Of a DNA stretch of 64,000 nt, positions 1 to 64,000 are shown piece by piece. How positions within the stretch are numbered: the stretch's first letter is position 1; every line of letters begins with the position of its first letter. Made by a program: the position numbers and the translations under genes. The stretch spans positions 3,039-67,038 of the forward strand of contig JAKAWR010000002.1 of the NCBI GenBank assembly GCA_021816935.1, in the 5' to 3' direction. A model generated the notes under the pieces. The model saw nothing but the letters and a program-made list of their open reading frames with translations. It had not been told where the DNA came from and did not search any database. The DNA is from Actinomycetes bacterium. Lineage in GTDB: Bacteria > Actinomycetota > Acidimicrobiia > Acidimicrobiales > JAMCPL01.

Positions 1-896
1 CGGGTTGCGAGCACCCGGTCGAAAGCCGTCGGCGTCCCGCCCCGCTGGACGTGTCCGAGGATCGTCACCCTCGCCTCGAAACCGGTCTTCTTCTCGATCT
101 CCTCGGCCAGCCACGACCCTATGCCGCCCAGCCTCAGGTTGCCGAAAGCGTCCCGCGCCCCTCCGTGGGCCAGGACCTCGGGTCTTTCGGCCTTGCGATC
201 GGCGGCCGGCAGGGCACCCTCCGCCACGACCAGGATCGACGAATAGAGGCCCTCGTCATGCCTCTGCTTCAGCCGCTCGCACACCTCGTCCACGTCGAAC
301 GGCGCTTCAGGAACCAATATGTCTGCAACCCCGCTTGCGATACCCGCATACGTTGCGATCCAACCTGCGTGGCGACCCATCACCTCGCACACCATCACTC
401 TGTGATGCGACTCGGCGGTCGTCTTCAGCCGGTCGATAGCATCAGTCGCTATCTGCACGGCCGTGTGGAAGCCGAAGGTAACGTCCGTACCGCTCAGGTC
501 GTTGTCGATCGTCTTCGGAACGCCGAGCACCGCAACCCCCATCTCCGACAGCTTGAGCGCCACCCCGAGCGTGTCGTCTCCCCCTATAGCGATAAGCGCG
601 TCGATCCCCTCGGCTGCAAGCGAGCGACGCACCCGGTCCGGTCCGCCCTCCTCGGCGAATGGATTCGTCCGCGAGGTCCCGAGTATCGTCCCGCCCTGCG
701 CCAGGATGTTGCGTACGGCAGGCAGGGTGATTTCCTGGGCATTCCTCTCGAGGACCCCACGCCACCCGTCCTGGAACCCGATCACCGTATCGCCGTAGTC
801 CCCTCTTGCCGTCATGACCACTGCCCTGATCACTGCATTCAGACCCGGGCAGTCGCCCCCTCCTGTCAAGATGCCGAGTCTCATGGCCGGTGCCAT
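1..896 (-). CDS. pfkA: 6-phosphofructokinase, actinobacterial PfkA type. The 3' end is cut by the window edge, and it is absent from the ORF track because no stop lies in the window.
   Basis: My own translation of the minus strand from the ATG at 896-894 gives MAPAMRLGILTGGGDCPGLNAVIRAVV..GTSRTNPF..IGGDDTLG..PKTIDNDL..MGRHAGWIA..GHVQRGGTP. These are the canonical PFK motifs in the right order. Confidence 0.85.
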   Translation of the reverse strand, partial: MAPAMRLGILTGGGDCPGLNAVIRAVVMTARGDYGDTVIGFQDGWRGVLERNAQEITLPAVRNILAQGGTILGTSRTNPFAEEGGPDRVRRSLAAEGIDALIAIGGDDTLGVALKLSEMGVAVLGVPKTIDNDLSGTDVTFGFHTAVQIATDAIDRLKTTAESHHRVMVCEVMGRHAGWIATYAGIASGVADILVPEAPFDVDEVCERLKQRHDEGLYSSILVVAEGALPAADRKAERPEVLAHGGARDAFGNLRLGGIGSWLAEEIEKKTGFEARVTILGHVQRGGTPTAFDRVLAT

Positions 897-1028
897 CACT
901 ACTCCCCGAGAGAACTTCCGGCTTCAGGCGTCAGTAATGCCATTCCCACGAGGCTACCCTGTCCGCTCCCGCGTCGCGCGCGGAGCCGCCCGAGGTCTGC
1001 AAGCCGATCCGCCCACCCGCAACTGCTC

Positions 1029-2483
1029 TCAAGGCCCCGCAAGCTCGAGGAGGGTCAGCAGCGCGAAAAACGAGTCCCTGCTCGGCGGCACAATGCCGGT
1101 GATGCCCGGTACGCTCAGATAGCCTGTAATCAGGGCTTCCCTGTTCCTGCGCTCCCAGCCGGCGACGAGCTCGCCAGTCTCGGCAGCGCTCGCCGGATCC
1201 CGCTGATCGAGAGCCACCTCAGCCACCTCGTGAAGCGATCCGAGAATCGACGCCACGTCGGAAAGCGGCGACGAGACGTTCTCCGACGACCGGGTCGAGC
1301 CGTCGAACAGACTCCCCAAGTGCCATCCCGCGTCCGAGAGCACTATCCTGCTCAACCGGTAATCACCATGCACCCTGATCTTGTAGCAGCGCATTTCCAT
1401 GGATCGAACGATGGCTGCCGCCTCGGCTGTCCTACCGTCCACCGAGTCGCTGGCCAGAACGCCCGCGTCGACCTTCTCGCGGCCGAACTCGCTCTCCAGC
1501 GCCAAATGCATCCTCGCGGTCATGACTCCTATGTTGAAGGCGTCCGCAGCGAAATCGGCACCTGCCTCTTCCGGCCGGCATCCGGCCGAGCATAGATCGC
1601 GTAACGACACCAGCGCCACATCTCTCCCGCTGGCCGATGCCGGCATGTACTCCTGAACGGCCCCCAAGTCGAAGCCGCTGCGATGCCAGACGGCGAGAGG
1701 CGCAGCCAGATGATTAAAGCCTCTGGCGTCAAGCGCGCAGAGCAACTCGACCCCGCGATCCCCACCCTCGATCAGCTCCCTGAACAGCGTGATCACCGTG
1801 CCGCCGCCGATCACCGTGCTGGTGTACTGGTCGTTGGACTCGATCCGGTGCAGGTGTTCTCCGGCGACGCCGCCAGCCCTGCCCGGCAGGGCGGTCGGGT
1901 AGCTGCTCCGGCCCCCGTACTCGCCTGCCGCCGGTGCGTCGCGACCGCTGCGAAACACTCCATCACCGTGCTTGCCGCCAGACCCGGCTTGCCCACCGGC
2001 CTCGGGGTACTTGGCAGCACCTGAATCCCCGGCGGCCTCCGATTGACCGCGCGCTCTCGATTGCCCGCCGACGTCGGAAAGACCGCCGTCCCGGTCGGGA
2101 GTTCCTGTCGAGGCGTCGGGCAGAGCGCCCTCCCCGCGCGTCTCATCTTCCATCACAATCCGGGCCAGGTGCGACAGCATCTCCGGGTCGCTCGTGGCGT
2201 CAACGGCGACCGCCAAGCCGAGATCGTCCTCGTACAGACCGAGGCTCGGGTCCGCAGAATCGGGGAACGACGTGAACGAATCACCGGGATGCCTGAGACC
2301 TGCAACAAGGTGGCGAAGGGCACCGCCGGACCGAAAAACGATGTCCAAGAGGCCCGGCCTGCCCGGCATGATGACCTCGACGTCCAGCAGTTCAGGAACA
2401 TCGCCACGCGTCGCGACACCTCGACGGTAGAGATGAGTATCGATGATCGGCAGGATCTGCACCGGATCGGCGGCTCCGTTCAC
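1029..2483 (-). CDS. mak: maltokinase (Mak/Pep2 family) with a Gly/Ala/Ser-rich internal insertion
   Basis: 484-aa ORF directly downstream of treS. Its GTG start overlaps the treS stop (GTGA at 2480-2483), the conserved actinobacterial treS-mak pairing. The C-terminal half is kinase-like (..IRVHGDYRLSRIVL..). Confidence 0.7.
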   Translation of the reverse strand: MNGAADPVQILPIIDTHLYRRGVATRGDVPELLDVEVIMPGRPGLLDIVFRSGGALRHLVAGLRHPGDSFTSFPDSADPSLGLYEDDLGLAVAVDATSDPEMLSHLARIVMEDETRGEGALPDASTGTPDRDGGLSDVGGQSRARGQSEAAGDSGAAKYPEAGGQAGSGGKHGDGVFRSGRDAPAAGEYGGRSSYPTALPGRAGGVAGEHLHRIESNDQYTSTVIGGGTVITLFRELIEGGDRGVELLCALDARGFNHLAAPLAVWHRSGFDLGAVQEYMPASASGRDVALVSLRDLCSAGCRPEEAGADFAADAFNIGVMTARMHLALESEFGREKVDAGVLASDSVDGRTAEAAAIVRSMEMRCYKIRVHGDYRLSRIVLSDAGWHLGSLFDGSTRSSENVSSPLSDVASILGSLHEVAEVALDQRDPASAAETGELVAGWERRNREALITGYLSVPGITGIVPPSRDSFFALLTLLELAGP

Positions 2484-4606
2484 CTTCCGGGCCTCCTGTC
2501 CGCTCGCCCGCCCTCTCCCGACTGGTCGCCGCTCGGGCCCCGTAGGTCGCCGCCCCTACCGCCCTGGTCGCCGCTCGGGGCAGTCAGGTCATCAGGCCCG
2601 CCGGATCGGGAGCCTCGCCCCTCGCCGCGCTCGGGCGACTTTGCTCCAATGCGCGTCCCGAGCTTCCTCAATGGTTCCTCGTCGCCGATTCGCCTCCCAC
2701 CAGGTATTATCCTGCCGATCAGGCGCCGCCGATCGTGATGCCCCTCAGCTGCGACATGCCCGGCTCCGGCCGAGAGCGGCCGGGAAAGCCCGCGGCGGCG
2801 TGTCGGCCTCCTGCCCGCCGGCACCTGAGAAGCCCCCGACAGTTCGAGCCATAAGTAGCCGTGGGAGGACAGCGTAACCGGATAACCACCTCCACGCACC
2901 GCCGGAAATCGTACCCTGCCCAGTAGCTCTGTCGGCACAGCTCCCACGTACTCGGAAAGATCGAGCTCGACGGGCTGCGGAAAACGTGAAAGGTTGTGAA
3001 CGCACAGCACCGGACCCGCCGGCCCGGCCGGCGTTCCCGCCTGGTCCAGGCTCCTTTCCACGTCTACTCCGGACCCCCCCGTTCCCTCGCCACGCCCCCC
3101 AGTGCCAGCACCGGACCCGGCCGCACCAGCACTTTCCACGGCCGGGGCTGGGGCGGGAACGCGCACGTAAGCCAAGATCGACGGATTCGCGCAGTCGACC
3201 AGTTCGAAGGAGCCGGAACCGAAAACAGAATACTGGTGGCGCACCTGCAGCATCCGCTGCATCCACTGCAGGAAGGAGCTCGGGTTAGCCTGCTGGGCCT
3301 CCACGTTCACGGCGCCGTACCCGTACACCGAGTCCGTCACGGGCGGCAGGAAAAGATCCTCGAGATTCGCTTTCGAGAAGCCGCCGTTGCGATCGGGGCT
3401 CCACTGCATCGGCGTCCTCACCGAGTCGCGGTCGCCGAGGTAGACGTTGTCACCCATGAGCAACTCGTCGCCATAGTAGATGACCGGGCTGCCAGGCAGG
3501 GAGAAGATAAGGGCCCAAAGCAACTCGGCCAGCGTCCTGTTGCCCTCGATTAGCGGGGCAAGCCTCCGACCGATCCCCCAGTGGCGCCGCATGCGAGGGT
3601 CTCTTGCGTATTCCGCGACGAGCTGGTCCCGCTCCTCTTCCGTGACCTTTTCCAGGGTCAGCTCGTCATGGTTACGCAGGAAAATGGCCCACTGGCACGA
3701 AGCCGGGACGTCCGGCGTCCGCGAAAGGATCTCGGTGAGGGGAAAACGCGACTCGCGCCTGACCGCAAGAAAAAGCCGGGGCATCAGCGGGAAGTGGAAG
3801 CACATGTCGCATTCGTCACCCTCGCCGAAGTACTCCACGAGTTCGTCTATCCAAAGGTTCGCCTCGGCGAGAAGCAGGCGTTTCGGAGTGTAAGCGTCCA
3901 CTACGCCTCTCAACTTCCGGAGCAGGGCATGGGCCGCCTCGCCTGCATCGGTACCAGCCGGATCGTCCCTTTCGAACAGATACGGCACAGCATCAAGACG
4001 GAACCCGTCCAGGCCGAGATCCAGCCAGTAGCGAATCGCGCCTGTCATCGCCTCGACCACCTCGACGTTTGCGAAGTTCAGGTCCGGTTGATGCGAGTAG
4101 AAGCGGTGGCTGTAGTACTCGCCCCTTACGGAATCGAACGCCCAGTTGGACTCCTCCACATCGACGAATACCACCTTGGAGTCAGGCTGCAGCCGGGGTT
4201 CCTCGCTCCAGACGTACCAGTCCGCCTTCGGGCCGTCTTTCGAGCGGCGCGACTCGACGAACCACGGATGCTGATCGGAAGTGTGGTTCATGACCATATC
4301 GGCTATGACACGGATCCCCCTGTCGTGAGCCTCGGAGATCAGCAGTTTCAAGTCGTCCATCTGGCCGAGATCGGGGTGAACGGTCAGCAGGTCCGAGACG
4401 TCATACCCGCCGTCACGCATAGGCGACGGGTAATAGGGCAGGAGCCAGAGGCAGTCCACGCCCAACCACGAAAGGTAATCGAGCTTGTCAACGAGCCCCC
4501 GTATGTCCCCCTTGCCGTCGCCGTCGGAATCGAAGAACGTCCAGATGAATACCTCGTAGAAAACCGCCTGCTTGAACCAGTCAAGTCCGGCGGCGCTGGT
4601 CGCCAT
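2480..4606 (-). CDS. treS: trehalose synthase (GH13 maltose alpha-D-glucosyltransferase) with a 118-aa low-complexity C-terminal tail
   Basis: N-terminus DWFKQAVFYEVFIWTFFDSDGDGKGDIRGLVDKLDYLSWLGVDCLWLLPYYPSPMRDGGYDVSD, plus GFRLDAVPYL and FLRNHDELTLE GH13 catalytic motifs. The conserved part ends near ..YLWLELS. Confidence 0.92.
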   Translation of the reverse strand: MATSAAGLDWFKQAVFYEVFIWTFFDSDGDGKGDIRGLVDKLDYLSWLGVDCLWLLPYYPSPMRDGGYDVSDLLTVHPDLGQMDDLKLLISEAHDRGIRVIADMVMNHTSDQHPWFVESRRSKDGPKADWYVWSEEPRLQPDSKVVFVDVEESNWAFDSVRGEYYSHRFYSHQPDLNFANVEVVEAMTGAIRYWLDLGLDGFRLDAVPYLFERDDPAGTDAGEAAHALLRKLRGVVDAYTPKRLLLAEANLWIDELVEYFGEGDECDMCFHFPLMPRLFLAVRRESRFPLTEILSRTPDVPASCQWAIFLRNHDELTLEKVTEEERDQLVAEYARDPRMRRHWGIGRRLAPLIEGNRTLAELLWALIFSLPGSPVIYYGDELLMGDNVYLGDRDSVRTPMQWSPDRNGGFSKANLEDLFLPPVTDSVYGYGAVNVEAQQANPSSFLQWMQRMLQVRHQYSVFGSGSFELVDCANPSILAYVRVPAPAPAVESAGAAGSGAGTGGRGEGTGGSGVDVERSLDQAGTPAGPAGPVLCVHNLSRFPQPVELDLSEYVGAVPTELLGRVRFPAVRGGGYPVTLSSHGYLWLELSGASQVPAGRRPTRRRGLSRPLSAGAGHVAAEGHHDRRRLIGRIIPGGRRIGDEEPLRKLGTRIGAKSPERGEGRGSRSGGPDDLTAPSGDQGGRGGDLRGPSGDQSGEGGRADRRPGR

Positions 4607-5548
4607 CTACAACCGGGAGTCCCCGCTGGCAGCGAAGAGCCTGCCAGCGGCTTCGTACGGATCCATGCGGCCGGCTTCCATCTCGTCGAGGAGCTCCAGA
4701 TAAAGAGGGCTACGCTCCGCCTCGGCTACCGACCGGCGCAACAGGGCCTCGAAAGCGAGCGTGAGGCTTCGTTCGTATCCGGACCTCCGGCGGCCCGATA
4801 GCTCCCCACCTTCCGCCGAAAGCCCGTCGTGGCGCCGCATTTCGTCCCAGAGCGCATCCACCCCCTCTCCCGTGGAGGCGACGGTCTGCAACACCGGCGG
4901 GCGCCACCCGGTCCGCTCCTGAGCCATGTCCAGCATCTGCTCCAGGTCCCGCACCGCCTCCTTTGCCCCGGGCCTGTCGGCTTTGTTGACCACGAGTATG
5001 TCGGCGATCTCCAGGATGCCCGCCTTGTTCGCCTGAATGGAATCTCCCCAACCCGGATTGACTACGACCACCACGGTGCCGGCCGCCGAAGCCACCTCGA
5101 TCTCCACCTGGCCTACCCCGACCGTCTCAACGATCACCGGGTCCATGTGACAGGCTTCCAGGAGACGCATGGCCTCGGGGACCGCTGCGGACAACCCGCC
5201 CAGGTGACCTCTCGTTGCCATCGACCGGATAAAAACCCCGCCGTCGCCTGCGTGGCCCTGCATCCGGACCCGGTCGCCGAGGATAGCGCCCCCGCTATAC
5301 GGGGAGGTCGGATCGACGGCGATCACGGCCACCTGATCAGATCCCGAGGATCTGGCCAGCGATACCAGTTTGTCTACAAGTGTGGATTTGCCGGCTCCCG
5401 GGGAACCGGTGATCCCGATGGTACGCGCCCGTGCGGGTGTACGGTAGGCAGCTGCCGCCACCTCCCGTGCGCCGTCGCCGCCGCGCTCGACCATGGTAAG
5501 AAGCCTCGCCAGTGAGAGGCGATCGCCGTTTCCCGCTGCCGCAAGCAT
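4607..5548 (-). CDS. meaB: methylmalonyl-CoA mutase-associated GTPase MeaB/ArgK
   Basis: P-loop GITGSPGAGKSTLVDKL, DPTSPYSGGAILGDRVRM, VETVGVGQ and VVNKADR. The track ORF runs to 6004 but overlaps the upstream gene, which stops at 5725. The ATG at 5548 (MLAAAGNGDRLSLARLLTMVE) matches the usual MeaB N-terminus. The exact start is uncertain. Confidence 0.85.
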   Translation of the reverse strand: MLAAAGNGDRLSLARLLTMVERGGDGAREVAAAAYRTPARARTIGITGSPGAGKSTLVDKLVSLARSSGSDQVAVIAVDPTSPYSGGAILGDRVRMQGHAGDGGVFIRSMATRGHLGGLSAAVPEAMRLLEACHMDPVIVETVGVGQVEIEVASAAGTVVVVVNPGWGDSIQANKAGILEIADILVVNKADRPGAKEAVRDLEQMLDMAQERTGWRPPVLQTVASTGEGVDALWDEMRRHDGLSAEGGELSGRRRSGYERSLTLAFEALLRRSVAEAERSPLYLELLDEMEAGRMDPYEAAGRLFAASGDSRL

Positions 5549-5724
5549 CTCCGCCGTCCCGGTGGAAACCGCAGTAGCCGTAGACCCCGGGCTACCGGCG
5601 GAACCCGCTCTACCGGCAGGACCAGCCGGATCGGTAGAGCGTGACGTACCACCGCCCACCGTACCTCCGGAGGCGACCAACTCCTCCACCGCCAATCCGC
5701 CTGCGTCCAGAGCCCCGTCTCGGC

Positions 5725-7458
5725 TCAAAGCACCGCCTCTATGAGCGTGGGCCCCTCGGTTTTCAGGTAGCGTTCCAGAACGGTCGCGAAATCTCCGGCA
5801 TCGTCCACACGGGTCGACTCGATCCCGAACGACGACGCCAACTTTGCGAAACCAATTTCCGGCCTCCCGACACTCGTCAGCCCCTCGGCCTCCGTACGCG
5901 TAGCGTCGATCCCGAAGCGCTGCAGCTCCATCCTCAGGAGCTGGTAGGAACGGTTCGACAGGATGATGTTGGTCACGTTGAGCGACTCCCGCGCCTGGGT
6001 CCACAGCGCCTGCGGGGTGTACATCGAGCTACCGTCTGCCTCCAGGGCCACTACATGCCGGTCGGTACAGGCCAGCGCCGCTCCGACAGCCAGCGGAAGC
6101 CCCTGACCGATCGCTCCGCCGCTGAGGCAGAGCCAGTCGTGCTCCGGAGCGCCCTCAGAGGCAAGATAGGCAAAAATCCCTTCGGTCACCCCCTCGTCAA
6201 CCACGATGGCACCCTCGGGCAGCAGAGCGCCGAATACCGCCCCCAGCTTGCCCGCATCCAACGCTCCGGAAGGGAGGGACGCTTTACCGTTAACACCGGC
6301 CGCGACCGTCACCGAGGTCGCATCCGACCTGGACGAAGCTCCTCCGACGGCTTCTGCCAGGGCAGCAAGCGTCGCGCCGGCGCCATGCGGCCACACCGCC
6401 AGGTGTGTTACAGCGCAGCCGTCCGGCGCCATCGAGGACGGAATACCCTCGTAGGCGAAGAACGAAACCGGCTCGCGCACATCGACGCAGATCAGGTGAG
6501 ACAAGCCCTGTAGCTGAGCGAGGGCCAGTTCGGGCAGGTAGCCGAGGCGCTCGACGCTCGGGATGGAACCCCCTCTCTCCATGCGTGCCGGAAGCACGTC
6601 GGCAAAGACCTTGGCGCCGGTCGATGCCGCTATCCGGACCGCGTTCCTGATCCCTGTAGCCCGCAACGCCTCACCACCCAGCAGCAACGCCGCCGGGCTG
6701 CCCGACCGGAGAATCGAAGCGACCTCCTCGACCCGTTCGTCGCCAACAGACCTGCGCACGGCCTCCGAACCGGGTCGCGCGCCGGCTCTCCCTGCCATGT
6801 TCGCCGCCTCCCCGGAGGTCCGCTCTCCTGCCGCCGAGTCCCCTGCCACCGAAACCCGATCTCTTCCAACCTGACCCCACGAGACATCCGAGGGCACCAC
6901 TACGCTCACGACCCTCCCTGGTTGCATCGGCAAGAGCATCCTGGCGCCGGGCCTCTCGTCGCCGGGCTGCCCAGCGCCGTTCCCGTCCGCTCGGCCGGCA
7001 CCGCCCGCGCCCATCGTGCGGCGAACTGCCCGGACAACCGATCCTGTGATCTCTCCCGCCGATTCGATGGTCAGCACCTCCGCGGACACGCTCGAAACAA
7101 GCGACTCTATGGACTGGAGCATCGTGAGCGGAGGATCGTACTTGCGGTGATAGGTCGCCTGCTCCCCTACAAGGCAGATAACCGGACTGTTCGCACGCCT
7201 TGCGTTGTGAAGGTTCGCCAGGCCGTTGGCAAGACCAGGGCCGAGGTGAAGCAGGACTGACGCGGGCTTGCCCGCCATCCGGCCGTACCCGTCGGCCGCC
7301 CCCGTCGCTACGCCCTCGAAGAGCACGAGCACGCCCCTGATCCCCTCGACGTTGTCCAGCGCGGCAACAAGATGGAGCTCGGAGGTCCCGGGGTTGGCGA
7401 AGCACAGTTCCACCCCTTCGAAGGCCAGCGTGGACATGAGTAGCTCAGCGCCGTTCAC
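5725..7458 (-). CDS. thiamine-pyrophosphate-dependent enzyme (acetolactate synthase large subunit / benzoylformate decarboxylase-like family) with low-complexity insertions
   Basis: N-terminal TPP-pyrimidine domain NGAELLMSTLAFEGVELCFANPGTSELHLVAAL..GAADGYGRMAGKPASVLLHLGPGLANGLANLHNA. C-terminal TPP-binding segment ..ALEADGSSMYTPQALWT..NIILSNRSY. Confidence 0.8.
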   Translation of the reverse strand: MNGAELLMSTLAFEGVELCFANPGTSELHLVAALDNVEGIRGVLVLFEGVATGAADGYGRMAGKPASVLLHLGPGLANGLANLHNARRANSPVICLVGEQATYHRKYDPPLTMLQSIESLVSSVSAEVLTIESAGEITGSVVRAVRRTMGAGGAGRADGNGAGQPGDERPGARMLLPMQPGRVVSVVVPSDVSWGQVGRDRVSVAGDSAAGERTSGEAANMAGRAGARPGSEAVRRSVGDERVEEVASILRSGSPAALLLGGEALRATGIRNAVRIAASTGAKVFADVLPARMERGGSIPSVERLGYLPELALAQLQGLSHLICVDVREPVSFFAYEGIPSSMAPDGCAVTHLAVWPHGAGATLAALAEAVGGASSRSDATSVTVAAGVNGKASLPSGALDAGKLGAVFGALLPEGAIVVDEGVTEGIFAYLASEGAPEHDWLCLSGGAIGQGLPLAVGAALACTDRHVVALEADGSSMYTPQALWTQARESLNVTNIILSNRSYQLLRMELQRFGIDATRTEAEGLTSVGRPEIGFAKLASSFGIESTRVDDAGDFATVLERYLKTEGPTLIEAVL

Positions 7459-7644
7459 GCTCCCAACCTATCAGGTGCCACGCTCCTCTCAGGTGCTCCA
7501 ACAGCCAACTGCCGGCAGCTTGGACATCGAATCAACGTACCCTTGCAAATGACGTAGTTGCGAGCGATCATTAATGGAGTGGCAGGAATGTACGGCGGTG
7601 CGCTCGCAGCGACCTCGATCCCATCAGGTGAGGACGCGTAACTC

Positions 7645-9858
7645 ATGCGGCTGATGCTCTGGGTTAGCGCGGTCTTGATTATCGTCGCCGGCTCTACGGT
7701 TGTCGAAGGAATGAATCCAGACGCGACAGCTGCGGCTGGGGCCTCCATGTCTCCCACGTGGCACATCCGCGCAACATTCCCGTTCCCGCAAGGCGCCTCC
7801 GGAGATGGCGCCTTCGGGTCCGTATCATGTCCGGTACGAACGACCTGTTTCGCCGTAGGTGGCAGTGAATGGCTCTACGAGACGCGGGCGAGCGGATCAA
7901 CCTGGAACGACGTGCCGGGCCAACTGCCCTCGTCTGTATCCGGCTCCGGCGCCTCCAGTATCTCGTGCACGTCGGCGACCTTCTGCGAGGCCGTGGGATA
8001 TACCAGTGTACTCAAATTCAATGGCAGCACCTGGACCAGCCAATCCCTCCCCTCAGCATTGTTGGACCGTCCCGGGTTTGGCGGAACCGCGACAACTTAC
8101 CTCACAAGCGTGTCGTGCGTATCGGACAGCTTCTGCGAGGCCGTCGGCGACAGCATAGGATCCCCGCATCTGCCCGGCACCGGTTTCGCACTTGGATACA
8201 ACGGCCATGACTGGACACTCCAGAAGCTGCCCGCTGGGGGGGTGAGCCCGCCCTCAGGCGTATCATGTGCGGCGGAGAACTTCTGCGAGATGACGGTGGG
8301 CAGCTCTTTTCTGATAAGCCAACCGCCGATTGTCGCTCTGGTTTTCGATGGCACCAGCTGGACGGATCAGTCCGTGCCCCCGAACGTGGGAACCCTCTCG
8401 GGCGTATCGTGTACGTCAGCGAGTTCCTGCGTGGCGGTCGGGGCAAACATGTCAGGTGGGGATATCGCCGTCGCCTTCAACGGACGTACCTGGACGGATC
8501 AACCTGTGCCCCCGAGGGTGGCAACCCTCTCGGGCGTATCGTGTACGTCAGCGAGCTCCTGCGTGGCGGTCGGGGACAACGCCTCCCCGGTCGGTGCGGC
8601 AGCAACCGAGATAGTACGCGGTGTTGCGCTCGAGCTCAACGAGGGTGCCTGGATCAGTCAGGCCGTGCCACCCGGAGTAGGTCAGCTCAGCGGCGTATCG
8701 TGTACGGCCGGCGGCTTCTGCGAAGCAGTGGGGGCAGACCTCTCTGGCACATACGGAGCAGTGCTCGTCTTCGATGGAGGCGCCTGGACCGTCCAAGGGC
8801 TGCCTTCACCGTTGAGCACCCTTTCAGGCGTGTCATGCATCTCGGCAAGGTTCTGCATCGCGGTAGGTCAGAAGTTATGGGACACTGCGGGAGCCGTCCT
8901 CGGTTTCGACGGCAGGGAGTGGGCAGCTCAACACCTGCCGGCAGGTGTGTTCGGCCTCTCCAGCGTAACCTGTGTATCGGCTACCTTCTGCGAAACTGTC
9001 GGATCGACCTGGCCGGGCGAGCCGGCCGCCCTCGGCTTCAACGGCAGGATATGGGCCTTCGAGCCTCTGCCCACCGGCTCGTACTCCCTCTCGAGCGTGT
9101 CATGCACCTCGGCAAGGTTCTGCATCGCGGTAGGACCAAACTTGTCAGGCATATCAGCGGTCGCGGTCCGCTTCGACGGCCGACGCTGGGCGGGCCAACG
9201 GCTGCCTTCGGGAATCAGGTCGCTCTCCGGAGTATCATGCGTCTCGGAGCGCTTCTGCGAGGCCGTGGGCCTTGCGAACGATGGCATCCCCGAGATGGGC
9301 ATTGCCATTGCCTTTGATGGCCGGCACTGGAAGTCCCAGAACCTCACCGCATCGCACCTTGCGGGTGTATCCTGCGTCTCCACCGCCTTCTGCGAGGCCG
9401 TCAGATCCTCCTGGTCAAGTACGTTTGCAACGGTCAGGTTCAATGGCCGGCAATGGTCGGGCCAGAGCACGCTGTCCGAAGTAGTCAACTTGACCGGCGG
9501 GTCCTGTGGATCCGCTCAGCTCTGCGAAGTCATCGGGTCCGCCTTGCCCAGTACGCCTACAGCGCTCGATTATAACGGCAGGGAGTGGTCGAATCAGAGC
9601 CTGCCAATCGCAGTAACCAACCTCTCGGGCGTCTCGTGTACGCAGACGAACTTCTGCACCGCCGTGGGATCGCAAGCAGACGGCGTCCTGATCTTGGAAC
9701 TCCAGCTCCCTGCTGTCACGTCCCCCCGTTCATCTGCTTCCTCTGGTATGTTTCCTATCGCAGCGGGAGTAATCTCGTTTGCCCTTCTCGCCGGTTTCGG
9801 ACTGTTGCGTCAGAGACGATACCCGCCGGACTGGCCGCTCGCCACAGGCGAAGAGTGA
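7645..9858 (+). CDS. membrane-anchored secreted protein with 14 cysteine-pair propeller-blade-like repeats; function unknown
   Basis: ATG preceded by GGTGAGGA. N-terminal signal-like helix (MRLMLWVSAVLIIVAGS). 14 copies of GVSC-x-S-x-x-FC-E-AVG...(F/Y)(N/D)G..W..Q.LP with a period of about 44-50 aa. C-terminal TM helix plus RQRR tail. Confidence 0.8.
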   Translation: MRLMLWVSAVLIIVAGSTVVEGMNPDATAAAGASMSPTWHIRATFPFPQGASGDGAFGSVSCPVRTTCFAVGGSEWLYETRASGSTWNDVPGQLPSSVSGSGASSISCTSATFCEAVGYTSVLKFNGSTWTSQSLPSALLDRPGFGGTATTYLTSVSCVSDSFCEAVGDSIGSPHLPGTGFALGYNGHDWTLQKLPAGGVSPPSGVSCAAENFCEMTVGSSFLISQPPIVALVFDGTSWTDQSVPPNVGTLSGVSCTSASSCVAVGANMSGGDIAVAFNGRTWTDQPVPPRVATLSGVSCTSASSCVAVGDNASPVGAAATEIVRGVALELNEGAWISQAVPPGVGQLSGVSCTAGGFCEAVGADLSGTYGAVLVFDGGAWTVQGLPSPLSTLSGVSCISARFCIAVGQKLWDTAGAVLGFDGREWAAQHLPAGVFGLSSVTCVSATFCETVGSTWPGEPAALGFNGRIWAFEPLPTGSYSLSSVSCTSARFCIAVGPNLSGISAVAVRFDGRRWAGQRLPSGIRSLSGVSCVSERFCEAVGLANDGIPEMGIAIAFDGRHWKSQNLTASHLAGVSCVSTAFCEAVRSSWSSTFATVRFNGRQWSGQSTLSEVVNLTGGSCGSAQLCEVIGSALPSTPTALDYNGREWSNQSLPIAVTNLSGVSCTQTNFCTAVGSQADGVLILELQLPAVTSPRSSASSGMFPIAAGVISFALLAGFGLLRQRRYPPDWPLATGEE
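8391..8576. repeat. internal near-perfect duplication inside the repeat protein (54 bp, 1 mismatch, 132 bp apart)
   Basis: aaccctctcgggcgtatcgtgtacgtcagcgag(t/c)tcctgcgtggcggtcgggg occurs at 8391-8444 and again at 8523-8576. Confidence 0.85.
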
Positions 9859-9915
9859 TTGTAACCAGCGGCGGGGGACACCCCGATTGCCACGAACTAA
9901 AGTCAGGGGTGCAAA

Positions 9916-12336
9916 TCAGCCGCCTCCAGAGTTGTCTTCTGCCGATGTGGCGAAAGTTGCCCCTCGTGCCCTCAAACGTCGCTTCCTGACAAAGAAGTAA
10001 CCTCCCAAGAAAAGCGCGATAACGACAACGACCCCGGCCGGTAGCACTAGGGTGAGCGCACTCGGCATCACGTGACGATTGTCACCCGGTCGGGATAGCG
10101 CCAGACGCCTGGTGCCGGGCGCTGCCAGGCGGGACGAGACGGCGAGCCTACGGGTAAAGGTCAAGATAAGAACGAGCGTATTCGATCGGTTCATGCCCAC
10201 CGCCTCACAGAATGCAAGTGATGTACATGCCACCGCGTTCAAGCCACCCACTTCCATAGGGGCCTGCGATGGCAGAGACTGGCTGGTCCAAGTCCGACCG
10301 TTGAACCCTGACGCCATGGATCCCATTTCCACCGCTGACGCGTCCCCCCCCACCACCTCACAAGAGGCAGGAGCTACGCACGCAACGTCATTTCCAAAGA
10401 TGACATCTGCAGGACCTTCCTGGCGTACCCAACTGGTTCCATTGAACTCGAGATAGCTGGCCCCCCCGTCGAAAGGCACCATCGCCTCGCAGAAGGTACG
10501 TGACGTGCACGAGACGTCATTGAGGCTGCCCGTACCAGGAGGCAGCGCCTCGCCAGTCCACACTCTGCCGTTGAAGTTGAACGCAGTGCCCCCGCTCCCC
10601 GATTCAGAGTCCCCCCCGACTGCCTCGCAGAAGGTACGTGACGTGCACGAGACGTCATTGAGGCTGCCCGTACCAGGAGGCAGCGCCTCGCCAGTCCACA
10701 CTCTGCCGTTGTAATCAAGGACGAACCCACCGGAATATGAAGTATCCCCCCCGACCGCTTCGCAGAAGGCACGTGAGGCGCATGAGACTGCATTCAGGAC
10801 ACTCGTTCCCGAAGGCAGTGGCTGGCTGGTCCAGTCTGTGCCATCGAAACCAAGCGCGATCCCATTCTGTGGACTACTTTGCGAACCTTCCTGGCCGGCC
10901 GCGGTGGCACTCCCTACCGCCTCGCAGAAGCTGCTGGATATGCACGATACGTCATTCAGCCCGCCGACCCCTATGGGGAGCGATTGAACTGCCCAGGCTC
11001 TGCCGTTGAAACCGAGAGCCACGCCCAGTCCCGAGGCGGAGTCCTCCCCCACCGCATCGCAGAAGCTGCCAGATACGCACGATATGTCATTCAGCCCGCC
11101 GACCTCCGGGGGAAGAGCCTGGATCACCCAGCTGCTGCCGTTGAAGTTGAGCACGCTGCCTTCAACCTCGTTGATCTGGCCTACCGCCTCACAAAAGCTC
11201 GAGGAAACACATGACACACCGTTGAGATATCCGTTTCCCGCAGCGACGGGCACCTCCTGGCTTGCCCACGTCCTGCCATCGAAATAGATTGCACCGGTGG
11301 AGGCGGACTGCCCGGTCGATACGCTACCCCCTACTGCCTCGCAAAACGTGGGTGACGCACACGATAAGCCGTTGATTTGGCCCCTGAGCAAAGGAAGCGC
11401 CTGAACTGCCCAGGTCCTGCCGTTGAAACCGAGGGCCACGCCCAGTTCCGAGGCGGAGTCCTCCCCTACCGCCTCGCAGAAGTTCGCCGATACACACGAT
11501 ACATCCGTCAGCCCGATGACCCCAGCGGGGAGCGTCTGGTTCGTCCACGAGCTGCCGTTGAAGTTGAGAGCATCGTCTTCTCCTACGGCCTCGCAAAAGG
11601 CGGAAGACACGCATGTTACGCTACCGATACCCCCCGTCTCCGGAGGAGTTCTTTGGCTTACCCATCTGCTGCCGTTAAACTCGGCGATGCGGGAACTCGT
11701 GGACAGTCCGTTATTCCAGGCCCCTACCGCCTCACAAAACGTGGGCGATACACACGACACACTGATGGTGCCAATCCCTGCAAACAGGGCTGCTGACGAC
11801 TGGGGTTCAACGGTGTTTCCGTTGAACTCAAAGGCAAGACGACCCCAGCCGTCCCCAGCGTCAGACCCCATGAGCTCGCAGAACGTCGGTGATGCGCACG
11901 ATACGGTGTCTATGCCGTTGCTGCCGGCCGGCAAGATCGCAGTATCGTCTGCCCAGGTGGTTCCTCCGTTGCTGGTTTGGTAGAGCGAAATTCCGGCGGC
12001 AGACGGCGATGTCGTGCCAATTGCGACACATGTTAACGGGCTGGAGCACGACACGGACTTGAAATCCCCCGCGGGCACGGGGAACTCCTTCTGGAGTGAC
12101 CAAGACGATGACGTGAAATCGGAAGCGGGACTGAGCCGACCAGGCCCAGTGGCTGCTACGAAAGTAGCGGCAACTCCCAAATTGGCGGAGAGGGCAACGA
12201 CAATTATGCTCCCCATTATCTTGACCAGCCGCCGGCAACGATTCGGTACAGTCGGGCCACTGCCACCGGCGTCGCCAGCGATATCGGATCCGAGATTCCT
12301 CACATTGCCACACCTCAGTCGCGCAATTCCGAGCAC
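9916..12336 (-). CDS. paralogous membrane-anchored protein with 14 cysteine-pair blade repeats; function unknown
   Basis: Same repeat as 7645..9858 (VSCVSPTFCEAVGA, VTCVSSAFCEAVGE ...). The first blade keeps an Asp-box (SNGGTTW). C-terminal TM helix plus VRKRRLR tail. GTG start at 12336, with an alternative ATG at 12216. Confidence 0.8.
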   Translation of the reverse strand: MLGIARLRCGNVRNLGSDIAGDAGGSGPTVPNRCRRLVKIMGSIIVVALSANLGVAATFVAATGPGRLSPASDFTSSSWSLQKEFPVPAGDFKSVSCSSPLTCVAIGTTSPSAAGISLYQTSNGGTTWADDTAILPAGSNGIDTVSCASPTFCELMGSDAGDGWGRLAFEFNGNTVEPQSSAALFAGIGTISVSCVSPTFCEAVGAWNNGLSTSSRIAEFNGSRWVSQRTPPETGGIGSVTCVSSAFCEAVGEDDALNFNGSSWTNQTLPAGVIGLTDVSCVSANFCEAVGEDSASELGVALGFNGRTWAVQALPLLRGQINGLSCASPTFCEAVGGSVSTGQSASTGAIYFDGRTWASQEVPVAAGNGYLNGVSCVSSSFCEAVGQINEVEGSVLNFNGSSWVIQALPPEVGGLNDISCVSGSFCDAVGEDSASGLGVALGFNGRAWAVQSLPIGVGGLNDVSCISSSFCEAVGSATAAGQEGSQSSPQNGIALGFDGTDWTSQPLPSGTSVLNAVSCASRAFCEAVGGDTSYSGGFVLDYNGRVWTGEALPPGTGSLNDVSCTSRTFCEAVGGDSESGSGGTAFNFNGRVWTGEALPPGTGSLNDVSCTSRTFCEAMVPFDGGASYLEFNGTSWVRQEGPADVIFGNDVACVAPASCEVVGGDASAVEMGSMASGFNGRTWTSQSLPSQAPMEVGGLNAVACTSLAFCEAVGMNRSNTLVLILTFTRRLAVSSRLAAPGTRRLALSRPGDNRHVMPSALTLVLPAGVVVVIALFLGGYFFVRKRRLRARGATFATSAEDNSGGG
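10484..10710. repeat. perfect 89-bp tandem-type duplication (period 138 bp = one 46-aa blade)
   Basis: gcctcgcagaaggtacgtgacgtgcacgagacgtcattgaggctgcccgtaccaggaggcagcgcctcgccagtccacactctgccgtt occurs at 10484-10572 and 10622-10710. It encodes NGRVWTGEALPPGTGSLNDVSCTSRTFCEA twice. Confidence 0.9.
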
Positions 12337-12533
12337 GCCACGTCATGCACGTGCCGTGCTCTCCACAGCGCAATAATCATAGACCTAAACCCAGGTCACC
12401 CGCACCGGAAGCTTGAACCGGAACCATCCCTGGTTTGATGCATGCTTCCCGATTTCGACAAGGATGGCGAGATGCCGCGAAACAAACGGAAGAGGGAAAC
12501 TGAGGCGAAGCTGAACAGCTTCCATGAGGCCAT

Positions 12534-13940
12534 TCAGACGACGTTCCCTGGGGAGAGGATGGACTCCGGATCGAGCGCGGCCTTGATCTTCCGCATGATC
12601 TCGATCTGGACCGGGTCGGCCAGGTCGAGGAAGTCATGCCGCTTCGCCTTGCCTATGCCGTGCTCGGCGGACACCTCGCCGCCGAGGCTGCGGCCTGCCT
12701 CGAGTATCGCATGAATGGTGGCCAGCCTCGCCCCGGGATCCGGCTGGAAGATCGACAGGTGCACGTTGCCGTCGCCCGCGTGGCCGCACCCGGCGACAAA
12801 GGCATGGTGGGCCGTAGCCAGCGACCCGACCTTCTCCATGTACTCGGCCATCGCCGCTCTCGGGACTACCACGTCGACGATGTCGTCGGCCCCGGCGGCC
12901 TTGGCAGTCCAGTGCGCCCGGTCGCGGGCCGCGAGAAGGCCCTGACCTGCAGGCGAGGGGAGCACGTACACGTCGATCGCCCCCGCCGATGCGAGGAGAC
13001 CTGCCACCTCCGCCACGTCCTGGTCCACCGTGGTCTCACGACCTCCCTCGACGACGACCACCAGATAGGCAAGCGCCCTTTCCTTTACGCTGCCCGGGAC
13101 TCCGAGATCCACACCGGCGTCTCTGGTCGTAGCCTCCATCGTGAGCATGTCTATGTACTCGACGAGAAGCGGCCCGACACCGGAGAGCGTGACCGCCGGT
13201 ACCGCAGCGGAAGCATCGCCGAGCGATGTGAACGGCGCGAGCACGGTGGCGCGGATCGGCATCCGGGGGACGAGGCGCGCGGTGATCTCCGTCACCACCC
13301 CGAGCGTGCCCTCGGAGCCGACGAAAAGCTGCGTCAGCTCGTACCCGGACGATCGCTTGACCGTCTTTCCCCCGGTACGTATGCGCCTGCCATCCGCAAG
13401 AACCACCTCCAACCCGAGGACGTGGTTCCTCGTGACGCCGTACTTGACTGCCTGCATCCCGCCGGCATTGGTCGCCACCGTTCCACCGAGCGACGCGCTC
13501 TTCTCGCCGATCACGACCGGGTAGGCGAGACCGTGCGACGCGGTGGCCTCGTCGAGCCGGGCCAGGGTTACCCCGGGCTGAACGACCGCCACGTGGTTCG
13601 CCGTGTCCACCTCGATGATCGAGTCCATTTTCTCGAGCGACAGCACCACACCGCCCTCCGAGGCGACGCATGCCCCGGCGAGCCCGGTACCCGATCCCCT
13701 CGGTGTAACGGGCACGCGCATCCGGGAGGCCGCCTCCATGATCGCGACAACCTCGTCCGAGGTCCGGGGAAACAGCACGGCCGCGGGCAACACCGGCTCC
13801 ACACCGTACGCCTCGTCGTGCGAGTAATCGGCGAGCGCGTCCCCCGCGGTCATCACCCGCCCGTCTCCGAGTTCCGATGCGATCTCCCTTGCGAGAACGT
13901 CAGCAGTCACCATGACCTCCCTTTGTTTGCGCTCCTGCAC
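12534..13940 (-). CDS. FAD-linked oxidase (GlcD / D-lactate dehydrogenase family)
   Basis: PCMH-type FAD-binding domain (..VTPRGSGTGLAGACV..) and C-terminal FAD-oxidase domain (..GHAGDGNVHLSIF.. ..GGEVSAEHGIGKAK..). Confidence 0.85.
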   Translation of the reverse strand: MQERKQREVMVTADVLAREIASELGDGRVMTAGDALADYSHDEAYGVEPVLPAAVLFPRTSDEVVAIMEAASRMRVPVTPRGSGTGLAGACVASEGGVVLSLEKMDSIIEVDTANHVAVVQPGVTLARLDEATASHGLAYPVVIGEKSASLGGTVATNAGGMQAVKYGVTRNHVLGLEVVLADGRRIRTGGKTVKRSSGYELTQLFVGSEGTLGVVTEITARLVPRMPIRATVLAPFTSLGDASAAVPAVTLSGVGPLLVEYIDMLTMEATTRDAGVDLGVPGSVKERALAYLVVVVEGGRETTVDQDVAEVAGLLASAGAIDVYVLPSPAGQGLLAARDRAHWTAKAAGADDIVDVVVPRAAMAEYMEKVGSLATAHHAFVAGCGHAGDGNVHLSIFQPDPGARLATIHAILEAGRSLGGEVSAEHGIGKAKRHDFLDLADPVQIEIMRKIKAALDPESILSPGNVV

Positions 13941-13991
13941 CTGGCACCTATTCCGGTCGCAACCGTGCCGGCCCGTTAGAATGTACCTCCG

Positions 13992-15485
13992 ATGAACGAC
14001 GCCGTTCTCACATCACAGGAGCAGGACTTCCCCCGCTGGTACCAGGAGGTCATCGCCAAGGCCGAGTTGGCGGACAACGGGCCGGTCCGCGGGACCATGG
14101 TCATCCGGCCGTACGGCTACGCCATCTGGGAGCGTATCCAGGCCGAGCTGGACAGCCGGATCAAGGCTGCGGGCGTACCGAACGCCTACTTCCCGCTTTT
14201 CATACCGGAGTCCTACCTCCACCGGGAATCAGAGCACGTGGAGGGGTTCAGCCCCGAGCTTGCGGTGGTGACCCACGGGGGAGGCAAGCAGCTGGAGGAG
14301 CCGGTCGTGGTACGGCCGACCTCGGAGACCATCATCAACGCCTACTTCGCGAAATGGATCCAGAGCCACCGGGACCTGCCTCTGCTCGTGAACCAGTGGG
14401 CGAACGTCGTGCGGTGGGAGCTGCGTCCCCGGCTTTTCCTCAGGACTACGGAGTTCCTCTGGCAGGAAGGCCACACCGCCCACGCGACGCAGGACGAGGC
14501 ACGCGACTTCGCCCTGTCGATCCTGCACGACGTCTACGAGGATCTTATGGTCGAGATGATGGCCGTGCCCGTCTTCACCGGCCGCAAGACCCCACGGGAG
14601 CGCTTCCCGGGAGCGGACGAGAGCTGGACCTGCGAGGGGATGATGCGCGACGGGAAGGCGCTCCAGATGGGGACCAGCCACGAGCTCGGCCAGCGGTTTG
14701 CCGCAATGTTCGGGACAACCTTTCAGAGCGAGACCGGGGAACTGGAACACCCCTGGCAGACGTCATGGGGAGTCTCCACCCGGCTGATCGGCGCCGTGAT
14801 CATGGCCCACGGTGACGACCGCGGGCTAAGGATCCCCCCGCGGCTCGCCCCTGTCCAGGTAGTCGTGCTCGCCGCCCGCGCAGGCGAGGGGGTAAGCGAG
14901 GCTGCTTCCGCCATCGCATCCGAACTGGAGACCGCAGGGGTACGCGTGGCCCTCGACGACCGGATGGACGTCTCGTATGGGCGGCGGGTGACGGGCTGGG
15001 AGTTGAAGGGCGTTCCCCTTCGAGTGGAGTTGGGCCCGCGTGACCTGGCCGCCTCGTCGGCTATGGTCGTATCACGATTTGACGGCGCCAGGGAGCAGGT
15101 CGCCTTCACCGGCCTCGCCGCGAGTGTGGCAAGTCTTCTCGAAACCATGCAGCGCCGGATGCTCGACGAGGCGCGGGAGCGGCGGGACGCCACTGTGGAC
15201 GAGGCCGCCTCCGTTGAAGAGCTGCTTGCCGCGGCGAAAGAGGTGCAGGGCGCCAGGTTGGCCCGGCAAGTTGGCAGCCAGGCCGGCCAGGATGACAGCG
15301 AGGTAACTGCTCGAGGCAGCACGGCCCGGTTTGCGAGAGTTCCCTACGGCGCGCTCCGGCAGGCCGGTGAAGCGGAGCTGGCGGCGGTTGGGCTGAGCGT
15401 CCGGTGCCTGACGGCGGAGGACGGGGGGCTGCCCGTCGGACTGGCCGAGGGGGACTGCATCGCCTTGGTTGCCAAGGCATACTGA
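13992..15485 (+). CDS. proS: proline--tRNA ligase (archaeal/eukaryote-like class II type) with a small C-terminal insertion
   Basis: DFPRWYQEVIAKAELADNGPVRGTMVIRPYGYAIWERIQ.., ..RPTSETII.., ..NQWANVVRWE.. and ..FLWQEGHTAH.. are typical ProRS segments. Confidence 0.92.
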   Translation: MNDAVLTSQEQDFPRWYQEVIAKAELADNGPVRGTMVIRPYGYAIWERIQAELDSRIKAAGVPNAYFPLFIPESYLHRESEHVEGFSPELAVVTHGGGKQLEEPVVVRPTSETIINAYFAKWIQSHRDLPLLVNQWANVVRWELRPRLFLRTTEFLWQEGHTAHATQDEARDFALSILHDVYEDLMVEMMAVPVFTGRKTPRERFPGADESWTCEGMMRDGKALQMGTSHELGQRFAAMFGTTFQSETGELEHPWQTSWGVSTRLIGAVIMAHGDDRGLRIPPRLAPVQVVVLAARAGEGVSEAASAIASELETAGVRVALDDRMDVSYGRRVTGWELKGVPLRVELGPRDLAASSAMVVSRFDGAREQVAFTGLAASVASLLETMQRRMLDEARERRDATVDEAASVEELLAAAKEVQGARLARQVGSQAGQDDSEVTARGSTARFARVPYGALRQAGEAELAAVGLSVRCLTAEDGGLPVGLAEGDCIALVAKAY

Positions 15486-15540
15486 CCCGCCGCGGGAGGT
15501 CGCGCGGCCAGTCACCGCAGACAAGCTAGAATCATTATCA

Positions 15541-16533
15541 ATGCATACCGCGGGGACTGTCTATGCATTCACACTGGGAATGGCCACCGTCGCCAACCCG
15601 TGCGGCTTTCCCCTGCTTCCTGCCTACCTTTCCCGGTTGGCCGGAGAGGGATTACCGGAGGAGGGCAGCGGCAGTATCAGGCGCGCCGCCAAGTCGGCTC
15701 GCGGCGCGTTCTTCGTAGCCGCCGGCTTCCTCGCCGTCTTCGCCGTACTGGGCACCCTCTTCGATGCAGGAGTGACCTTCTTCATGAGCGTCGTGCCGTG
15801 GGTCATGATCCCGCTTGCCGGGGTACTGGCGGTTTACGGGATCGCTACACTGCGGAACAGGACCCTGCCTATCAGCCGCCTTTCGCTCCGCCGTCCTGGT
15901 GCCGCCTTTGGCGGGAGGGGCTCACTGGTTCTTTTCGGGATCTGCTACGCGGCTGGCTCCCTTACATGCTCGCTTCCTATTTTCGTGGCTGCGATCATTC
16001 CCCTTCGCGACCGGCCGGCACCGCTGTCGGTGGCAACCTCCATCGGTGCCTTCGCTGCCGGTATGGCGGCTGTTCTCGTGCTGCTCGCAATAGCAGTGTC
16101 ACTTGCATCGTCCTCCGTCATTCTCCGGATAAGACACGTATCACGATATGTCGAGAAAGCAGCCGGGATCCTGCTGGTGCTCATCGGCGCCTACCTCATG
16201 GACTACTGGATCACCTACCTCGTCTCTCCAGCGAACGTCAACCGCCCGATCACCCTTGTAGAGAGAGTCCAGTCGTGGACAGCTGCCGGCCTTGCAGCTC
16301 ACGCAGTTCTCCTGGGAGCAATGGCCGGAGCCCTCCTCGCCGCGGTGCTTCTGGCAGTTGTTGCCCGAGGCTCGTGGAAGCACCCGCGCTCAGACATCGT
16401 CCCGACGACTCCGCCCTTGAGTCGCAAGGAGCCTGCTGCAATGGGCGCCACACCCGGTCTGCCCGACGAGACACCTGACCTGCCCGACAAGGCGCCTGGT
16501 GTACCCGTCGAAAAGCTGACCGTCCATGCGTAA
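15541..16533 (+). CDS. ccdA: CcdA/DsbD-family transmembrane thiol-disulfide electron transporter
   Basis: Polytopic membrane protein with two membrane-embedded Cys motifs (VANPCGFPLLPAYL and AGSLTCSLPIF). ATG at 15541; the track ORF starts at 15469 inside proS. Confidence 0.72.
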   Translation: MHTAGTVYAFTLGMATVANPCGFPLLPAYLSRLAGEGLPEEGSGSIRRAAKSARGAFFVAAGFLAVFAVLGTLFDAGVTFFMSVVPWVMIPLAGVLAVYGIATLRNRTLPISRLSLRRPGAAFGGRGSLVLFGICYAAGSLTCSLPIFVAAIIPLRDRPAPLSVATSIGAFAAGMAAVLVLLAIAVSLASSSVILRIRHVSRYVEKAAGILLVLIGAYLMDYWITYLVSPANVNRPITLVERVQSWTAAGLAAHAVLLGAMAGALLAAVLLAVVARGSWKHPRSDIVPTTPPLSRKEPAAMGATPGLPDETPDLPDKAPGVPVEKLTVHA

Positions 16534-16568
16534 GCGCCCCACCCGGAGTCTCGGTGTGACCGTAGGCG

Positions 16569-17354
16569 ATGGTGGCAGCCTCGCGACCCCGAGGTACCAT
16601 GCGTAAGGCCACGACCTGGATCGCCCTTGCCGTGGCGACGGCTATCATCACGCCGGTAGCCGTCGTGGCACTCGCGGGGGCGCGATCACCCGGTGGCGGG
16701 ACCGGCCCGGACAGTGGCTCGCGTAGCAACGCAGCAACGGTCACAGGCGGTATGCGAACGATGCCGGAGTCCGTCCTGCGCCACGAGACCTCGGGAGTTG
16801 CCGTGGGACAACGGATCCGGCCATTCCAGTTGCCGGCCGCCAGGAACGCAAGCGGGGGCAGGGGTAGCGCCAGTAGCGCCCGCGACGGGAGCAACGGCGG
16901 CGCTGGTGACGCCGGCGGCGCTGGTGGCGCGCACTCTGGCGGGAGTGGCACCTCCGGCCACCCGGCCGCGCCGAATCCGCCAGTCGTAGCCTCATCCCTG
17001 CTCGACGGTAGAGCCGGGATCGTGGACTTCTTCTCGGCGACCTGCATGGCCTGCCGCAGCGAGGCAACGTCTCTGTCGAAGATCTACACTCATAATCGCT
17101 ACACGATAGGGGTCGTCGCCATCGACGAAGGGGATGGGGCGGGTGCCGTAGCAAGCTTCGACAAGTCTCTCGCGATCCCCTATCCCGTCGCTCTGGACAG
17201 TGGTGGGACCGTAGCCGCTCTGTACGGCATCGTGGCCCTTCCGACGACCATCGTCGTCTCGCCCGGTGGCGCCGTCACACAGGTTCACATAGGTGCCGCC
17301 ACCTCGGCGCAGCTCTCTTCCTGGCTGCAAAGCGCATCCGCCCTCAAGCGCTGA
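16569..17354 (+). CDS. membrane-anchored thioredoxin-fold thiol:disulfide oxidoreductase (TlpA/ResA family)
   Basis: N-terminal anchor (MRKATTWIALAVATAIITPVAVVAL), CxxC motif in FFSATCMACRSE, and ..YGIVALPTTIVVSPGG.. cis-Pro loop region. Directly downstream of ccdA. An alternative start lies at 16599. Confidence 0.72.
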   Translation: MVAASRPRGTMRKATTWIALAVATAIITPVAVVALAGARSPGGGTGPDSGSRSNAATVTGGMRTMPESVLRHETSGVAVGQRIRPFQLPAARNASGGRGSASSARDGSNGGAGDAGGAGGAHSGGSGTSGHPAAPNPPVVASSLLDGRAGIVDFFSATCMACRSEATSLSKIYTHNRYTIGVVAIDEGDGAGAVASFDKSLAIPYPVALDSGGTVAALYGIVALPTTIVVSPGGAVTQVHIGAATSAQLSSWLQSASALKR

Positions 17355-17503
17355 ATGAAAGAGGCGGTAAGACGTGCCCGTTCTCGGGCAACGGTCGTAT
17401 GGCCGCCGCCGCCCATCTACGCCACCACCTGTCTCGAAGGCGCTACCTCGCGCCCGAGCGATCCTGGCGCATGGACTTGCTCCGCACGTCGCAATGAAAG
17501 CGG

Positions 17504-19432
17504 GTGATTCACGAGGTTCGGTTATGCTTGGTTTGTGCCGAAACGACCTGTAATGGCGATTGGCTTCCCGGTTGGCGCGCTCGCACTCCTGGCGAGCTGC
17601 GGATCAGGTTCACCTTCTGCGTCCCACTCGGCCACCACGACTACTCCTACGGCGGAACTCGCCCGGTGAAACCGAATCGTCGGGCAGGGGAATGGTCCAA
17701 TGACCATGATGCCGGCAACAGGTCGCATACTTGCGCGAGCACAGCTGCAGGTGACTCTGAGCGGGCATATATACCGTCCCGCCGTATTTCGTTTTGGGTG
17801 GGAAGCCTGCTGGTGACGGTCGGCGTACTGCTGCAGCTCCCAATGTATATCGCAGCGCGCCACCAAGGATTCGCACTTCGCGGAATGCCGATGGATGCGG
17901 AGATGGTGGCTGGCATGTTGCTCATGGTCGCCGGTCTCGTTCTGGCGGCCCGCGGTCTCGTCGTCGATTCGGCCAGGCCCGATGAACCGCATCACGAGAC
18001 CCGGATAAGAGCACTGGATGATGCCCGCATGGGTTGGGCACATGTCCGCCTCATAGCCGTGCTCACTGCGGCGGTGGCCATCGACACGTTGAAGCCTTAC
18101 ACGCTTACCTTTATTCTCCCGGGGGTTGCCCGAGAATACGGCCTCTCTACACCGGCCCAAAGGCTTGGCGGACATGCTCCCGTGGCGCTGCTGGCGTTTT
18201 CCGGAATATTCGGGACTGCAATCGGTTCGATCATCTGGGGTCGTGCCAGCGACATTATAGGGCGCCGTGCATCGATTCTTCTTTCCTCTCTCATCTTTAT
18301 TGCTTCCTCCGCCTGCGCCGCGATGCCTGCGTTCTGGGAGAATATCGTTATGTGTCTCATTATGGGGCTGGCTGTCGGCGGTCTGCTCCCGGTTGCATAC
18401 TCTCTACTTGTCGAGACGATACCTGTGTCGCGTCGGGGCGAAGTGGTGGTTCTTGTGGCTGGAGTCGGGACGGCGGCGGGCTTTCTACTGGCTGCAGCCG
18501 CAGCTCGCTGGCTGATGCCCTTGGCAAATTGGCGCGTCATGTGGCTGCTCGGCATCCCCACGGGACTGATTCTGATCGTATTGAACCGCGCCATCCCGGA
18601 GTCTCCACGCTTTCTCATAGCCAGAGGTCGGCTGGCCGAAGCGGGCAGGGTACTGCAGACGTTCGGAGCGGAGGTCGTCGCACTGGAGCGCTTGCCGGAG
18701 CCGGTTCCTGCCGTGTCATCAGCTACAGAGACTTCTCCTGGACAGTCCGGGCTTTCGTTCCCCGACGCTACCGGGGGGCCTCGTACGGGTTTTCACCAGC
18801 TGTGGATCCGGCCATACACGGGACTCACCCTGGCGCTTACCATCTATGGCCTGGCGTGGGGCATTGTCAGCTTTGGCTTCATAGTCTGGCTGCCAACCTA
18901 TCTCCTGCATGCCGGGCTTGGGGGCGCATATGTCACGACCGTCATCTCTGAAGCTGCAGTCTTTGCGGTCCCGGGGGCCGTTCTGGCCAGCCGGCTCTAC
19001 CGTCGGAGCGCCAGAACCGCCCTCGTACTTTTCGCAGCGGCCACGGCGCTTAGCCTGAGTTTGTTCGCTGCGTTCGGGAAGTCGATCATTTCCAGCACTC
19101 CCGTCCTGGTGGCGGTTCTCGTGCTTCTTCTCGTTTCAATGTGGGGCGCCATTTCGGTTCTTGGTCCCTACAGCGCGGAGGTATACCCGACCTTGCTGAG
19201 ATCGAGTGGCTCCGGTGTTGCGGCCTTCGCGAGCAAGGCCGGGGGGGTGCTTGCCTTAGCCATGGCGCTGTCCGCAGTCGCTCCACCCGGCCTTGCCGGT
19301 GCTGCCATTCTGTGCACCGTGCCTATGTTGCTGGCGGCTGTCGCAGTTGTCCTATTGGGTGTCGAGACTGCGGGACACCCTCTTGACGCCATCCAGGCCG
19401 GCAAGCAGCGTCCAGTGCTCGTGTCGGATTGA
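17504..19432 (+). CDS. MFS transporter; the N-terminal extent is uncertain
   Basis: About 12-14 predicted TM helices and the MFS signature GRASDIIGRRASILL after TM2. The first ~80 aa of the track ORF are not membrane-like, so the real start is probably downstream. Confidence 0.8.
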   Translation: MIHEVRLCLVCAETTCNGDWLPGWRARTPGELRIRFTFCVPLGHHDYSYGGTRPVKPNRRAGEWSNDHDAGNRSHTCASTAAGDSERAYIPSRRISFWVGSLLVTVGVLLQLPMYIAARHQGFALRGMPMDAEMVAGMLLMVAGLVLAARGLVVDSARPDEPHHETRIRALDDARMGWAHVRLIAVLTAAVAIDTLKPYTLTFILPGVAREYGLSTPAQRLGGHAPVALLAFSGIFGTAIGSIIWGRASDIIGRRASILLSSLIFIASSACAAMPAFWENIVMCLIMGLAVGGLLPVAYSLLVETIPVSRRGEVVVLVAGVGTAAGFLLAAAAARWLMPLANWRVMWLLGIPTGLILIVLNRAIPESPRFLIARGRLAEAGRVLQTFGAEVVALERLPEPVPAVSSATETSPGQSGLSFPDATGGPRTGFHQLWIRPYTGLTLALTIYGLAWGIVSFGFIVWLPTYLLHAGLGGAYVTTVISEAAVFAVPGAVLASRLYRRSARTALVLFAAATALSLSLFAAFGKSIISSTPVLVAVLVLLLVSMWGAISVLGPYSAEVYPTLLRSSGSGVAAFASKAGGVLALAMALSAVAPPGLAGAAILCTVPMLLAAVAVVLLGVETAGHPLDAIQAGKQRPVLVSD

Positions 19433-19436
19433 ATGA

Positions 19437-19751
19437 GATCGCAAGCTGACTACCCGGTATACTGTATCTTGGTGCCGTAGAACCGTTGCCGTACTCCGGA
19501 AGAGGCGGCCGGTCGGCGCCCTCTCGGAAGGCCGCTTCAGAGCGGCACTCCCAGATCTGACGGATCTCACCTTTGATCGATACCCGGCGCTCCCGTTCAT
19601 GAATCGCGCATTCCAGCTACGAGCCAACGTCGCCTCCTACGCCACGACCTACGCGGCACTTGCAGAAGTACCTTCATGCCACCTCCTGACGACCGACACG
19701 CGTCTCGCCAAAGCACCGGGTCTGCGCTGTTCCGTACGGGTCCTCACGTAG
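19437..19751 (+). pseudogene. 5'-truncated PIN-domain (VapC-like) toxin remnant
   Basis: My own translation of the frame ending at TAG 19749-19751 gives ..LSEGRFRAALPDLTDLTFDRYPALPFMNRAFQLRANVASYATTYAALAEVPSCHLLTTDTRLAKAPGLRCSVRVLT. This is the C-terminal two-thirds of a VapC pattern. It has no start codon and lacks the N-terminal acidic motif. It abuts the MFS stop. Confidence 0.45.
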
Positions 19752-19910
19752 CCAAGTGACCGCCTCGCCTCCCCGATCGTGGCCTGAACGGGGGGAAGAC
19801 CCGCGGCCATGCTCTGCTCGAGACGGGCACCTTCAGGCCGATCCATTCGCTAAAGCAGCTTCGTAAGCACGTTCTTGATCGGACGACTAGTTGGCAACCA
19901 GTCTGTGACT

Positions 19911-20168
19911 ATGAGTTCCGTTGGTGCCTATGACGCGAAGACCCACTTGCCCCGCCTTCTGAAGGAGGTGGAACGTGGCGAAACGATTACGATAACCAAG
20001 CACGGTCGCGAGGTCGCAAGACTCGTGCCTGTGGACAAGCGGTCGATCCCGACCGAAGAGGTCATCGAAGCGCTGCGCGCCGCGCGACAGGGCGTGCGAC
20101 GGGGACGCAGCTCCGTGCGACGGGGACGCAGCTCCGTGCGACGGATGACCGAGGAAGGCCGTCGCTGA
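19911..20168 (+). CDS. Phd/YefM-family type II antitoxin carrying an in-frame 21-bp tandem repeat
   Basis: MSSVGAYDAKTHLPRLLKEVERGETITITKHGREVARLVPV is a typical Phd/YefM N-terminal domain. Its stop overlaps the next ATG (ATGA-type junction at 20165-20170). Confidence 0.75.
   Translation: MSSVGAYDAKTHLPRLLKEVERGETITITKHGREVARLVPVDKRSIPTEEVIEALRAARQGVRRGRSSVRRGRSSVRRMTEEGRR
20094..20144. repeat. 21-bp perfect tandem repeat (2.4 copies) inside the antitoxin
   Basis: gtgcgacggggacgcagctcc occurs twice, followed by gtgcgacgg. It encodes VRRGRSS VRRGRSS VRR. Confidence 0.9.
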
Positions 20169-20365
20169 TGCCGGTGGTGATCGACGCGTCGGTAACTATG
20201 GCGAGGTGTTCTGGCGAGGTTGCCAGCCCGATGGGCCAGTGGAGCGACAATTCCGCCAGGCCATCGAGCAAAGTCAGAGCCGATTCAATCCGATCAAGTT
20301 CATCGGGCTCGTCAAACCATTCGTCCGGTTGGCAGACCGGCATGTTGATGGCTACCACCAGCTGA
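20168..20365 (+). pseudogene. probable 3'-truncated/degenerate PIN (VapC-like) toxin stub
   Basis: It starts MPVVIDASV (the PIN N-terminal acidic motif), coupled to the antitoxin. Only 65 aa fit before hisF, and the remainder is Ser-rich and not PIN-like. Confidence 0.35.
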
Positions 20366-20378
20366 AGATCGGAGAAAC

Positions 20379-21188
20379 TTAATGGTCGTGAAGAGATACG
20401 CCGGCCTGGGAAGCCGGCCGCACACCGACCCCTGCTGCCGCGAGGGCCTCTTTCACATCGGCGATGGCTATCTCCCTGCGATGGAACACGCCAGCGGCAA
20501 GCAACCCTTCCGCCCGCCCCGAGAGCGCTCCCTCCACGAAGTCCGCGACCCCGCCGACTCCGCCCGAGGCGATCACCGGCACGCTGACCGCATCGGTCAC
20601 CGCCCGCGTAAGGGCAATGTCGAACCCGCTCCCGGTGCCGTCGCGGTCCATTGAGGTCACCAGCAGCTCGCCAGCGCCCCGCTCGACAGCCTCCACCGCC
20701 CAGGCAAGCGCGTCCAGCCGAAGCGCCCTCCGGCCTCCGTGCGTGTAGACGGACCACCTGACTGCACCGCTCACCCGCTTTACATCGATTGCAACGACCA
20801 CGCACTGTGAACCCAGCTCACGTGCCATCTCCGTAATGAGCTCGGGGCGTTCCAGCGCGGCGGTGTTGACCGATACCTTGTCCGCCCCAGCGTACAGCAG
20901 CTTCTTAGCGTCGTCGACCGACCGGACACCACCTCCGACGGTCAGAGGGATAAAAAGCCGGTCGGCAGCCCGCTCCACAACCTCGACCATTGTCTCTCGC
21001 CCCTCATGGCTCGCCGTGATGTCCAGGAACACGACCTCGTCGGCACCCTCCGCATCGTAGCGGACCGCCAAGTCCACGGGATCTCCCGCGTCCACGAGGT
21101 CGAGAAAGCGAACACCCTTCTTCACCCTCCCCCCGTCGACATCCATGCAGGGGATGATCCTGACCGACTTCACGGATGGCCCTCGCAC
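20379..21188 (-). CDS. hisF: imidazole glycerol phosphate synthase, cyclase subunit
   Basis: [63 protein letters not shown].. Confidence 0.93.
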
Positions 21189-21240
21189 CGTGGTACATAG
21201 CCGCCCAACCCGCCTCCACGACGCCCAGACGCCGCGCCGG

Positions 21241-21975
21241 TCAACTGCAGACCTTCATAGCGTCCTCGAGGCTGAGGGCCCCGCTTGCGACGGCCTTGCC
21301 CGTTATCACGCCGGCGACGCGCCGCCCATCCACTTCGATGTCGCCGACCGCGACCAGATCGTCGACCGAAGCGATCCCGCCGGCTGCCGTGACGGGATGG
21401 TCCGTCAAGCCGACGATACGCTCCAGCCCGGCAAGATCGGGGCCCTCCATCGTCCCATCCCTGTCGATCGCCGTCACCACGATCCCGGCAAGCGGCAACG
21501 CGCTGCACCTTCCGAGAAGCTCACCCAGCGAAACCTGCGCCGTCTCCTCCCAACCCGATATACCGAGAGAGTCGGTCCCCGCCCGGTAGTCGATCCCGAC
21601 ACAGACGTGCCCGGGATGAGCGCGAGCCACGACCGCCAGCAGCTCCGGATCGGATACAGCAGCCGTGCCCATCACGACCCTCTCCACCCCGACGTCGAGG
21701 ATCCCGGCGACATCGTTCTGCGCCCGGATCCCGCCGCCGAACTGGACCGGCACACCCGCCGCCTGGACGATCTCCGTGACCACCTGCCGATTTACCGGCG
21801 ATCCGGAACGGGCAGCATCCAGATCGACCACATGCAGCCTTCTCGCTCCCCTCTCGACGTAGCTGCGGGCCAGTTCGACCGGGTCGCCGTAACTCTCCGG
21901 CCTGTCGAATCTGCCCTGGAAGAGCCTGACCGCAGCGCCTGCCCGGATGTCCACAGCCGGATACAGATCCATCAC
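21241..21975 (-). CDS. hisA: phosphoribosylformimino-AICAR-P isomerase (HisA/PriA)
   Basis: [38 protein letters not shown].. Start is either GTG 21975 or ATG 21972; the ATG overlaps the hisH stop (TGATG). Confidence 0.9.
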
Positions 21976-22625
21976 AGCCCCTCCGATCTCATGACCCGGC
22001 CAGCTGCGACCTCACCACACCGCTCGACGAACCGGGTAAGAATAGAGAGGCCCACCGCTCCCGACTTCTCCGGATGGAACTGCGTGGCCCACACGTTGCC
22101 CACCTCCACGCCCGCCACTACCGGCCCGCCGTAGTCGCACGTAGCCACCACGCCCTGCATCACCGGATCGGGAACGGGCGCGTAGGAGTGGACGAAATAC
22201 ACCCACGAGTCCCCGTGAATCCCGGAGAGCATTGCCGCCTCTCGCCCACGGGTCCGGTCGAGCCGGTTCCACTGCATGTGCGGTAGCTTGACGGAACCGG
22301 ACAGCCGTCGCACCGTCCCTCCCAGGAGTCCGAGACCTTTCGCGGTATCATCCTCCTCCGACCGCCCGTAAAGCAAGTGGAACCCGATGCAGATCCCGAG
22401 AAACGGCTTGCCACTTTCGATCGCCTCGACCACGAACCTGGCGAAACCCCTGGAGCGCAACTCCCGGGCGCACATCCCGAATGCGCCCACGCCAGGCAGG
22501 ACCACCGCAGCGGCCTCCCCCAACTCTTCCGGGTCCGCAACCAGTCTCGCGTCCGCACCCACCCGGACAAGCGCCTTCTCGGCGGATCGGAGGTTCCCTA
22601 TGCCGTAGTCGACAACGGCGATCAC
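21972..22625 (-). CDS. hisH: imidazole glycerol phosphate synthase, glutamine amidotransferase subunit
   Basis: VIAVVDYGIGNLRSAEKAL..LPGVGAFG..PFLGICIGFHLL..VHSY.. The track ORF extends to 22697 and overlaps hisB. GTG at 22625 gives the canonical N-terminus. Confidence 0.9.
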   Translation of the reverse strand: MIAVVDYGIGNLRSAEKALVRVGADARLVADPEELGEAAAVVLPGVGAFGMCARELRSRGFARFVVEAIESGKPFLGICIGFHLLYGRSEEDDTAKGLGLLGGTVRRLSGSVKLPHMQWNRLDRTRGREAAMLSGIHGDSWVYFVHSYAPVPDPVMQGVVATCDYGGPVVAGVEVGNVWATQFHPEKSGAVGLSILTRFVERCGEVAAGRVMRSEGL

Positions 22626-22644
22626 GACCGCCGCTCGCCCCCGA

Positions 22645-23247
22645 TCAAAGGACGCCTTTGGTCGATGGCACTCCCCCACCAACCGGTCTGGTCGCAAGGC
22701 GAAGGCAAAGAGCCAGCCCCTTGAACGCCGCCTCTATTACGTGGTGCGGGTTAACCCAGTCGACCGCCCGGATGTGGACCGTGAACATCCCTGCTGTTGC
22801 GAACGCCCGGACGAACTCCTCGGCAAGCTGCGGCTGGAACGGGGGGTCTCCGAGCGGTGGCATGTCGAGTGGGAACGCGATCCGGAACGAGCTGTACGGC
22901 CTACCCGAGATATCCAGGGCGACTTCGACCAGCGCCTCGTCGAGCGGGACCTGCACGGAAGCGAAACGAGCTATCCCGGCCTTGTCGCCGAGCGCCCGGG
23001 CCAGCGCCTCCCCGAGGGCCAGGCCGGCGTCCTCGACGGTGTGGTGCGCATCGACATCGAGGTCGCCGGCCGCCTCTACTGCCAAGTCGAAGCAGGAGTG
23101 CCTCCCCAGCTGGGCAAGCATGTGATCGAAGAAGGGGATGCCGCTCGACGCCTCGACCTTGCCGGTGCCATCCAGGTCGATCTCGACCTTTACCTTCGTC
23201 TCCTTCGTCTCGCGCACGACGACTGCAGTTCTCGGGGCCGGATTCAT
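22645..23247 (-). CDS. hisB: imidazoleglycerol-phosphate dehydratase
   Basis: RETKETKVKVEIDLDGTG..GIPFFDHMLAQLGRH..DAHHTVEDAGLALGEAL..NPHHVIEAAFKGLA.. The ATG at 23247 overlaps the hisC stop by 1 nt (TGATG). The track ORF start at 23352 lies inside hisC. Confidence 0.9.
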   Translation of the reverse strand: MNPAPRTAVVVRETKETKVKVEIDLDGTGKVEASSGIPFFDHMLAQLGRHSCFDLAVEAAGDLDVDAHHTVEDAGLALGEALARALGDKAGIARFASVQVPLDEALVEVALDISGRPYSSFRIAFPLDMPPLGDPPFQPQLAEEFVRAFATAGMFTVHIRAVDWVNPHHVIEAAFKGLALCLRLATRPVGGGVPSTKGVL

Positions 23248-24593
23248 CAGTACCTCCCTGCCATTTCGCCACTCCCTGCCATTCCACCACCAATATTGTC
23301 GCCACCCGCGATCTGGCCGCCCGCGATGTCTCTTCCTGCGATCTCGCCGCACGTCGCCTCACCTCCGGACCCACCCGCCGGTAGATCCCGGGGGCGGGGA
23401 GTCGCGAAGCTGCGAGATGCTTCCGCCGTCGGTGCGAGCGCGGCGGACATGTCCGGCGCCGCCAGGACTTCCGCGAGAGCCTCCAGGAAACGGTCGTTCT
23501 CGCGCGGCAGCCCGATCGTCACCCTGAGGCAGCTCTCCGTACCAGGGGCGGCAGAGAAATCACGTACTGCGATTGACCTGCGCTCCAGTTCATGCACGAC
23601 CTCTCCTGCGCCGCCCTCGAGGCGGAAAAACAAGAAGTTTGCCCGTGAGGGCCAGACTCTGAGCGGCATCCCCTGCATTGCCCGGTAGACACGTTCCCGC
23701 TCCTCCACAACGGCCTGCACGCGGCCGGCGACTTCGCCTGCGTGACGCAGCACGACGACTCCGGCAGCCTGGACGAACCCGTCCATATGATACGGCAACG
23801 ACACCAGCTCGCAAGCGGCTACCACGTCGGGGGAGGCCACGAGATAGCCAAGCCGGAGCCCCGCCAGTGACCAAGCCTTGGAGAACGTCCTCACGATCGC
23901 CATGCGTTCGGTGCCCGCGATGTTGTCCGACGAGCGACCGAACTCGGCCGCCCATCGGCTGACAGAGTCCCTGCCGCTGAACTCGTCATACGCGGCGTCG
24001 AGCACCACAAGCCCTGATGTGGCTTCGAGGGCGGAGTGGATCACCCCGTCGTCCTCGACAATCCCCGTCGGGTTGTTGGGCGAGCAGATGAAGAGTACCT
24101 CGGGGTCGTGCCTCTGGCAGAGCTCGCTCATTACGGCCGGATCGATCCCGAACGACTCGTTCCTTTCGCCCACGACCACCGCGGTACCGGTGATCACGGC
24201 AATGCGGCTGTGCATCTGGTAGGTCGGCTCGAAAAGCATCGCCTTGCGAGTTGGCCCGCCGAAGGCCAGGAGGAGCGACTGCAGAACCTCGTTGGACCCC
24301 CTGGCTACGAAGACGTTCTCCGGCTGCACCTGGAGATGCGACGCCAGGGCCTCCTTCAGCGCGCGGGAGGCGATATCGGGGTACCGGTTGATCTGGAGTG
24401 CCCGTAGCTCCGCTACGAGCTCTTCCCGCCAGGCGTCGGGAATGGGGAAGGGGAGCTCATTCGCATTCAACCTCGCCTCGAGGGGCGGCCTGGGCGAAAG
24501 GTAACCCTTGAAGGTCGCCAGATCCTCCCTCGGCTTCACTCCAGAGACGCCAGACTCCGGAGAGCCGGCCAGTTGGCGGGGGTTGCCCGCCAT
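23247..24593 (-). CDS. hisC: histidinol-phosphate aminotransferase with an ~80-aa Gly/Ala/Ile-rich C-terminal tail
   Basis: Class-II aminotransferase core (..NANELPFP.. ..YPD.. ..SPNNPTG.. ..RTFSKAWSLAGLRLGY..), then the tail ..GEIAGRDIAGGQIAGGDNIGGGMAGSGEMAGRY. Confidence 0.9.
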   Translation of the reverse strand: MAGNPRQLAGSPESGVSGVKPREDLATFKGYLSPRPPLEARLNANELPFPIPDAWREELVAELRALQINRYPDIASRALKEALASHLQVQPENVFVARGSNEVLQSLLLAFGGPTRKAMLFEPTYQMHSRIAVITGTAVVVGERNESFGIDPAVMSELCQRHDPEVLFICSPNNPTGIVEDDGVIHSALEATSGLVVLDAAYDEFSGRDSVSRWAAEFGRSSDNIAGTERMAIVRTFSKAWSLAGLRLGYLVASPDVVAACELVSLPYHMDGFVQAAGVVVLRHAGEVAGRVQAVVEERERVYRAMQGMPLRVWPSRANFLFFRLEGGAGEVVHELERRSIAVRDFSAAPGTESCLRVTIGLPRENDRFLEALAEVLAAPDMSAALAPTAEASRSFATPRPRDLPAGGSGGEATCGEIAGRDIAGGQIAGGDNIGGGMAGSGEMAGRY

Positions 24594-26027
24594 CTACGTA
24601 GGACTCCCCGCTCGGTCGGAGGCAAAGTGCTTTGCATCGGGGCCAGAGCTCACCGCCGGCCCTGCCTTCTCCTTCGCCTCCACGGGCAGGCGTGCCAGGA
24701 GGGCGCCGGCGTGGCCGGGGAGCCCCTCAGCCGATGCGATAACGGCTGCAGCCAGCGAAGCCTCGACTCCGCCGCCGGGTTCCACGGACACGACATGCAC
24801 CGTCTTGACAAAATCCCTCGCCGAGAGGGCCGAAGCAAAGCGCGCGGTACGCGCTGTCGGCAGCACGTGATTGGGCCCGGCCGTGTAATCGCCGAGGGCC
24901 GCCGGTGCCCGCTCGCCCACGAATACGGCTCCGGCCGATCGGACCAGCGGCACCATCTCCTCCGCCCCGGCGCACATGATCTCGAGGTGTTCGGGGGCGA
25001 TGAAGTTGGCCACCTCCATCGCCTCGTCCACGCCGGCGACGAGAACCGCATACCCGTTCGCGCCAAGCGTTGCCTCCAGATCGGACCTGCGGGGAGACTT
25101 CGCGACGAGCCGGGAAAGCTCCGTAGAGACTTCTTCCAAGGTCTCTGCCGACCAGGTGACCAGCCACGCCAGACCCTCCGGACCGTGCTCTGCCTGCACC
25201 AGGAGGTCCATGGCCACCAGCATTGGACTCGCATCCTCGCCGGCAATGACAACCACCTCCGAGGGCCCGGCATACGCTCCCGGGGTCCCGACCAGGTGCG
25301 ACACCTGGCGCTGGGCCTCCGCTACGTACTGGTTCCCCGGACCGGCCACGACGTCAACCGCCTTGACCGTCTCGGTCCCATACGCCATGGCCGCGACCGC
25401 CTGCGCTCCACCGATCGCATAGACCTCGCTGACCCCGCCGATCCTGGCTGCAGCAAGTGTCGCCGGCGAAGGACGGCCGTCAGGTCCGGGCGGGCTGCAC
25501 AGCGCGATCTCGCTCACGCCCGCCGCTCTTGCCGCGGCCGTGCACATGAGCACGCTGGAGGGATACCTGGCACGACCGCCCGGAGCGTAGATCCCCGCAC
25601 GGTCGACGGGAACAACGAACCGTTCGACCGTGATGCCGCCGCTAACCCATGCGGGGGCGCCACCCTGTGCGGGGCCACCCTTGTGGACGCCCGTTTGTCC
25701 GGGTATGCCGTCCAGGGCAGCTTCGTACCGGTGGTAGGCCAGAAGGCGGTCAAATGCCTCCTCCAGAGCCCGGAAGAGCTCCGGTAAGACTGCCGATGCC
25801 GAGGCATCGATCTCCGCGTCCGCCAAGCGCACGGACCCGATGGCGACACCATCCAGATCTCTGGTGAGTGCGATAACCGCCGCGTCACCCTCCGTCCGCA
25901 CGCGTTCGAGGATCGCCCCTACAGCCTCGCTTGACTCGGGCCGCGCCTTGCCCGCCACCGGTAGCGCGCTCTCCAGATCGAAACCGGAAAGCGACGAAAG
26001 ATCGAGCCTGGTGAGCAGCGTACCCAC
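24594..26027 (-). CDS. hisD: histidinol dehydrogenase
   Basis: ..ERVRTEGDAAVIALTRDLDGV.., ..IYAPGGRARYPSSVLM.., ..GPGNQYVAEAQRQV.. and ..QAEHGPE.. Its stop is directly adjacent to the hisC start. Confidence 0.93.
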   Translation of the reverse strand: MGTLLTRLDLSSLSGFDLESALPVAGKARPESSEAVGAILERVRTEGDAAVIALTRDLDGVAIGSVRLADAEIDASASAVLPELFRALEEAFDRLLAYHRYEAALDGIPGQTGVHKGGPAQGGAPAWVSGGITVERFVVPVDRAGIYAPGGRARYPSSVLMCTAAARAAGVSEIALCSPPGPDGRPSPATLAAARIGGVSEVYAIGGAQAVAAMAYGTETVKAVDVVAGPGNQYVAEAQRQVSHLVGTPGAYAGPSEVVVIAGEDASPMLVAMDLLVQAEHGPEGLAWLVTWSAETLEEVSTELSRLVAKSPRRSDLEATLGANGYAVLVAGVDEAMEVANFIAPEHLEIMCAGAEEMVPLVRSAGAVFVGERAPAALGDYTAGPNHVLPTARTARFASALSARDFVKTVHVVSVEPGGGVEASLAAAVIASAEGLPGHAGALLARLPVEAKEKAGPAVSSGPDAKHFASDRAGSPT

Positions 26028-26107
26028 TATCAGATGTTAACAAACCGGCTGCCTCAGCGGCACCTTGCCGTTGCACAACCCACCCCCGACACCCATAAAC
26101 TGGCACC

Positions 26108-27787
26108 ATGCAGCAATCCCTGCACCAGGGTTGGGAGGGCGCGATAGCAGGCAACGGCGGCGAGTTGGCCATGCGAGCGCTGAGGCCGTGGGGTGTAAAC
26201 GAAATCTTCACCCTTTCGGGCGGTCACATCTTCCCGATCCTGGATGCCTGCCATTCCTCCGGCATCCGCATCGTGGACACCCGCCACGAGCAGACTGCAG
26301 CGTTCGCAGCCGAGGCCATGGCGAAACTGGAGAGGCGCCCGGGCGTAGCGGTTCTGACGGCGGGCCCGGGCGTCACGAACGGGATCAGCGCCATCACGAC
26401 AGCCCATTTCAACGGCTCGCCGCTGGTCGTTCTCGGCGGGAGGGCGCCCGAGAACAAGTGGGGATCCGGCTCGCTCCAAGAGCTCGACCACCTGCCGATC
26501 GTCGATTCGGTCACCAAGTATGCCGTCACGGCCTTCTCGGTAGCGGACGGCGCAAGGCTGGTGGCGCAGGCGGCGGTCTCGGCAGCAACCCCTCACCGGG
26601 GCCCCGTCTTCGTCGATTTGCCCATCGAGACTGCGTTCGGGCTGGGCAGCTCGGAGGATCCCTACCTTGGATACCCAGATCTCGTACCGGCTGAGACCGG
26701 CAGGTTCGGCATCGTGAAAGGGGAGGATCCTGACACTGACCGGCTCGATCGCGCGGTGACGCTGCTTAGCCAATCCGAGCGGCCGGCGCTGGTGGCCGGC
26801 GGGGATGTGTGGCTATCTGGTGCGGAAGAAGACCTGGTTAACCTCGTGGAGACCGTAAACGCGCCGGTCTTCATGAACGGCCAGGGCCGCGGCTGCGTTC
26901 CCGCCGATCACCCCCTCGCCTTTTGCCGGGTGCGGGGGGCACTGAAGGAAGCCGACGTCGTCGCGGTTATCGGCACGCCCCTCGACTTCAGGCTGTCCTT
27001 CGGCAAGTTCGGCGAGGCAGCCGTGATACACATCGTGGACTCTGCGGACCGGATCTCGCAGAAAGCCTCCCCCGAGGTGACGGTGGCGGGTGACATCGGG
27101 AAGTCCCTTCGGTATATCGCAGAGCGAGCTGCCCACTCGGGTGACCGGCGCGCTCGGAGCGGCTGGATAGAGCCCCTGAGAGCCCGCGAGAACGCCGAGA
27201 AGGGCGCCCAGGGTCCCGTGAGCAGCACGATCCACCCCGTGCAGGTATACAGGGAAGCGGCAAGGCGCCTCGATCGGGATGCTGTAGTTATCGGCGACGG
27301 TGGGGATTTCGTATCGTTCGCCGGGAAGCTGGTCGAATCGTACCAGCCCGGCTGCTGGCTCGATCCGGGCCCATATGGCTGCCTCGGTACGGGGATAGGC
27401 TACGCCGTAGCGGCAAGGCTGGCCCGGCCCGACCGCCAAGTAGTTGCCTTCATCGGGGATGGAGCTTTCGGCTTCACCGGAATGGATGTGGATACCCTCG
27501 TCCGCCACAGGCTCGACGCCGTCCTCATCATCGGCAACAACGGGATGTGGGGCCTCGAGAAACACCCCATGAGGGCCCTGTACGGCTACGACGTTGCCGC
27601 TGACCTCCAGCCAGGATGCCGCTACGACAATGTGGTCAAGGCTCTCGGCGGCGCTGGCGAGACAGTCGAGGATCCGGAGGATCTCGGACCGGCTCTCGAT
27701 CGCGCCCTATCCGCCGGCGCTCCATATCTTCTGAACGTGCTACTGGATCCCGAAGCCGTCTACCCGCGCAGTTCCAGCCTGCTCTGA
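26108..27787 (+). CDS. thiamine-pyrophosphate-dependent enzyme (acetolactate synthase / oxalyl-CoA decarboxylase-like family)
   Basis: NGGELAMRALRPWGVNEIFTLSGGHIFPILDA..RHEQTAAFAAEAMAKL..GPGVTNGISAITTAHFNGSPLVVLGG.. and the C-terminal ..IGDGAFGFTGMDVDTLVRH..IIGNNGMWG TPP-binding motif. Confidence 0.85.
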   Translation: MQQSLHQGWEGAIAGNGGELAMRALRPWGVNEIFTLSGGHIFPILDACHSSGIRIVDTRHEQTAAFAAEAMAKLERRPGVAVLTAGPGVTNGISAITTAHFNGSPLVVLGGRAPENKWGSGSLQELDHLPIVDSVTKYAVTAFSVADGARLVAQAAVSAATPHRGPVFVDLPIETAFGLGSSEDPYLGYPDLVPAETGRFGIVKGEDPDTDRLDRAVTLLSQSERPALVAGGDVWLSGAEEDLVNLVETVNAPVFMNGQGRGCVPADHPLAFCRVRGALKEADVVAVIGTPLDFRLSFGKFGEAAVIHIVDSADRISQKASPEVTVAGDIGKSLRYIAERAAHSGDRRARSGWIEPLRARENAEKGAQGPVSSTIHPVQVYREAARRLDRDAVVIGDGGDFVSFAGKLVESYQPGCWLDPGPYGCLGTGIGYAVAARLARPDRQVVAFIGDGAFGFTGMDVDTLVRHRLDAVLIIGNNGMWGLEKHPMRALYGYDVAADLQPGCRYDNVVKALGGAGETVEDPEDLGPALDRALSAGAPYLLNVLLDPEAVYPRSSSLL

Positions 27788-27792
27788 CCCGG

Positions 27793-27899
27793 ACACGGCG
27801 AGCGCAGCCCCGGACCCGGATGCGACTGCCCAGCAAAATGAGGCCATAGAGCGATGCAGCGTCGAACACGGCGAGCGCAGCCCCGGACCCGGATGCGAC
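27793..27899. repeat. 34-bp perfect direct repeat, two copies 73 bp apart, just after the TPP-enzyme stop
   Basis: acacggcgagcgcagccccggacccggatgcgac occurs at 27793-27826 and 27866-27899. Confidence 0.9.
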
Positions 27900-27908
27900 C
27901 CTCGCCTT

Positions 27909-28048
27909 GAAGCCTCAGCGGGCAGGGAGGTTGCGTCAGACGGCCTGCCGTACCATCCGAAAGAAAGAAATGGCGGACCACGACCGGTCGCCGCGGAAGG
28001 AGTGGCGAAGCGCTACTTTGCCCGAGATCCCTATCCGCTGAGGCTCTA
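27909..28048. repeat. hairpin-type dispersed repeat, copy 1 (imperfect ~20-bp inverted arms around ~100 nt)
   Basis: Left arm gaagcctcagcgggcaggga (27909-27928) pairs with right arm tccctatccgctgaggctct (28028-28047). The 29 bp at 28020-28048 are identical to 58226-58254. Confidence 0.7.
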
Positions 28049-28062
28049 TAGGCTCCAGACGC

Positions 28063-28093
28063 GCAACAGTGCCCCTAACCAGGGCACTGTTGC
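28063..28093. other. perfect 12-bp stem / 7-nt loop hairpin
   Basis: gcaacagtgccc-ctaacca-gggcactgttgc. It shares the gcgcaacagt stem start with the hairpin at 62951-62975. Confidence 0.6.
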
Positions 28094-28805
28094 ACAAGCG
28101 AGGCAGGCGGCGGAGTCCCGCCCCGCTCAGTTGGAACCAGGTGGCGGGAACCGGTTCCGAGTGCTAACCATATCACACGATCACCACTGTTGCAAGCCTG
28201 AACGAGACCGAAAGACAAGAATTTTCCAACGACCCATACAGGTGTTATATTTCGGTGACGCTGTGGCAGTTAGCCAAGCATCAGTTATAGTTGCGCCCGA
28301 GTAATGCAAGTACACCGCGCATCGTCAAGCCCTCCGTGGGTTCTAACGCGTCTCCTGACAACCGTCGCGAGGTTTCGGATTGTTCGCTACTTGTGAAGAG
28401 GCTCTTAGCTGCACTGATGCTATTGTCAGTGTATTGTATAATTTTCGGCCCTTGGATGGAGAGAGCTTGTGGCAGTCCCTCGATCAATAGGGGCTCTTCT
28501 CGAGAGTTCGTAGTCGACCCTCGCAGTTGTGGGGTCAGACGGGTCGGAAAAGCAGGTGAAGCTGCCGACAGGGGATCCCCCGGAACTCCAGGATCTGCGC
28601 CGTTGGCCCAAGTTATCCACCTGCTTCAGGACAACGACCTCCCGCCGGGGGCGTAGCAACGAACCTGCGCCGGCCGTTGCGCTTCACCTCGCCGCCAGCC
28701 GCCCGAGCCTGCGGGCGATCAGGCAGAGTCGCCGAAAACCACGTCGTCGTGCTCGCGCCAACTACCCGGAACACACAGGATCTCCCCGCCGCATCCTGAG
28801 CAGCC

Positions 28806-29663
28806 TCAAGAGGCATCCTCCTCCGGATCCTCGTAGTCGGCCCACGCGGGCGGGATCACCACTATCACCCCGCCGGTTAACGCCTCCTGTGCTGCGAGAT
28901 CGTCTATCGACGCCCCAGCCACACAGGCCACACCCTCTGGCCCGCCTAACCGGGCGATATGTCCTGCCCTCGCCAGCGCCCGGGAAACATCGTCTCTGTG
29001 AATGCGAGACGATACCTCACACACTACATAGACGGACTTACCGTCTGCCTTGCGCACGGCGCTGTGAACGCCGTCGGCTGCAAGCAGGTCCTCTCTTGCC
29101 TCGTCATCGCAAAGGCCGTCGAGAAGGTCCGCCACGTCGGCCACCTCAACGTATCGCACCTTGCGAAAGCCTCGTGAGCCCAGATACGCCGGTGCCTTCT
29201 TGCACCACTGGGCCTCGAAGTCGCTACCCGTCAGGCGTCCGACCCTTCTATCGAGGCGCACCAGGTGGGCGTCGATACCGTCCAAGCGCTTGTCGTGCCG
29301 CTTGGACACCTCGACCAGCTCGGCCAAGTGCTCGTCATGGCGCTTGGACACCTCGACCAGTTCTGCCACGTTCCTGTCCAGCTCGGCCAAGTGCTCGTCA
29401 TGGCGCTTGGACACCTCGACCAGTTCTGCCACGTTCCTGTCCAGCTCGGCCAAGTGCTCGTCATGGCGCTTGGACACCTCGACCAGTTCTGCCACGTTCC
29501 TGTCCAGCTCGGCCAAGTGCTCGTCATGGCGCTTGGACACCTCGACCAGTTCTCTCACGGCCTCCGGCAGTCTGCGCAACTCCTCGTCAAGCACAACGGC
29601 CCGCAACTCCTCCGCCAGGGCCGGATCAGACCTCATCTCCCGGATAATCTCCAGCGTGTTCAC
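28806..29663 (-). CDS. coiled-coil protein with 21-aa tandem repeats and a C-terminal restriction-endonuclease-like (PD-(D/E)xK-like) domain; function unknown
   Basis: 285-aa ORF. The N-terminal half is (DRNVAELVEVSKRHDEHLAEL)n. The C-terminal half ..LLAADGVHSAVRKADGKSVYVVCEVSSRIHRDDVSRALARAGHIARL..VACVAG.. resembles, from memory, the D...EVS nuclease-fold family often attached to coiled-coil heads. Confidence 0.65.
   Translation of the reverse strand: MNTLEIIREMRSDPALAEELRAVVLDEELRRLPEAVRELVEVSKRHDEHLAELDRNVAELVEVSKRHDEHLAELDRNVAELVEVSKRHDEHLAELDRNVAELVEVSKRHDEHLAELVEVSKRHDKRLDGIDAHLVRLDRRVGRLTGSDFEAQWCKKAPAYLGSRGFRKVRYVEVADVADLLDGLCDDEAREDLLAADGVHSAVRKADGKSVYVVCEVSSRIHRDDVSRALARAGHIARLGGPEGVACVAGASIDDLAAQEALTGGVIVVIPPAWADYEDPEEDAS
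29297..29553. repeat. 63-bp tandem repeat, three perfect full units plus partial units
   Basis: Unit cagctcggccaagtgctcgtcatggcgcttggacacctcgaccagttctgccacgttcctgtc starts at 29316, 29379, 29442 and 29505. A shorter 36-bp unit precedes them. Confidence 0.95.
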
Positions 29664-30161
29664 GACTTGATTCTACACCCGAATCCTGGGCAGCCATCCA
29701 ACGCATCGGAACGTGTCAACCCTCTTGGGGCAGTTTCCGTGACGAATCATTGTGTCGAAGCGCCCACCTCCTCCGGTAGTGCCAGGGATGTCAACGGCCA
29801 ACGCGAACTCCCCACGGATGGACACGGAGACTCCCCACGGATGGTCTGTCGGGCTAACCGGTGAAGGGCACCACCCCCTTTCTGGACATGGCGTCGGCTA
29901 GGAGGGTGTTGAACAACGGATCGACAAGGCGCCGGTGGGAACCGTAGGTTGGTGATGCGAGCCCGGGCAAGCTCGAACCGAAGCGTCGGCACGAAGAGGG
30001 TGTGAGCCGGCCGCCCTGGTAGGGCAAGCCCCGTAGGTGAGGTTCCCTCCTTGAGACAACAGAGCCTGACGGATACATGCAACGTGCATGCCGTGCATGG
30101 CTACCTTCGCGGCCCAAAGCGACCGTCGGCCCAAAGCGACCGTCGTCGCATGTTCCCACAG

Positions 30162-30181
30162 AATTGACTTCGAAGTCAATT
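30162..30181. promoter_or_regulatory. perfect 20-bp palindrome, candidate operator upstream of the Uma2 gene
   Basis: aattgacttcgaagtcaatt (core TTGACT-N4-AGTCAA) lies 37 nt upstream of the GTG at 30218. The same core recurs at 36776-36791. Confidence 0.45.
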
Positions 30182-30217
30182 GCGGGCGCGGACACCTCGA
30201 ATTGATAGACTATCACC

Positions 30218-30754
30218 GTGGCAATCAAGGCAGCGGTTGCGCTTACCTACGATGACCTGCAAAACTTCCCCGACGATGGATACCGCCGCGAACTCGTGCA
30301 CGGGCAGCTTCTAGTGTCGCCTGCTCCTGTTCCTAGGCACCAAAGGGTCGTAAGCCGGCTACTCGTAGCCCTCGCTGCTGCCTGCCCTCCAAACCTGGAA
30401 GTGCTCCCCGCTCCCTGCGACTGGGTAATCTCCGAGGATACCGTGTACGAGCCTGACCTGATTGTGGTAGATCGTAAGCATACCGGACCGAAACACATAA
30501 TAGGCACTCCCCTGCTGGTCATAGAAGTACTTTCTCCATCCACCAGGGACATCGACAACGTACTCAAGCGTTACGAGTACGAGCAGGCCGGTGTCCCCGC
30601 ATACTGGATAGTGGACCCTGATGTGCCGAGCCTGACTGTCTTACGTCTGGAGGTCGGAAGCTATGTCGAGGCAGCAAGAGTCGAGAAAAACGTATCCCAC
30701 GATACCGGCTGGCCCTACCGGGTGACTATCACACCACTCGATCTCGTGAACTGA
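30218..30754 (+). CDS. Uma2-family (DUF820) putative endonuclease
   Basis: ..YDDLQNFPDDGYRRELVHGQLLVSPAP..HQRVVSRLL.. ..YEPDLIVV.. ..PLLVIEVLSPST..D...K...Y...GVPAYWIVDP is the typical Uma2 pattern. Confidence 0.85.
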   Translation: MAIKAAVALTYDDLQNFPDDGYRRELVHGQLLVSPAPVPRHQRVVSRLLVALAAACPPNLEVLPAPCDWVISEDTVYEPDLIVVDRKHTGPKHIIGTPLLVIEVLSPSTRDIDNVLKRYEYEQAGVPAYWIVDPDVPSLTVLRLEVGSYVEAARVEKNVSHDTGWPYRVTITPLDLVN

Positions 30755-30905
30755 CCGAGCAACCAGCCCCTTGGCCTGCACCGAGAAGAAACACTGCGTG
30801 GCCACGGGATGGAATGTGAAGAACGGTCACGCGGCCGCGCTCTACTCCGATGACGGAGGCGACACCTGGGATACCGGTTCGCTGGGGAAGACATCGCTGC
30901 GATGA
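30750..30905 (+). pseudogene. orphan C-terminal fragment of a cysteine-pair / Asp-box blade protein
   Basis: My own translation gives ..LACTEKKHCVATGWNVKNGHAAALYSDDGGDTWDTGSLGKTSLR*. It has the C-x5-C-x-A-x-G blade signature followed by an intact Asp-box (SDDGGDTW). There is no start codon, and the frame opens right after the Uma2 stop. Confidence 0.4.
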
Positions 30906-31115
30906 GGAAGCGTCATAATGGCGTGGAAGTTCGTACGTGCCGAGGCTCAGAGAGGATGTCCCGTCTGCCGTGGATTGTCGGATGATCCTCGGTGGTGATG
31001 GGTCTGCGACAGAAATGTAGGTCCCATCAGGAGCCTCCAGCAGGGATGAGGGTTTCGTGCTGATCTGGTTGTCGTGCCAACCGCCAGATCAGCTGCCTCG
31101 CCGATGCGGGGAAGG

Positions 31116-32606
31116 CTAGCCCCCGAGGGACTGTGGGGATGAACCGGGATAGACGAGCACTTCGCCGGAGACTGCCGCAAGAACCTCGTCACCGATAGTC
31201 GGTGCCGGATGGCCCGCCTGGCGAGCTATGACTGGAATCGCGGTACCGAGTGCGTCTTGATCAATGTCGGAGGGTGCGGAAAGGCCCAAGGCGACGGTTA
31301 CGTCCGGACCATAATAGGTCACGCCTATTACCCTGGCCGGTACCCACGAGCCCACTCCAGCTGCCTCACCCGGCTCACCTGCCCCCTGCTCCGTCCCGTC
31401 CGGTTCGGCGTCCGTGCGAGTAACGACCACCGACCGCTCCACCTCGCCGGGCTGCACCACCGACCGCTCTCCGTAACTCGGGTCCCTCCCCGATGCCACC
31501 TGCTCGCTCGAAGGTTGCGAACCGCCCGTAGACGAGGAGGTGCGTGCCCGCCTGACGAGGATCTGCTCCGGCCGGATCATGACAAGTACCCTCTGTTCTC
31601 CCTCAATACCTCCAGACCCCGGCTGGGCGGCCTCCGGCAAACTGCCTCCGGCACCACCAGCTACTCCCGTATCACTTCCGGAGGCACCGCCTGCGCCGCC
31701 ATCCTCTCCGCCGCCATCCTCTCGGCCGCCAGCAGTCTCGCCGCCAGCAGTCTCGCCGCTACTGGCGTCATTGCCCACGCCTGGAACTGCAACCGGGAGC
31801 CTGCCCAGCGCACAGGTTACGACCCGGTCCCCGAACCGCATCCTCCCTGGCATCACCACCGCTTCGCCCACAAAGCGGGCAACGTCCAGATCGACAGGTC
31901 GCCGGTAGAGGCTGACCGGGTCGTCGATCTGCGCGAGGGCGCCGTCGCGAAGTACCGCTACGAGGTCCCCCATCGACAGAGCCTCGGCCTGATCATGCGT
32001 CACGAGAAGTGCTGTCGCATGTTCCCTGGCCAGAGCAGTCAGCAGCGCTGCGCGAGTCTCTGCTCGCAACCCGGCGTCCAGCCCCGAGAATGGCTCATCG
32101 AGCAGCACGATTGCCGGGCGGGGCGCAAGCGCGCGTGCAAGAGCAACCCGTCGCTGCTCACCGCCGGAAAGCTGGCCCGGCGGACGGTCCAGATGGTCCG
32201 CTCCCAAGCCGACTATCTCGGCAACTTCCGCCACTCGACCACTCCTATGACGCTCGCGGCGCGGGAGCCCGAAGCCGATGTTCTCAGCGACGCTCAGGTG
32301 AGGAAAAAGTGCCCCCTCCTGGGGAACATAGCCTATGCGACGCTTCTCGGGCGCAAGATGGACCGACTTGGCGCCGATCGCAGCCGAACTGACAACTGAC
32401 CCGCCGACGATGACCGTACCTTCATCCAGGCTTTCGAACCCCATGATGAGCCGCAGCAGCGTGGTCTTGCCACTGCCGGAGGCACCTATGACCGCCGTCA
32501 GGGAATCGGCAGGCAGCGAGAGGTCGATACCGGAAAGAACCTGCCGGGCGCCATAGGATTTCATGACGCCGGTACACTGCAGGGCCACCTGCCTGCTACC
32601 GGGCAC
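31116..32606 (-). CDS. ABC transporter ATP-binding protein (FbpC/PotA-like importer ATPase) with ~130 aa of low-complexity insertions in the C-terminal regulatory domain
   Basis: Walker A GASGSGKTTLL, Q-loop, signature LSGGEQRRVALARAL, Walker B ILLDEPFSGLD and H-loop LVTHD. The insertions are ..GNDASSGETAGGETAGGREDGGGEDGG.. and ..TSSSTGGSQPSSEQ.. Confidence 0.9.
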   Translation of the reverse strand: MPGSRQVALQCTGVMKSYGARQVLSGIDLSLPADSLTAVIGASGSGKTTLLRLIMGFESLDEGTVIVGGSVVSSAAIGAKSVHLAPEKRRIGYVPQEGALFPHLSVAENIGFGLPRRERHRSGRVAEVAEIVGLGADHLDRPPGQLSGGEQRRVALARALAPRPAIVLLDEPFSGLDAGLRAETRAALLTALAREHATALLVTHDQAEALSMGDLVAVLRDGALAQIDDPVSLYRRPVDLDVARFVGEAVVMPGRMRFGDRVVTCALGRLPVAVPGVGNDASSGETAGGETAGGREDGGGEDGGAGGASGSDTGVAGGAGGSLPEAAQPGSGGIEGEQRVLVMIRPEQILVRRARTSSSTGGSQPSSEQVASGRDPSYGERSVVQPGEVERSVVVTRTDAEPDGTEQGAGEPGEAAGVGSWVPARVIGVTYYGPDVTVALGLSAPSDIDQDALGTAIPVIARQAGHPAPTIGDEVLAAVSGEVLVYPGSSPQSLGG

Positions 32607-34155
32607 TTAGCATCCTCACCTTCCCGAAGCGACTCATCAGGACATACGTAGCGACCAGCGCTATGCCCACGAGCACGGCGGCATACGGTGCCGCTGCCGC
32701 GAAGGCCACCGTAGAGCTGTTCGACCAGAACTGCGTGCTGAGAGTGTGCATGCCCGGAGGCAGAAGGACGAGCGTGGTCGATAGGTCGCCCACCGCGAAT
32801 GCGAACACGAGCACTCCCGCTGCGCCCATACCCGGCCGGGATATGGGCAGAGTCACGCGCCAGAAGGTCCGGAATCCGGAGAGCCCGAGAGACCGGGCGC
32901 ACTCCTCCACCGCGGGCTCGACCTGAGCAAACGTGGCACGCAACGACACGACGCCGAACGGCACGAACAGGATTGCATAGGCAAAAACGAGCAGCGGGAC
33001 ACTCTCGTACAACGAAGGCACGTAGTGGGATGCCACCCATGCAAGAGCAATGGCGCCGACGAGATCCGGCAGCGCATAACTCAGGTACGATCCCCTTTCG
33101 ATCAAGGTCGCCAGACGGCCCTGCCGGCGCGTTGCCAGGAGCGCTACGGGAAGGGCAAGGGCCATCCCGAGAACCGCCGCACCTGCGCCAAGACCGACGG
33201 ATGTCGCAGTAGCCGGTAACAGGTCATGCGTTCCTGCGGCCGCAACGGAAATGGCCTGGCTCGATCCCTCCGTGAACCAGCGAACGAGCATACCGATCGG
33301 AACCCCGACGGTAGCGAGCACCAGAAGGCCGAAACCGGCCAATACCGGAACCGCCATCTTCCCCAGCCCGTAGCGGGCAACAGCTCGGCTTGCCCCTTGG
33401 CTGACCCGGGTGTAGCCGGCCTTGCCCCTCAGGAGCTTCTCTCCCGCAAGGAGCAGAACGCAAAAGACGATAGACACCGTCGCCAGCACCGCCGCTCCCG
33501 ATGAGTTGAAGCTCACCTGGTATTGAGCGTAAACGTTGGTGCTGAACGTCTGGAACTTGAGAGCTGCGAAAGCGTCGAACTCGACCAGCGAGTCGAGCGC
33601 AACGAGAAGCATGCCTCCCAGCAGAGCCGGCCGGAGCTGCGGCATCACCACTCTGGCGAACATCCTGAAGGGCCCGCAGCCAAGCGACCGCGCACACTCT
33701 TCCGGGGCCGGGTCCATCCCGCGAAGCGCTGCGGCACAGAGCAGGAACACGATCGGATAGTAGGTAGCACTGGTAATCACGACGGCGCCCGCGTACCCGG
33801 ACATCGCCGACGAGAGCGTGACCCATGCATAGCTGGTGACGAACGCCGGGACCGCAAGTGGGGCCACCGACGCCAGGGCCCAGAATTTCCTTCCCGGCAG
33901 GCGCGTGCGCTCCACAAGGAACGCCGTAGCAACGCCCAGCACACCGCAGATCGGAGTGACCGCGAGCGCGACCGCGAGCGTATGGAGCGAGAGCGTCCCC
34001 AGCCCGTTCTGCTCGAGCACCTCTAGGGCAGTGTGGAGGCCCCCACTGAACGCCTGCCATAGAGTGACCCCAACCGGCATGATCACGAGCATGACGACGA
34101 TCGCCGCCGTAACGCCGAGACCGCCGGAGAACCTGAAGCGTCGCAACCGGGCCAT
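32596..34155 (-). CDS. ABC transporter permease with duplicated permease domains (FbpB-like, iron(III)-type)
   Basis: 520 aa counted from the ATG at 34155 (MARLRRFRFSGG..). Two MetI-like halves, each with an EAA-type loop (..PEECARSLGCGPFRMF.. and ..VEECARSLGLSGFRTF..). The track ORF start at 34485 overlaps the upstream gene. Confidence 0.88.
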   Translation of the reverse strand: MARLRRFRFSGGLGVTAAIVVMLVIMPVGVTLWQAFSGGLHTALEVLEQNGLGTLSLHTLAVALAVTPICGVLGVATAFLVERTRLPGRKFWALASVAPLAVPAFVTSYAWVTLSSAMSGYAGAVVITSATYYPIVFLLCAAALRGMDPAPEECARSLGCGPFRMFARVVMPQLRPALLGGMLLVALDSLVEFDAFAALKFQTFSTNVYAQYQVSFNSSGAAVLATVSIVFCVLLLAGEKLLRGKAGYTRVSQGASRAVARYGLGKMAVPVLAGFGLLVLATVGVPIGMLVRWFTEGSSQAISVAAAGTHDLLPATATSVGLGAGAAVLGMALALPVALLATRRQGRLATLIERGSYLSYALPDLVGAIALAWVASHYVPSLYESVPLLVFAYAILFVPFGVVSLRATFAQVEPAVEECARSLGLSGFRTFWRVTLPISRPGMGAAGVLVFAFAVGDLSTTLVLLPPGMHTLSTQFWSNSSTVAFAAAAPYAAVLVGIALVATYVLMSRFGKVRMLSAR

Positions 34156-34196
34156 GGGGCGCACCTCAATGAGCCTCTTCGACGCAGCTGCCGCTC

Positions 34197-35444
34197 TCAC
34201 CACACGGCCACCTTCAGGAAAGAGGCCAGAGGCAGCTCGCTGCCCGCCGGTGGCAGGGAGATCCGCACCGGGCCGGCGGCCTGGCTCACCCGGACTTCCA
34301 TAGAGACGGTCCCAAGTCCGGTTCTCGGAAGGGGAAGGGCAACATCTTCCACGGAGCCGCCGGTTCCGACGGCAACCCGCATCGTAGTGAAGACATCCCG
34401 GCCTCCCACCTTTCCGCTCGGCCCCGATCCGGGAGTCCTCCATACGAACCACTGCAGTCCCGGAGCAGGGATTCCCATCTCCCATCCGAGCGCGAGGCTG
34501 AACGCGGTCGCATAGGGGCCGCTCAACGTGTTCAGGGCCGTGGTCAGATCCACCTTCACCGTATATGCACCCGATCCGCCTCCCGAGTGGGCACGCTTGG
34601 CGGATACCGCTCCGGTGGCGATCTCTTCCAGGACGAGCTCAGGATCGAGCGCGACCGTATCCGCAAGGAACCTCCTCGCACCGGCGGAAAGCAGATCCGG
34701 CGAGCTCAGGTCGGCGTATACCCATGAGCGACCCGCCGGGAGGAACCTCGCCTGGGTCTCGGTCAGGTGAAGGTACAGCCCTTGCGGGGAAAAGATCATC
34801 GAATTGCCACCGGTCTTCTGGCGGCCGCCGGCCGAGGCTGGCGGCAACGCTCCTCCCGCCTGTTCGCCCCCCTGTGCGCCCCGCCTCGAGATCGTGCCAG
34901 ATCGCCGGCCTACCTCTGCCCGAGGCAGCGGGTATATGGAGACGGCTCCCGTGCCCTGCGACAAGTTGAATCTACCCGATCCAGCCATAGCGGAGCACGA
35001 TCCACCGAGGAACGATGCGCCAGGCGCCTCCACAGTCACCGACACCGTGTCACGGAGCATCGCCTCGCCATCCTGCTTCACGGTTGCAACCGCATCTCCG
35101 GCAGCGCCCCCGGCAGCGCCCACCGCAGGGCCGGTCGGACCCACCGCAGGGCCGGTCGGACCCACCGCAGAGCCGGCAGGAGCCGCAAGCGAACCAGCGG
35201 TACCGCCTGCAGAATCACCGGAACGGCAGGCGGTCGGGGTAGCAGCCGGCCCTGGTGACGTACCACAGCCGCTAAGCCAGCTACCGGCCAGTGAAGCGGT
35301 CGTGACAGCCGCCACAAGTCGGGCCCGCCGTTGCCCGTTGCGCCCATGCTCGACTACCGTGCCGGCCTGACCAATTGGCGCGACACGCCCGGACCATCTG
35401 CCCCGGTTGCTCTCGAGAAGGACGCTCCGCACCAAAGGAACCAC
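34197..35444 (-). CDS. lipoprotein of unknown function at the head of the ABC operon
   Basis: Lipobox ..SWLSGC|GTSPG, a Gly/Ala/Pro linker with tandem PTGPAVG, then a globular domain. It is loosely similar in layout to the lipoproteins at 56944..58020 and 58263..59267. It is not a recognisable ABC substrate-binding protein. Confidence 0.6.
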   Translation of the reverse strand: MVPLVRSVLLESNRGRWSGRVAPIGQAGTVVEHGRNGQRRARLVAAVTTASLAGSWLSGCGTSPGPAATPTACRSGDSAGGTAGSLAAPAGSAVGPTGPAVGPTGPAVGAAGGAAGDAVATVKQDGEAMLRDTVSVTVEAPGASFLGGSCSAMAGSGRFNLSQGTGAVSIYPLPRAEVGRRSGTISRRGAQGGEQAGGALPPASAGGRQKTGGNSMIFSPQGLYLHLTETQARFLPAGRSWVYADLSSPDLLSAGARRFLADTVALDPELVLEEIATGAVSAKRAHSGGGSGAYTVKVDLTTALNTLSGPYATAFSLALGWEMGIPAPGLQWFVWRTPGSGPSGKVGGRDVFTTMRVAVGTGGSVEDVALPLPRTGLGTVSMEVRVSQAAGPVRISLPPAGSELPLASFLKVAVW

Positions 35445-35456
35445 CGGACCGCCTCG

Positions 35457-36572
35457 TCAGATACCGAGGCGGTCCGCCAGCAACTCCCGATGGTAGCTCG
35501 GGTCTCCGAGATACAGCTCCGACGACTTCGCCCTCTTGAAATAGAGGTGGGCGTCGTGCTCCCACGTAAAGCCGATGCCGCCGTGAACCTGGATGTTCTC
35601 TGCAGCCGTATGGAAGTACGCTTCGGAGCAATACGACTTCGCAAGCGACGCGGCTACGGGAACCTCGTCCGAGTCCTCGGCCAAGGTCCACCCGGCGTAG
35701 TAGGCGGCAGATCGAGCCGATTCGACCTCCATGAGCATGTTCGCGCACTTGTGCTTGATAGCCTGGAATGACCCGATCGGTCTGCCGAACTGGATCCGTG
35801 TCTTAGCGTACTCGACAGCCATGTCGAGGCAGCGCTGCGCTCCTCCGACCTGCTCGGCAGCTTGGGCTGCTGCCGCACGGTCAAGCGTTCCGGTCAGGAC
35901 GGAACCGGCGCCGCCCTCCTCCCCGACCAGGCGCGCAGCAGTCGAGCTGAACCGGAGCCTCGACTGCTTGCGAGTCGTGTCCATGGTGGAAAGCTGCTCC
36001 CGCTCGAGACCAGCAGCATCACCCGCGACAGCGAACAGGCTGAGCCCCTTCCCGGTCCTCGCCGCAACCAGGACGAGATCGGCTGTGTTGCCATCCAGAA
36101 CGAACATCTTCGTGCCATCGAGGGTGAACGAGCCGCCGCTGCCTCTTGCTTCCAGCGTTACCCCGTCGAGATCCCACCGTCCCGACTCCTCGGTATAGGC
36201 GAGCGTGGCGATGATCTCCCCGGATGCGATGCCCGGCAGGTACTCCTTCTTCGCCGCATCGTCGCCCGAGAGAATCAGCGCATTAGCGGCAAGGGCCACG
36301 GTCGAAAGGTACGGCGCGCAGAGGAGAACCCTGCCCATCTCCTCGAGGACCACGATCTGCTCGACGGCGCTAAAGCCTGCTCCGCCGTATTCCTCCGGGA
36401 TAGCCAGCGCCTGCAGGCCGAGCTGGCCGGCCATCTGCTCCCAGACTCCCTTGTCGTACCCTTCCGGGGTCTCCATGAGGCGGCGAACCTCGGTCATCGG
36501 GGACTTGTCCTCGAGGAAGCGGCGGACCTGGCGCCTCAGCTCCTCCTGCTCTTCGGTAAATGTGAAGTTCAT
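35457..36572 (-). CDS. acyl-CoA dehydrogenase
   Basis: MNFTFTEEQEELRRQVRRFLEDKSP.. with an ACAD N/M/C domain layout and ..IQVHGGIGFTWEHD.. near the C-terminus. Confidence 0.9.
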   Translation of the reverse strand: MNFTFTEEQEELRRQVRRFLEDKSPMTEVRRLMETPEGYDKGVWEQMAGQLGLQALAIPEEYGGAGFSAVEQIVVLEEMGRVLLCAPYLSTVALAANALILSGDDAAKKEYLPGIASGEIIATLAYTEESGRWDLDGVTLEARGSGGSFTLDGTKMFVLDGNTADLVLVAARTGKGLSLFAVAGDAAGLEREQLSTMDTTRKQSRLRFSSTAARLVGEEGGAGSVLTGTLDRAAAAQAAEQVGGAQRCLDMAVEYAKTRIQFGRPIGSFQAIKHKCANMLMEVESARSAAYYAGWTLAEDSDEVPVAASLAKSYCSEAYFHTAAENIQVHGGIGFTWEHDAHLYFKRAKSSELYLGDPSYHRELLADRLGI

Positions 36573-36775
36573 CGTACCTCTCTCCGGAACTCTCGAATGT
36601 CGCTCAGCGCAGCCACGTCGTCAGACGCTGACTCTGGCGCAACCTTGCCCCGCTGTTGCAGGGCACTGCCCGCCTGCCAATCAACTCTCTCTGAGGCTTT
36701 CGATCCTGCAGCACGGCATCCATGCCCGGACTCCGCATAGCTGATCCGCAGCCGACTTCGTATGTTCGCACAGAC

Positions 36776-36791
36776 TTGACTGCAAAGTCAA
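36776..36791. promoter_or_regulatory. TTGACT-N4-AGTCAA palindrome, second copy of the motif at 30164-30179
   Basis: cacagacTTGACTgcaaAGTCAActgtg sits in the 240-nt gap between the acyl-CoA dehydrogenase start (36572) and the lipoprotein stop (36812). Confidence 0.4.
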
Positions 36792-36811
36792 CTGTGCGTT
36801 GCCAGAGTGCC

Positions 36812-37366
36812 CTATGGACCCTTGCTGCAGTGCGCCTTTGACCAGCTCTTGATAGCAACATTGTCCTGGTTGATCTTCGCCGAGGACACTTGACCGGCCA
36901 ACTGCTTCAACTGCGCAGGCACACTGGTCGGCGGCGGGCTCTCGGGTGGAAGGGTGCCGAAGTACTGCAACTCCTTGGAAAAAATCGGGTACAGTTCGGT
37001 ATACAGGTTGCCCGCATCACTTCTGATCGCCGGGGGAGCAGCCTTTCTCATCGCCGTCAGGTCGGTAAGGATGGTAGCCAGGCCCGTCTTAGCTGCCCGG
37101 ATGGTCTTCGGTGGCACGCCGGCTATCGCTACGTAAGAGGCCTCGGGACGGCAGAATGCCGCGAACTGCTTGTCGAACGAGGTAATCGGCAGAACGCCGG
37201 CACTTGTTGTCGTCGCTTGCCTCGGCGTGGCCGCCGTGGCCGTGGTCGTAGCCGGCTTTGCCCCGTGAGGCGACGCGCAGCCTGGAAGACCTGCCGCCGA
37301 TAGTACTGTCGCCACGAGCATCGCCGCAGTTCCTACCTTGCCTGTCACGGTTCTTGCCATTACCAT
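36812..37366 (-). CDS. small lipoprotein, last gene of pilin-like module A
   Basis: Lipobox ..AAGLPGC|ASP, a Thr/Ala linker, and conserved Cys near both ends of the domain (..FAAFCRPE.. ..WSKAHCSKGP). It is a paralogue by layout of 46570..47346. Confidence 0.6.
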   Translation of the reverse strand: MVMARTVTGKVGTAAMLVATVLSAAGLPGCASPHGAKPATTTATAATPRQATTTSAGVLPITSFDKQFAAFCRPEASYVAIAGVPPKTIRAAKTGLATILTDLTAMRKAAPPAIRSDAGNLYTELYPIFSKELQYFGTLPPESPPPTSVPAQLKQLAGQVSSAKINQDNVAIKSWSKAHCSKGP

Positions 37367-37410
37367 TCCTTAGCTTCATCGACAGGACCGGGCCGGCCTC
37401 AGCCGCCCTG

Positions 37411-38550
37411 TCACGGGTTACCGGAGGGCGCAACAGAACTGATCTGTGCGTCCAATGCCTTGATGATGTTCACGCTCAGCTGGACAGGGAACCTGCCCCC
37501 GAGTGCCACGAAGGTCAACAATACGACCACGCCCCGTGCTGCGAGAACCGCCGCCAGCCTGTCCAGGGAGAACTGGACCAGCCCCGACACCGGTGAGGAT
37601 CCTGCGGTACCAGGGGTGGTCGGCGTGGTCGGGTCCCCCGATATCGTCGAGGTGCTCGGGATCCCCGATGTGGTCGAGGTCGGGTTCCCGGGCGTAGTGG
37701 ATGCGGACCGGGTCGTCCCGGCGGCGGGCGTTCCCGCAGCGGACGATCCGGGTGCACCGGGCAGGTAACCGATCACCGACTCCAGCTCGACGAACGCATC
37801 TCCCATCCGGGGTATCGATACCCGGGTCCATGACTGGCCCAGCTTCGTAGATCCCATCTGACCCGCAGAGTTGAGCGACGCCTGAAGGCACGACAATCCG
37901 CGGGTGCTCCCGAGGGCATTCACGAACGCCACCGCTGCCTGCGGGGGGCCGGCGAGCCAGGCTTCCGTCTGCACCGCCACCTGCATCGGAGATGCTTCGC
38001 CGCCGCCGTTCGGGCTCGTCACAGTGGCAGCGGCTCCCCCCGTGAACCCCGGCATCGAAGATCCCTGGGGGTTGGTATAGCCGAACGCGGGGGACTGGAC
38101 TCCTCCGGGGAACGACACGCCCTTACTGCCGGCACACGAGGCGACTCCGGCGAGTTGGCTGCCGCCCGAGACCGCCGTCTCGGGAAGTGTCTTGGCCGCC
38201 GGTGCGATCACGCTCCACGTTGACGGCACCTCGCTCGACGACAGGATTGCAGCGGCGAGAAGGGGGTTGCTCGTCGTCGTGGCGGGCGGCGTCGCTGCAG
38301 GCTGCGACACCTTGCCATCACCCTTCTTACCTGCGCATTTTCCCGCCCGTAACGCCGGACTTCCGGAGGCGCACGCACGATTTCCCGGCTGTCCTCCCGC
38401 CGAGCGTCCTCCTGCGGAGTGTACTCCTGCCGGCGAACAGGCTGCCTCGATTATCAACAGGACCGTGCCCAGCAGCACCGCAACCACCGTGCCGCCACGG
38501 TGCTGCCGCCTGCGCACCATGAACGGCCTTCTGGCGTACGACGTCTCCAC
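37411..38550 (-). CDS. lipoprotein/secreted protein immediately downstream of the PilX-like giant (module A)
   Basis: N-terminal anchor ..VVAVLLGTVLLIIEAAC|SP. It lies 9 nt after the stop of 38560... Its positional counterpart is 47399..48238. Confidence 0.6.
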   Translation of the reverse strand: METSYARRPFMVRRRQHRGGTVVAVLLGTVLLIIEAACSPAGVHSAGGRSAGGQPGNRACASGSPALRAGKCAGKKGDGKVSQPAATPPATTTSNPLLAAAILSSSEVPSTWSVIAPAAKTLPETAVSGGSQLAGVASCAGSKGVSFPGGVQSPAFGYTNPQGSSMPGFTGGAAATVTSPNGGGEASPMQVAVQTEAWLAGPPQAAVAFVNALGSTRGLSCLQASLNSAGQMGSTKLGQSWTRVSIPRMGDAFVELESVIGYLPGAPGSSAAGTPAAGTTRSASTTPGNPTSTTSGIPSTSTISGDPTTPTTPGTAGSSPVSGLVQFSLDRLAAVLAARGVVVLLTFVALGGRFPVQLSVNIIKALDAQISSVAPSGNP

Positions 38551-38559
38551 GGGCCTGCG

Positions 38560-41500
38560 CTAGCCGCCGGTCACTACCCGGCCGCTTGGAAGCTGGGTCA
38601 TCGTGGCGACGAACCAGGCCGTCGTCGGGCTCGATGCCCCCGCCCCGGCCGACTGCTGGAGGAGGTACGGTGCCGGATCGAACATCTCAGCCGGCGTGTA
38701 AGAGATGTGGACGTTCCTGAAGCCCGACGGCACGTAGCACGCCACCTCGCAACCCCACGCACTTCCGCTGTTCCATCCCTGGAAGAACTCGAAATGGCTC
38801 ATCAGCAGGCCCGCCGAGGCGAAACCGTCGTTGTATTGCTGGATGATCGAACCGACGAACGTGGCTGTGTCAAGCCCATGAACCATTCCGCTCGATTCGG
38901 TCGTGTTCGAGTACGGGAACTCGTTCCCGGACAGGAGGTTCTGGACGGCGACTGACCCGTTCTGGATCACCTGGGGTACCGACGTCGCAGCGCCGGCGCT
39001 GTCGTAAGTGCTCATCTCGACGTTCGGAAGGGAGTTGGACGCAACGATATCGGCATCGACCACTGGGTCGTACACCGCAGGGAACGAGTTGGACGGGCCA
39101 TGCACCCACGTGCTCTCCCAGGTCTGCAGGTTTCCCTCGTAGCCGGCCAGACCACTGCAGAAGCTGCTCAGATCGAGCATGGAGCAGAAATCGAGCAACG
39201 CCCCGCCGCCCAGAGTTCCGTAGGAGAAGTAGTACTCAGCCCACTGCCGGCTGCACGAATCCAGCGGGATGGGGAACGCGAACGCTATGCTGTACGGCGG
39301 TGTGCAGCTCGGAACCGGCGGAGGTGACGGCTTCTTGCTGTTGGCGCTCGGGTTGGTGGTGTAGAGGTTCATCGCCAGACTGTCCGAGGAGACGTGCCAA
39401 TCAGACGCACTGGGCGGGCTCCCGGCCCCGGCATCGAGCGGGCAGGCACCCGTGATGCCGATGATGGACTCGACCTGCGAGCCCAAGCCGCAGTAGTAGC
39501 CCTGCAGCTCGATGGTATAGATGTAGACGAAGATGTCGTAAACGCAATTCGCGAAGTTGGTGATGCTGCAGCTGAGATCGGGCGGGATGATGCTGTTCCC
39601 GGCAATGCTGGGCTCGTCAGGAGGTGTCGGGGCGGTCTTCGCAATCCCGCACCACGAAATACCGGAGCCGGTCACGGGATTGGGAATCGACGGGTTGATT
39701 GTGCAGTTGTTGTCATTCTGCCCGTTCACTACCGGATGGACGATCTCCACATTGCCCTCCGGGTAGTAGGTTCCCGAGCTGTCCTGGAAAGGCTCTCCAA
39801 GCGGGAGGTTCCCGCCTGGGGCCAGGCCGAGTGAGTCTGGGCAATTGTAGGGCACGGTCCTCCCGCCGTTCCCGGCGCAGGCATAGATGACATTACCGCT
39901 TATGTCGATATTGTTATCTGCCGCGATTGTCAAACTGCCGTTCAAAGTACCCTGTACTATCGCGTCACCCCAAGCGCAGTTATGGTGCTGGAGGGGCTCC
40001 CCCTCGTTGGACCCGGTGGAGAAGGGCAGCACGAAGCCTACGGGGAAGTTGGTGCATGACGAGTCGCCACCGGGCAGGTTGTGCACATAGATCACCCCAG
40101 CTGCCGGGAGGGGCATCGCCGTCCCGCTGTTCTCGCCGCTGCAGTTCGATGCATTGGCACCGGTCTGTCCCCACACCAACATGTCACCGCCCGCCTGCAG
40201 CTGGATAAAGGTCGGCCCGTAGAACTGGCAGCCTCCCGACTGCGCTGCAATTGCCGAGAGCTGACTGAAATCGGGCTCCGGAGGCGTCACGACGCCATTC
40301 AGCAAATGCCGGCCCGCAGTGGCGGGAGCCTTGCCGTTGCAGCCGGCAAGAAGGGTCACGTTATATGTGGTACCAAAGATCGGTCCGATGGAGAACCCTA
40401 CCGAGGGAAGGTTCGAGTAGATATACGGATACCACTTCGTGCCCGAGGGTGCCTGAAATTGCGATACTCCTGATGGGTACTTGTTGGCACTGCCGAAGGT
40501 CACGTCCGCTTTCGTCAAGTCAGGCTGACCGCAGACATAGAGTGCATCGTTCGTGTACACCTTCCCGGCAATCGTCGTCTTGAGACCGTAGTAACCGCTG
40601 CCGGCGTCGGTACCGCTGCCAGGTGGGTTGGCAGCCAGGCTCGGGTAGCCCGGAGTGTTCCCCCCCGTCGGCGTGCCGTACAGGTCATTGATGTTGCACA
40701 CGATAGGGAACGGACCGTGCGTCGGTATCGGAGCCAGAACGGCGCTAACAGCACTCAGTATCCCGTTCACGATGTCTTGGCCGATCGGGATGCCGAACAG
40801 GTTGATAGACGAAAGGCCGGCCAGGGACTTCCCGAGCATCTCCTGGACCATGCCGCTCGCCAGTATCTGGCCGATAGGGTTGGTGTCGTAGGCGTGATAG
40901 TTGCAGAAGAGCGCGCCGATCTTGATCAGACCCGTGGGACCGTTCCCGAGCAGCATGTTGATGATGGTTGACATGCTTGGAGGAAGGAGGCCGGAGCTCT
41001 TGGCAAAGTTGACTGCGTCCATCATGAGCTGGAACCACTCGCTGGACGCGTAAGTGTAGGGGCTTGTCGTCTCGTAGTTGGTGAAGAAGGCGTACGACAG
41101 AGCCGCATTCTGCAAGGCGACCTCCTCGGTCGAGTACTGCGTCCACGGAGAGAGACCGGCCCTGCCCACGACAATCAGGTACATCGTGCCCGTGGCCGGG
41201 TTCGACCCGGTCGACCCGGCCACCGCGGCCTGGGCGCCGTCAACCGTGTACGCATAGCCTTCGTTCAGGTTCGCGCTGGAGCCGCTCACAGCCGTCCATG
41301 TACCGTACATCGGCTCGGAATCGCTGCCGAGATCCGTCTTGGATATCGTGGGCAACGGCGGTGCCTGCGTTCCTCCCACATACTGGCCCAGCAATGAAGT
41401 CGCCGAGTTCACGCTGGTGCAGTAATTGGTCGGCAGGAAGAAGGCCGGGTCGCTCGCCGACGGTGACTTGCAAGTCACATCGTTGTACTTCACATAACCG

Positions 41501-41817
41501 GGGTCTTCCTGGAGGCGCGCCATATAAGCCGATACGCCGGATTCTGCAGCCACGGCGGCTGCCTTCTGGTTCTGGACCCGCAAGGTCAGAGGCACGTGCT
41601 GGCTGACGTTGGCGTACAGCACGGCAGGGATCAGTGCGAGCAGCAGCATGACCGCCATCACGGTAAGCATGGCCTGGCCGGCCGGTCCCCGCATCCGCAC
41701 GGCCGCAGCTTCCCGGCCTGCGCGACCGTCCCGGAATCTTCCCACCGCAGTTACCGGACCACCGGCCGGGTAGGTATCACGCATGTTTGGACAACTCCTT
41801 GCAGCCAAGAGCCTCAT
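38560..41817 (-). CDS. giant PilX/GspK-like minor-pilin-type protein (module A), about 1085 aa
   Basis: Hydrophobic N-terminus ..RGPAGQAMLTVMAVMLLLALIPAVLY with no Glu at +5, followed by ..NQKAAAVAAESGVSAYMARL (PilX_N-like). It is Cys-rich with beta-helix-like segments (GDAIVQGTLNGSLTIAADNNIDISGNVIYAC). The ATG at 41817 overlaps the upstream stop (TGATG); the track start is 41931. Confidence 0.72.
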   Translation of the reverse strand: MRLLAARSCPNMRDTYPAGGPVTAVGRFRDGRAGREAAAVRMRGPAGQAMLTVMAVMLLLALIPAVLYANVSQHVPLTLRVQNQKAAAVAAESGVSAYMARLQEDPGYVKYNDVTCKSPSASDPAFFLPTNYCTSVNSATSLLGQYVGGTQAPPLPTISKTDLGSDSEPMYGTWTAVSGSSANLNEGYAYTVDGAQAAVAGSTGSNPATGTMYLIVVGRAGLSPWTQYSTEEVALQNAALSYAFFTNYETTSPYTYASSEWFQLMMDAVNFAKSSGLLPPSMSTIINMLLGNGPTGLIKIGALFCNYHAYDTNPIGQILASGMVQEMLGKSLAGLSSINLFGIPIGQDIVNGILSAVSAVLAPIPTHGPFPIVCNINDLYGTPTGGNTPGYPSLAANPPGSGTDAGSGYYGLKTTIAGKVYTNDALYVCGQPDLTKADVTFGSANKYPSGVSQFQAPSGTKWYPYIYSNLPSVGFSIGPIFGTTYNVTLLAGCNGKAPATAGRHLLNGVVTPPEPDFSQLSAIAAQSGGCQFYGPTFIQLQAGGDMLVWGQTGANASNCSGENSGTAMPLPAAGVIYVHNLPGGDSSCTNFPVGFVLPFSTGSNEGEPLQHHNCAWGDAIVQGTLNGSLTIAADNNIDISGNVIYACAGNGGRTVPYNCPDSLGLAPGGNLPLGEPFQDSSGTYYPEGNVEIVHPVVNGQNDNNCTINPSIPNPVTGSGISWCGIAKTAPTPPDEPSIAGNSIIPPDLSCSITNFANCVYDIFVYIYTIELQGYYCGLGSQVESIIGITGACPLDAGAGSPPSASDWHVSSDSLAMNLYTTNPSANSKKPSPPPVPSCTPPYSIAFAFPIPLDSCSRQWAEYYFSYGTLGGGALLDFCSMLDLSSFCSGLAGYEGNLQTWESTWVHGPSNSFPAVYDPVVDADIVASNSLPNVEMSTYDSAGAATSVPQVIQNGSVAVQNLLSGNEFPYSNTTESSGMVHGLDTATFVGSIIQQYNDGFASAGLLMSHFEFFQGWNSGSAWGCEVACYVPSGFRNVHISYTPAEMFDPAPYLLQQSAGAGASSPTTAWFVATMTQLPSGRVVTGG

Positions 41818-42890
41818 CAGTACATCCCCGCGCCAAAACCGATCGCCAGTGCGACATTGTCCATGGTGACCTCCTGGTGAACCACTGTCGGCGGGCTCTT
41901 CGACACCGCCTCGTCGTTGCATACCTTGCATGCCAGGCTTCGTACCTCAACGCTGAAGTAGACACCAGCCACGCTGTCCGCGTCCGTTGTGCATGCAAGC
42001 CCGTCTCCGCCAGCCGCGGTTTGGCCGGCAAGTTGTGTAGAGGTAAAGGTGCAGTTGTCAGTGTTGCCGTCGGCATTGTTCCCGGCCGCATAACCGTCGA
42101 TATATCCACTGTTGTAAGTGCCTGGTGCCTGTAGGTCCTCATTTGCAAAGATCTGGGGACCTGAACAAGGCGCGAACTGGCCGGGCGAGCCGGCCGAGTC
42201 TCCACCTGTACAGGTCGCCGCCGGTGCCGGCCCGTACACTCCGAATATCTGCGCCAGAATCGCGAGGGGACTGGCGGGTGGCGTCACCGTGGCCGAAGTC
42301 AGCGTTCCACTCGACGTACCGCAAGCTGCAGCCCAGGTAGGGTTGGTGGCACGGCTGTCCGTGAACCAGTTGCCCGCCTCGATGAACGAGAACGGCACCA
42401 CGTCGGCTTCCAGCACGTAGTTCGCGTAGGCCGGGTTCGCTATCGTATGAAAGGCATCGGGCTTAGCGTAAACGTAAACCCATCCTGGCAGATGCTGGGC
42501 CCCGTCGGGCAGGCCCGAATAGAAGATCATCGCGTCCGGACACGCCAGGACCACCGCCGGGTCCCCCGTCATGCCCGGATCTCCTGCACCCTCGAGAACG
42601 GAGTTGAGAGCGTTCCCATCCGCTGCCGGCATCGGTGTGGCCGAGGTGATGAAATGCGCGAGCTCGCTCGTGAGCAAGGTGGCCTGGCTCTGCGCGTCCA
42701 GATCCCGCGATGTCGTGTAAAGCGCGTCCGTGAAGTTGGAAAGCGCAAGGAACACCATGGACATCAGGATCATAAAAATCAGGCTCGCCACCATCAGCTC
42801 GATCAGCGTGAAACCTTCGGCGGTCGTCCCGGCCAGCGGATTGCCCCGTGCCCGCTTGATCGCCCCTAATTGCACGACAACGATCCCCAT
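41817..42890 (-). CDS. prepilin-type N-terminal cleavage/methylation domain protein, PilW-like position (module A)
   Basis: ..KRARGNPLAGTTAEG|FTLIELMVASLIFMILMSMVFLAL is a class III signal with Glu+5. Start is ATG 42890 or GTG 42875; the track ORF starts at 42956. Confidence 0.75.
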   Translation of the reverse strand: MGIVVVQLGAIKRARGNPLAGTTAEGFTLIELMVASLIFMILMSMVFLALSNFTDALYTTSRDLDAQSQATLLTSELAHFITSATPMPAADGNALNSVLEGAGDPGMTGDPAVVLACPDAMIFYSGLPDGAQHLPGWVYVYAKPDAFHTIANPAYANYVLEADVVPFSFIEAGNWFTDSRATNPTWAAACGTSSGTLTSATVTPPASPLAILAQIFGVYGPAPAATCTGGDSAGSPGQFAPCSGPQIFANEDLQAPGTYNSGYIDGYAAGNNADGNTDNCTFTSTQLAGQTAAGGDGLACTTDADSVAGVYFSVEVRSLACKVCNDEAVSKSPPTVVHQEVTMDNVALAIGFGAGMY

Positions 42891-45800
42891 GACGAGCTGC
42901 CGGCCGGATTGCTCACGGTAACCGTACTGTTGGGCAGGCATATTCTCGCGTCCCATCCATATCCTGTGTAACTGACACTGGCAGTTATCCAGCTACTGTT
43001 GTGCCAGGTGATGCTCGCACTCTGACCTCCGATGGACGCCGAGACGTCGTTGAAGTTGCTGCCGTATATGTTGAAGGTCAGATTGAGGGTGCACCACCCC
43101 CAATACTTCACCCCGAACCACCCCACACCTCCGGCGGTGCAGTGGCTGTAGTTGGTCGGAGAAACGGAGCTTATCGACGGCGGGCTCAGGTAGGTGTAAG
43201 CCCAGTAGGCGTTGGACCCCTCGTCTGCCCAGTTCGTCGCCTGGACGTGCACCTGGTCGTAATTGCCGTTGGGCGACGGTGGAGCATGGACCGTGAAGTA
43301 CTCCTCGGAGCCGCCGACGCCGCCCTCACCGCATGGGCCTTTGAACGGCCACACCCAGACGGCAGTGCTGTAGCCGCTGATGCTGCTCGCCCAACCCGTC
43401 CCTCCGTCCCAGAACGCCACTTCTTGGATGTAGTCGAAGTTCGAGCCGCAGATTGTGACAGTGTTGCCGCCGCCGGCCGGGCCGTTCGTGGGCGAGATGT
43501 CGCTGATGTGCGGGGTGTTCGCGTAGGTGTACGTTACGGAGTTCGACGTGCCGACCGGGTTCGCGAGATACAGGGGGACCTGCTCAGGACCGTTCAGCGT
43601 GCTTGTGCATCCGAGGAGCAGGGAATGATAGTGCGCTGCAGGAGCGTTCGGGATGGTGAGCGTCTCGCCGAGACCGTTACCAGTCGAGGTTGTCCAGCCG
43701 GCCTGCACGGTAACGGCGTCACAACCAAAGTTGACGGTGGTCACGTGGTCGAAGTAGTTGCCGTACAGCGTGACGGGGTTCCCGCCGCCTACAGGCCCGC
43801 CGCAGTAGCCTGCCGCCGGCGACTTACAGGACGATATGTGGGGCAAGTGATCCCAGGTGAAGGTGGTGGTCGGCGGGTTGCACGACGAAGCCGACAGGGC
43901 ATTGTCGACCACCTGAACGCATGCGGAACCCCCATCCACACCAGCCGCATCGGGTGGCGACGGCGGGGACGGCGGGGACGCAGCTGTGATGTAGTTGTAG
44001 CTAAGTCCGTTGGTGAGATCGTGTCCGAGGTTCGCCAGGTCGGACGGGCAGGGACCGAGGTTCAACGGATCAAGGATGCTCCACGAGAACTTCTGGACCG
44101 AGAACGAGGCCGCCGGGTAGTAGGTTGCGCCGCTGTCAGCCGGGTAATCGAAGCCGACCTCGTAGGTCCCTCCCGGGTTCGATAGCGCGTTGCCTCCGGT
44201 CGGATTGAACCCGCCGCCGCAGATCGTGACCGTAGTACCACCGCCGATCGGCCCCGCCGCCGGGCTGATGGACGAAACGCTCGGGGGGAAGATGTAGAGG
44301 TAGTTGCAGGCGACATTCTGGCCGTTGAGGCTGAGATCCGAACCCCCGTTGATCGACCTGTCGTAGGTCGCCTCGTCCTGGCAGTTGCTCGTCGAGGTGC
44401 CGGTATCGAGGGGATCGGACGAGACGGTCTCGGTCTGGGTATTGCCGTTCAGCGTATAGCTATGCTGTCCCGTTACCGTGATAGATGCCCAGTTCACCGA
44501 GTTGCCCAAGAGGAGGTCCCATCCGGCGCAGAAGCCGAAGTTGGCAAGTGGGTCACACAGATACCAGTCCACCGGAGTCTTCGCGGTGATCTCCGTATCG
44601 GAATCGACGTTGAAGGACGCGTCGATCCCGGCGGGGAGCCCATTCGAGCCCGACGATCCGCACGCCTGCCCGTTGGTTATGTAGACGCACACCTCGACAT
44701 TCGTTGCTCCGCTGAAATTGAACCCGACGATCTCGAGTTGCGTGTTGCCCCACGGTGTACCCGACGGAACCTCGTAGCGACACCTCGTAGGCGAGCCCGG
44801 CGGCGGATTGCCGGGGGCGCACTGCGCGTTCGGGTCGCCCGAATCCTGGTAGGTGCACTGGGCGGCCGTCTGGCCGCCCTGGCAGGAATAGATGCGGTAG
44901 ATGTAGGGATTGACGTCGTAGTTGTAGGTAGCCGCATTGGAGGTGCCTGCCGGATTGCTCAGCGTCACGTGGGCATCACCGCCGGATGGATCCGGGGACG
45001 CCGGGGCAGTCACATCGACGGCTTGCCACGACCCGTTCAGGCCGGAGCAGTAGCTCGAATCGGATGGCGAGGCCTGCTGGACGGCTGCGGTGCTCGCCTC
45101 GCTCCCGTTCGAGTCGCTCGCCGGATCGAACGATGCCTGGTAGATCCCCGTGGTTCCCGGAGGGTTGAGGACACACAGGACGACAGTATTGCCGCCGTCG
45201 ACCGGCCCGAAGGCCGACATCGAAGCGGTAGACGGCTGATCCCACGGGGGGGCCGCGATGGCCTCGATCACCGGAGGCCCGCCCGGATTGCCGCACTGGG
45301 AAGGATCGAGCTCGCAAGGGTCGGTGATCTTTGACGGGAAAACCACCGTCAATATCTGCGAAAGACCGAGGTTGACGGCCTCGCTTACCTGGCTGGCACC
45401 GCTCGGGTCAGCCGTAACGGTATACGAGCCGGGGGCAAGCCCGACGAACGCAGCGCAGCCGCTGGGATTGGTGGCCGCGTCCGGGGGGGTTCCGCCCACA
45501 CTCACCGTGATGTTCGGTACCCCCACCCCGTTCGGGTTCTGCACCAGCACGTCGATCTGGGGCGGCGTCTCCAGGGTAGCCTGGCTGACCGATGCCTTCC
45601 GAGTACCGGAGCCCCACGTGACGGTGCTCACGGCCCGCAGCAGGAGCTGCGGATCGCCGCCCAGCCCGAAGCATTTGCTTGTCAAGGTCGCGCCGGCCAC
45701 GGCTCCGGTTGACGGCGAGATGCTACCGCCGGCGTCCTCCACCACCTCTACGGACTGAGAGAACGAATAGGGAGTGCCGGCCGCAACCTGGGTGCCGGCG

Positions 45801-46249
45801 GTGTTGCCGTTTCCCTGGCAGGCCGGCCAGCCGTCCCCGGCAGATGAGTAGCTTGTCGGGTGAGTCGTACCGGAATCCGAGGACTGCAGCTGCGCACCCG
45901 AGGAGAACGAAGGAAGAAAGACGCCCGTAGGGTGCGCCTTAATGCACGCTACCTGGGAACTTGCGAGGCTCGCACCCTCGACATGGGACTTGTTGACTGC
46001 CGCCCCGGCGAAGATCGACTCGATCAGGTATACCGCAGGCGTCAGTACCATGAGGAGGAGAGCCAGCGCCACGACGACTTCGATAAGGGTCATGCCCCGC
46101 TCTTCGCCGGCCACGGCAGCGAGCGCACGCGAACGATTCGACGTGATCCGGCGGCAGTCATGCGGCACCTGCAAACCCGCCCGATCCTGTTCGGCTGCGG
46201 GGTCACGCCGGCGCCTCCCCGACTCTTGCGCACCCCTCGTAGCATCCAT
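42866..46249 (-). CDS. giant prepilin-type protein, PilV-like position (module A), with CarboxypepD_reg-like and multiple IPT/TIG-like Ig domains
   Basis: ..AGEERG|MTLIEVVVALALLLMVL (Glu+5). GTG at 46114 would give a classic 7-aa leader (M)AGEERG. IPT-like motifs GPIGGGTTVTICGGGF, GPVGGGNPVTLYGNYF and GPAGGGNTVTICGSNF. ..GCAAFVGLAPGSYTVTA.. is CarboxypepD_reg-like. Confidence 0.75.
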   Translation of the reverse strand: MDATRGAQESGRRRRDPAAEQDRAGLQVPHDCRRITSNRSRALAAVAGEERGMTLIEVVVALALLLMVLTPAVYLIESIFAGAAVNKSHVEGASLASSQVACIKAHPTGVFLPSFSSGAQLQSSDSGTTHPTSYSSAGDGWPACQGNGNTAGTQVAAGTPYSFSQSVEVVEDAGGSISPSTGAVAGATLTSKCFGLGGDPQLLLRAVSTVTWGSGTRKASVSQATLETPPQIDVLVQNPNGVGVPNITVSVGGTPPDAATNPSGCAAFVGLAPGSYTVTADPSGASQVSEAVNLGLSQILTVVFPSKITDPCELDPSQCGNPGGPPVIEAIAAPPWDQPSTASMSAFGPVDGGNTVVLCVLNPPGTTGIYQASFDPASDSNGSEASTAAVQQASPSDSSYCSGLNGSWQAVDVTAPASPDPSGGDAHVTLSNPAGTSNAATYNYDVNPYIYRIYSCQGGQTAAQCTYQDSGDPNAQCAPGNPPPGSPTRCRYEVPSGTPWGNTQLEIVGFNFSGATNVEVCVYITNGQACGSSGSNGLPAGIDASFNVDSDTEITAKTPVDWYLCDPLANFGFCAGWDLLLGNSVNWASITVTGQHSYTLNGNTQTETVSSDPLDTGTSTSNCQDEATYDRSINGGSDLSLNGQNVACNYLYIFPPSVSSISPAAGPIGGGTTVTICGGGFNPTGGNALSNPGGTYEVGFDYPADSGATYYPAASFSVQKFSWSILDPLNLGPCPSDLANLGHDLTNGLSYNYITAASPPSPPSPPDAAGVDGGSACVQVVDNALSASSCNPPTTTFTWDHLPHISSCKSPAAGYCGGPVGGGNPVTLYGNYFDHVTTVNFGCDAVTVQAGWTTSTGNGLGETLTIPNAPAAHYHSLLLGCTSTLNGPEQVPLYLANPVGTSNSVTYTYANTPHISDISPTNGPAGGGNTVTICGSNFDYIQEVAFWDGGTGWASSISGYSTAVWVWPFKGPCGEGGVGGSEEYFTVHAPPSPNGNYDQVHVQATNWADEGSNAYWAYTYLSPPSISSVSPTNYSHCTAGGVGWFGVKYWGWCTLNLTFNIYGSNFNDVSASIGGQSASITWHNSSWITASVSYTGYGWDARICLPNSTVTVSNPAGSSSWGSLSCN

Positions 46250-46569
46250 TCCGGCCTCCTTCGTCGCGCCGACACTTCCCGGCGTCCACTTCCCGCCGTC
46301 GACGCCCGGGGATCCGGGCTCTGCATGTCACACCGGACCGGCGGGCTTTGCGGATGTCGGGCTCGGCGGGCTCTCGAATTCATTGTCCGCTCCGCTGCGC
46401 CGAACGGCAAGCGGGAAAGCACCCGTTCAATGGGCGAAAATCCTCCCACGTGGAAATGCTGACGGATCCTGCTCGAGCGGTGAACTCCACTACGCATCGC
46501 GTACGGGCCGCGTGTAGGCCACGTACGGACTGCCCCTTCCCGGCGGCTGGAATGCGCTAGACTTCGTAC

Positions 46570-47346
46570 GTGGATTACACAAGCAGCCGGGGGCATTCCC
46601 CTCGCCAAGACCTCGGGCCCTACCTCGGAGACCTGTCACATTGTCACGAGTTCCGGACCCGAAGATGGTCCGGGGGCGTACCATGCCATGACTCGCGTGA
46701 ACGCGGTGCTCCGATCGCTGCCGGCGCCGGCAAAGGCAAATTGGCCGCAGCATCATTAGCCGCAGCGGCAGCGACGATATCGTTGGCCTTGCTTGCGACC
46801 GCGTGCAGCCCGTCCCGTCCGAGCGCTGCACGTAGCTCCAAACCGGCCACCACGACTACGCGCTCCGCTGCGAGTAAGCCTGGACGGGCGTCTTCAACGT
46901 CAAGCACGACCTCGTCCTCCGGGCCGCGCACCCACACGACCGCGAGCAACACTACTGGCCCGGCTCGAACTGGTACCGGGGGACCCGCCAACTTCTGCTC
47001 CGCGATGGCTCAGTTCCTCTACTTTCCGAAGTCGGGGGCCGGTACGACCGGCGAGTTACTGCGCCTGGAACGCCAGAAGTCGAACGCGGTTGACGCCATG
47101 ATCGTGGATGCTCCCTCTAGCCTGCACGCCGATGCCACGAAGTTCTACGCGGCGGTGCACCCGCCGCTTGCCCAGATCATAGCGGTCCTGGTCACCATCC
47201 CATCTGCCTCCCCTTTGCCCGCACATCCTCCCGCGATCCTCACCAATGCCGGCCGCCAGTTCGAGTCCGCATACTCGAGTACCTCCTCGAAGGTCCTTAT
47301 CACCTGGTACGAGAGGCACTGCCCGCAAGCCAAGCAATCGGGGTAA
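46570..47346 (+). CDS. lipoprotein, paralogue by layout of 36812..37366
   Basis: Lipobox ..ISLALLATAC|SPS, a Thr/Ser linker, and Cys near both domain ends (..PANFCSAM.. ..WYERHCPQAK). The start is uncertain because the first ~50 aa of the track ORF are not signal-like. Confidence 0.55.
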   Translation: MDYTSSRGHSPRQDLGPYLGDLSHCHEFRTRRWSGGVPCHDSRERGAPIAAGAGKGKLAAASLAAAAATISLALLATACSPSRPSAARSSKPATTTTRSAASKPGRASSTSSTTSSSGPRTHTTASNTTGPARTGTGGPANFCSAMAQFLYFPKSGAGTTGELLRLERQKSNAVDAMIVDAPSSLHADATKFYAAVHPPLAQIIAVLVTIPSASPLPAHPPAILTNAGRQFESAYSSTSSKVLITWYERHCPQAKQSG

Positions 47347-47398
47347 GAGCCGCCCGATTCGCTCCCGACGGCAGTTACGGACTCAGGTGGACTCAGGT

Positions 47399-48238
47399 CT
47401 ACTTAGATGCCCTTGCCGCCATATTCCCGACGACGGAAGACTCTACCTGCGTCGGGAACGTGCCGCCCACAGCAAAGAACGTACCCTCCACCACCTCGGA
47501 ACCGCTGCTGAAGAAGGCCATGTAGCCCTCGCCGACAAGTGGCGGGCTGGACATGACCACATCGAAGCTCGCCAGTTGCGAGGTGCCTTTCACCGCCAAG
47601 ACTTGGCGCGTCACTACTGCCTTCACCTTTCCGGTGGTCGTCTCCTCGACGCACTTGAGCCCCGCCGGGCTTCGAAGGTAGGCGATCACGCCGGAGGCGG
47701 CGGCGGCTGAACTCGCAAACGACACCGACGAATCGGCGACATAGAACGTCTCGGGAAGCCCCGCCTGTCCACCAGCCGGAGAGCCGCTACCTGGCGGGGT
47801 GCCGGTAGCACCGCCGGGAGAGCCCGCAACCGGAGCGGGGGGCGAGCCAGCCGAGGCGCTCTGAAGCGGATGGCCGTAGGAGGGGCCGGCCATTGCTATG
47901 TGAGCCGCCGCTATACAGGGAGGGAAGCCACTGAGACCGGAGGACTGTCCGGACTTCAAGAGCGACCACCCGGACGGGAAATCCGAGAGCCGCATGTTGA
48001 CGGACGCGGCAACCGCCTTCTGGGAAGGGGTGAGGGAGGAGTCGTGCGTTGTGGTGGGCACTGTATTGGACTGGTGAGGCGGCTGGGGCTTGCCGGGCCC
48101 GCCCGTACCGCTGAGCGGGGGCGTGGTCTTGTGATGCACGCTATTTCGCGACGGCGAGCTACCGCACCCTGCCGTCACTACCGCCGCCGCTAGCAACATC
48201 GCTGCCGGCTTCAGTGCTGCACGAGCGCGCGCTTGCAT
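47399..48238 (-). CDS. lipoprotein immediately downstream of the PilX-like giant (module B)
   Basis: Lipobox ..AAAVVTAGC|GSS. It lies 19 nt after the stop of 48258..51500. Counterpart of 37411..38550. Confidence 0.6.
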   Translation of the reverse strand: MQARARAALKPAAMLLAAAVVTAGCGSSPSRNSVHHKTTPPLSGTGGPGKPQPPHQSNTVPTTTHDSSLTPSQKAVAASVNMRLSDFPSGWSLLKSGQSSGLSGFPPCIAAAHIAMAGPSYGHPLQSASAGSPPAPVAGSPGGATGTPPGSGSPAGGQAGLPETFYVADSSVSFASSAAAASGVIAYLRSPAGLKCVEETTTGKVKAVVTRQVLAVKGTSQLASFDVVMSSPPLVGEGYMAFFSSGSEVVEGTFFAVGGTFPTQVESSVVGNMAARASK

Positions 48239-48257
48239 ACGATCAGCTCGAGCCGGC

Positions 48258-51200
48258 CTACGGCTGGAGAGAAGCTGGCACTGCAGTCTCTACATACGAC
48301 CCCGACATCTCGGTCCAGGGACTCCCGGCCGACGACAGCAAGTACGGCGGCGGGTTCAACAGCTCGGACGGGTCGTAACTGAAGTCAACCGTCTTGTAGC
48401 CGGACGGGACGAAACACGCGTACTGGCAACCCGAAGGATAGCCCCCTAGCAAGCCGCCGACCCCACCTGGGAAGAACTCGAAGTGGCTGAGCGACAACCC
48501 CGCGTTCTGGAGCGAGTTCGCGTACTGCTCCACCACTGAACCCACCGTCGTGAGGGTGCCAAGGCCGTGGGTACCGCCGCTGAAACTGCCCTGCCCGTAG
48601 GGGCAGAGGTTGACCGTGTTCCCGGTGGGCTGACTGCCGCAGTCCCAGTACGACGTCGTATCGCTGATCGGTGTGGCATAGACGTTGCCCACAGTCGGGT
48701 TCTGCAGGGTGAACGACCCGTTGACGATGCCAAGGTTCGGGTAGTCCATGGTCGAGCTCTCCGACGAGGAGGCGGACACCATCGGACTCGAGTTGGAGGC
48801 AAGAACCAGAGCGTCGACGGTCGGGTTGTACACCGACGAGAACGGGTTCACGGGGCCGTGCGTGAAGGTGGACTCGTACTTCTGCAGGACAGCCTCGTAA
48901 CCGCCGTCGCACGGCGATATGCCGAGCACGTTGCAGATGTCCTGGATGCCGGCACTGAGGCCCATCGCGCCGTAGTCGTAATAGTACGAGAGCCACTGGC
49001 CTCCACAGGAGTCCAGAATCCCGGCAATGAAGTCGTTCCAGGCCTGGCTCCAGTTGCCGCTGAGTATGGCCGTCCAGTTGAAGCTGAAAGAGACGTTCCA
49101 GTTGTTGCACGTGGGGTGCGCAGGTCGAGCGGGCGGAGCTGGTGCGTTGGTGTTCGTGTTCGCCCAGTTGTCCTCGAGACTCGTCACCGTGCACGTCGAC
49201 TCGCTCGCCGATGCACGCGTTACGGGACTTGAGATCGAGCCGTTACCATTCGAAGGCGCGTTGACCCCGCAGAAGTCCTTGTACTCCACACCGTATGCCC
49301 ATGTGGAAATATCGTACATCGCGTCCTCGAAACAGGTCCCCCAGGTGGCGACGTTCCAGGCCGCGCAGGATCCCGACGGGGCTGAAAGCGGCGACACGGG
49401 CGGCAACGGCACGGAATTGGGCTCTGGCGTGCCGCCTGTACCCGGATCGCCCTGTTCCCAGCCCGCACACGGATTGGTTGAGCCCCCCGGGTTCCAGCCC
49501 GCTCCGTTTACGACGCTGCTGGAAGCAGGGCAGTTGTTGTCGTTCTGGCTGGCGTCGACCGGATGCACGACGACGACGTTGCCCTGCGGGTAATACGTCC
49601 CGTTCGCATCGGTTGCCGGGTTCACGAGCTCGATGTTGCCACCGGGTGCAAGCCCCAGGGTGTCCGGGCAGCTCGCCGGCACGGGCGTACCTGGCGGGTT
49701 GGTTGATGCCGCGCAGGCGTAGATGAGGTTCCCCGTCACGACGATGTCATTGGACGCGCCGATAGTGAGCTTGCCTGACAGCGTCCCCTGTACGAGCGCG
49801 TCGCCCCAGAGGCAGTTGTGGTTCTGCAACAGGTTGTCGATCCCGTAGGGAAGGGATGAGACCCCGTATACATTGGGCACGATCGAACTCGACGAGAACG
49901 GGATGCAACTTCCCGTCGCGACATTGGACACGTATATCACCGAGGGCACAGCCGCTGATCCGCCGGTGGTCGGGCAGGAGCCTGCAGGCGTGTTCGGGCT
50001 CCAGGCCTGGAACGACGTGCCGTTGAGCTGGATGAACGTGGGTCCGAAGTAATGGCATCCCCCGGTGGCCGAGGCATTGACCCTGATCGCCTCGAAGTCC
50101 GGAACGGGAGGCGTCAGCGAGGTCACCGTTTTCGTAGCCGGCGGCGAGGTGACGTTCGCACACCCCGAGAGAATCGGTATGTCCCAGGTGTAGTCCTGCC
50201 ACGGTGTCGGGATCGACCCCGACCATGACCAGGCGAAGAGGTCGTTCCCAAGGCTGTGGTTCGGATTGTAGGACTGGGGCGGGCCAGTGGCCGAAGACGA
50301 GTACTGGGGAAGGATCCCCGCCTTGGAGCTCGTGAGCTCGATGGTGGCGCTGTTCAAGTTCGAGGTGGAGCCGCTCGGGCTGCAGGTGTAGAGCGAGTCG
50401 TTCGAGTATACCTTCCCACTCATGTTCGTGGTCATGCCGTAATAGCCGTTGTACATGTCATTGACGTTGCAGAGCAACGGGAAGGGACCATACGCCGGTC
50501 CGAGGAAGGTCTGGACGTCTGTTATCAGCGAATTAACCGCGCTCTCTATGCTGTTGTACATCTCCTGGCCGAGAGGGTAGCCGAAGATGCTGAACGACGC
50601 GAGGCCCTTCAGATACTGGGCCATCTCGTTGTCCACCATTGTAGTGAGTATCGGGCTGTCCAGCAGCGATAGGATCGTGTTCGACTGGTAGGCGTGGTAG
50701 TTGCACATGTAGAAGCCGAGCTTGACCGCTCCGACCGGCCCGTTGCCGAGGAACTCGCTCATCAGCGACTTCATCGAGGCAGGCAGGCTGCCTGACACGA
50801 GGGACACCACCCATTCTATGAAGGTGAACGCGGCGGCATTGGTGTACGCAAAGGGGCTGGAGGTCTCGTAATTCGTGAAATAAGAGTACGAGAGGGCGGG
50901 GTTATCGAAGTTCGACTCGACGGTGCGATAGCGGTAGTGTCCGGGCGAGCCGGCCCGTCCCGTGACCTTTGCCGTGATATACCCGCTGGAGGCATTCGAG
51001 GTATCGACCCTGAAAACATACGACTCATTCAGGCCACCTCCGGCAGAAGCCGACCCTGGTACGGGTGCCCAGCCGCCGTACGCGTTGTTCGGCCCCTTGT
51101 ACGTAGACGGGCAACTCGACGACGAACCGAAATAGAACCCGTCCCACTGACCGCTCGACGGCGCTGTACACTGGGCGTCGTTGTAGGACACGTTCGATAT

Positions 51201-51500
51201 ATTCTCCGTCAGCAGCGAAACGTAGCTATCCATGCCCGTCTGCGCTGCTGCAAGCGCAGCCTTCGAGTTCTGCACGGAAAGAGCGATCGGAATCTGGCCG
51301 GACACCCCGTTGAAGATCACCATGGGCACCAGCGCCAGCACGACGATCAGCATGATAGCCATGATCATCGCCTGCCCTGCCGACTCCCTTGCGCTCGTTG
51401 CCAGCCGGCGAACCGGCCGCCGGCCGAGGCGCGGTCTCGGTCTCGGTACCCCCCCGCGACTTACTACCTGCCGTACTCCCGTAGTCGAAGCCGATCTCAT
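48258..51500 (-). CDS. giant PilX/GspK-like minor-pilin-type protein (module B), 1080 aa
   Basis: ..ARESAGQAMIMAIMLIVVLALVPMVIF..NSKAALAAAQTGMDSYVSLL. It shares long collinear blocks with 38560..41817: ALSY..FTNYET.SP, CNYHAY, GPFP..CN.ND.Y, GPTFIQL, HNC.WGDA.VQGTL.G.LTI.A.N.I...GN.IYACA, CPD.LGLAPGGN and SHFEFF. Confidence 0.72.
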   Translation of the reverse strand: MRSASTTGVRQVVSRGGVPRPRPRLGRRPVRRLATSARESAGQAMIMAIMLIVVLALVPMVIFNGVSGQIPIALSVQNSKAALAAAQTGMDSYVSLLTENISNVSYNDAQCTAPSSGQWDGFYFGSSSSCPSTYKGPNNAYGGWAPVPGSASAGGGLNESYVFRVDTSNASSGYITAKVTGRAGSPGHYRYRTVESNFDNPALSYSYFTNYETSSPFAYTNAAAFTFIEWVVSLVSGSLPASMKSLMSEFLGNGPVGAVKLGFYMCNYHAYQSNTILSLLDSPILTTMVDNEMAQYLKGLASFSIFGYPLGQEMYNSIESAVNSLITDVQTFLGPAYGPFPLLCNVNDMYNGYYGMTTNMSGKVYSNDSLYTCSPSGSTSNLNSATIELTSSKAGILPQYSSSATGPPQSYNPNHSLGNDLFAWSWSGSIPTPWQDYTWDIPILSGCANVTSPPATKTVTSLTPPVPDFEAIRVNASATGGCHYFGPTFIQLNGTSFQAWSPNTPAGSCPTTGGSAAVPSVIYVSNVATGSCIPFSSSSIVPNVYGVSSLPYGIDNLLQNHNCLWGDALVQGTLSGKLTIGASNDIVVTGNLIYACAASTNPPGTPVPASCPDTLGLAPGGNIELVNPATDANGTYYPQGNVVVVHPVDASQNDNNCPASSSVVNGAGWNPGGSTNPCAGWEQGDPGTGGTPEPNSVPLPPVSPLSAPSGSCAAWNVATWGTCFEDAMYDISTWAYGVEYKDFCGVNAPSNGNGSISSPVTRASASESTCTVTSLEDNWANTNTNAPAPPARPAHPTCNNWNVSFSFNWTAILSGNWSQAWNDFIAGILDSCGGQWLSYYYDYGAMGLSAGIQDICNVLGISPCDGGYEAVLQKYESTFTHGPVNPFSSVYNPTVDALVLASNSSPMVSASSSESSTMDYPNLGIVNGSFTLQNPTVGNVYATPISDTTSYWDCGSQPTGNTVNLCPYGQGSFSGGTHGLGTLTTVGSVVEQYANSLQNAGLSLSHFEFFPGGVGGLLGGYPSGCQYACFVPSGYKTVDFSYDPSELLNPPPYLLSSAGSPWTEMSGSYVETAVPASLQP

Positions 51501-51576
51501 CCGGCACTCACCTCCAACTCAATCGTTTCCCGGGAAATCGCATTCTGCACCAACGCTTCATCCATGGTGCCGTCCA

Positions 51577-52596
51577 TCAGAAGCCTCCTGCTCCGAAGCC
51601 TGACGCCGATGCGATGTTCTGCAATACGACCTGTTCGCTGACCGTCACGGGTGCGCCGGCGGCCGAAACCGCCCCCTGCACGTTCCGGAAGCGCTGCATC
51701 CTCACGTCGAAGCCGATCGCATCGATGTTCTGCGGGAAGTCTCCACTCGTCCCGCTGGTACCCGTCAGATTGCCGCCGGTGGCACCGGACCAGTAGGTGA
51801 AAAGCGGCAACGACGACAGCTCGGAACAACTCGGACAGCTGAACGTGTACGGATTGGGGGCGAACACCACATCGGGGACATCAGCCACGATCTTCGCGCT
51901 CGATCCCCAAGACGAAGGAAGGAAACCCGCACCGCCCGAGCAACTGGCCGGAGCCGCTGACGGCGGGCTGCTGCTCGGTCCGTTCGGGCTTACGTACGCG
52001 TGCAGGGTGTACTCCGTCCGCTCCAGAAGCGGCGTCGTCACCTGGTTCCATGTGCCCGGATTGGCCCAGCTACTCGTCACCACGTTTCCGCTGGAGTCCG
52101 TGAGGTACAGGTAGACCCAGGTCCCACCCAACGCTTCCGGCGGTTCCGAGTACAGGATCGCTTCGTAAGGACATGCCAGCCAAACCGCAGTACCCGGAGC
52201 TGTGCCCCAATTGATCACCGGTGGCGCCGGGACGACCGCGGCGCGCAGCAAAGGCGGGATCGACGAGAGGGCCTGCTCTCCGTCCCCGAGGCCGGTGAGC
52301 GTCCTCATGGACACGGCCTGGTTCTGGAGGTACGCCCCCGCAGTCACGAGAACCATGGCAATGACGATGAGGAAGATGAAGCTTGCCACCATCAGTTCTA
52401 TCAGGGTGAAACCGCCGTCGACGCCCGGGGAGCGCCCCCCGTCAGCACATACCTCCACCGGTTGCCCGGCACGCTGCAATAGGCGCCGGAAACGCGCATC
52501 GTGTGCTACTCGCTGCGGCAGCATGCCTCGCCTGCAAGGCAGGCTACTCGCTCGCGCGTCACCGGAAAGCACGCGTACGGATCCATCTGGACTCAC
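51577..52596 (-). CDS. prepilin-type N-terminal cleavage/methylation domain protein, PilW-like position (module B)
   Basis: ..SPGVDGG|FTLIELMVASFIFLIVIAMVLVTAG (Glu+5). A possible GTG start at 52458 would give a 16-aa leader. Confidence 0.72.
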   Translation of the reverse strand: MSPDGSVRVLSGDARASSLPCRRGMLPQRVAHDARFRRLLQRAGQPVEVCADGGRSPGVDGGFTLIELMVASFIFLIVIAMVLVTAGAYLQNQAVSMRTLTGLGDGEQALSSIPPLLRAAVVPAPPVINWGTAPGTAVWLACPYEAILYSEPPEALGGTWVYLYLTDSSGNVVTSSWANPGTWNQVTTPLLERTEYTLHAYVSPNGPSSSPPSAAPASCSGGAGFLPSSWGSSAKIVADVPDVVFAPNPYTFSCPSCSELSSLPLFTYWSGATGGNLTGTSGTSGDFPQNIDAIGFDVRMQRFRNVQGAVSAAGAPVTVSEQVVLQNIASASGFGAGGF

Positions 52597-52632
52597 ACTG
52601 ACATTATCGGGGCTTGCCCTCCGTGTGTCTAG

Positions 52633-52689
52633 TACGTGAAACTACCCGTATGCAGGCAGGCGACCTACGCATTCGGGTGATTTCACGTA
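52633..52689. promoter_or_regulatory. 9-bp inverted repeat in the AT-richer divergent promoter region of module B
   Basis: tacgtgaaa (52633-52641) and tttcacgta (52681-52689), between the divergent genes 51577..52596 (-) and 52854..56756 (+). Confidence 0.35.
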
Positions 52690-52853
52690 TAGACTTACTT
52701 ACGTCACTCCCAGCATAATCGTTATGTGTGGGTTAATTCGATTTGCGGTCACGACCACAGACGCCGTGTCGCGTTGTCGCTTCCGGCAACCGCGGGTGGC
52801 CCCGGTGAACGTGAACGTAGGCTGCACCCGCTCGGCACGGAGCGCCCGTCGGC

Positions 52854-55800
52854 ATGGATGACCATCGGGAAGGCCGCAACCGGGAAGCTGCCGGCATGAC
52901 CCGGTCGCGCTCTTCGCTCCCTGTCCGGAGGCTGCGCCTACGCCAGAGCGAGGGGATGACCCTCGTAGAGGTGCTTATCGCCATCTTCCTGATCGTCATG
53001 GTACTTGCGCCGGCTGCCGCCCTCCTGACAAATGAGATCGGTGTGACCCAGTCCACGAAGCACCGCACGGTGGCTGCCGGCTTGGCCACCTCTACCCTCA
53101 ACTGTACCGAGGCAAGTCATCTGTCGCAGTTGGAAGGCCAGCTGGGCATCGACAGCAGCGGCCTCACATATACCCCCCCACCGGCCTCCCAACAGGCCCC
53201 CTGCACCCTGAATCTCGGCTCCCAGTACGAGGTAGCGGGATCTCCCGGCACCACCCGCTGGGGATCATCGACAACGAACACCGCCGGCACCCCGTGCCAG
53301 AGCGGCGCTGCCGGTCCGGGCCTGCCCAACCTTTACGACAGCACTGCGTGCGTTCAGGAGACCGACTCCGTCTCGAACTCGGGCATCAACCTCGAGCGAA
53401 CGCAGACGATGCAATTCGTCACTGCGGCATCCGGAGGGGGCGAGACCATCCCGGTCAAGAACACCTGCTACGGCGGAACATTGAACAACAGTCCTCCCAT
53501 CATGCTGGAGACCACCACCACGGTGTCCTGGCCGCAGCACGGCAAGGCCGCGGGAACGCCCGGGGCAGCCGCCACGGCCCAGTCGCGCCTCTTCACCCCC
53601 TCTCAGATCGACGTCGAAGTGTACAGCACGTCTGCAACGCCTCCGGGCCCATACAACGGAGCGTCGGTGACCATAAGCGGGCCGACGACCATGAGCACCC
53701 TCGTTACGGGCACGACCGGGTGCGTGTCGTTCGTCGGGATCGCCCAGGGCAACTACACCGTTACGGCAAAGAGCGGGTCGACGACGCTCGGATCGCAGGG
53801 CGTCGACGTGACCCCGGGGAGTATCCACGGCATAGTTATCATGACTGCCACCAACTGCACCACACTCGGCAACTGCCCCGCCCCGCCGGGGGGACCGCCG
53901 GTCGTCGACGGTATTTACCCCACCGAAGGCCCCATCGCCGGGGGGAACACCGTTTACATCTGCGGCAATAACTTCAGTGACGGAAGCGCCGGGACCACCA
54001 CGACGGTATCGAGCGTCTTCTTCGGCGCCGACAGCGACCCTAACCGCCAGGCAGCCCAGTACACGCTCCTCGGCAGCGTTCCCACCGAGGTTACGGACAA
54101 CATGTCGACCTGCGACCCGGGCGCTTCGACACCGCTTCAGGTGCTGCAGGTCACAGCGCCGGCGTGGGCGGACGCCAGCCAGCCGGGTGGTGGCAACGTC
54201 AACGTCGTGGTGGCAAACTCGGTCGGCGAGGCGTCGAACCAGCCGTTGTACACATACACAGCCCTGCCCATCATCTACACGATCTCGGAGAACCAGTGCA
54301 CACCCACTCCGTCGGGTTGCGTGACAAACAGCATCCCGACGGGCTGGAACTGCTCTTCGAGCACGGATTGCTACAACCCCTGCTTCCCGGCGGCGTCTGC
54401 GTGCGGACCGGTAGGAACCGCATCGGGAGGCCAGTTCCTGGAACTCTACGGCTATAACTTCTCAGGGGTCAACAACGTCGCGTTCTGCATCTTCCTCCCG
54501 TCGCCGCCATCGTCGGGAGGGCAGCCCTTCGCCGGGATCGGACCAAACATCTATTCGGGTACGCTGTCGGGCCTCAACCCCAGCAATGCGACCACCGAGC
54601 AGCAGCAGCTCTTCCAGAACGGCAACAACTCGAACTGCGGGCTCGTCGATGCCACTTTCCAGGTCCAGAGCGACTCCGAGATAACCCTCCAGACGCCGTC
54701 GGACTGGTTCTACTGCCCGATCGGGAACCCCGGCCTCTACGTCAGCTACTTCAACTTCTGCACCGGCCTCGACATCCCCGAGAACTCCGCCCACAACTAC
54801 GCTGCCCTTTTCGTGACCAGCCAGTACACGAGCCAGTCCGGCCAGTCCGCAGGCAGCAGCTGCAGTACCGCCGGTTCCTGCACATTGAACGTCTCTCCCG
54901 CAGGCGGTACCCAGGGCTGTCCCGAAACCAATACCTACCCGGCACCCCCGGCGCCCTACCTGCCCGCCATCGGGAACGGCGTCACGTGCTGGTACCATTT
55001 CGATTCCCAGGGCGAGCCGCCCATCAATTACACCGACAACGCCTGCGACGCCGCCGGCAACCCGCTCGGCTACTGCCTCCTCGATACGGACGAGGCGGCT
55101 GACGGGACCGGGATACTCAACACCGACACCGTCGACCCGTACACCTGGACCGACAACGCTTGCGACATGGGCCAAGAGAACGGATGGACGGTAGGGGGAA
55201 CGTGTGCGAGCGAGCCGGACGGAGACGGGGTCGAACCGCCGCCCACCTATTCGGACAACCAGTGCGACGCCGCCGGCAACCCGCTCGGGTGGTGCTACAC
55301 CGACACCGATGCTCTGGCCGATGCTACGAGCACCGGCAACGGTGACGCCACCGACCAAGTCAACTGGACCGACAACGCCTGTGACGCCGCGGGCAACCCG
55401 GGGTGGGCGGGCTGCAACGGGAACGAACCGCCGAATGGTTCCGACGGGGACGGCGAGTACCAGATCTGGAGCAACGAACCTGGTATCAACTGGAGCGACG
55501 ACCTCGCTTGCGACGCCAACGGCAACCCCAGTTGGTGCAACACCGACAGCGACGGGTTGGCCGATTCCACGGGCACCGGCAACGGTGACGCCACCGACCA
55601 AGTCAACTGGACCGACAACGCCTGTGACGCCGCGGGCAACCCGGGGTGGGCGGGCTGCAACGGGAACGAACCGCCGGGAGGATGCGACGAGTGCTATTGG
55701 GGTGAGTACGAGTACCAGATCTGGACAGGCGAGCCGGGCACCAGCTGGGACGACAATACCTGCGACGCAGCCAACAACGGAGCGCTTTCCGGGTGCCAGG

Positions 55801-56756
55801 ACGCATGGGCGGATAACAAGGATGGCAACGACGGCGAGTCGTGCAGTTGGGGCAGTGGGGACTGCTGGGACTTTACCACCGGCGAAGACAATGACGCCGG
55901 AAGCGAAGGGATCAACTGGTACGAGGACAACACCTGTGACGCCGCGGGCAACCCCGGGAACGGTATCTGCAACGGGAACGAGGGCCCCTGGTCCCAGGAT
56001 GGAGACGAGTACCAGGTCTGGACCGGCGAGCCCGGCGTCAACTGGGACGACAACGCCTGCGACGCCGCTGGTAACCCCGGCGGGTTTGGCGGCCCGTGCT
56101 ACCCCTGGGCCCCGGGCAGCGAAGCGTCAGCGGACGGGAGCGGGATCCTCAACACCGACGTCGTCGATCCGGGAGCCTGGAACGACAACGCCTGCGACAT
56201 GGCCGGATCGAGCTCGGGAGCTTGCTCGTTCAATACCGAAGGTCCCTGGTCCCACGACGGCGACGAGACGCTGATCTGGACGGGCGAGCCCGGCGTCAAC
56301 TGGGACGACAACGCCTGCGACGCCGCTGGTAACCCCGGCGGGCTCCTCGGCCCGTGCTACCCCGACATCCCGGGCACCGAAGCGTCAGCGGACGTGACCG
56401 GGATCCTCAACACCGACGTCACCGAAACCATCAACTGGACCGACCCTGCGTGCGACTATGCCGGCAACCCTGGAGGGCACGGCTGTGCCGCCGAGAACGA
56501 CGGTGACGAGACCTACGAGACCAATGAGTCCATCAACTGGCACGATGACAACGCCTGCGACGCGGTCGGCAATCCGCTCGGGTGGTGCCTCCTCTACACG
56601 GACGAGGCGGCTGACGGTACCGGAACCGCCAACTCGGATGCCACCGATCCGTACACCTGGACCGACAATGCCTGCGACATGGCGAGCAACACGACTTCTC
56701 CCTGTGCGACAGAGCCTGACGGCGACGAGACCTACGCCAGCAATCCCGTCCCGTAG
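52854..56756 (+). CDS. giant prepilin-type protein, PilV-like (module B), with CarboxypepD_reg-like and IPT/TIG-like domains and a C-terminal array of Cys/Asp/Asn-rich repeats
   Basis: ..RLRLRQSEG|MTLVEVLIAIFLIVMVL (Glu+5). The likely start is ATG 52896, giving a 20-aa leader. ..GCVSFVGIAQGNYTVTA.., GPIAGGNTVYICGNNF, then about 14 copies of W-x-D-(N/D)-x-C-D-A-A-G-N-P-x(2-6)-C. Confidence 0.75.
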   Translation: MDDHREGRNREAAGMTRSRSSLPVRRLRLRQSEGMTLVEVLIAIFLIVMVLAPAAALLTNEIGVTQSTKHRTVAAGLATSTLNCTEASHLSQLEGQLGIDSSGLTYTPPPASQQAPCTLNLGSQYEVAGSPGTTRWGSSTTNTAGTPCQSGAAGPGLPNLYDSTACVQETDSVSNSGINLERTQTMQFVTAASGGGETIPVKNTCYGGTLNNSPPIMLETTTTVSWPQHGKAAGTPGAAATAQSRLFTPSQIDVEVYSTSATPPGPYNGASVTISGPTTMSTLVTGTTGCVSFVGIAQGNYTVTAKSGSTTLGSQGVDVTPGSIHGIVIMTATNCTTLGNCPAPPGGPPVVDGIYPTEGPIAGGNTVYICGNNFSDGSAGTTTTVSSVFFGADSDPNRQAAQYTLLGSVPTEVTDNMSTCDPGASTPLQVLQVTAPAWADASQPGGGNVNVVVANSVGEASNQPLYTYTALPIIYTISENQCTPTPSGCVTNSIPTGWNCSSSTDCYNPCFPAASACGPVGTASGGQFLELYGYNFSGVNNVAFCIFLPSPPSSGGQPFAGIGPNIYSGTLSGLNPSNATTEQQQLFQNGNNSNCGLVDATFQVQSDSEITLQTPSDWFYCPIGNPGLYVSYFNFCTGLDIPENSAHNYAALFVTSQYTSQSGQSAGSSCSTAGSCTLNVSPAGGTQGCPETNTYPAPPAPYLPAIGNGVTCWYHFDSQGEPPINYTDNACDAAGNPLGYCLLDTDEAADGTGILNTDTVDPYTWTDNACDMGQENGWTVGGTCASEPDGDGVEPPPTYSDNQCDAAGNPLGWCYTDTDALADATSTGNGDATDQVNWTDNACDAAGNPGWAGCNGNEPPNGSDGDGEYQIWSNEPGINWSDDLACDANGNPSWCNTDSDGLADSTGTGNGDATDQVNWTDNACDAAGNPGWAGCNGNEPPGGCDECYWGEYEYQIWTGEPGTSWDDNTCDAANNGALSGCQDAWADNKDGNDGESCSWGSGDCWDFTTGEDNDAGSEGINWYEDNTCDAAGNPGNGICNGNEGPWSQDGDEYQVWTGEPGVNWDDNACDAAGNPGGFGGPCYPWAPGSEASADGSGILNTDVVDPGAWNDNACDMAGSSSGACSFNTEGPWSHDGDETLIWTGEPGVNWDDNACDAAGNPGGLLGPCYPDIPGTEASADVTGILNTDVTETINWTDPACDYAGNPGGHGCAAENDGDETYETNESINWHDDNACDAVGNPLGWCLLYTDEAADGTGTANSDATDPYTWTDNACDMASNTTSPCATEPDGDETYASNPVP
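55331..55676. repeat. 103-bp perfect direct repeat, two copies 243 bp apart, inside the Cys/Asp repeat array
   Basis: caccggcaacggtgacgccaccgaccaagtcaactggaccgacaacgcctgtgacgccgcgggcaacccggggtgggcgggctgcaacgggaacgaaccgccg occurs at 55331-55433 and 55574-55676. A second 60-bp perfect pair lies at 56025-56084 and 56283-56342. Confidence 0.9.
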
Positions 56757-56943
56757 ACCATCCGTTCCCGTACCTGTACTGGGAAGTTGGCAACACCTGG
56801 TCGGGATTCGACCAGGCCGAAACAGGGTCGGCAATAGGATGCTGCCTCCCTGCGTGAACAGGATCAGGCAGGCGGCTCGTGGTGGGCAGGATCAAAGAAG
56901 TGCACGTCGTTGATCATGCCCGGATGGTAAAGTTACTGGAGGC

Positions 56944-58020
56944 ATGGGAGCTCCGACAAATCACCAACCCGAAAGGACTGAGATGAGCGAAATGGTATCG
57001 ACTACGCGAAGGGACTCGACGGGTTCTCGCCCGGCGGCACCTTCATCGATCACGCCGCTACCTCCCGCTGGAAGGGTGCTCGCGCCGGTTCTCCTGGCTG
57101 TCACAGTATCCCTGCTGGCGGCGGCATGCACTTCCACGGGAGCAATCAGCAACGCCGCAAAGTACCTCTCGCATATCCGTCACGCCGGGGCGGCCACGAT
57201 AGCGGGATCCACCGCAGGAGTGGCACTCCAGGTAAGCATAGGGGGAAGTGGCACCCTGCCTATCGACCAGGGGGAGATCGACCTTGCACATGGTCTTACA
57301 TCGATAGCCGCTGTCGCCAAACCTCCCGGCTCGTCCACCCCGGCGACCATCAGGGGGGTGGATACGCCTACCGTGATCTACCAGGAGCTTCTATCGAACT
57401 ACGCCCCAAAGGGGCTCAAGCAGCCGCTTCCGGCGCTGCTCGGCGGTAAGACCTGGGAGCAGCTGACGTCCACCCTCGGCTCTTCGGGCATCCAGGGCAA
57501 CGCCCAGTACTTTAACAGCGAGATCTACAACCCGTTCTGGCTGCTGTCGACCCTCGGTGGCGCATCTGCTCCCGTAAAAGACCTCGGGTCGTCAACCGTC
57601 GGGACCGTCAGCGCGACCCATTACAGCTTCCGGGTCAACCTGCAGGCTGCGGCTGCGAGCTCCCAGGCGGTCAAAGCCGGTCTCGGGCCCATCATGTCCG
57701 ACGAGGCCGCCTTTCTCGGGGTAGCGACTTTCCCCGCGCAGGTATGGCTCGACAACCAGGGGCGTGTCGTGCAGCTGTTCGTCACGCTGACCTTTCCGTC
57801 GAGCAAGTACGAGACGGCCGTCAAGACGCGGCCAGCGGCAACGGTAGAGCTCATCCTGTCGGGCTACGGCTCGCCGATCTCGCCGATTTCCGTACCGCCC
57901 GCATCGTCGGTGGCCACTGCTCAGCAGGTCAACCAGGTTGAGGCCGCAGCACAGAGCGCGACACCCCCCTCGACCACCAGCTCCAGCTCGCCGTCGCCCG
58001 GCACCGGAAGCGGCGGCTGA
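56944..58020 (+). CDS. lipoprotein of unknown function
   Basis: Lipobox ..SLLAAAC|TSTG and a globular domain ending ..FPAQVWLDNQGRVVQLFVTLTFPS.. plus a Ser/Pro tail. It is loosely LppX/LprG-like in layout (my impression only). Confidence 0.6.
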   Translation: MGAPTNHQPERTEMSEMVSTTRRDSTGSRPAAPSSITPLPPAGRVLAPVLLAVTVSLLAAACTSTGAISNAAKYLSHIRHAGAATIAGSTAGVALQVSIGGSGTLPIDQGEIDLAHGLTSIAAVAKPPGSSTPATIRGVDTPTVIYQELLSNYAPKGLKQPLPALLGGKTWEQLTSTLGSSGIQGNAQYFNSEIYNPFWLLSTLGGASAPVKDLGSSTVGTVSATHYSFRVNLQAAAASSQAVKAGLGPIMSDEAAFLGVATFPAQVWLDNQGRVVQLFVTLTFPSSKYETAVKTRPAATVELILSGYGSPISPISVPPASSVATAQQVNQVEAAAQSATPPSTTSSSSPSPGTGSGG

Positions 58021-58089
58021 TAGCCCGGAGGGTCCCGCTAAGCGCTTCCCCGTAATACCAGCAAGGACGACTTCGCCCCTACCGCAACA

Positions 58090-58253
58090 AGAGCCTCAGC
58101 GGATAGGGAGGTTGGATCAGGGAGTCGTTCATCCAGGCGAGTAGAGCAAGGCGGAGGAGGAGAGGCAGGCTGGAGTGCCTGACTGACGACGACAACGCAG
58201 CAATGCGACGCCTGGGGGGCGACGAGCCCGAGATCCCTATCCGCTGAGGCTCT
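58090..58253. repeat. hairpin-type dispersed repeat, copy 2 (perfect 20-bp inverted arms around 124 nt) between convergent genes
   Basis: agagcctcagcggataggga (58090-58109) is the exact reverse complement of tccctatccgctgaggctct (58234-58253). Confidence 0.85.
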
Positions 58254-58262
58254 AAGCTACGT

Positions 58263-59267
58263 TCAGGAGGCGTCGAAGTCACCGGGTCCCTCTTTGCCCC
58301 CAATGCTTCCCGAACTGTTCAGGACGGCTGTAATGCCCGTGACGTTGAACGCAGGCGCGCTCGGGACGTCGACTGCACTCCCGAACGAGGAAAGGGTCTC
58401 GCTCACACTGCCAGCCGACGGAGCAGCTCCCCCCGGAGACTCCAACGCTATCTCCACGACCCGCCCTGAAGTGTTCACGACCACGTCAGCACTGAAAGTG
58501 GGCACGTCGCCGAGAACGTTACGCCGCATGGCCTCTGCCGTGGCTGCCGCAAGGGCCTTCTCGGGGCCTGCCGCCTCATCCGCAGCCCGATGGAAGTTCA
58601 CAACCACCGCGAAGCTCTCGCCGCCTCCCCCGGATGCCCCGGTCCCCTCTGAACCCGCCGGCCCCGGCGCAACAGCACCTCTCACGACCCCCCACGACAC
58701 TTCGTCGAGCAGGAACCGGGGATCGCAAAGCCCCGCTTGGAGCGCTATCGCGAACGAACCTGTAACGACTCGCTCGTATTCCTTCGCCGTCGCACTGACC
58801 CAGGTATAGATCGCAGGTGCGCCTGCTACTCCGCCGGCCGTCCCCCCGGCACCCGCTCCCGCCTGCACGGAGCTGGAGGTGCCCAGATAGTAGGCCTTCG
58901 GGTAATAGAGGATCTCGTGAGACAGCGGCGGCGTGCCACTGCGGGGAGCTTGTGGGAAGCTCACCTGAACCGACGCCATACTCCTGGCAAAGTCGGCCAC
59001 TCCCGTACCCGCCACCACGCCGCCCGTAGCGCCGCCGGACCAGGCGCCGGATAGCGACATGTCCACCGCCGCCGTCGAGGAGTCGGTCGCGGAGAGCGCT
59101 GCAAGCACCTTGTCGAGCGCAGCCGTCTGCGTGCGGGGCGGGACCGGCCCATACGAACCACCGGACCCACCTCCCCCGTCGCATGCGGCAACAAGCAGTG
59201 GGAGCATCCAGACCAACGCAGCGCACGGCGTACCGAGCCTGGACCGGAGCGTAACGGGTGCCCTCAT
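58263..59267 (-). CDS. lipoprotein of unknown function
   Basis: Lipobox ..PLLVAAC|DGGGG. The domain layout resembles 56944..58020 and 34197..35444 (..VVVNTSGRVVEIALES..). Confidence 0.6.
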   Translation of the reverse strand: MRAPVTLRSRLGTPCAALVWMLPLLVAACDGGGGSGGSYGPVPPRTQTAALDKVLAALSATDSSTAAVDMSLSGAWSGGATGGVVAGTGVADFARSMASVQVSFPQAPRSGTPPLSHEILYYPKAYYLGTSSSVQAGAGAGGTAGGVAGAPAIYTWVSATAKEYERVVTGSFAIALQAGLCDPRFLLDEVSWGVVRGAVAPGPAGSEGTGASGGGGESFAVVVNFHRAADEAAGPEKALAAATAEAMRRNVLGDVPTFSADVVVNTSGRVVEIALESPGGAAPSAGSVSETLSSFGSAVDVPSAPAFNVTGITAVLNSSGSIGGKEGPGDFDAS

Positions 59268-59289
59268 AACCTGACGGGTACTCCAGCAG

Positions 59290-59811
59290 TTACCAGAGCT
59301 GTCCTCCTTCGAAGCGCCAGCGCAGGCTTACGACCTTCATTGGCCCGAGCATCGCCACCCAAATGAGAACCCACGTACTCAGTATATGGATCGCGAACAT
59401 CGCCGTCCCGGCGGAGGCCAGCGCCCAGCTACCGTTCTCGACATGGGTCAAATGGATCACGTACCAGAGCGCGATCCCTTCCGGAATCACGGCAACCAGG
59501 GTGAACAGGGGTGGCCAGTCCTTGTTCCAGCGGTACTGCTGTGCAAAGTGGTACACCAGCTCCCAGACGATCCCCAAAACGGCCATGAGCCCGAGCGTCT
59601 CGAAGGTCATCCGGTAATCAAACGGGAGGGCATTGTACGCCACTGGTAGGGACACCATGACCCTGTTCATCTGCATCGGGACCATGCCGGCACCTCCCGA
59701 TCCCATTGACGGGCTCGGGAGGAACGGAGTCACGATGGCCGTCCAGACCACTCCGACCGTGAGCAGGAGGAAAAGCCTCGTCTCGATCCGTCCACGGAGG
59801 GTGAACGTCAT
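59290..59811 (-). CDS. small polytopic membrane protein of unknown function
   Basis: About 5 hydrophobic helices. ATG at 59811 (MTFTLRGRIETRLFLLLTVGVVW) sits directly after the upstream stop at 59808-59810. The track start at 59841 overlaps that gene. Confidence 0.6.
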   Translation of the reverse strand: MTFTLRGRIETRLFLLLTVGVVWTAIVTPFLPSPSMGSGGAGMVPMQMNRVMVSLPVAYNALPFDYRMTFETLGLMAVLGIVWELVYHFAQQYRWNKDWPPLFTLVAVIPEGIALWYVIHLTHVENGSWALASAGTAMFAIHILSTWVLIWVAMLGPMKVVSLRWRFEGGQLW

Positions 59812-61400
59812 GGTTCCGCCATCCTCATCCTTCGCCACCACGCGGCGACGGAACGACCGGTACCCAGCCTGCGGACGAACCCATCTTCAGCGAGTTTGCG
59901 GTGCACAGCCCAGGCAACGTAGTGGTATCCCCAGAAGGAATACATCGGTATCAGATACGGGTTCCCAAGCGTCGCGAAACCTGATGCGAACAACCTGCCG
60001 TTGCCACTGTGCATCGAATCGATCTCGAAGCTCGCATCGACCGCGAACTGCCCCAGCCCGTTGAGCCGAGCACCTCCGCAGTCGACCAGATCCGCCAGCA
60101 GGGAATGCTTGCGCAGGTCGATATCGACGCCGGCCGCATCGATGACGTAGTCCACTTCCAACACCCTCTCCGCCTCGCCGGTACCTGCCAACGGCTCGAC
60201 ATGAGCACGCACGTGCCCGGAACCGTCACCGCCGTCAGCGGATTCGAGGCAGCCGGCCGCGCCGAGGACGGTGTGATACCAGCCTTCCCTCCTACCGCGC
60301 TCTATCCGGCTGGTCCAGACTTTGCGCTTGGGAATGGCGGTGCTCGCAAGCTTGGTGAACAGGTCGATACGCTCCGCGTCCGACTGCAGCGCCCCGTACC
60401 TCCGGTGCAGCTGGCCGCCGAACGCTCCCTTTGCAAAGGTGAACGGCTGGTAGCAAAAGCCGTTGCCACCGGGTATCCTGAACCGTGCCGGTCCTTTGGG
60501 ACCGTCAAAGAAGCTGTGGTAGAGGTGGAAAATCTCCACGGCCGTCCCATAGCTGTCCCTGTCTGCGATCAGGCGACCCAGAACCTCCATCGACGACGAC
60601 GCTGCTCCCCTCACGAGCACCTTCGACCCCGGATGGCGGCGGATCTCTTCGTAGACATGTTCGTGTGCCTCGTAGACGTTAACGGCACGCTTGGCCTGTT
60701 CGGGGTCGGCACCGCCCTCGAAGCCCGGGAAGTGCCTAACCGCCGCAACGCCGAGCGACAGGTGGACGTAGCGCGCGGACAGGACGGCCACGCTCCCCCC
60801 GGGCCCTGGCGACAACGGATCCACCACCACGAAATATCCGCCTTCCGTACGCTTTCTCACGACCCGCGCCATCCCCGCCACGACCATCCGGTTCCACGAT
60901 ATCCTCGCGGCTTCCCGGTCCATGGTGTCGTAGAGCTGCGAAGCTCTAGGCGTGTAGTACTCGGACAGCACCGGTTCGGCGGCCAGCCGGAGCAGCATCA
61001 ACGGATTCCTGCGCCTGAACGCCTCTTCCATGCCGTATCCCGGCCAGCCCCATATGCTGTCCATCCTGTCCCCCGACCCCGACCGGATCCTCGCGTCCCG
61101 AGGTATCTGGGAGTTATCGAGTTGGGACTCGAGGTTGCTGTACGGCCTCAGCGCAGGAGTCACCACGGTCATGCTCTCCACGGGTAATCCGGCCACGCGC
61201 AGGAAGTCGACCATCGCGAACGTCCCGATACCGCCTCCGATGGCGACGAACGGAACGTCTTTGATCTCGAAGCCGTGCGATTGAACCATGCCATCGCTCC
61301 AGCTGGATTGTCCTGCCAGAGCGGCCGGTAACAACGGTTCGGGGGCGGCATCGCTCACGGATGCAACCCGGCCCGGATCCGTTCGGCTTTCAGTGATCAA
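59808..61400 (-). CDS. FAD/NAD(P)-binding (two-dinucleotide-binding-domain) oxidoreductase-like protein of unknown function
   Basis: N-terminal Rossmann fingerprint ..VPFVAIGGGIGTFAMVDFLRVAG.. and a second, degenerate one at ..KVLVRGAASSSMEVLGRL.. It abuts the upstream gene with no gap (61400/61401). Confidence 0.6.
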   Translation of the reverse strand: MITESRTDPGRVASVSDAAPEPLLPAALAGQSSWSDGMVQSHGFEIKDVPFVAIGGGIGTFAMVDFLRVAGLPVESMTVVTPALRPYSNLESQLDNSQIPRDARIRSGSGDRMDSIWGWPGYGMEEAFRRRNPLMLLRLAAEPVLSEYYTPRASQLYDTMDREAARISWNRMVVAGMARVVRKRTEGGYFVVVDPLSPGPGGSVAVLSARYVHLSLGVAAVRHFPGFEGGADPEQAKRAVNVYEAHEHVYEEIRRHPGSKVLVRGAASSSMEVLGRLIADRDSYGTAVEIFHLYHSFFDGPKGPARFRIPGGNGFCYQPFTFAKGAFGGQLHRRYGALQSDAERIDLFTKLASTAIPKRKVWTSRIERGRREGWYHTVLGAAGCLESADGGDGSGHVRAHVEPLAGTGEAERVLEVDYVIDAAGVDIDLRKHSLLADLVDCGGARLNGLGQFAVDASFEIDSMHSGNGRLFASGFATLGNPYLIPMYSFWGYHYVAWAVHRKLAEDGFVRRLGTGRSVAAWWRRMRMAEP

Positions 61401-62786
61401 CTAACCCACCAGCCTCTTCACGATCGCTGGGGGTTCCAACGCTATGGCTATCCCGTCGGGCGATTCACCGATATGCATGGGCACGCCTGCACAGTTGCGC
61501 GCGATATTTATCGGAGTGACGTCTCCTGCCCGCGTCGCCGTCCCGGTATCGGCCACGTAGGCCCACTTCCCATCCGGCGTTATCGCCACGACCGACGGTG
61601 CCGGCCCGACAGTTATGGGTACGCCGGCCACATTCGTCGAAAGGTCGATGGGGGTCACTGTGAAGCCGCCGTTCCTGTTGCCGGTCCGGCCTCCTGCGAA
61701 TCCCCAACCGGAATTAGCTACGTAGGCCCATTTCCCATTCGGAGTTATCGCTATCCAAAGCGGCGCCGAGCCCACCCGTATCAGGCGACCAGGCCGGCCG
61801 GTGGACGTGTTGATAGGCAACACGGTATCTCCCGGAAACTCCGGCCATCCTGCATTTGCCACGTAGATCCATCGCCCGTCAGGTGTAATTGCTATTGCCA
61901 TCGGCCCGCCCCTCGGGCCGGCGCCTGTCGCAATCGGAGGACCGGTTGCACCGGTTGCAAGATTAACGGCAACCATGTACGCCACCGGATGCACCGGCGT
62001 GCCGGAATCCACGACGTAGGCCGTCGCGCCGTCGGGCGCTAAAGCGATCGCCCCTGGACCCGGGCCTACATCGATCGGCTTACCCGGCCTGCCGGTCGCC
62101 ACGTCTATGGGCAGGATGTCGTAAGCATCAATTGCGAACGAACTCTTACCGCTCCCGCCGAGCAGGCCCATGTCGACCACATAAAGCGTCCTACCATCCG
62201 GGGTCACGGCTCCCTCCAGCGGGCCAAGGCCGGCATCGATAGGCCGTCCTGGCCGGCCGGTGGCAAGATCGATCGGCACCACTGCTCCCCGGATCTCTTG
62301 GCCGGGGGAGTGAGGGCTGGGTCCTCTTGCGAGACCGGCGTCCATGACAAAAGCCCTCCGCCCATCCGGCGTTATGACGACATCTAATGGAGCTGGGCCG
62401 ACTTTGATCGGAGATCCCACCTTCCGCGAGGCAAGATCGACTGGATATATGTTTCCGGACTCGCCGTCGGCAACGAGTGCTACGAGTTGATCCGGTCCCG
62501 TTGACGGTGCAGGCCCATAACCGCATGCCGCCGGTGAAATAGATACCCGTTGTCCGGTTGATTGGCGCCGGCTCACCGGGTGCCGTGGCGAGGACGTGCA
62601 ACCCACCAGGCCAAGCGAAGCTGCTGCAACCGCGAAGAGCAACGCGAGCCTGGTTCTGACCGCCGGAGCCAATCGCTCCCAACGGGTCGCCCCGCTCGGT
62701 AGCTCACGCCTTGGAGCGCGCGGACCAACCTCGTGGTCGTGCCGCTGTATCCTTATTGACGCGTCCACACGCGCGTAATAGTGCAA
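61401..62786 (-). CDS. YVTN-type beta-propeller repeat lipoprotein
   Basis: Lipobox ..ASLGLVGC|TSS, then repeated ~45-aa units ..PIDxATGxPGxPIxVGxGPxxIAITPDGxxAYVAN/VD.. typical of the 40-residue YVTN / lactonase-like propeller. Confidence 0.75.
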   Translation of the reverse strand: MHYYARVDASIRIQRHDHEVGPRAPRRELPSGATRWERLAPAVRTRLALLFAVAAASLGLVGCTSSPRHPVSRRQSTGQRVSISPAACGYGPAPSTGPDQLVALVADGESGNIYPVDLASRKVGSPIKVGPAPLDVVITPDGRRAFVMDAGLARGPSPHSPGQEIRGAVVPIDLATGRPGRPIDAGLGPLEGAVTPDGRTLYVVDMGLLGGSGKSSFAIDAYDILPIDVATGRPGKPIDVGPGPGAIALAPDGATAYVVDSGTPVHPVAYMVAVNLATGATGPPIATGAGPRGGPMAIAITPDGRWIYVANAGWPEFPGDTVLPINTSTGRPGRLIRVGSAPLWIAITPNGKWAYVANSGWGFAGGRTGNRNGGFTVTPIDLSTNVAGVPITVGPAPSVVAITPDGKWAYVADTGTATRAGDVTPINIARNCAGVPMHIGESPDGIAIALEPPAIVKRLVG

Positions 62787-62883
62787 GTGGCTACCGAACC
62801 GACCGTACGTATGTCACCACATCGAGTGTAGCACGCGCCCAAAAAATAGGCCGCAGCGTCGCCGCACTCACCATCAGAGCCCG

Positions 62884-63096
62884 GTAAGGGCCCGTGTCAT
62901 AATTAGTGGGATGATATCCGGCGAGTCAGGGGCGTCATCTGGCAAGGATGCGCAACAGTCCGGTGGACTGTTGCGGGACAGGCATGGCGAAGCACATTGT
63001 ATGCATGTACCAGGGAGTACATCGAGGACGAGGACACAGCCAGGGGCGTCATCTGGCCGTCGGGATCGCTCAATTAATTATGACACGGGCCCTAAC
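62884..63096. repeat. structured non-coding element: 22-bp terminal inverted repeats, subterminal 17-bp direct repeats and an internal perfect hairpin
   Basis: agggcccgtgtcataatta (62887-62905) is the reverse complement of taattatgacacgggccct (63075-63093). caggggcgtcatctggc occurs at 62927-62943 and 63041-63057. The hairpin is cgcaacagtc-cggtg-gactgttgcg at 62951-62975. Confidence 0.6.
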
Positions 63097-63224
63097 CTAC
63101 AGCGACAAGCTCCCGCCGGGAGCCGCCGGAGCCGCCGGAGCCGCCCTTCACGCAACAAGATAAAACGGCGGTATGACCTGGGTTGACTACTGCTCGCGGG
63201 TACCGAGATGGTAATGTTCTTGGC

Positions 63225-64000
63225 ATGCGTGGAAACCGGCTTAGAGCCTCAGCGGATAGGGGGGATGTACAACACGTATCCGGAGGCCGGCAGGCCGTCC
63301 GGGCACGAACTCCAGGTCGCGCGACCCTTGGCGGGGGTCGGCTGGCCGCCCTGGCGACTGCCCTCCTCTCCCTGGGGTTGGCCACCGTTCCGCTGGCGCT
63401 GGTAATGATGCCCGTGCCGGCATTCGCAACCGGTAGCGGCTCGTCGGTCACCTCGCCGCAGATCATCATCTCGTCCACTTCGGCGGCGGCGGCGCAGGTG
63501 ACCTACAAAGTCGAGTTCACAGTCAGCGCCACCGGCGGCCTCGCTGGAGGCGCCGGGACGATCTCCCTGGTAGCACCCGCGGGAACCGCGTGGCCGGCGA
63601 CGGCAGCGGACTACTCGATAGAGGACCAGACGACCTCCGGCGGGAACGGCACTCCCTCCACCATTGACATCGGCGACAACGGCCAAGTGGTGGCGATTAC
63701 CGTCCCCAATACGATCAACAACTCCGACCAGCTGATCGTAAAGGTCCTCGGCGTGGCCAACCCGCTTTCAGCCGGGTCGTACACGATCGGGGTCGAGACC
63801 TCCGCCGACACGGCGCTGGCCGATTCTACACCGTATGCGATCGGGTCCCCCACCTCGGTGGGAGCCGTCTCGGTGACTCCCTCGACCACGTCTGCGAATG
63901 CAACAGGCGTCAGCTACATAACGAACTTCACGTTGAGCTCGACCGGTGGCCTTGTCTCGGGTGAGGGCACGATCACCCTGAGCGCTCCGGAGGGAACCGT
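63225..64000 (+). CDS. secreted protein with repeated Ig-like ~95-aa modules; the 3' end runs off the window and it is not in the ORF track
   Basis: My own translation from ATG 63225 gives ..GRLAALATALLSLGLATVPLALVMMPVPAFA|TGSGSSVTSPQIIISSTSAAAAQVTYKVEFTVSATGGLAGGAGTISLVAPAGTAWP.. The module then recurs (..VSVTPSTTSANATGVSYITNFTLSSTGGLVSGEGTITLSAPEGT). The frame stays open to position 64000. Confidence 0.6.
   Translation, partial: MRGNRLRASADRGDVQHVSGGRQAVRARTPGRATLGGGRLAALATALLSLGLATVPLALVMMPVPAFATGSGSSVTSPQIIISSTSAAAAQVTYKVEFTVSATGGLAGGAGTISLVAPAGTAWPATAADYSIEDQTTSGGNGTPSTIDIGDNGQVVAITVPNTINNSDQLIVKVLGVANPLSAGSYTIGVETSADTALADSTPYAIGSPTSVGAVSVTPSTTSANATGVSYITNFTLSSTGGLVSGEGTITLSAPEGT
63239..63262. 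repeat. solo arm of the hairpin repeat family, copy 3
   Basis: gcttagagcctcagcggataggg equals the reverse complement of 58235-58257. I saw no partner arm nearby. Confidence 0.7.

What the first reader, a model, noticed from the sequence alone, without database searches (positions are those of the whole stretch)
7645..12336. Convergent pair of membrane-anchored proteins, each with 14 cysteine-pair blades derived from a BNR/Asp-box propeller
Both ORFs (737 and 806 aa) have an N-terminal signal, then 14 units of G-V-S-C-x-S-x-x-F-C-E-A-V-G ...(F/Y)(N/D)G..W..Q.LP with a period of about 44-50 aa, then a C-terminal TM helix with an Arg/Lys tail. In the first blade of each protein the second half is still a recognisable Asp-box (SNGGTTW, ASGSTW). 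In later blades it has degenerated to (F)(N/D)G..W. Fourteen blades suggests two 7-bladed propellers. The invariant Cys-x7-Cys would put one disulfide in every blade. I cannot name a family with this signature. The two genes face each other with 57 nt between their stops.
Basis: partly seen in the sequence, partly recalled or inferred. Interest (0 to 1): 0.7.

Follow-up and report, generated by a model that had tools for sequence, protein, structure and literature searches.

The report
Cysteine-stapled double beta-propeller membrane proteins
Two facing genes in an uncultured soil actinobacterium each encode a membrane-tethered surface protein built from two seven-bladed beta-propellers with a conserved cysteine pair in every blade; they belong to a very large, unnamed and unstudied branch of the known Asp-box (sialidase/Ycf48/GH74-type) propeller superfamily, and their function is still unknown.

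Summary
ORF A (7645-9858 +, 737 aa) and ORF B (9916-12336 -, 806 aa maximal, 795 aa as called) are convergent with 57 nt between their stops. Each has an N-terminal hydrophobic signal, 14 Cys-pair repeats, and a C-terminal TM helix with a basic tail. One correction: the pair is Cys-x5-Cys, not Cys-x7-Cys.

AlphaFold2 models of both proteins (pLDDT 81-82) are all-beta with four strands per unit. Foldseek's best PDB matches are tandem 7+7 propellers, above all GH74 xyloglucanases, and Ycf48 matches a single propeller.

The (F/W)(N/D)GxxW motif sits in the strand 3-4 hairpin, as an Asp-box does, and is one residue shorter. A sister subfamily has the same Cys pair with canonical Asp-boxes and passes the Pfam BNR-type models.

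The family is very large (57,758 50%-identity clusters at E<=1e-3). It is almost confined to uncultured Actinomycetota and matches no Pfam or NCBIfam model.

Nothing conserved suggests an active site, and no neighbouring gene is conserved. The most variable part is the strand 2-3 loop. The most likely role is a disulfide-stabilised, non-catalytic binding platform on the cell surface. This is a new variant of a known kind, of moderate interest.

The parts
7645..9858 (+). Gene A, 737 aa: exported, C-terminally membrane-anchored 14-blade (7+7) Cys-pair propeller protein
   Evidence: ORF. It is identical to public protein P0005. AF2 model pLDDT 81.9. Foldseek gives tandem-propeller hits.
7645..7713 (+). 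A: N-terminal hydrophobic segment (aa 1-23, MRLMLWVSAVLIIVAGSTVVEGM), either a signal peptide or a signal anchor
   Evidence: Kyte-Doolittle peak of 2.09. 233 of 263 family members have a hydrophobic N-terminus. Cleavage was not tested.
7759..7782 (+). A: N-terminal velcro strand (aa 39-46, WHIRATFP), supplying strand 4 of blade 14
   Evidence: Strand E39-46 in the model lies before blade 1, and unit 14 has only three strands. W39 is at least 90% conserved. 1+3 closure is the norm in Asp-box propellers (PMC2716378).
7813..9705 (+). A: blades 1-14 (aa 57-687). Each has VSC-x5-C-(E)AVG on strands 1-2, and 13 of the 14 also have (F/Y)(N/D)GxxW..Q.LP on strands 3-4
   Evidence: All 14 Cys pairs lie on consecutive strands that flank a 2-3-residue turn.
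9757..9855 (+). A: C-terminal TM helix (aa 705-721, nt 9757-9807) and cytoplasmic basic tail RQRRYPPDWPLATGEE (nt 9808-9855)
   Evidence: KD peak of 2.13, coordinates. No sorting-signal model matches.
9859..9915 (.). 57-nt spacer between the convergent stop codons
   Evidence: The scan found no terminator-like hairpin here.
9916..12336 (-). Gene B: maximal ORF 806 aa, called as 795 aa from the GTG at 12303. It is a paralogue of A (36% identity) with the same architecture.
   Evidence: AF2 model pLDDT 81.3, pTM 0.69. The top 19 Foldseek hits are GH74.
12145..12228 (-). B: N-terminal hydrophobic segment (ORF aa 37-64), preceded by a basic stretch (RCRRLVK)
   Evidence: KD peak of 2.19.
12079..12108 (-). 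B: N-terminal velcro strand (ORF aa 77-86, SSWSLQKEFP)
   Evidence: Model strand E37-46, which is ORF aa 77-86.
10156..12072 (-). B: blades 1-14 (ORF aa 89-727). Blade 1 carries the only regular Asp-box, TSNGGTTW (nt 11953-11976).
10484..10711 (-). B: two 100% identical 90-nt copies (10484-10573 and 10622-10711), 138 nt apart, spanning parts of units B10-B12. One 138-nt period (46 aa, one blade unit; unit B11 is aa 559-604, nt 10525-10662) is absent from the NCBI MAG contig and a Logan contig, and present in two other assemblies.
9919..10056 (-). B: C-terminal TM helix (aa 761-783, nt 9988-10056) and basic tail RKRRLRARGATFATSAEDNSGGG (nt 9919-9987)
   Evidence: KD peak of 2.61, coordinates.

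Best explanation
Each gene encodes a type-I-like envelope protein. An N-terminal signal takes the chain across the cytoplasmic membrane. About 650 residues then fold outside the cell into two seven-bladed beta-propellers made from one uninterrupted run of 14 blades. This is the GH74-like 'type 3' Asp-box arrangement.

The N-terminal strand completes blade 14 (1+3 velcro closure), so both chain ends leave from the same blade. A C-terminal TM helix with an Arg/Lys tail holds that blade close to the membrane.

Every blade is braced in two ways. A Cys-x5-Cys pair spans the strand 1-2 hairpin and is inferred to form a disulfide. A shortened Asp-box, (F/W)(N/D)GxxW, sits in the strand 3-4 hairpin.

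All conserved residues belong to this repeated scaffold. The strand 2-3 loops, which by general propeller geometry lie on the usual ligand-binding face, are the most variable part in sequence and length. The proteins are therefore most likely non-catalytic, disulfide-stabilised binding platforms for a glycan or protein ligand at the cell surface, and not enzymes.

Shown: the ORFs, the repeats, Cys invariance, the predicted fold, the Asp-box relationship, family size and taxonomy, and the absence of conserved catalytic residues or gene partners. Inferred: the disulfides, the topology, the binding function and the ligand.
For: Architecture.

Fold: both models are all-beta with four strands per unit. 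The Foldseek hits are tandem 7+7 propellers, with GH74 at TM 0.48-0.55 for B and PorZ at 0.54. Single-propeller hits are Ycf48 at TMt 0.68 and a viral propeller at TMt 0.73.

Velcro closure: there is one strand before blade 1 and only three strands in unit 14. 13 of 14 hairpin motifs is the n-1 maximum (PMC2716378).

Asp-box descent.

Cys pairs: invariant, and always on consecutive strands across a 2-3-residue turn. 233 of 263 members have an export signal.

Non-enzymatic: the only D/E/H/K/R/Y positions conserved at 70% or more are periodic Glu residues and one Tyr. No Asp is conserved.

Variable loop: blade-HMM columns 17-24 have 3.0-4.0 bits of entropy.

Fusion partners elsewhere are Ig-like surface modules such as TIG, fn3, He_PIG and Big.

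Precedent: CyRPA is a sialidase-fold propeller with one buried disulfide in each of five blades and a purely binding role (PMC5349852).
Against: There is no experimental or expression data for any member, and no ligand is known.

The S-S geometry could not be measured. In the DSSP register of most blades the two Cys appear offset by one position rather than directly opposite, so a bulge or a 3-residue turn would be needed for a disulfide.

Absence of a conserved catalytic residue was judged from a repeat-rich alignment of 110 sequences and was not mapped onto the structure. Subfamily-specific active sites cannot be excluded.

The inter-propeller angle is uncertain (pTM 0.65-0.69). The N-terminal segment could be an uncleaved anchor.

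The C-terminal TM anchor is seen only in these two proteins among 263 sampled. Their role may therefore differ from that of the soluble majority.
Confidence: 0.6

Rival explanations
1. They are glycoside hydrolases of the GH74 or sialidase type. The cleft between the two propellers would hold an active site that cleaves a polysaccharide at the cell surface.
For: GH74 xyloglucanases are the best structural matches for both proteins, with the same ~730-aa 7+7 Asp-box architecture. Most characterised Asp-box propellers are glycosidases (PMC2716378).
Against: The family profile finds no PDB sequence, GH74 included, at E<=1. No Asp is conserved at 70% or more anywhere in the 110-sequence alignment, whereas GH74 uses two catalytic Asp (own knowledge); the only conserved acidic residues are Glu that recur in nearly every blade. 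There are no CBMs or carbohydrate-utilisation genes nearby.
Confidence: 0.1
2. They are Ycf48-like assembly or stability factors. They would dock onto the extracytoplasmic loops of a membrane-protein complex during its biogenesis, as Ycf48 does on D1 in photosystem II.
For: The sister subfamily is annotated 'photosystem II stability/assembly factor-like' and hits PF14870. Ycf48 aligns with one propeller at TMt 0.68. Membrane tethering resembles lipidated Ycf48 (title of PMC8038367).
Against: A and B do not themselves hit PF14870. They have 14 blades, not 7. The host is a non-photosynthetic Acidimicrobiales-like actinobacterium. No membrane-complex genes are conserved nearby. Many paralogues per genome and hypervariable loops fit a dedicated assembly factor poorly.
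Confidence: 0.1
3. The cysteine pairs are not structural disulfides. They would form rings of thiols around the propeller axes that bind metal or are redox-active, making the proteins extracytoplasmic metal or redox sensors or carriers.
For: There are 28 invariant Cys at equivalent positions at the turn after the first strand of each blade, which in propellers generally is the innermost strand next to the axis. A membrane-anchored thioredoxin-fold CxxC protein lies 4 kb away.
Against: Two Cys on adjacent strands across a tight turn in an exported protein is the classic disulfide setting. No His, Asp or other ligand residues co-vary with them. C-x5-C is not a known metal motif. CyRPA shows intra-blade disulfides in this fold.
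Confidence: 0.05
4. The ORFs are not real genes. They would be assembly artefacts of a repetitive region or decaying pseudogenes.
For: Assemblies disagree by one 138-nt unit in gene B.
Against: Both ORFs are intact and are recovered identically in several independent assemblies. More than 17,000 clusters match at E<=1e-30 with conserved length and 14 units. The DNA repeats are only 60-80% identical apart from one pair.
Confidence: 0.01

Closest known systems
GH74 xyloglucanases / OXG-RCBH (PDB 2cn3, 5fkq, 1sqj, 6p2o and others): 'type 3' tandem Asp-box propellers
   Same: About 730 aa. Two seven-bladed propellers are formed from one uninterrupted run of 14 blades, with the structural motif in the strand 3-4 hairpin. 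They are secreted. They are the best Foldseek matches for both A and B (PMC2716378).
   Different: There is no detectable sequence similarity, with 12-13% identity in the structural alignments. GH74 has only 4+5 regular Asp-boxes, whereas A and B have 13 hairpin motifs of the Asp-box type, nearly all of the short form. GH74 has no Cys-x5-Cys per blade. No catalytic Asp pair is conserved here. A and B are membrane-anchored.
Actinobacterial 'photosystem II stability/assembly factor-like' (COG4447-type, Pfam PSII_BNR/BNR/Sortilin-Vps10-positive) Cys-pair propellers, e.g. P0085
   Same: This is the true sister group. It has the same GVSC-x5-C-VAVG first half-blade, a median of 14 Cys pairs, the same phyla, 33% identity to A and colinearity over 14 blades.
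   Different: The sister group keeps canonical S/T-x-D-G-G-x-T-W Asp-boxes (median 11 per protein) and is therefore recognised by Pfam. The window's subfamily has a one-residue-shorter W/F-N/D-G-x-x-W (median 12 short, 0 regular) and is invisible to Pfam and NCBIfam. Neither group has been characterised experimentally (searches found no study).
Ycf48/HCF136 (PDB 5ojr, PF14870)
   Same: It is a seven-bladed Asp-box-type propeller tethered to the outer face of a membrane. It superposes on one propeller at TMt 0.68.
   Different: It is a single propeller of ~300 aa with no Cys pairs. It is specific to oxygenic phototrophs and binds D1. A and B do not reach the PF14870 threshold.
Plasmodium CyRPA (PMC5349852)
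   Same: It is a sialidase-fold propeller that has lost all catalytic residues. It is stabilised by one buried intra-blade disulfide in each of five blades and acts purely as a binding scaffold.
   Different: It is a six-bladed single propeller from a eukaryote with a single Asp-box and no sequence relationship. Its disulfide positions are not shown to be equivalent. This is an analogy, not membership.
PorZ (PDB 5m11) and BT4663 sensor domain (PDB 4a2m)
   Same: Both are bacterial envelope proteins with tandem seven-bladed propellers that bind glycans (own knowledge: PorZ binds A-LPS and BT4663 binds heparin). PorZ matches B at TM 0.54.
   Different: They come from a different phylum and different repeat families, without Cys pairs. 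They carry additional signalling or CTD domains that are absent here.

Membership tests
Asp-box (BNR) beta-propeller superfamily | Propeller built of four-stranded antiparallel blades | tested here: met
   The AF2 models of A and B have 56-58 strands, four per repeat unit. All Foldseek hits are propellers.
Asp-box (BNR) beta-propeller superfamily | Conserved structural motif located in the hairpin between strands 3 and 4 of the blades | tested here: met
   The Trp of (N/D)GxxW opens the fourth strand in 12 of 12 scored blades of each model. The position is as described in PMC2716378.
Asp-box (BNR) beta-propeller superfamily | Regular consensus S/t-x-D/n-x-G-x-T/s-W/f/y in several blades | tested here: not met
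   A has 0 and B has 1 (TSNGGTTW). The other blades carry a form one residue shorter, with the D/N-to-W spacing of the s-Asp-box but without its Ser/Thr.
Asp-box (BNR) beta-propeller superfamily | Significant match to Pfam BNR-type models (PF02012, PF13088, PF14870, PF15902) | tested here: not met
   There is no hit for A or B at E<=1. The criterion is met only transitively: A versus P0085 gives E 5e-60 over 14 blades, and P0085 passes three of these models.
Asp-box (BNR) beta-propeller superfamily | 1+3 velcro closure by the N-terminal strand, hence at most n-1 hairpin motifs | tested here: met
   There is one strand before blade 1, three strands in unit 14, and 13 of 14 motifs (PMC2716378).
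GH74 glycoside hydrolases | Tandem 7+7 propeller fold | tested here: met
   GH74 gives the top Foldseek hits: E 2e-17 and TM 0.48-0.55 for B, E 1e-14 and TM ~0.41 for A.
GH74 glycoside hydrolases | Sequence membership (detectable similarity to GH74 catalytic domains) | tested here: not met
   Neither protein A nor the 110-sequence family profile matches any GH74 chain in the PDB at E<=1.
GH74 glycoside hydrolases | Two conserved catalytic Asp residues in the inter-propeller cleft | tested here: not met
   No Asp is conserved at 70% or more in alignment A1.
Ycf48/HCF136 (PF14870 PSII_BNR) | Single seven-bladed propeller of ~300-340 aa scoring above the PF14870 gathering threshold | tested here: not met
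   A and B have 14 blades and no PF14870 hit. There is structural similarity only, at TMt 0.68.
Ycf48/HCF136 (PF14870 PSII_BNR) | Occurs in oxygenic phototrophs and binds photosystem II D1 | not testable with these tools
   The host is Acidimicrobiales-like by ProRS similarity. No photosystem genes were noticed in the window, and binding cannot be tested.
DUF2510 (PF10708) | Score above the gathering threshold (24 bits) | tested here: not met
   A scores 14.5 bits and B 15.4 bits. Only ~15 residues, the WNGxxW part, match profile positions 17-30. Some homologues pass only by summing repeats.
Sortase / exosortase-type C-terminal sorting signals | Signature motif (LPXTG, PEP, GlyGly and the like) just before the TM helix and basic tail | tested here: not met
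   NCBIfam, the annotation library in which such sorting-signal models would be expected (own knowledge, not checked here), gives no hit at E<=1. No LPXTG or LAXTG lies before the helix. It reads as a plain TM anchor.
   Model coordinates are not returned. The indirect evidence is Cys invariance, export, and both Cys lying on adjacent strands across a 2-3-residue turn in 28 of 28 pairs.

The most novel reading that the evidence does not exclude
This Pfam-invisible family is a diversifying surface-recognition repertoire of uncultured soil and peat Actinomycetota. A rigid 14-blade scaffold, stapled by disulfides and short Asp-boxes, would display hypervariable strand 2-3 loops. It would be multiplied into many paralogues per genome, and blade number would change by unequal recombination between near-identical blade-coding repeats, as the 13-versus-14-unit difference in gene B suggests. 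The window's two membrane-anchored paralogues would be the receptor form of an otherwise secreted family, possibly acting as a heteromeric pair.
Probability: 0.15. Interest if true: 0.7.

Novelty: new variant of a known kind. Interest (0 to 1): 0.4.

Why it matters
It identifies a very large protein family that current domain libraries do not recognise: 57,758 50%-identity clusters at E<=1e-3 and 17,535 at E<=1e-30. The family places about 14 probable disulfides in a GH74-like double propeller and is concentrated in abundant but uncultured soil and peat Actinomycetota.

For propeller evolution it is a clean case of an Asp-box propeller carrying the maximum possible complement (n-1) of a shortened motif together with a second, cysteine-based brace in every blade. 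It also shows signs of ongoing blade-level duplication.

Practically, a family or blade HMM would annotate tens of thousands of 'hypothetical proteins'. The scaffold is a candidate stable binding platform. The function remains unknown, which limits the significance for now.

Tried and rejected
- Pfam, NCBIfam, PHROGs and PADLOC scans of A and B gave only sub-threshold fragments: DUF2510, DUF2844 and an Rz-like spanin. These are artefacts of summing a short repeat.
- PDB sequence searches with A, with the 110-sequence profile and with P0085 found nothing relevant.
I used a degenerate DNA pattern instead.
- Tandem Repeats Finder found no array, because the blade repeats are only 60-80% identical at DNA level.
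- My first estimate that 23 of 110 homologues had a C-terminal TM tail came from too lax a regex. A hydropathy test corrected it to A and B only, out of 263.
- The search for conserved neighbours failed. Contexts differ, and clustering ORFs from 79 loci gave at best an ECF sigma factor in 3 loci. There is no operon-based functional inference.
- No terminator-like hairpin was found in the 57-nt spacer, and promoter and terminator counts across 7300-12700 did not exceed the shuffled expectation.
- Literature searches found no study of this actinobacterial Cys-pair group. One query was rejected for syntax.
- Exact-sequence cluster look-ups gave no names or taxonomy.
- There are no Rfam or tRNA features in the window.
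- I considered and rejected an LPXTG or LAXTG sortase signal: 'LPAVTS' and 'LATG' do not fit, and the second lies after the helix.
- I also considered that the N-G-T/S in WNGT/SW is a glycosylation sequon. That was not pursued, and it is probably a coincidence of the motif.
Full report
**1. The observation**

The window holds a convergent gene pair. ORF A is 7645-9858 (+), 737 aa. ORF B is 9916-12336 (-), 806 aa as the maximal ORF. Their stop codons are 57 nt apart.

A contains 28 cysteines and B contains 30. In each protein they form exactly 14 pairs, and B's two extra Cys lie in the N-terminal leader. The pairs are spaced 39-54 aa apart, with a median of 45.

Thirteen units continue with (F/Y)(N/D)GxxW..Q.(L/V)P. 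The 14th unit stops after its third strand, and a W..Q..(F)P segment precedes unit 1 (A: PTWHIRATFP; B: SSWSLQKEFP).

Both proteins start with a hydrophobic segment. Both end with a ~20-residue hydrophobic helix followed by an Arg/Lys-rich tail. The motif occurs nowhere else in the 64 kb. A and B are 36% identical over their full length, E 1e-116.

**2. Source**

Window 1-22303 is 100% identical to contig DAHVIJ010000042.1 of MAG GCA_027321985.1, except for one 138-nt unit in gene B. The prolyl-tRNA synthetase next door is at most 67% identical to anything else, and its named relatives are mostly Acidimicrobiales MAGs. The host is therefore a deep-branching uncultured actinobacterium. Flanking genes are housekeeping: MeaB, a TPP enzyme, a GlcD-like FAD oxidase and ProRS.

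**3. The family**

A search with B returned at least 777 homologues. Most are 700-750 aa and unnamed or called 'hypothetical'.

In an alignment of A with 109 of them (33-39% identity), the Cys of 13 of the 14 pairs are invariant in all 110 sequences and the 14th pair is kept in 107. The consensus second half-blade is LAExWNGTSWxxQxxPxP. 94 of the 110 have exactly 14 pairs. With a blade HMM, 3,627 of 3,631 blades in 263 proteins keep both Cys, and 165 of the 263 proteins have exactly 14 pairs.

An exhaustive profile search of 1.84 billion cluster representatives found 57,758 at E<=1e-3, 39,174 at E<=1e-10 and 17,535 at E<=1e-30.

A strict DNA pattern for VSCxSxxFCEAVG in 185,579 species genomes hit 85 stretches. 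Almost all are Actinomycetota MAGs: Acidimicrobiales, Streptosporangiaceae, Solirubrobacterales and unclassified bins. The only cultured organism is Aciditerrimonas ferrireducens. That probably explains why no curated model exists. Pfam, NCBIfam, PHROGs, PADLOC and PDB sequence searches give only sub-threshold fragments.

**4. Fold**

AlphaFold2 with these alignments gave confident models. A has mean pLDDT 81.9 and pTM 0.65. B has pLDDT 81.3 and pTM 0.69. Both are all-beta with four strands per unit.

Foldseek against the PDB returned tandem seven-bladed propellers.
- For A: GH74 xyloglucanases (E 1e-14), Aip1 (TM 0.46-0.52), PorZ, BT4663 and Gemin5.
- For B: the first 19 hits are all GH74 (E 2e-17 to 1.5e-14, TM 0.48-0.55), followed by PorZ (0.54), Aip1 and the single propeller Ycf48 (5ojr_D, TMt 0.68).
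- A 315-aa viral propeller superposes on half of A with TMt 0.73.

For B, a query-normalised TM above ~0.42 cannot come from one propeller alone. The model is therefore a GH74-like two-propeller body and not a 14-bladed ring.

The strand lists show one strand ahead of blade 1 and only three in unit 14. This is a 1+3 velcro closure in which the N-terminal strand completes the last blade, as in nearly all Asp-box propellers (PMC2716378). Both chain ends therefore emerge from blade 14, which the short linker and C-terminal helix place next to the membrane (inference).

**5. Relationship to the Asp-box**

In the models the Trp of (N/D)GxxW opens strand 4, so the motif occupies the strand 3-4 hairpin, which is the defining Asp-box position (PMC2716378).

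B's blade 1 is a regular Asp-box (TSNGGTTW). A's blade 1 (TRASGSTW) keeps the length but lacks Asp/Asn. [quoted passage not shown] P0085 has the same GVSC-x5-C-VAVG half-blade and a canonical T-x-D-G-G-x-T-W in every blade. It passes the Pfam thresholds for PSII_BNR, Sortilin-Vps10 and BNR_2. It aligns with A colinearly over all 14 blades at 33% identity, E 5e-60, and FNG-xxW repeatedly aligns to TDGGxTW across a one-residue gap.

A search with P0085 found 4,009 relatives, which JGI names 'photosystem II stability/assembly factor-like uncharacterized protein'. Both subfamilies have a median of 14 Cys pairs. The sister group has a median of 11 regular and 0 short motifs. The window's group has 0 regular and 12 short.

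Thirteen motifs in 14 blades is the n-1 maximum allowed by one velcro closure, whereas GH74 has only 4+5 (PMC2716378).

**6. The cysteines**

In both models all 28 pairs lie on the first and second strands of a blade, on either side of a 2-3-residue turn. Three things make one intra-blade disulfide per blade the most likely reading:
- near-absolute invariance of the Cys;
- export signals in 233 of 263 members;
- the known capacity of Actinobacteria for extracytoplasmic disulfide formation (own knowledge).

I could not measure S-S distances because coordinates are not returned. The DSSP register in most blades puts the two Cys one position off from directly opposite, so this step remains inferred.

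CyRPA is a precedent. It is a catalytically dead sialidase-fold propeller with one buried disulfide in each of five blades (PMC5349852).

**7. Function**

Every residue conserved at 70% or more belongs to the repeated scaffold. The only conserved charged residues are Glu that recur in almost every blade (CEAVG, LAExW). No Asp is conserved. This argues against a GH74-type or sialidase-type active site.

The most variable segment is the strand 2-3 loop, at 3.0-4.0 bits and with variable length. In propellers generally that loop lies on the usual ligand-binding face, opposite the Asp-box hairpins (own knowledge).

Fusion partners in longer relatives are Ig-like surface modules such as IPT/TIG, fn3, He_PIG and Big domains. 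Gene neighbourhoods are not conserved. Paralogues often sit side by side (L088, L090; 100 family ORFs in 79 loci), but the best non-family neighbour occurs in only 3 of 79 loci.

I therefore favour a disulfide-stabilised, non-catalytic binding platform at the cell surface (confidence ~0.6). Hydrolase, Ycf48-like assembly factor and thiol/metal roles are the less likely rivals.

The C-terminal TM anchor is peculiar to A and B among the 263 proteins sampled. Most relatives end right after unit 14 and are presumably secreted.

**8. The 13-versus-14 question in gene B**

The window has two 100% identical 90-nt copies, 138 nt apart (10484-10573 and 10622-10711). The NCBI MAG contig and a Logan contig lack one 138-nt unit, giving 749 aa and 13 pairs. 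An ENA k141 contig (80,679 nt) and a 267-kb contig carry the 795-aa, 14-unit form. Fourteen is the family norm, so the shorter form is either an assembly collapse or a real in-frame deletion allele. Read-level data are needed to decide.

**9. Verdict**

The proteins are a previously unnamed and very large subfamily of the Asp-box propeller superfamily with GH74-like 7+7 architecture. Three features distinguish them: a Cys-x5-Cys brace in every blade, a shortened Asp-box in 13 of 14 blades, and, in this window, C-terminal membrane anchoring.

This is a new variant of a known kind. The function is unknown and the interest is moderate (0.4).

Noticed in passing
window 10484-10711 (gene B, units B10-B12): Two 100% identical 90-nt copies lie 138 nt apart. 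Public assemblies of the same organism differ by exactly this 138-nt (46-aa, one blade) unit. The NCBI MAG and a Logan contig have 13 blades, while an ENA k141 contig and a 267-kb contig have 14. This is either an assembly collapse or a real blade copy-number polymorphism.
   Followed up: partly
window 8333-8448 vs 8465-8580 (gene A, blades 5 and 6): A 116-nt direct repeat is 82% identical overall, with a 90-nt core at 91%. As a result blades A05 and A06 share an identical LSGVSCTSASSCVAVG. This points to recent blade duplication or gene conversion within gene A.
   Followed up: partly
window 38560-56756: There are four giant ORFs of 1123, 1127 and 1080 aa on the minus strand and 1300 aa on the plus strand. 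Two of them (42866-46249 and 52854-56756) begin with a prepilin-type N-methylation motif followed by CarboxypepD_reg and IPT/TIG domains. The other two have no Pfam hit. They look like giant pilin-like surface proteins.
   Followed up: partly
window 16569-17354 (+): This gene encodes a membrane-anchored thioredoxin-fold protein (AhpC-TSA/Redoxin) with a CMAC motif, resembling TlpA/ResA. It is a possible extracytoplasmic thiol-disulfide oxidoreductase about 4 kb from the Cys-rich pair. No link between them has been shown.
   Followed up: partly
P0002 aa ~800-1209 and P0085 aa ~950-1389 (P0002's contig JAMCPD010000006.1 is held as L038/L044): Longer homologues carry, after an IPT/TIG domain, three ~130-aa C-terminal repeats (…YRICDTR…LTVWP…PTxSNLNF…VVDVxGYY) that match no Pfam model.
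   Followed up: no
family consensus WNG(T/S)SW; in the window e.g. FNGSTW, FNGSSW, FNGTSW in several blades of A and B: The short Asp-box often contains an N-G-S/T tripeptide, which is formally an N-x-S/T sequon. This is probably coincidental.
   Followed up: no
window 13992-15485 (+), ProRS: No prolyl-tRNA synthetase among the 120 best-scoring hits listed from the 5.8-billion-cluster database is more than 67% identical, apart from the protein itself. The host lineage is therefore poorly sampled.
   Followed up: partly
L088 4071-6392 and 8001-10322; L090 5788-7989 and 8001-10097: In unrelated genomes family members also occur as neighbouring paralogue pairs, there on the same strand. The pairing may be a recurrent feature, from tandem duplication or from a functional pair.
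   Followed up: partly

What the first reader, a model, noticed from the sequence alone, without database searches (positions are those of the whole stretch)
36812..58020. Two paralogous modules of hugely inflated type-IV-pilin-like proteins (PilV-PilW-PilX order) with no pilus machinery in sight
Seen in sequence: four ORFs carry a class III (prepilin) signal with Gly-1 and Glu+5. These are G|FTLIELMVA (41817..42890 and 51577..52596), G|MTLIEVVVAL (42866..46249) and G|MTLVEVLIAI (52854..56756). Two ORFs of about 1100 aa (38560..41817 and 48258..51500) have a hydrophobic N-terminus AGQAM(L/I).. without Glu+5, followed by an A-rich ..AAESG/AAQTG.. helix. Established knowledge: that is how PilX/GspK-type tip pseudopilins look, and V-W-X is the gene order of the fimU-pilVWXY1E minor-pilin operon. 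Ordinary minor pilins are about 150-250 aa; these are 1127, 379 and ~1085 aa, and 1300, 339 and 1080 aa. Module A is one tightly coupled minus-strand operon: a 10-25 nt overlap, then TGATG at 41815-41819, then a 9-nt gap to a lipoprotein. In module B the PilV-like gene has been flipped to the divergent strand. I recognise no PilB/PilT ATPase, PilC platform, PilD peptidase or PilMNO in the 64 kb. Inference: these are self-contained priming or tip-complex modules carrying large adhesin or enzyme payloads, for a filament system encoded elsewhere, in what looks like a monoderm actinobacterium. To my knowledge Tad/Flp pili are the described type IV filaments in that group. Duplication of the whole module suggests alternative tips.
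Basis: partly seen in the sequence, partly recalled or inferred. Interest (0 to 1): 0.9.

Follow-up and report, generated by a model that had tools for sequence, protein, structure and literature searches.

The report
Two giant type IV minor-pilin modules
An uncultured actinobacterium carries two old, diverged copies of a five-gene set that most likely builds the tip of a type IV pilus; the parts are several times larger than usual, but the design is a variant of something already known.

Summary
The window has exactly four prepilin motifs, all at the N-termini of the ORFs named. It has two about 1,080-aa proteins with a Gly-Gln-Ala hydrophobic N-terminus lacking Glu+5. It has no pilus machinery. 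The two modules are ancient paralogues (X 35%, V 26%, W 23% identity).

Each module is really five genes: V-W-X plus two conserved lipoproteins.

The giant X protein is rare: 7 clusters among 5.8 billion proteins, and 3 of 185,579 species genomes, all MAGs. It is an inflated member of a broad family of about 550-aa proteins (458 clusters at E<=1e-10). Some of those relatives pass Pfam PilX_N, and the one whose locus I read sits in a compact V-W-X triad.

In two relatives the module lies next to, or about 14 kb from, a complete type IV pilus cluster: PilB, MshEN-PilT, PilC, PilM-N, PilO-like and 200-aa pilins.

The best reading is two alternative sets of priming or tip minor pilins for a pilus encoded elsewhere. 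[quoted passage not shown]

Unproven: machinery in this genome, and the fold of X, which had no significant structural match.

Verdict: new variant of a known kind, moderate interest.

The parts
42866..46249 (-). V-A: 1127-aa modular pilin. Class III signal (ERG|MTLIEVVVA), then a pilin-like region, a CarboxypepD_reg domain (232-302) and IPT/TIG repeats.
   Evidence: Pfam N_methyl 23.0 bits (GA 21.2), TIG E=1.7e-14, CarboxypepD_reg 31.9 bits. 32% identical over about 1,200 aligned positions to the V gene of L011.
41817..42956 (-). W-A: pilin of 357 aa (as called in ENA, start 42890) or 379 aa (longest ORF). Signal AEG|FTLIELMVA.
   Evidence: N_methyl 25.4 bits. Family alignment A5 has an invariant GFTL.E, LACPDA and a C-terminal NVA..GFGAG motif. 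The A5 profile hits only type IV pilins in the PDB.
38560..41817 (-). X-A: about 1,085-aa PilX-like protein (1,074 aa as called). N-terminus AG|QAMLTVMAV without Glu+5. Its start overlaps the W-A stop (TGATG).
37411..38550 (-). Lipo1-A: predicted lipoprotein, 9 nt downstream of X-A.
   Evidence: Lipobox-type Cys. Aligns with the gene in the same position in L011, L008 and L009 and with module B. Weak pairwise match to Lipo1-B, E=4e-4.
36812..37366 (-). Lipo2-A: predicted lipoprotein, last gene of module A.
   Evidence: Aligns with the gene in the same position in L011, L004, L008 and L009. E=1e-8 to Lipo2-B.
52854..56756 (+). V-B: 1300-aa modular pilin (SEG|MTLVEVLIA) with CarboxypepD_reg and TIG domains. 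The C-terminal about 600 aa holds at least 13 copies of a Cys/Asp/Asn-rich repeat of about 40 aa. Transcribed divergently from W-B.
   Evidence: N_methyl 20.1 bits (just below GA 21.2). TIGR02523 N-terminus E=2.9e-5. TIG E=4.4e-9. 26% identical to V-A over about 700 aa, E=3e-33. Repeats.
51577..52596 (-). W-B: pilin of 315 aa (as called) or 339 aa (longest ORF). Signal DGG|FTLIELMVA.
   Evidence: N_methyl 26.5 bits, TIGR02532 22.5 bits. Colinear with W-A at 23% identity, E=9e-6. 38% identical to the W gene of L008/L009.
48258..51500 (-). X-B: 1080-aa PilX-like protein. N-terminus AG|QAMIMAIML without Glu+5.
   Evidence: AlphaFold2 model: pLDDT 72.7, a 59-residue N-terminal helix, then four beta strands, a helical bundle and a beta-rich body.
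47399..48238 (-). Lipo1-B: predicted lipoprotein downstream of X-B.
   Evidence: 30-32% identical to the gene in the same position in L008/L009. Alignment A3.
46570..47346 (+). Lipo2-B: predicted lipoprotein on the opposite strand. The ENA gene call keeps only 47005-47346.
   Evidence: E=1e-8 to Lipo2-A over 137 aa. Alignment A2. Gene calls.
52597..52853 (.). Divergent intergenic region between W-B and V-B, with one promoter-like site facing each way.
   Evidence: Sites at 52631-52603 (-) and 52690-52719 (+). These are consensus matches only: 3 found against 1.9 expected in the scanned region.

Best explanation
These are two anciently duplicated sets of minor pilins for a type IV (T4a-like) pilus of a monoderm actinobacterium. 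The motor, platform, peptidase and major pilin are encoded outside this window.

Proposed mechanism (steps 1, 2, 4 and 5 are inferred):
1. V and W are cut after the conserved Gly by a prepilin peptidase.
2. X has the same kind of N-terminal helix but no Glu+5, as in GspK/PilX. It takes the apical position. W and V dock beneath it through their N-terminal helices, forming a priming complex on the PilC/PilM-N/PilO platform.
3. Major pilins of about 200 aa (seen in relatives) then polymerise underneath.
4. The filament therefore carries at its tip the about 1,000-residue body of X and the Ig-like (CarboxypepD_reg + IPT/TIG) stalk of V. These most likely act as a tip plug and adhesin.
5. Two diverged modules (23-35% identity, with different V payloads) would give one machine two alternative tips or filaments.
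6. The two lipoproteins that always follow X are module-specific partners of unknown role.
For: Shown:
- Class III signal motifs pass or nearly pass the curated Pfam/NCBIfam thresholds in V and W of both modules.
- The W-family profile hits only type IV pilins in the PDB.
- All three genes are paralogous between the modules.
- The five-gene order is conserved in relatives.
- In MAG GCA_027387655.1 the module is flanked on one side by two classical pilins (G|FTLIELMVVLLIMGILMAIA). On the other side lie a PilO-like gene, a PilM-N fusion, PilC, MshEN-PilT and PilB.
- In MAG GCA_021801795.1 the module and a similar cluster lie about 14 kb apart on one contig.
- X is a member of a family of at least 458 clusters (E<=1e-10).
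- In that family the N-termini read (D/E)xG.A(L/M)... followed by QD..AALAAAEAG.
- 14 of 75 members pass Pfam PilX_N at E<=0.01, best 1.3e-7.
- One compact member sits in a 469/212/534-aa V-W-X triad.
- The X model starts with a 59-residue helix followed by four beta strands.
- Its best PDB hit, though not significant, is the tip pilin ComZ.

Precedent: ComZ (PMC6561018), modular pilins (PMC8179133), two priming sets in cyanobacteria (bioRxiv 10.64898/2026.02.12.705559).
Against: - No peptidase, ATPase, platform or major pilin lies in the 64 kb. I could not establish that this genome has them.
- The window's X proteins do not pass PilX_N or GspK models themselves (E=0.69 and 0.15).
- No significant structural match was found for X, whole or truncated.
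- Each module has only three pilin-like proteins: no FimU/GspH-like fourth and no PilY1.
- The leaders upstream of the cleavage Gly are long if the first start codons are used.
- How a tip complex of about 2,500-2,700 residues would cross the peptidoglycan of a monoderm is unexplained.
Confidence: 0.68

Rival explanations
1. Filament-independent surface display. V, W and X are processed like pilins but stay anchored in the membrane by their N-terminal helices, perhaps as a short stub. Together with the two lipoproteins they form a cell-surface adhesin or enzyme complex rather than the tip of a long retractile pilus.
For: - No machinery or major pilin in 64 kb.
- The very large ectodomains look hard to push through a wall.
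- Dedicated lipoproteins are conserved in the module, which would suit a membrane-proximal complex.
- The modules sit among other large secreted or anchored repeat proteins.
Against: In the two relatives with long contigs the module is linked to a full pilus cluster that includes a PilT-type ATPase and major pilins. The V-W-X order and the Glu+5 pattern match priming complexes.
Confidence: 0.15
2. Pseudopilus of a secretion system. The modules prime a short type II-like or Hps-like pseudopilus that exports polysaccharide or protein rather than an adhesive pilus.
For: Weak N-terminal matches of V and W to GspH, GspI, GspG and the cyanobacterial HpsC pseudopilin (E 0.001-0.2). GspK is the only model that touches X-A (E=0.15). 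In cyanobacteria the expanded PilX subfamily is tied to polysaccharide secretion (bioRxiv 10.64898/2026.02.12.705559).
Against: All those matches cover only the shared N-terminal helix and are far below the curated cut-offs. The relatives' clusters contain a PilT-like ATPase and PilM-N/PilO, typical of retractile T4a pili. No polysaccharide genes adjoin the modules in the window.
Confidence: 0.1
3. Not pilins at all. The N-termini are ordinary signal anchors and the resemblance is chance or compositional.
For: The regular expression alone is not very specific in 128,000 codons. X fails the pilin profiles.
Against: - Three of four motifs pass the curated N_methyl threshold.
- GFTL.E is invariant across the W family.
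- All 18 PDB hits of the W profile are type IV pilins.
- Relatives are linked to pilus machinery.
Confidence: 0.03

Closest known systems
Cyanobacterial core minor-pilin sets (FimT-PilW-PilV-PilX, Com and EPS types) with beta-solenoid PilX / HpsA (bioRxiv 10.64898/2026.02.12.705559)
   Same: - Two diverged minor-pilin sets in one genome, proposed to prime two different filaments on one machine.
- PilX is greatly enlarged and proposed to replace PilY1 as tip plug or adhesin.
- PilV and PilX subfamilies co-vary.
- The sets need not sit beside the machinery.
   Different: - Three pilin-like genes per set here, not four.
- The host is a monoderm actinobacterium.
- V is also giant (1,127-1,637 aa, Ig-like repeats).
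- Two conserved lipoproteins belong to the module.
- No sequence or significant structural similarity between X and these proteins was shown here.
ComZ-PilA2 of Thermus thermophilus (PDB 6QVI; PMC6561018)
   Same: A tip pilin with a hydrophobic N-terminal helix and a large extra domain, encoded next to a partner minor pilin. ComZ chains are the top-ranked PDB hits for the X model (ranks 1, 2 and 4).
   Different: The match is not significant (E=0.13, TM 0.11-0.19) and vanished with the truncated model. X is twice as long. A DNA-binding role is not implied.
GspK / PilX tip pseudopilins (NF037980, PF14341)
   Same: N-terminal hydrophobic helix after a Gly, no Glu+5, last pilin gene of the set. 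The X model has a helical bundle placed after the first beta strands, as GspK does. Relatives of X pass PilX_N.
   Different: The window proteins themselves score E=0.15 (GspK) and 0.69 (PilX_N). They are about 1,080 aa against about 200-330 aa. No fold match was obtained.
Modular type IV pilins such as Streptococcus sanguinis PilB/PilC (PMC8179133)
   Same: V-A and V-B are a pilin module with functional domains grafted on, in a monoderm. Such pilins are expected at the filament tip and to act in adhesion.
   Different: At 1,127-1,300 aa here, and up to 1,637 aa in a relative, they exceed the 860-residue protein that survey singled out as its most extreme multi-domain case. The payload is a string of CarboxypepD_reg/IPT-TIG domains, plus in V-B a Cys/Asp-rich repeat array with no family.
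Pseudomonas fimU-pilVWXY1E operon
   Same: V-W-X gene order and tight coupling.
   Different: No FimU, PilY1 or PilE. None of the equivalog models is passed.

Membership tests
Type IV pilins (class III signal peptide, PF07963 / TIGR02532) | N-terminal motif: Gly-1, hydrophobic +1, Glu+5, about 20 hydrophobic residues, scored above the curated cut-off | tested here: met
   PF07963 scores are 25.4, 23.0 and 26.5 bits (GA 21.2) for W-A, V-A and W-B. V-B scores 20.1, just below. TIGR02532 passes for W-A, V-A and W-B. X lacks Glu+5.
Type IV pilins (class III signal peptide, PF07963 / TIGR02532) | Pilin fold: long alpha1 helix packed on an antiparallel beta sheet | tested here: inconclusive
   The X-B model has a 59-residue helix then four strands, but no significant Foldseek hit. 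V was not modelled.
Type IV pilins (class III signal peptide, PF07963 / TIGR02532) | Cleavage and N-methylation by a prepilin peptidase, and assembly by a PilB/PilC machine encoded in the same genome | not testable with these tools
   None in the 64 kb. Walking off the window failed. Relatives have PilB, PilT, PilC, PilMN and PilO beside the module. A more distant 71% GC MAG, in which no V-W-X module was seen, has an A24 peptidase in its pilus cluster.
PilX / GspK tip minor pilins (PF14341, NF037980) | Match to the PilX_N or GspK profile | tested here: not met
   X-B scores PilX_N E=0.69. X-A scores GspK E=0.15, 11.6 bits against a cut-off of 130. Indirect support: 14 of 75 members of the wider X family pass PilX_N at E<=0.01, best 1.3e-7.
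PilX / GspK tip minor pilins (PF14341, NF037980) | Pilin-type N-terminus without Glu+5, encoded last in the minor-pilin set | tested here: met
   AG|QAMLT and AG|QAMIM, with invariant G-Q-A in alignment A1. The V-W-X order is seen in the window, L011 and L027.
Core minor-pilin operon fimU-pilVWXY1E / GspHIJK | Four core minor pilins, including a FimU/GspH-type one | tested here: not met
   Only four prepilin motifs in the window, two per module, plus X.
Core minor-pilin operon fimU-pilVWXY1E / GspHIJK | PilY1-type beta-propeller adhesin | tested here: not met
   No PilY1 domain in any module or flanking protein.
Core minor-pilin operon fimU-pilVWXY1E / GspHIJK | Equivalog-level match of V to PilV and of W to PilW/GspJ | tested here: not met
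   TIGR02523 scores 24.6 bits against a cut-off of 52.2 for V-B. All other matches are far below cut-off and cover only the N-terminal helix.
ComZ-like / cyanobacterial PilX with inserted beta-solenoid | Pilin fold interrupted by a triangular beta-solenoid | tested here: inconclusive
   ComZ 6qvi chains rank 1, 2 and 4, but with E 0.13-1.6 and TM 0.11-0.19. The truncated model gave no pilin hit.
Modular pilins (pilin module plus grafted domain) | N-terminal pilin signature plus a domain not specific to pilus biology | tested here: met
   V-A and V-B have N_methyl + CarboxypepD_reg + IPT/TIG. The same holds in L011, and in L015, whose prepilin N-terminus is read from the sequence rather than from the profile.
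Verru_Chthon cassette pilin-like proteins | Match to TIGR02596 and related models | tested here: not met
   E=0.35, 10.9 bits against a cut-off of 70, for W-A only.

The most novel reading that the evidence does not exclude
The roughly 1,000-residue body of X is a fold with no solved relative. The five-gene module (V, W, X and two dedicated lipoproteins, about 2,500-2,700 residues of pilin-anchored protein) would then be an undescribed kind of giant tip complex in monoderm bacteria. Its assembly or passage through the wall would need the lipoproteins. Alternatively, it works as a pilin-rooted surface machine without a long filament.
Probability: 0.2. Interest if true: 0.75.

Novelty: new variant of a known kind. 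Interest (0 to 1): 0.5.

Why it matters
Non-Tad type IV pili of Actinobacteria are barely studied, and their minor pilins seem not to have been described. This locus, with its compact relatives, defines what looks like the actinobacterial priming set: a PilV-like pilin carrying Ig-like domains, a PilW-like pilin and a PilX_N-type protein.

It also shows an extreme case in which the tip proteins reach 1,100-1,600 residues and come in two diverged sets. That supports, in a second phylum and a monoderm envelope, the recent idea that one pilus machine can be primed by alternative tip complexes.

It raises a concrete physical question: how does a tip of this size get through a Gram-positive wall? 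It also gives a family of at least 458 clusters that current Pfam/NCBIfam models mostly miss.

Tried and rejected
- **Walking off the window to find machinery.** Look-ups with window proteins 58263-59267 and 59290-59811 returned only short contigs.
- **Finding this genome's ATPase through homologues of a relative's MshEN-PilT.** None of the best 120 sits on the 267,169-bp parent contig. Two candidates belonged to other MAGs: GCA_021820665.1 (71% GC) and GCA_021831845.1.
- **Organism names.** Exact-match cluster look-ups gave none.
- **Foldseek.** The whole and truncated X models against PDB and BFVD gave nothing at E<=0.001.
- **PDB sequence search with the X profile.** Nothing.
- **JGI metagenome scan with the X profile.** No relative.
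- **Tandem Repeats Finder on V-B.** No DNA-level repeat, although the protein repeat is clear.
- **Rfam on the window.** No hit.
- **Rejected as parts of the system.** The conserved neighbours at 59290-62786 (a 4-TM protein, a Rossmann-like cytoplasmic protein and a YVTN/lactonase-type propeller lipoprotein). They recur near modules in L003 and L015 but show no pilus feature.
Full report
**1. What is in the sequence**

The window is 64% G+C with an actinobacterial-type gene content: a his operon at 20.4-26.0 kb, acyl-CoA dehydrogenase, ABC transporter and MeaB.

A six-frame scan for a Gly-1 / Glu+5 prepilin motif followed by hydrophobic residues finds exactly four sites.

| Protein | Pfam N_methyl (GA 21.2 bits) |
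|---|---|
| W-A, 41817-42956 | 25.4 |
| V-A, 42866-46249 | 23.0 |
| W-B, 51577-52596 | 26.5 |
| V-B, 52854-56756 | 20.1 |

V-B also matches the N-terminus of TIGR02523 (PilV) at E=2.9e-5, below that model's cut-off.

The two large V proteins carry a CarboxypepD_reg domain and IPT/TIG domains after the pilin region.

The two X proteins (38560-41817 and 48258-51500) begin with ..AG|QAM(L/I).. and a hydrophobic stretch without Glu+5. They have no significant Pfam or NCBIfam match: PilX_N E=0.69 and GspK E=0.15.

- V-A and W-A overlap by 25 nt if W-A starts where the ENA gene call puts it.
- W-A's stop and X-A's ATG share TGATG.
- The next gene starts 9 nt after X-A.

**2. The two modules are old paralogues, and each has five genes**

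| Pair | Identity | Extent | E-value |
|---|---|---|---|
| X-A / X-B | 35% | end to end | 8e-166 |
| V-A / V-B | 26% | first ~700 residues | 3e-33 |
| W-A / W-B | 23% | colinear, shared C-terminal ..NVA..GFGAG.. | 9e-6 |

So the duplication is ancient, not recent.

After X each module has two predicted lipoproteins.
- Lipo1: 37411-38550 and 47399-48238.
- Lipo2: 36812-37366 and, on the opposite strand, 46570-47346.
- Lipo2-A and Lipo2-B match at E=1e-8.
- Both lipoproteins align with genes in the same position in relatives.
- None has a known domain.

In module B, both V and Lipo2 are inverted. The 257-bp W-B/V-B spacer holds one promoter-like site facing each way, but these are consensus matches only.

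**3. No machinery in the window**

Pfam scans of 30 flanking ORFs found no T2SSE, T2SSF, PilM/N/O or A24 peptidase.

I ran a tblastn of PilB, MshEN-PilT, PilT, PilC, PilM-N, PilO-like, A24 peptidase and major pilins from relatives against all six frames. Nothing scored better than E about 0.02. The pilin queries hit only the N-termini of W-A and W-B.

**4. Relatives**

The giant X protein is rare.
- A search of 5.8 billion proteins gave only seven clusters besides a spurious one. Two of them are the window's own X-A and X-B.
- A scan of one genome for each of 185,579 species found three, all MAGs. They are labelled Actinomycetota bacterium FK_Sedi_A_Bin.95, Actinomycetes bacterium FK3.bin57 and Acidimicrobiales bacterium clean1777.
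- A JGI metagenome scan found none.

The window lies on a 267,169-bp NCBI contig. A fragmentary conspecific MAG, GCA_027414435.1, is 100% identical over 3,474 nt.

The genomic context of relatives is the decisive evidence.

In GCA_027387655.1 (L011) the gene order is:
1. a 206-aa pilin;
2. a 508-aa multi-spanning membrane protein;
3. a 198-aa pilin;
4. V (1,344 aa: N_methyl + CarboxypepD_reg + 5 TIG);
5. W (348 aa);
6. X (1,076 aa);
7. Lipo1 and Lipo2;
8. a PilO-like protein;
9. a PilM-N fusion;
10. PilC;
11. an MshEN-domain PilT-type ATPase;
12. PilB.

Both small pilins read G|FTLIELMVVLLIMGILMAIA.

In FK3.bin57 (65% G+C, the closest in composition) the order is W-X-V, with V at 1,637 aa and nine TIG domains. 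The cluster PilB, MshEN-PilT, PilC, PilM-N, a 226-aa gene in the PilO position and a 199-aa pilin starts about 14 kb downstream on the same contig.

L003 has a classical 211-aa pilin 0.75 kb after X.

**5. X belongs to a much larger family**

A profile of the ten full-length X proteins was searched against 1.84 billion representatives. It found 1,023 proteins at E<=0.001 and 458 at E<=1e-10.

- Nearly all are 520-620 aa.
- They match the N-terminal about 200 positions, a central block (GPTxI..VIYV.N...GDA.V.G.L.G.LTIAA.N.I..TG) and a short C-terminal motif.
- Their N-termini are of the PilX_N kind: acidic residues, Gly, then A(L/M)(I/V).V.., then ..QD..AALAAAEAG.
- Of 75 members scanned one by one, 14 pass Pfam PilX_N at E<=0.01 (best 1.3e-7) and 10 touch DUF4900. 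The only other family matched is DUF5763, by a single member at E=0.0062.
- One compact member (534 aa) sits in an operon after a 469-aa protein (G|FGMVEVLVA + CarboxypepD_reg) and a 212-aa pilin (G|FSLIEMVVA).

So V-W-X, with a PilV-like pilin bearing an Ig-like domain, recurs at much smaller size in at least this one relative of the wider family. The window holds its most inflated form. How general the triad is across the family was not measured.

**6. Structure**

- AlphaFold2 on X-B with 86 sequences gave mean pLDDT 72.7 and pTM 0.71.
- Its order of elements is a 59-residue N-terminal helix, four beta strands (160-211), a helical bundle (223-333), a beta-rich body of short strands (348-625) and a mixed C-terminal region.
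- That order is what a GspK-like pilin with inserted domains would give, but Foldseek found nothing significant.
- The top PDB hits were chains of the Thermus tip pilin ComZ, at E=0.13-1.6 and TM 0.11-0.19.
- A second model of residues 38-700 (pLDDT 75.9) matched nothing in PDB or BFVD.
- I therefore treat the pilin fold of X as unproven, and its body as having no detectable structural relative with these tools.
- The W-family profile hits 18 PDB sequences, all type IV pilins, through the N-terminal helix only.

**7. Interpretation**

The best-supported reading (confidence about 0.68) is two alternative sets of priming or tip minor pilins for a T4a-like pilus whose machinery lies elsewhere in the genome.

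- Shown: pilin signatures, paralogy, conserved five-gene order, linkage to pilus clusters in relatives, and transitive PilX_N membership.
- Inferred: cleavage by a peptidase, X on top of W and V, display of the X body and the V Ig-like stalk at the tip, and use of two modules for two kinds of tip or filament.

Rivals are a filament-independent, pilin-anchored surface complex (0.15), a secretion pseudopilus (0.1) and chance resemblance (0.03).

**8. Comparison with what is known**

- Modular pilins are widespread. The survey found more than 1,200 proteins in 264 architectures, and its most extreme multi-domain example was 860 residues (PMC8179133).
- ComZ is a tip pilin with a roughly 380-residue beta-solenoid inserted into a GspK-like fold, and it pairs with the adjacent PilA2 (PMC6561018).
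- A 2026 preprint reports that cyanobacteria have two core minor-pilin sets that prime two distinct filaments. All their PilX homologues carry a bulky beta-solenoid, proposed to replace PilY1 (bioRxiv 10.64898/2026.02.12.705559).
- Type IV pili are known on Actinoplanes zoospores and inferred in Rubrobacter (PMC8325347).

What is different here:
- the monoderm actinobacterial host;
- three rather than four pilin-like genes per set;
- both V and X being giant;
- two dedicated lipoproteins;
- a body of X with no family or fold match.

**9. Verdict**

This is a real feature, correctly observed and in the main correctly interpreted. It is a new variant of a known kind rather than a new kind of system. 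Interest is 0.5.

The main open points are whether this genome encodes the machinery, what X looks like, and how such a tip crosses the wall.

Noticed in passing
window 7645-9858 (+) and 9916-12336 (-): Two convergent genes encode 737- and 806-aa proteins. They are built of repeats of about 45 aa (NG..W..Q.LP....L.GVSC.S..FCEAVG) with a C-terminal membrane anchor and no significant Pfam domain. They are about 29% identical to the 1,334-aa Sortilin/BNR + TIG protein that lies downstream of the pilin module in L008/L009.
   Followed up: partly
window 59290-62786 (-): Three genes recur next to pilin modules in L003 and L015 at 34-64% identity: a 173/183-aa 4-TM protein, a 530-aa protein with a GGGIG Rossmann-like N-terminus, and a 461-aa YVTN/lactonase-type beta-propeller lipoprotein. 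In those loci a NosD/beta-helix protein is also nearby. Whether this is a functional link or only synteny is unknown.
   Followed up: partly
window 54900-56756 (+), C-terminal about 600 aa of V-B: At least 13 copies of a repeat of about 40 aa (..NW(T/D)DNACDAAGNP...C...D.D..), each with a Cys pair and rich in Asp/Asn/Gly. The whole protein has 154 D+E against 19 K+R and 56 Cys. There is no Pfam match and no DNA-level tandem repeat. It looks like a calcium-binding array, but this is only a guess.
   Followed up: partly
window 28806-29663 (-): A 285-aa ORF with four tandem copies of VAELVEVSKRHDEHLAELDRN and no Pfam hit.
   Followed up: no
window 46570-47346: The public gene call splits this stretch into a 113-aa gene (47005-47346, +) and a 115-aa gene (46644-46991, -). 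The 258-aa + strand ORF has a lipobox and matches Lipo2-A at E=1e-8, so the 258-aa + strand ORF reads better than the split call.
   Followed up: yes
L011 19223-20935 (-), L021 10001-11776 (+), L019 10001-11851 (+): The pilus clusters of the relatives carry, next to PilB, a second ATPase of about 570-620 aa with an N-terminal MshEN domain. NCBI names homologues of it PilT/PilU family. This hints at c-di-GMP control of retraction or extension in this lineage.
   Followed up: no
L011 2004-3530 (+): A 508-aa multi-spanning membrane protein with no Pfam match sits between the two major-pilin genes of the relative. It is a candidate pilin-modifying enzyme, but this was not tested.
   Followed up: no
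window 56944-58020 (+) and 58263-59267 (-): Two further predicted lipoproteins flank V-B. The first gives a sub-threshold match to the SCO4651 lipoprotein family (44.2 bits, cut-off 65).
   Followed up: no
window 1-64000: No Rfam family reaches its gathering score anywhere in the window.
   Followed up: yes

What the first reader, a model, noticed from the sequence alone, without database searches (positions are those of the whole stretch)
38560..41817. PilX/GspK-like giants: two ~1100-aa cysteine-rich paralogues with collinear conserved blocks and a beta-helix-like core
The proteins at 38560..41817 and 48258..51500 share long collinear blocks: ALSY-FTNYET-SP, CNYHAY, GPFP..CN.ND.Y, GPTFIQL, HNC.WGDA.VQGTL.G.LTI.A.N.I..GN.IYACA, CPD.LGLAPGGN and SHFEFF. 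Between the blocks the sequence has diverged. Many Cys residues sit at conserved positions, which implies an extracellular disulfide scaffold. The G-x-L-x-I-x-A-x-N-x-I-x-x-x-G-N-x-I segment looks like parallel beta-helix rungs. I do not recognise the ~1000-aa body as any named domain. A Glu5-less pseudopilin carrying a 1000-aa payload would sit at the very tip of a filament. By analogy it could fuse the PilX and PilY1 roles into one polypeptide.
Basis: partly seen in the sequence, partly recalled or inferred. Interest (0 to 1): 0.75.

Follow-up and report, generated by a model that had tools for sequence, protein, structure and literature searches.

The report
Giant PilX-type pilus cap proteins
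Two ~1,080-residue, cysteine-rich paralogues in an Acidimicrobiia-like actinobacterial genome are double-sized versions of the PilX-type subunit that caps type IV pili, each encoded in its own enlarged minor-pilin gene set and probably displayed at the pilus tip as a bulky adhesin or plug.

Summary
Across seven family members, 22 cysteines are invariant.

The PilX/GspK-like reading is supported. Both proteins have an invariant A-G|Q-A motif, a hydrophobic N-terminal helix and no Glu at +5. Each lies directly downstream of two Glu5-bearing prepilin genes.

The body is not an orphan. About half of it (515 of 1,085 residues) is homologous to a large Acidimicrobiia family of ~540-residue proteins (hhalign probability 100%, E 6.7e-54). 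Members of that family carry Pfam PilX_N and DUF4900. One member occupies the PilX position in a complete type IVa pilus gene cluster.

The giants are this protein plus about 570 residues of insertions, mainly a helical block and a Cys-rich block. Full-length giants are very rare: about 7 protein clusters, and 3 loci among 185,579 species genomes.

The beta-helix claim could not be verified. The AlphaFold model shows a beta-rich core, but Foldseek, Pfam and a repeat test found nothing.

Precedents exist: Thermus ComZ and cyanobacterial PilX proteins carrying solenoid inserts. I rate this a new variant of a known kind, of moderate interest.

The parts
38560..41817 (-). Giant A: 1085-aa (or 1074-aa from ATG 41784) Glu5-less PilX-class minor pilin with a large Cys-rich body
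   Evidence: ORF. Paralogue alignment E 8e-166. hhalign to the PilX_N/DUF4900 family: probability 100%, E 6.7e-54. AF2 model pTM 0.71.
41506..41685 (-). Giant A residues 45-104: invariant AG|QA motif, hydrophobic segment and one continuous 60-residue N-terminal helix (pilin alpha1-like), no Glu at +5
   Evidence: Alignment with invariant G47 Q48 A49. AF2 helix H45-104 at pLDDT about 90. Sub-threshold but full-length PilX_N hits in 4 of 5 family N-termini (giant B and three relatives; giant A itself gave none). GspK NCBIfam hit at E 0.15.
40696..41061 (-). Giant A residues 253-374: giant-specific helical insertion between the two conserved Cys of the CNYHAY...PFP.VCN loop
   Evidence: Coverage analysis against the short family. 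AF2 helices 260-361 at pLDDT about 85.
39730..40581 (-). Giant A residues 413-696: beta-rich core shared with the ~540-aa family. It contains the DUF4900-like G.VYsND.LY.CG motif, GPTFIQL, GVIYV.N, WGDA.VQGTL.G.LTIAA.N.I.I.GN and LGLAPGGN.
   Evidence: hhalign. HMMER best stretches at profile positions 460-640 in hundreds of proteins. AF2 short strands at pLDDT 80-95.
39097..39729 (-). Giant A residues 697-907: giant-specific Cys-rich insertion with 8 invariant Cys, modelled with low confidence
   Evidence: pLDDT 31-56 over most of it.
38578..39096 (-). Giant A residues 908-1080: C-terminal region partly shared with the short family (VDA.I.ASNS, HGLGT.T..G, SHFEF, Y.P.E...P.PYLL, and a terminal strand 1068-1076)
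48258..51500 (-). Giant B: 1080-aa paralogue of giant A
   Evidence: Shine-Dalgarno GGAGGTG upstream of ATG 51500.
41817..42956 (-). Module A PilW-position minor pilin (379 aa), G|FTLIE prepilin motif, conserved C-terminal GFGAGxY/F
   Evidence: Pfam N_methyl E 1e-5. TIGR02532. Orthologues directly upstream of every giant.
42866..46249 (-). Module A PilV-position giant modular pilin (prepilin motif G|MTLIE at about 46096; CarboxypepD_reg + several IPT/TIG domains)
   Evidence: Pfam. N-terminal 235 residues align with the 464-aa N_methyl+CarboxypepD_reg pilin of a canonical T4P cluster, E 2e-8.
37411..38550 (-). Module A downstream gene (379 aa; N-terminal TM/lipobox-like segment; low-complexity Pro/Thr/Ser regions)
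   Evidence: Related to the gene downstream of the giant in L002, E 9e-10. No Pfam hit.
51577..52596 (-). Module B PilW-position minor pilin (339 aa), G|FTLIE motif, C-terminal GFGAGGF
   Evidence: Pfam N_methyl E 4.5e-6. 36% identical to the L005 orthologue, E 1.5e-52.
52854..56756 (+). Module B PilV-position giant modular pilin (1300 aa; G|MTLVE; CarboxypepD_reg + TIG; Cys/Asp-rich degenerate repeats in the C-terminal half), transcribed divergently
   Evidence: Pfam and NCBIfam type_IV_pilV E 2.9e-5. 26% identity to the module A protein, E 3e-33.
47399..48238 (-). Module B downstream gene (279 aa) with a lipoprotein-type signal (..VTAGC)
   Evidence: Related to the genes downstream of the giants in L005, L006 and L008, E 1e-24 to 1e-8.

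Best explanation
The two giants are enlarged members of the PilX/GspK class of minor pilins, the Glu5-less subunit that caps a type IV pilus.

Shown:
- They descend from the same ancestor as a widespread ~540-aa Acidimicrobiia protein. That protein occupies the PilX position in complete type IVa pilus clusters (PilB-PilT-PilC, pilins, PilX-like, prepilin peptidase, PilM/O).
- About 515 residues are shared with that protein: the N-terminal helix, a pilin-like sheet, a beta-rich core and the C-terminal strands. About 570 residues are insertions.
- Each giant sits in a conserved module: a PilV-position pilin carrying CarboxypepD_reg and TIG domains, then a PilW-position pilin, then the giant, then a small lipoprotein-like gene. 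The window carries two diverged copies of this module.

Inferred:
- The prepilin peptidase cuts after the invariant Gly of A-G|Q-A.
- The long hydrophobic helix packs with the helices of the PilW- and PilV-position partners into a GspI/J/K-like priming complex on the outer face of the membrane.
- Because the giant lacks Glu5 and has a very bulky body, it can only sit at the distal end.
- Major pilin then polymerises beneath it and pushes a disulfide-stabilised tip assembly of about 2,500-2,800 residues away from the cell.
- At the tip the giant acts as plug and ligand-binding head, taking the PilY1/PilC role, which has no homologue here. The TIG stalk of the partner adds reach.
- The two modules would give pili with alternative tips, meaning different ligands or functions.
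For: - Paralogy: E 8e-166.
- Cysteines and N-terminus: invariant AGQA motif, no Glu5, 22 invariant Cys.
- Neighbours: they carry canonical G|F/MTL(I/V)E motifs and Pfam N_methyl.
- Synteny: conserved in nine loci recovered with four relatives (L001-L009) and in L013.
- Exhaustive HMMER search with the family profile: 1,015 hits, mostly 520-620 aa, matching profile positions 30-230 and 460-640.
- Annotation of those proteins: precomputed PF14341 PilX_N and PF16241 DUF4900, with names such as 'Tfp pilus assembly protein PilX' and 'pilus assembly PilX N-terminal domain-containing protein' in Acidimicrobiia/Actinomycetota MAGs.
- Profile-profile match: probability 100%, E 6.7e-54 over giant positions 45-659.
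- Short-family member P0264 lies in a full T4aP cluster with the same local gene order.
- AF2 model: a single 60-residue N-terminal helix, four strands, then a beta-rich core.
- Literature precedent for bulky PilX-class cap pilins replacing PilY1: ComZ (PMC6561018), cyanobacterial PilX including an expanded HpsA-like subfamily (bioRxiv 10.64898/2026.02.12.705559), and modular pilins being tip-restricted (PMC8179133).
Against: - Neither giant reaches Pfam's PilX_N threshold. N-termini of giant B and three relatives score 11-15 bits against a cutoff of 25.5; giant A gave no PilX_N hit. The NCBIfam GspK hit, on giant A, has E 0.15.
- hhalign against E. coli GspK aligns only the hydrophobic segment, at 5% probability.
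- Foldseek of the model finds no pilin, GspK, ComZ or PilY1 structure.
- The window contains no major pilin, ATPase, platform protein or prepilin peptidase, so linkage to a functioning pilus in this genome is not shown.
- The module has three pilin-like genes, not the four of the classical FimU-PilVWX/GspHIJK set.
- It is unclear how a tip complex this large would cross the peptidoglycan of a monoderm.
- No ligand or activity can be deduced from the sequence.
Confidence: 0.72

Rival explanations
1. ComZ-like competence receptor. The giant caps a DNA-uptake pilus and its body binds extracellular DNA, as proposed for Thermus thermophilus ComZ. This shares the tip-cap mechanism of the best explanation but proposes DNA as the ligand.
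For: The ~540-aa relatives are about the size of ComZ (554 aa). Like ComZ, they combine a GspK-like N-terminus with a large beta-rich body. In L016 the short relative lies in a cluster with a PilT-type ATPase, which is compatible with retraction.
Against: No sequence match to ComZ (PDB 6QVI) with either family profile at E up to 10. No Foldseek match to 6QVI. The giants are acidic overall, with about 33 Lys+Arg against 70 Asp+Glu in giant A. No competence genes (ComEA, ComEC, DprA) were seen among the window ORFs scanned against Pfam.
Confidence: 0.08
2. Cap of a non-pilus type IV filament. In this reading the filament is a short pseudopilus that drives secretion of polysaccharide or protein, like the cyanobacterial Hps system, whose HpsA is an expanded PilX-like protein. 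It would not be an adhesive pilus.
For: The PilV- and PilW-position neighbours give weak NCBIfam hits to the hormogonium polysaccharide pseudopilin HpsC (E 0.055-0.23). The preprint describes an expanded, HpsA-homologous PilX subfamily encoded in hps loci. The modules lie away from any assembly machinery in the window.
Against: The HpsC hits cover only the generic N-terminal motif and fall far below the cutoff (11-13 bits against 200). NCBIfam returned no HpsA model, only the weak GspK hit on giant A. No glycosyltransferase or polysaccharide export genes flank the modules. The short relatives sit in classical PilB/PilT/PilC/PilM/PilO clusters.
Confidence: 0.1
3. Signal-anchored surface protein that is not part of any filament. 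The N-terminal hydrophobic helix would simply tether a large disulfide-rich adhesin or enzyme to the membrane, and the position next to pilin genes would reflect co-regulation only.
For: Direct profile hits to PilX_N and GspK are below threshold. The leader before the Gly is unusually long and Arg-rich, at about 35-46 residues. No fold match to pilins.
Against: The G-Q-A motif at the start of the hydrophobic segment is invariant, and the helix following it is conserved (K85 A86 A87 A90 A91 G94), which a simple anchor would not require. Gene order with Glu5 pilins is strictly conserved in every locus. Homology to proteins in the PilX slot next to the prepilin peptidase gene is strong.
Confidence: 0.07
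4. Tip-displayed enzyme. The beta-rich core would be a beta-helix glycan lyase or hydrolase, as in phage tailspikes, delivered by the pilus to degrade a polymer.
For: The G.L.I.A.N.I...GN segment looks like beta-helix rungs. AF2 places three short consecutive strands there, at 619-645. Several related loci encode a separate NosD/Beta_helix protein within 10 kb.
Against: No Pfam Beta_helix, NosD or pectate-lyase hit in the giants. No Foldseek hit to any beta-helix enzyme or tailspike in PDB or BFVD. No significant internal repeats. No catalytic motif could be identified.
Confidence: 0.03

Closest known systems
Acidimicrobiia/Actinomycetota ~540-aa 'PilX N-terminal domain-containing' proteins (Pfam PF14341 PilX_N + PF16241 DUF4900); uncharacterised experimentally
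   Same: They are homologous to the giants (hhalign probability 100%, E 6.7e-54; HMMER E down to 1e-40). They share the G|xA(M/L)(I/L) Glu5-less N-terminus, the conserved alpha1 helix, the FTNYE-type motif, six to seven shared Cys, the GPT.I.L / GVIYVQN / GD..V.GTL.GQLTIAA.N.I.ITGN / LGL.A core, and the C-terminal Y.YD..L..PPYxL motif. They occupy the same gene position, after a CarboxypepD_reg pilin and a small pilin.
   Different: The giants are twice as long. They have about 570 extra residues in at least six insertions and 15-16 additional invariant Cys. Neither reaches the PilX_N or DUF4900 thresholds. Their modules lie away from the assembly genes, and their PilV- and PilW-position partners are also enlarged.
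Thermus thermophilus ComZ (PDB 6QVI; PMC6561018)
   Same: A GspK-like cap pilin that pilin-prediction tools do not recognise, carrying a very large beta-rich domain. It is proposed to be tip-only, binds the adjacent minor pilin, and at 554 aa is similar in size to the short relatives of the giants.
   Different: No detectable sequence similarity and no Foldseek similarity. ComZ is a DNA receptor in a diderm, where secretin passage limits size. The giants are twice as large, Cys-rich, and from a presumably monoderm lineage.
Cyanobacterial PilX proteins with inserted beta-solenoid, including the expanded PilX-EPS/HpsA subfamily (bioRxiv 10.64898/2026.02.12.705559)
   Same: PilX-class Glu5-less cap with a bulky inserted domain, proposed to replace the PilY1 plug. 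An expanded subfamily has extra undefined domains. There are multiple alternative minor-pilin sets per genome, and PilX and PilV subfamilies co-occur strictly.
   Different: Different phylum. NCBIfam gave no HpsA hit and only sub-threshold HpsC hits on the neighbours.
GspK (T2SS) / PilX (Pseudomonas T4aP) cap pseudopilins
   Same: Gly at -1, no Glu5, last gene of the minor-pilin set, and an inserted extra domain (an alpha-domain in GspK). The giants also carry a helical insertion early in the body.
   Different: GspK and PilX are about 200-330 aa. Sequence evidence is only marginal (GspK E 0.15; PilX_N E 0.02-0.5). The classical sets have four core minor pilins plus PilY1, whereas there are three pilin-like genes and no PilY1 here.
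Modular type IV pilins such as Streptococcus sanguinis PilB (vWA) and PilC (lectin) (PMC8179133)
   Same: A monoderm setting. A pilin module presents a bulky effector module that can only fit at the tip.
   Different: In those proteins the module is grafted onto the C-terminus of a Glu5-bearing pilin through a short linker. The largest modular pilin in that survey was 860 aa. The proteins here have 1,080-1,300 residues (the related loci hold modular pilins of 1,485 and 1,637 residues), and the giant's body appears interleaved with, not appended to, the conserved core.

Membership tests
PilX/GspK-class cap minor pilin (Pfam PF14341 PilX_N; NCBIfam NF037980 GspK) | Class III-type N-terminus: Gly at -1, about 20 hydrophobic residues forming the start of a long alpha1 helix, and no Glu at +5 | tested here: met
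   G47 Q48 A49 are invariant. Position +5 is T, M, I, L, L, T or I in the 7 members. AF2 gives one continuous helix over residues 45-104 at pLDDT about 90.
PilX/GspK-class cap minor pilin (Pfam PF14341 PilX_N; NCBIfam NF037980 GspK) | Profile match above the curated threshold | tested here: not met
   On full-length proteins there are no Pfam hits. On isolated N-termini, giant B and three relatives (4 of 5 tested) match PilX_N over its full length, but at 11-15 bits against a cutoff of 25.5; giant A gave no PilX_N hit. GspK gives 11.6 bits against 130. The link is met only transitively: homologous ~540-aa proteins carry precomputed PF14341.
PilX/GspK-class cap minor pilin (Pfam PF14341 PilX_N; NCBIfam NF037980 GspK) | Encoded as the last pilin gene of a minor-pilin set, after Glu5-bearing PilV- and PilW-type genes | tested here: met
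   Both window modules, loci L001-L009 and L013, and the canonical cluster L016.
PilX/GspK-class cap minor pilin (Pfam PF14341 PilX_N; NCBIfam NF037980 GspK) | Pilin fold (alpha1 packed on an antiparallel sheet) resembling solved GspK/PilX structures | tested here: inconclusive
   The AF2 secondary structure (helix, then strands 187-193, 211-220, 227-237, 242-246, and a terminal strand 1068-1076) is compatible with a pilin fold. Foldseek gave no match to any pilin, and coordinates could not be inspected.
PilX/GspK-class cap minor pilin (Pfam PF14341 PilX_N; NCBIfam NF037980 GspK) | Processed by the prepilin peptidase and incorporated at the filament tip | not testable with these tools
   Requires biochemistry or microscopy. 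No peptidase gene lies in the window.
Acidimicrobiia ~540-aa PilX_N + DUF4900 family | Significant collinear homology to the family profile | tested here: met
   hhalign probability 100%, E 6.7e-54, 413 aligned columns. hmmsearch with the giant profile recovers 459 proteins at E <= 1e-10.
Acidimicrobiia ~540-aa PilX_N + DUF4900 family | Pfam DUF4900 (PF16241) hit | tested here: not met
   No hit in the giants at E <= 0.1. The corresponding motif (G.VYsND.LY.CG) is nevertheless conserved. Several short members are themselves below threshold.
Acidimicrobiia ~540-aa PilX_N + DUF4900 family | Length of about 510-620 aa with a compact architecture | tested here: not met
   The giants have 998-1085 aa, and only 515 of giant A's 1085 residues align to the family.
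ComZ / cyanobacterial PilX type (pilin fold with an inserted triangular beta-solenoid) | [quoted passage not shown] | tested here: inconclusive
   AF2 shows a beta-rich body between the early strands and a final C-terminal strand. Foldseek gives no match to 6QVI or to ice-binding proteins. There is no repeat signal.
ComZ / cyanobacterial PilX type (pilin fold with an inserted triangular beta-solenoid) | Sequence relationship to ComZ | tested here: not met
   hmmsearch of profiles A1 and A3 against all PDB chain sequences gave 0 hits at E <= 10.
PilY1/PilC tip adhesin (Pfam PF05567) | C-terminal PilY1/PilC beta-propeller domain | tested here: not met
   No such Pfam hit in the giants or in any neighbour, and no Foldseek hit.
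Right-handed parallel beta-helix (Pfam PF13229/PF05048 clan) | Profile, fold or repeat evidence for stacked beta-helix rungs | tested here: not met
   No Pfam hit. No PDB or BFVD fold match. The top internal-repeat score of 16.4 lies within the shuffled distribution (mean 15.8, SD 2.3).
TadG/TadE-like Flp-pilus pseudopilins (Pfam PF13400) | Tad N-terminal domain and a Tad/Flp gene context | tested here: not met
   No PF13400 hit. The neighbours are N_methyl-type pilins, and the relatives' cluster is PilB/PilT/PilC/PilM/PilO. One JGI 'TadG' label appears to be a loose annotation.

The most novel reading that the evidence does not exclude
The giants, together with their enlarged TIG-rich PilV-position partners, would form a previously undescribed class of oversized type IV pilus tip organelle in monoderm Acidimicrobiia. 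It would hold about 2,500-2,800 residues in three subunits. The disulfide-rich head would adopt a fold with no solved structural relative and bind an environmental ligand, such as a mineral surface, a polymer or another cell. The two alternative heads would specify two functionally distinct pili assembled by one machine.
Probability: 0.25. Interest if true: 0.65.

Novelty: new variant of a known kind. Interest (0 to 1): 0.45.

Why it matters
How simple pilus filaments acquire diverse functions is increasingly explained by bulky subunits at the tip. These proteins push that principle to an extreme. A cap pilin of about 1,080 residues is paired with a modular pilin of 1,100-1,300 residues, both larger than the 860-residue maximum in a published survey of modular pilins (PMC8179133).

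They come from Acidimicrobiia-like Actinomycetota, a lineage whose type IV pili I found no studies of in the papers searched. The comparison with the ~540-residue relatives shows how such a protein can grow by insertions into a conserved core, and it maps which parts are core and which are payload.

The result also gives a working annotation (PilX-position cap pilin) to more than 1,000 protein clusters, many of them labelled hypothetical or DUF4900. It extends to a third phylum the idea that PilX-class proteins can replace PilY1.

The practical value is modest until a ligand or a structure is known.

Tried and rejected
- AlphaFold2 on the 7-sequence giant alignment failed (mean pLDDT 31). That model was discarded. 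A 127-sequence alignment that added the short family gave a usable model (pLDDT 67, pTM 0.71).
- Foldseek of that model against PDB and BFVD gave no match better than E 1.4. No fold assignment was possible, and coordinates could not be split into domains.
- Sequence-profile searches of PDB with the giant profile and the short-family profile gave nothing at E <= 10.
- hhalign of the N-terminal profile against E. coli K-12 GspK aligned only the hydrophobic segment, at 5% probability. This does not count as evidence.
- A profile self-comparison for beta-helix rung repeats in the short family was not above shuffled controls.
- The 508-aa protein near the giant in L002 was tested as a possible short-family paralogue. 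It is unrelated.
- The other ~1084-aa ORF in L013 shares only about 70 residues of the early pilin-like region with the giants (E 1e-4). It is a different payload, not a giant paralogue.
- A TadG/Flp reading and a PilY1 reading were rejected for lack of domain hits and because of the gene context.
- Tandem Repeats Finder found no DNA repeats in the repeat-like C-terminal half of the 1300-aa pilin, and Pfam found nothing there.
- A literature search for DUF4900 returned one unrelated paper.

Full report
**Observation**

The window has about 64% G+C. It carries two long minus-strand ORFs:
- A at 38560..41817, or up to 41931 as the maximal ORF.
- B at 48258..51500.

Their products align over essentially the whole length: 35% identity, 50% positives, E 8e-166.

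I aligned both with the five other full-length relatives in public data (alignment A1). Twenty-two Cys columns are invariant, out of 24-26 Cys per protein.

The start of A is uncertain. ATG 41817 overlaps the stop codon of the upstream gene. ATG 41784 has an AAGGAG Shine-Dalgarno and is the public gene call. The start of B at 51500 is backed by GGAGGTG 8 nt upstream.

**N-terminus**

All seven family members share an invariant A/S-G-Q-A motif. It is followed by about 20 hydrophobic residues and a conserved amphipathic stretch (VQNSKAALAAAQ.G...Y...L). The fifth residue after the Gly is never Glu.

Direct profile evidence is weak:
- No Pfam hit on the full proteins.
- NCBIfam GspK at E 0.15, on giant A only.
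- On isolated N-termini, giant B and three relatives (4 of 5 tested) match Pfam PilX_N over its full length but at only 11-15 bits, against a cutoff of 25.5; giant A's N-terminus gave no PilX_N hit.
- hhalign against E. coli GspK aligns only the hydrophobic segment.

**Wider family**

Word-indexed searches found only seven clusters of giants among 5.8 billion proteins. A scan of 185,579 species-representative genomes found three loci, in MAGs labelled Actinomycetota, Actinomycetes and Acidimicrobiales.

An exhaustive HMMER search with the family profile told a different story. It returned 1,015 proteins at E <= 1e-3 and 459 at E <= 1e-10. Nearly all are 520-620 residues long and match profile positions of about 30-230 and 460-640.

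Searching with one of them (P0018) returned 1,699 clusters from Acidimicrobiia, Acidimicrobiales and Actinomycetota MAGs. Many carry precomputed Pfam PilX_N (PF14341) and/or DUF4900 (PF16241). Their source names include 'Tfp pilus assembly protein PilX' and 'pilus assembly PilX N-terminal domain-containing protein'.

A profile-profile comparison of the giants with 32 of these proteins gives probability 100% and E 6.7e-54 over giant positions 45-659.

In a joint 127-sequence alignment, 515 of giant A's 1,085 residues are shared with the short family. The rest are insertions at residues 129-173, most of 258-412, 449-490, 647-685, 697-907 and 926-980. Six to seven Cys are shared with the short family, and 15-16 are specific to the giants.

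The core belongs to an annotated but uncharacterised PilX_N/DUF4900 family. The insertions have no named-domain match.

**Genomic context**

Upstream of each giant lies a 339-379-aa protein with a canonical G|FTLIE prepilin motif (Pfam N_methyl). Beyond that lies a 1,127- or 1,300-aa protein with G|MTL(I/V)E, a CarboxypepD_reg domain and IPT/TIG domains. Downstream lies a 279-379-aa protein with a lipoprotein-like N-terminus.

The partners in the two modules are themselves diverged paralogues: E 3e-33 for the TIG pilins and 9e-6 to 2e-10 for the smaller pilins.

The same neighbourhood recurs around every relative for which DNA was recovered (L001-L009 and L013).

The short-family member P0264 sits in a complete type IVa pilus cluster. 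Its gene order is:
1. MshEN + T2SSE ATPase
2. a second T2SSE ATPase
3. T2SSF platform protein
4. two small N_methyl pilins
5. a 464-aa N_methyl + CarboxypepD_reg pilin
6. a 224-aa N_methyl pilin
7. the 542-aa PilX_N protein
8. the A24 prepilin peptidase
9. PilM and PilO

The order CarboxypepD_reg pilin, small pilin, PilX-like protein is exactly that of the window's modules. The N-terminal 235 residues of the window's 1,127-aa pilin align with the 464-aa protein at E 2e-8. The giant modules are therefore scaled-up copies of the ordinary minor-pilin set of these bacteria.

The window itself contains no ATPase, platform protein, peptidase or major pilin.

**Structure**

AlphaFold2 on seven sequences failed (pLDDT 31). 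With the 127-sequence alignment the model reached mean pLDDT 67 and pTM 0.71. Its elements are:
- a single helix over residues 45-104, at pLDDT about 90;
- four strands between residues 187 and 246;
- a confidently modelled helical insertion at 253-374;
- a beta-rich core of short, closely spaced strands at 413-692, at pLDDT 80-95;
- a poorly modelled Cys-rich region at 701-873;
- further strands, ending with 1068-1076.

This fits a pilin module whose sheet is interrupted by a very large body, but I could not inspect coordinates.

Foldseek found no match better than E 1.4 in PDB or BFVD. It found no GspK, ComZ (6QVI), PilY1, ice-binding protein or beta-helix enzyme. Profile searches of PDB sequences were also empty. 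A profile self-comparison showed no rung-like repeats above shuffled controls. The beta-helix proposal therefore remains unverified.

**Mechanism**

Shown: homology to the PilX-slot protein of Acidimicrobiia type IVa pilus clusters, a Glu5-less class III-like N-terminus, conserved linkage to two Glu5 pilins, and duplication of the whole module.

Inferred from what is established for GspI/J/K and PilVWX priming complexes and for modular pilins (PMC6561018, PMC8179133, bioRxiv 10.64898/2026.02.12.705559):
1. The prepilin peptidase cleaves after Gly47.
2. The giant's alpha1 helix bundles with those of its two partners.
3. The giant occupies the distal position, because no subunit can dock above a Glu5-less, bulky cap.
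4. Major pilin is added beneath, so the disulfide-stabilised head is carried on the pilus tip.

No PilY1/PilC homologue was found here. The head probably supplies the plug and adhesin functions, as proposed for cyanobacterial PilX. The two modules would then give alternative tips.

Rival readings are given lower weight, for the reasons listed under rivals: a DNA receptor like ComZ, the cap of a secretion pseudopilus like Hps, a plain signal-anchored surface protein, and a tip-borne beta-helix enzyme.

**Comparison and novelty**

The kind of thing is known: a PilX/GspK-class cap pilin carrying a large inserted domain. What is new is the degree and manner of enlargement:
- twice the family norm, through multiple insertions;
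- 22 invariant Cys;
- co-enlargement of the partner pilins;
- the lineage;
- the absence of any structural neighbour for the modelled body.

I classify it as a new variant of a known kind, with interest 0.45. The most novel reading that remains open is a very large tip organelle with a head of novel fold. I give it a probability of about 0.25.

Noticed in passing
window 42866..46249 (-) and 52854..56756 (+); also L002 4448..8905 and L013 12983..17896: The PilV-position partners are themselves very large modular pilins, of 1,127, 1,300, 1,485 and 1,637 aa. Each has a prepilin motif, and all but the L013 protein (TIG hits only) also gave a CarboxypepD_reg hit; the IPT/TIG domains number up to 9 matched stretches in L013. 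All exceed the 860-aa maximum reported in a survey of modular pilins (PMC8179133). In the canonical cluster L016 the equivalent protein has only 464 aa.
   Followed up: partly
window about 54900..56756 (+), the C-terminal half of the 1300-aa pilin: This region has many degenerate protein-level repeats of the type (I/V)NWTDNACDAAGNPGW...D.D...ADG/TG.GD.TD, rich in Asp, Asn and Cys. They recall calcium-binding thrombospondin type-3-like repeats. Pfam finds nothing there, and there is no DNA-level tandem repeat.
   Followed up: partly
window 41817..41850 and 51577..51610 (C-termini of the PilW-position pilins); the same in L001, L002, L005, L008 and L013: All PilW-position pilins next to the giants end in a conserved motif, N(V/I)a....G(F/E/Q)G(A/S)G.(Y/F/L), at or within one residue of the C-terminus. 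I do not know such a terminal motif from classical PilW/GspJ proteins. It might be a contact site for the giant.
   Followed up: no
window 37411..38550 (-), 47399..48238 (-); L002 13189..14127, L005 4684..5598, L008 4545..5366: A small protein of 270-380 aa follows the giant in most loci. It has a lipoprotein-like or TM N-terminus and a conserved C-terminal segment (..F.A.GG.FP.Q.E...). The proteins are weakly but significantly related to each other (E 1e-24 to 9e-10). No Pfam family matches. It may be a fourth component of the module.
   Followed up: partly
window 51368..51500: The public gene call for giant B (P0003, 1036 aa) starts at Met45. That removes the invariant AGQA motif and the Arg-rich leader. 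The ATG at 51500 has a strong GGAGGTG Shine-Dalgarno. Several short-family entries (e.g. P0022) look similarly truncated, which would hide the PilX_N signature from annotation pipelines.
   Followed up: partly
L013 6..3260 (+): A different protein of more than 1,084 aa, cut by the end of the locus, lies 7 kb from the giant in MAG FK3.bin57. It shares only the early pilin-like segment (W..SG...N.EY.Y.VD...G..Y...TGRAG) with the giants (E 1e-4) and has an unrelated body. This suggests the same cap scaffold carrying other payloads.
   Followed up: partly
L001 9837..11741 (-), L013 19375..21297 (-), L015 6073..7956 (+): A secreted NosD/Beta_helix-domain protein of 627-640 aa lies within 10 kb of the PilX-like gene in three unrelated loci. 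The window ORFs scanned against Pfam showed no equivalent. This may be coincidence or a functional partner.
   Followed up: no
window 7645..9858 (+) and 9916..12336 (-): Two large ORFs of 737 and 806 aa have no significant Pfam family. The only hits are sub-threshold, to DUF2510 and DUF2844. They are not part of the pilin modules.
   Followed up: no
window 56944..58020 (+): A 358-aa protein just downstream of the 1300-aa pilin has a sub-threshold match to the NCBIfam SCO4651 lipoprotein family (E 1.8e-11; 44 bits against a cutoff of 65). The window also holds another lipoprotein-like ORF between the two modules, at 46570..47346.
   Followed up: no
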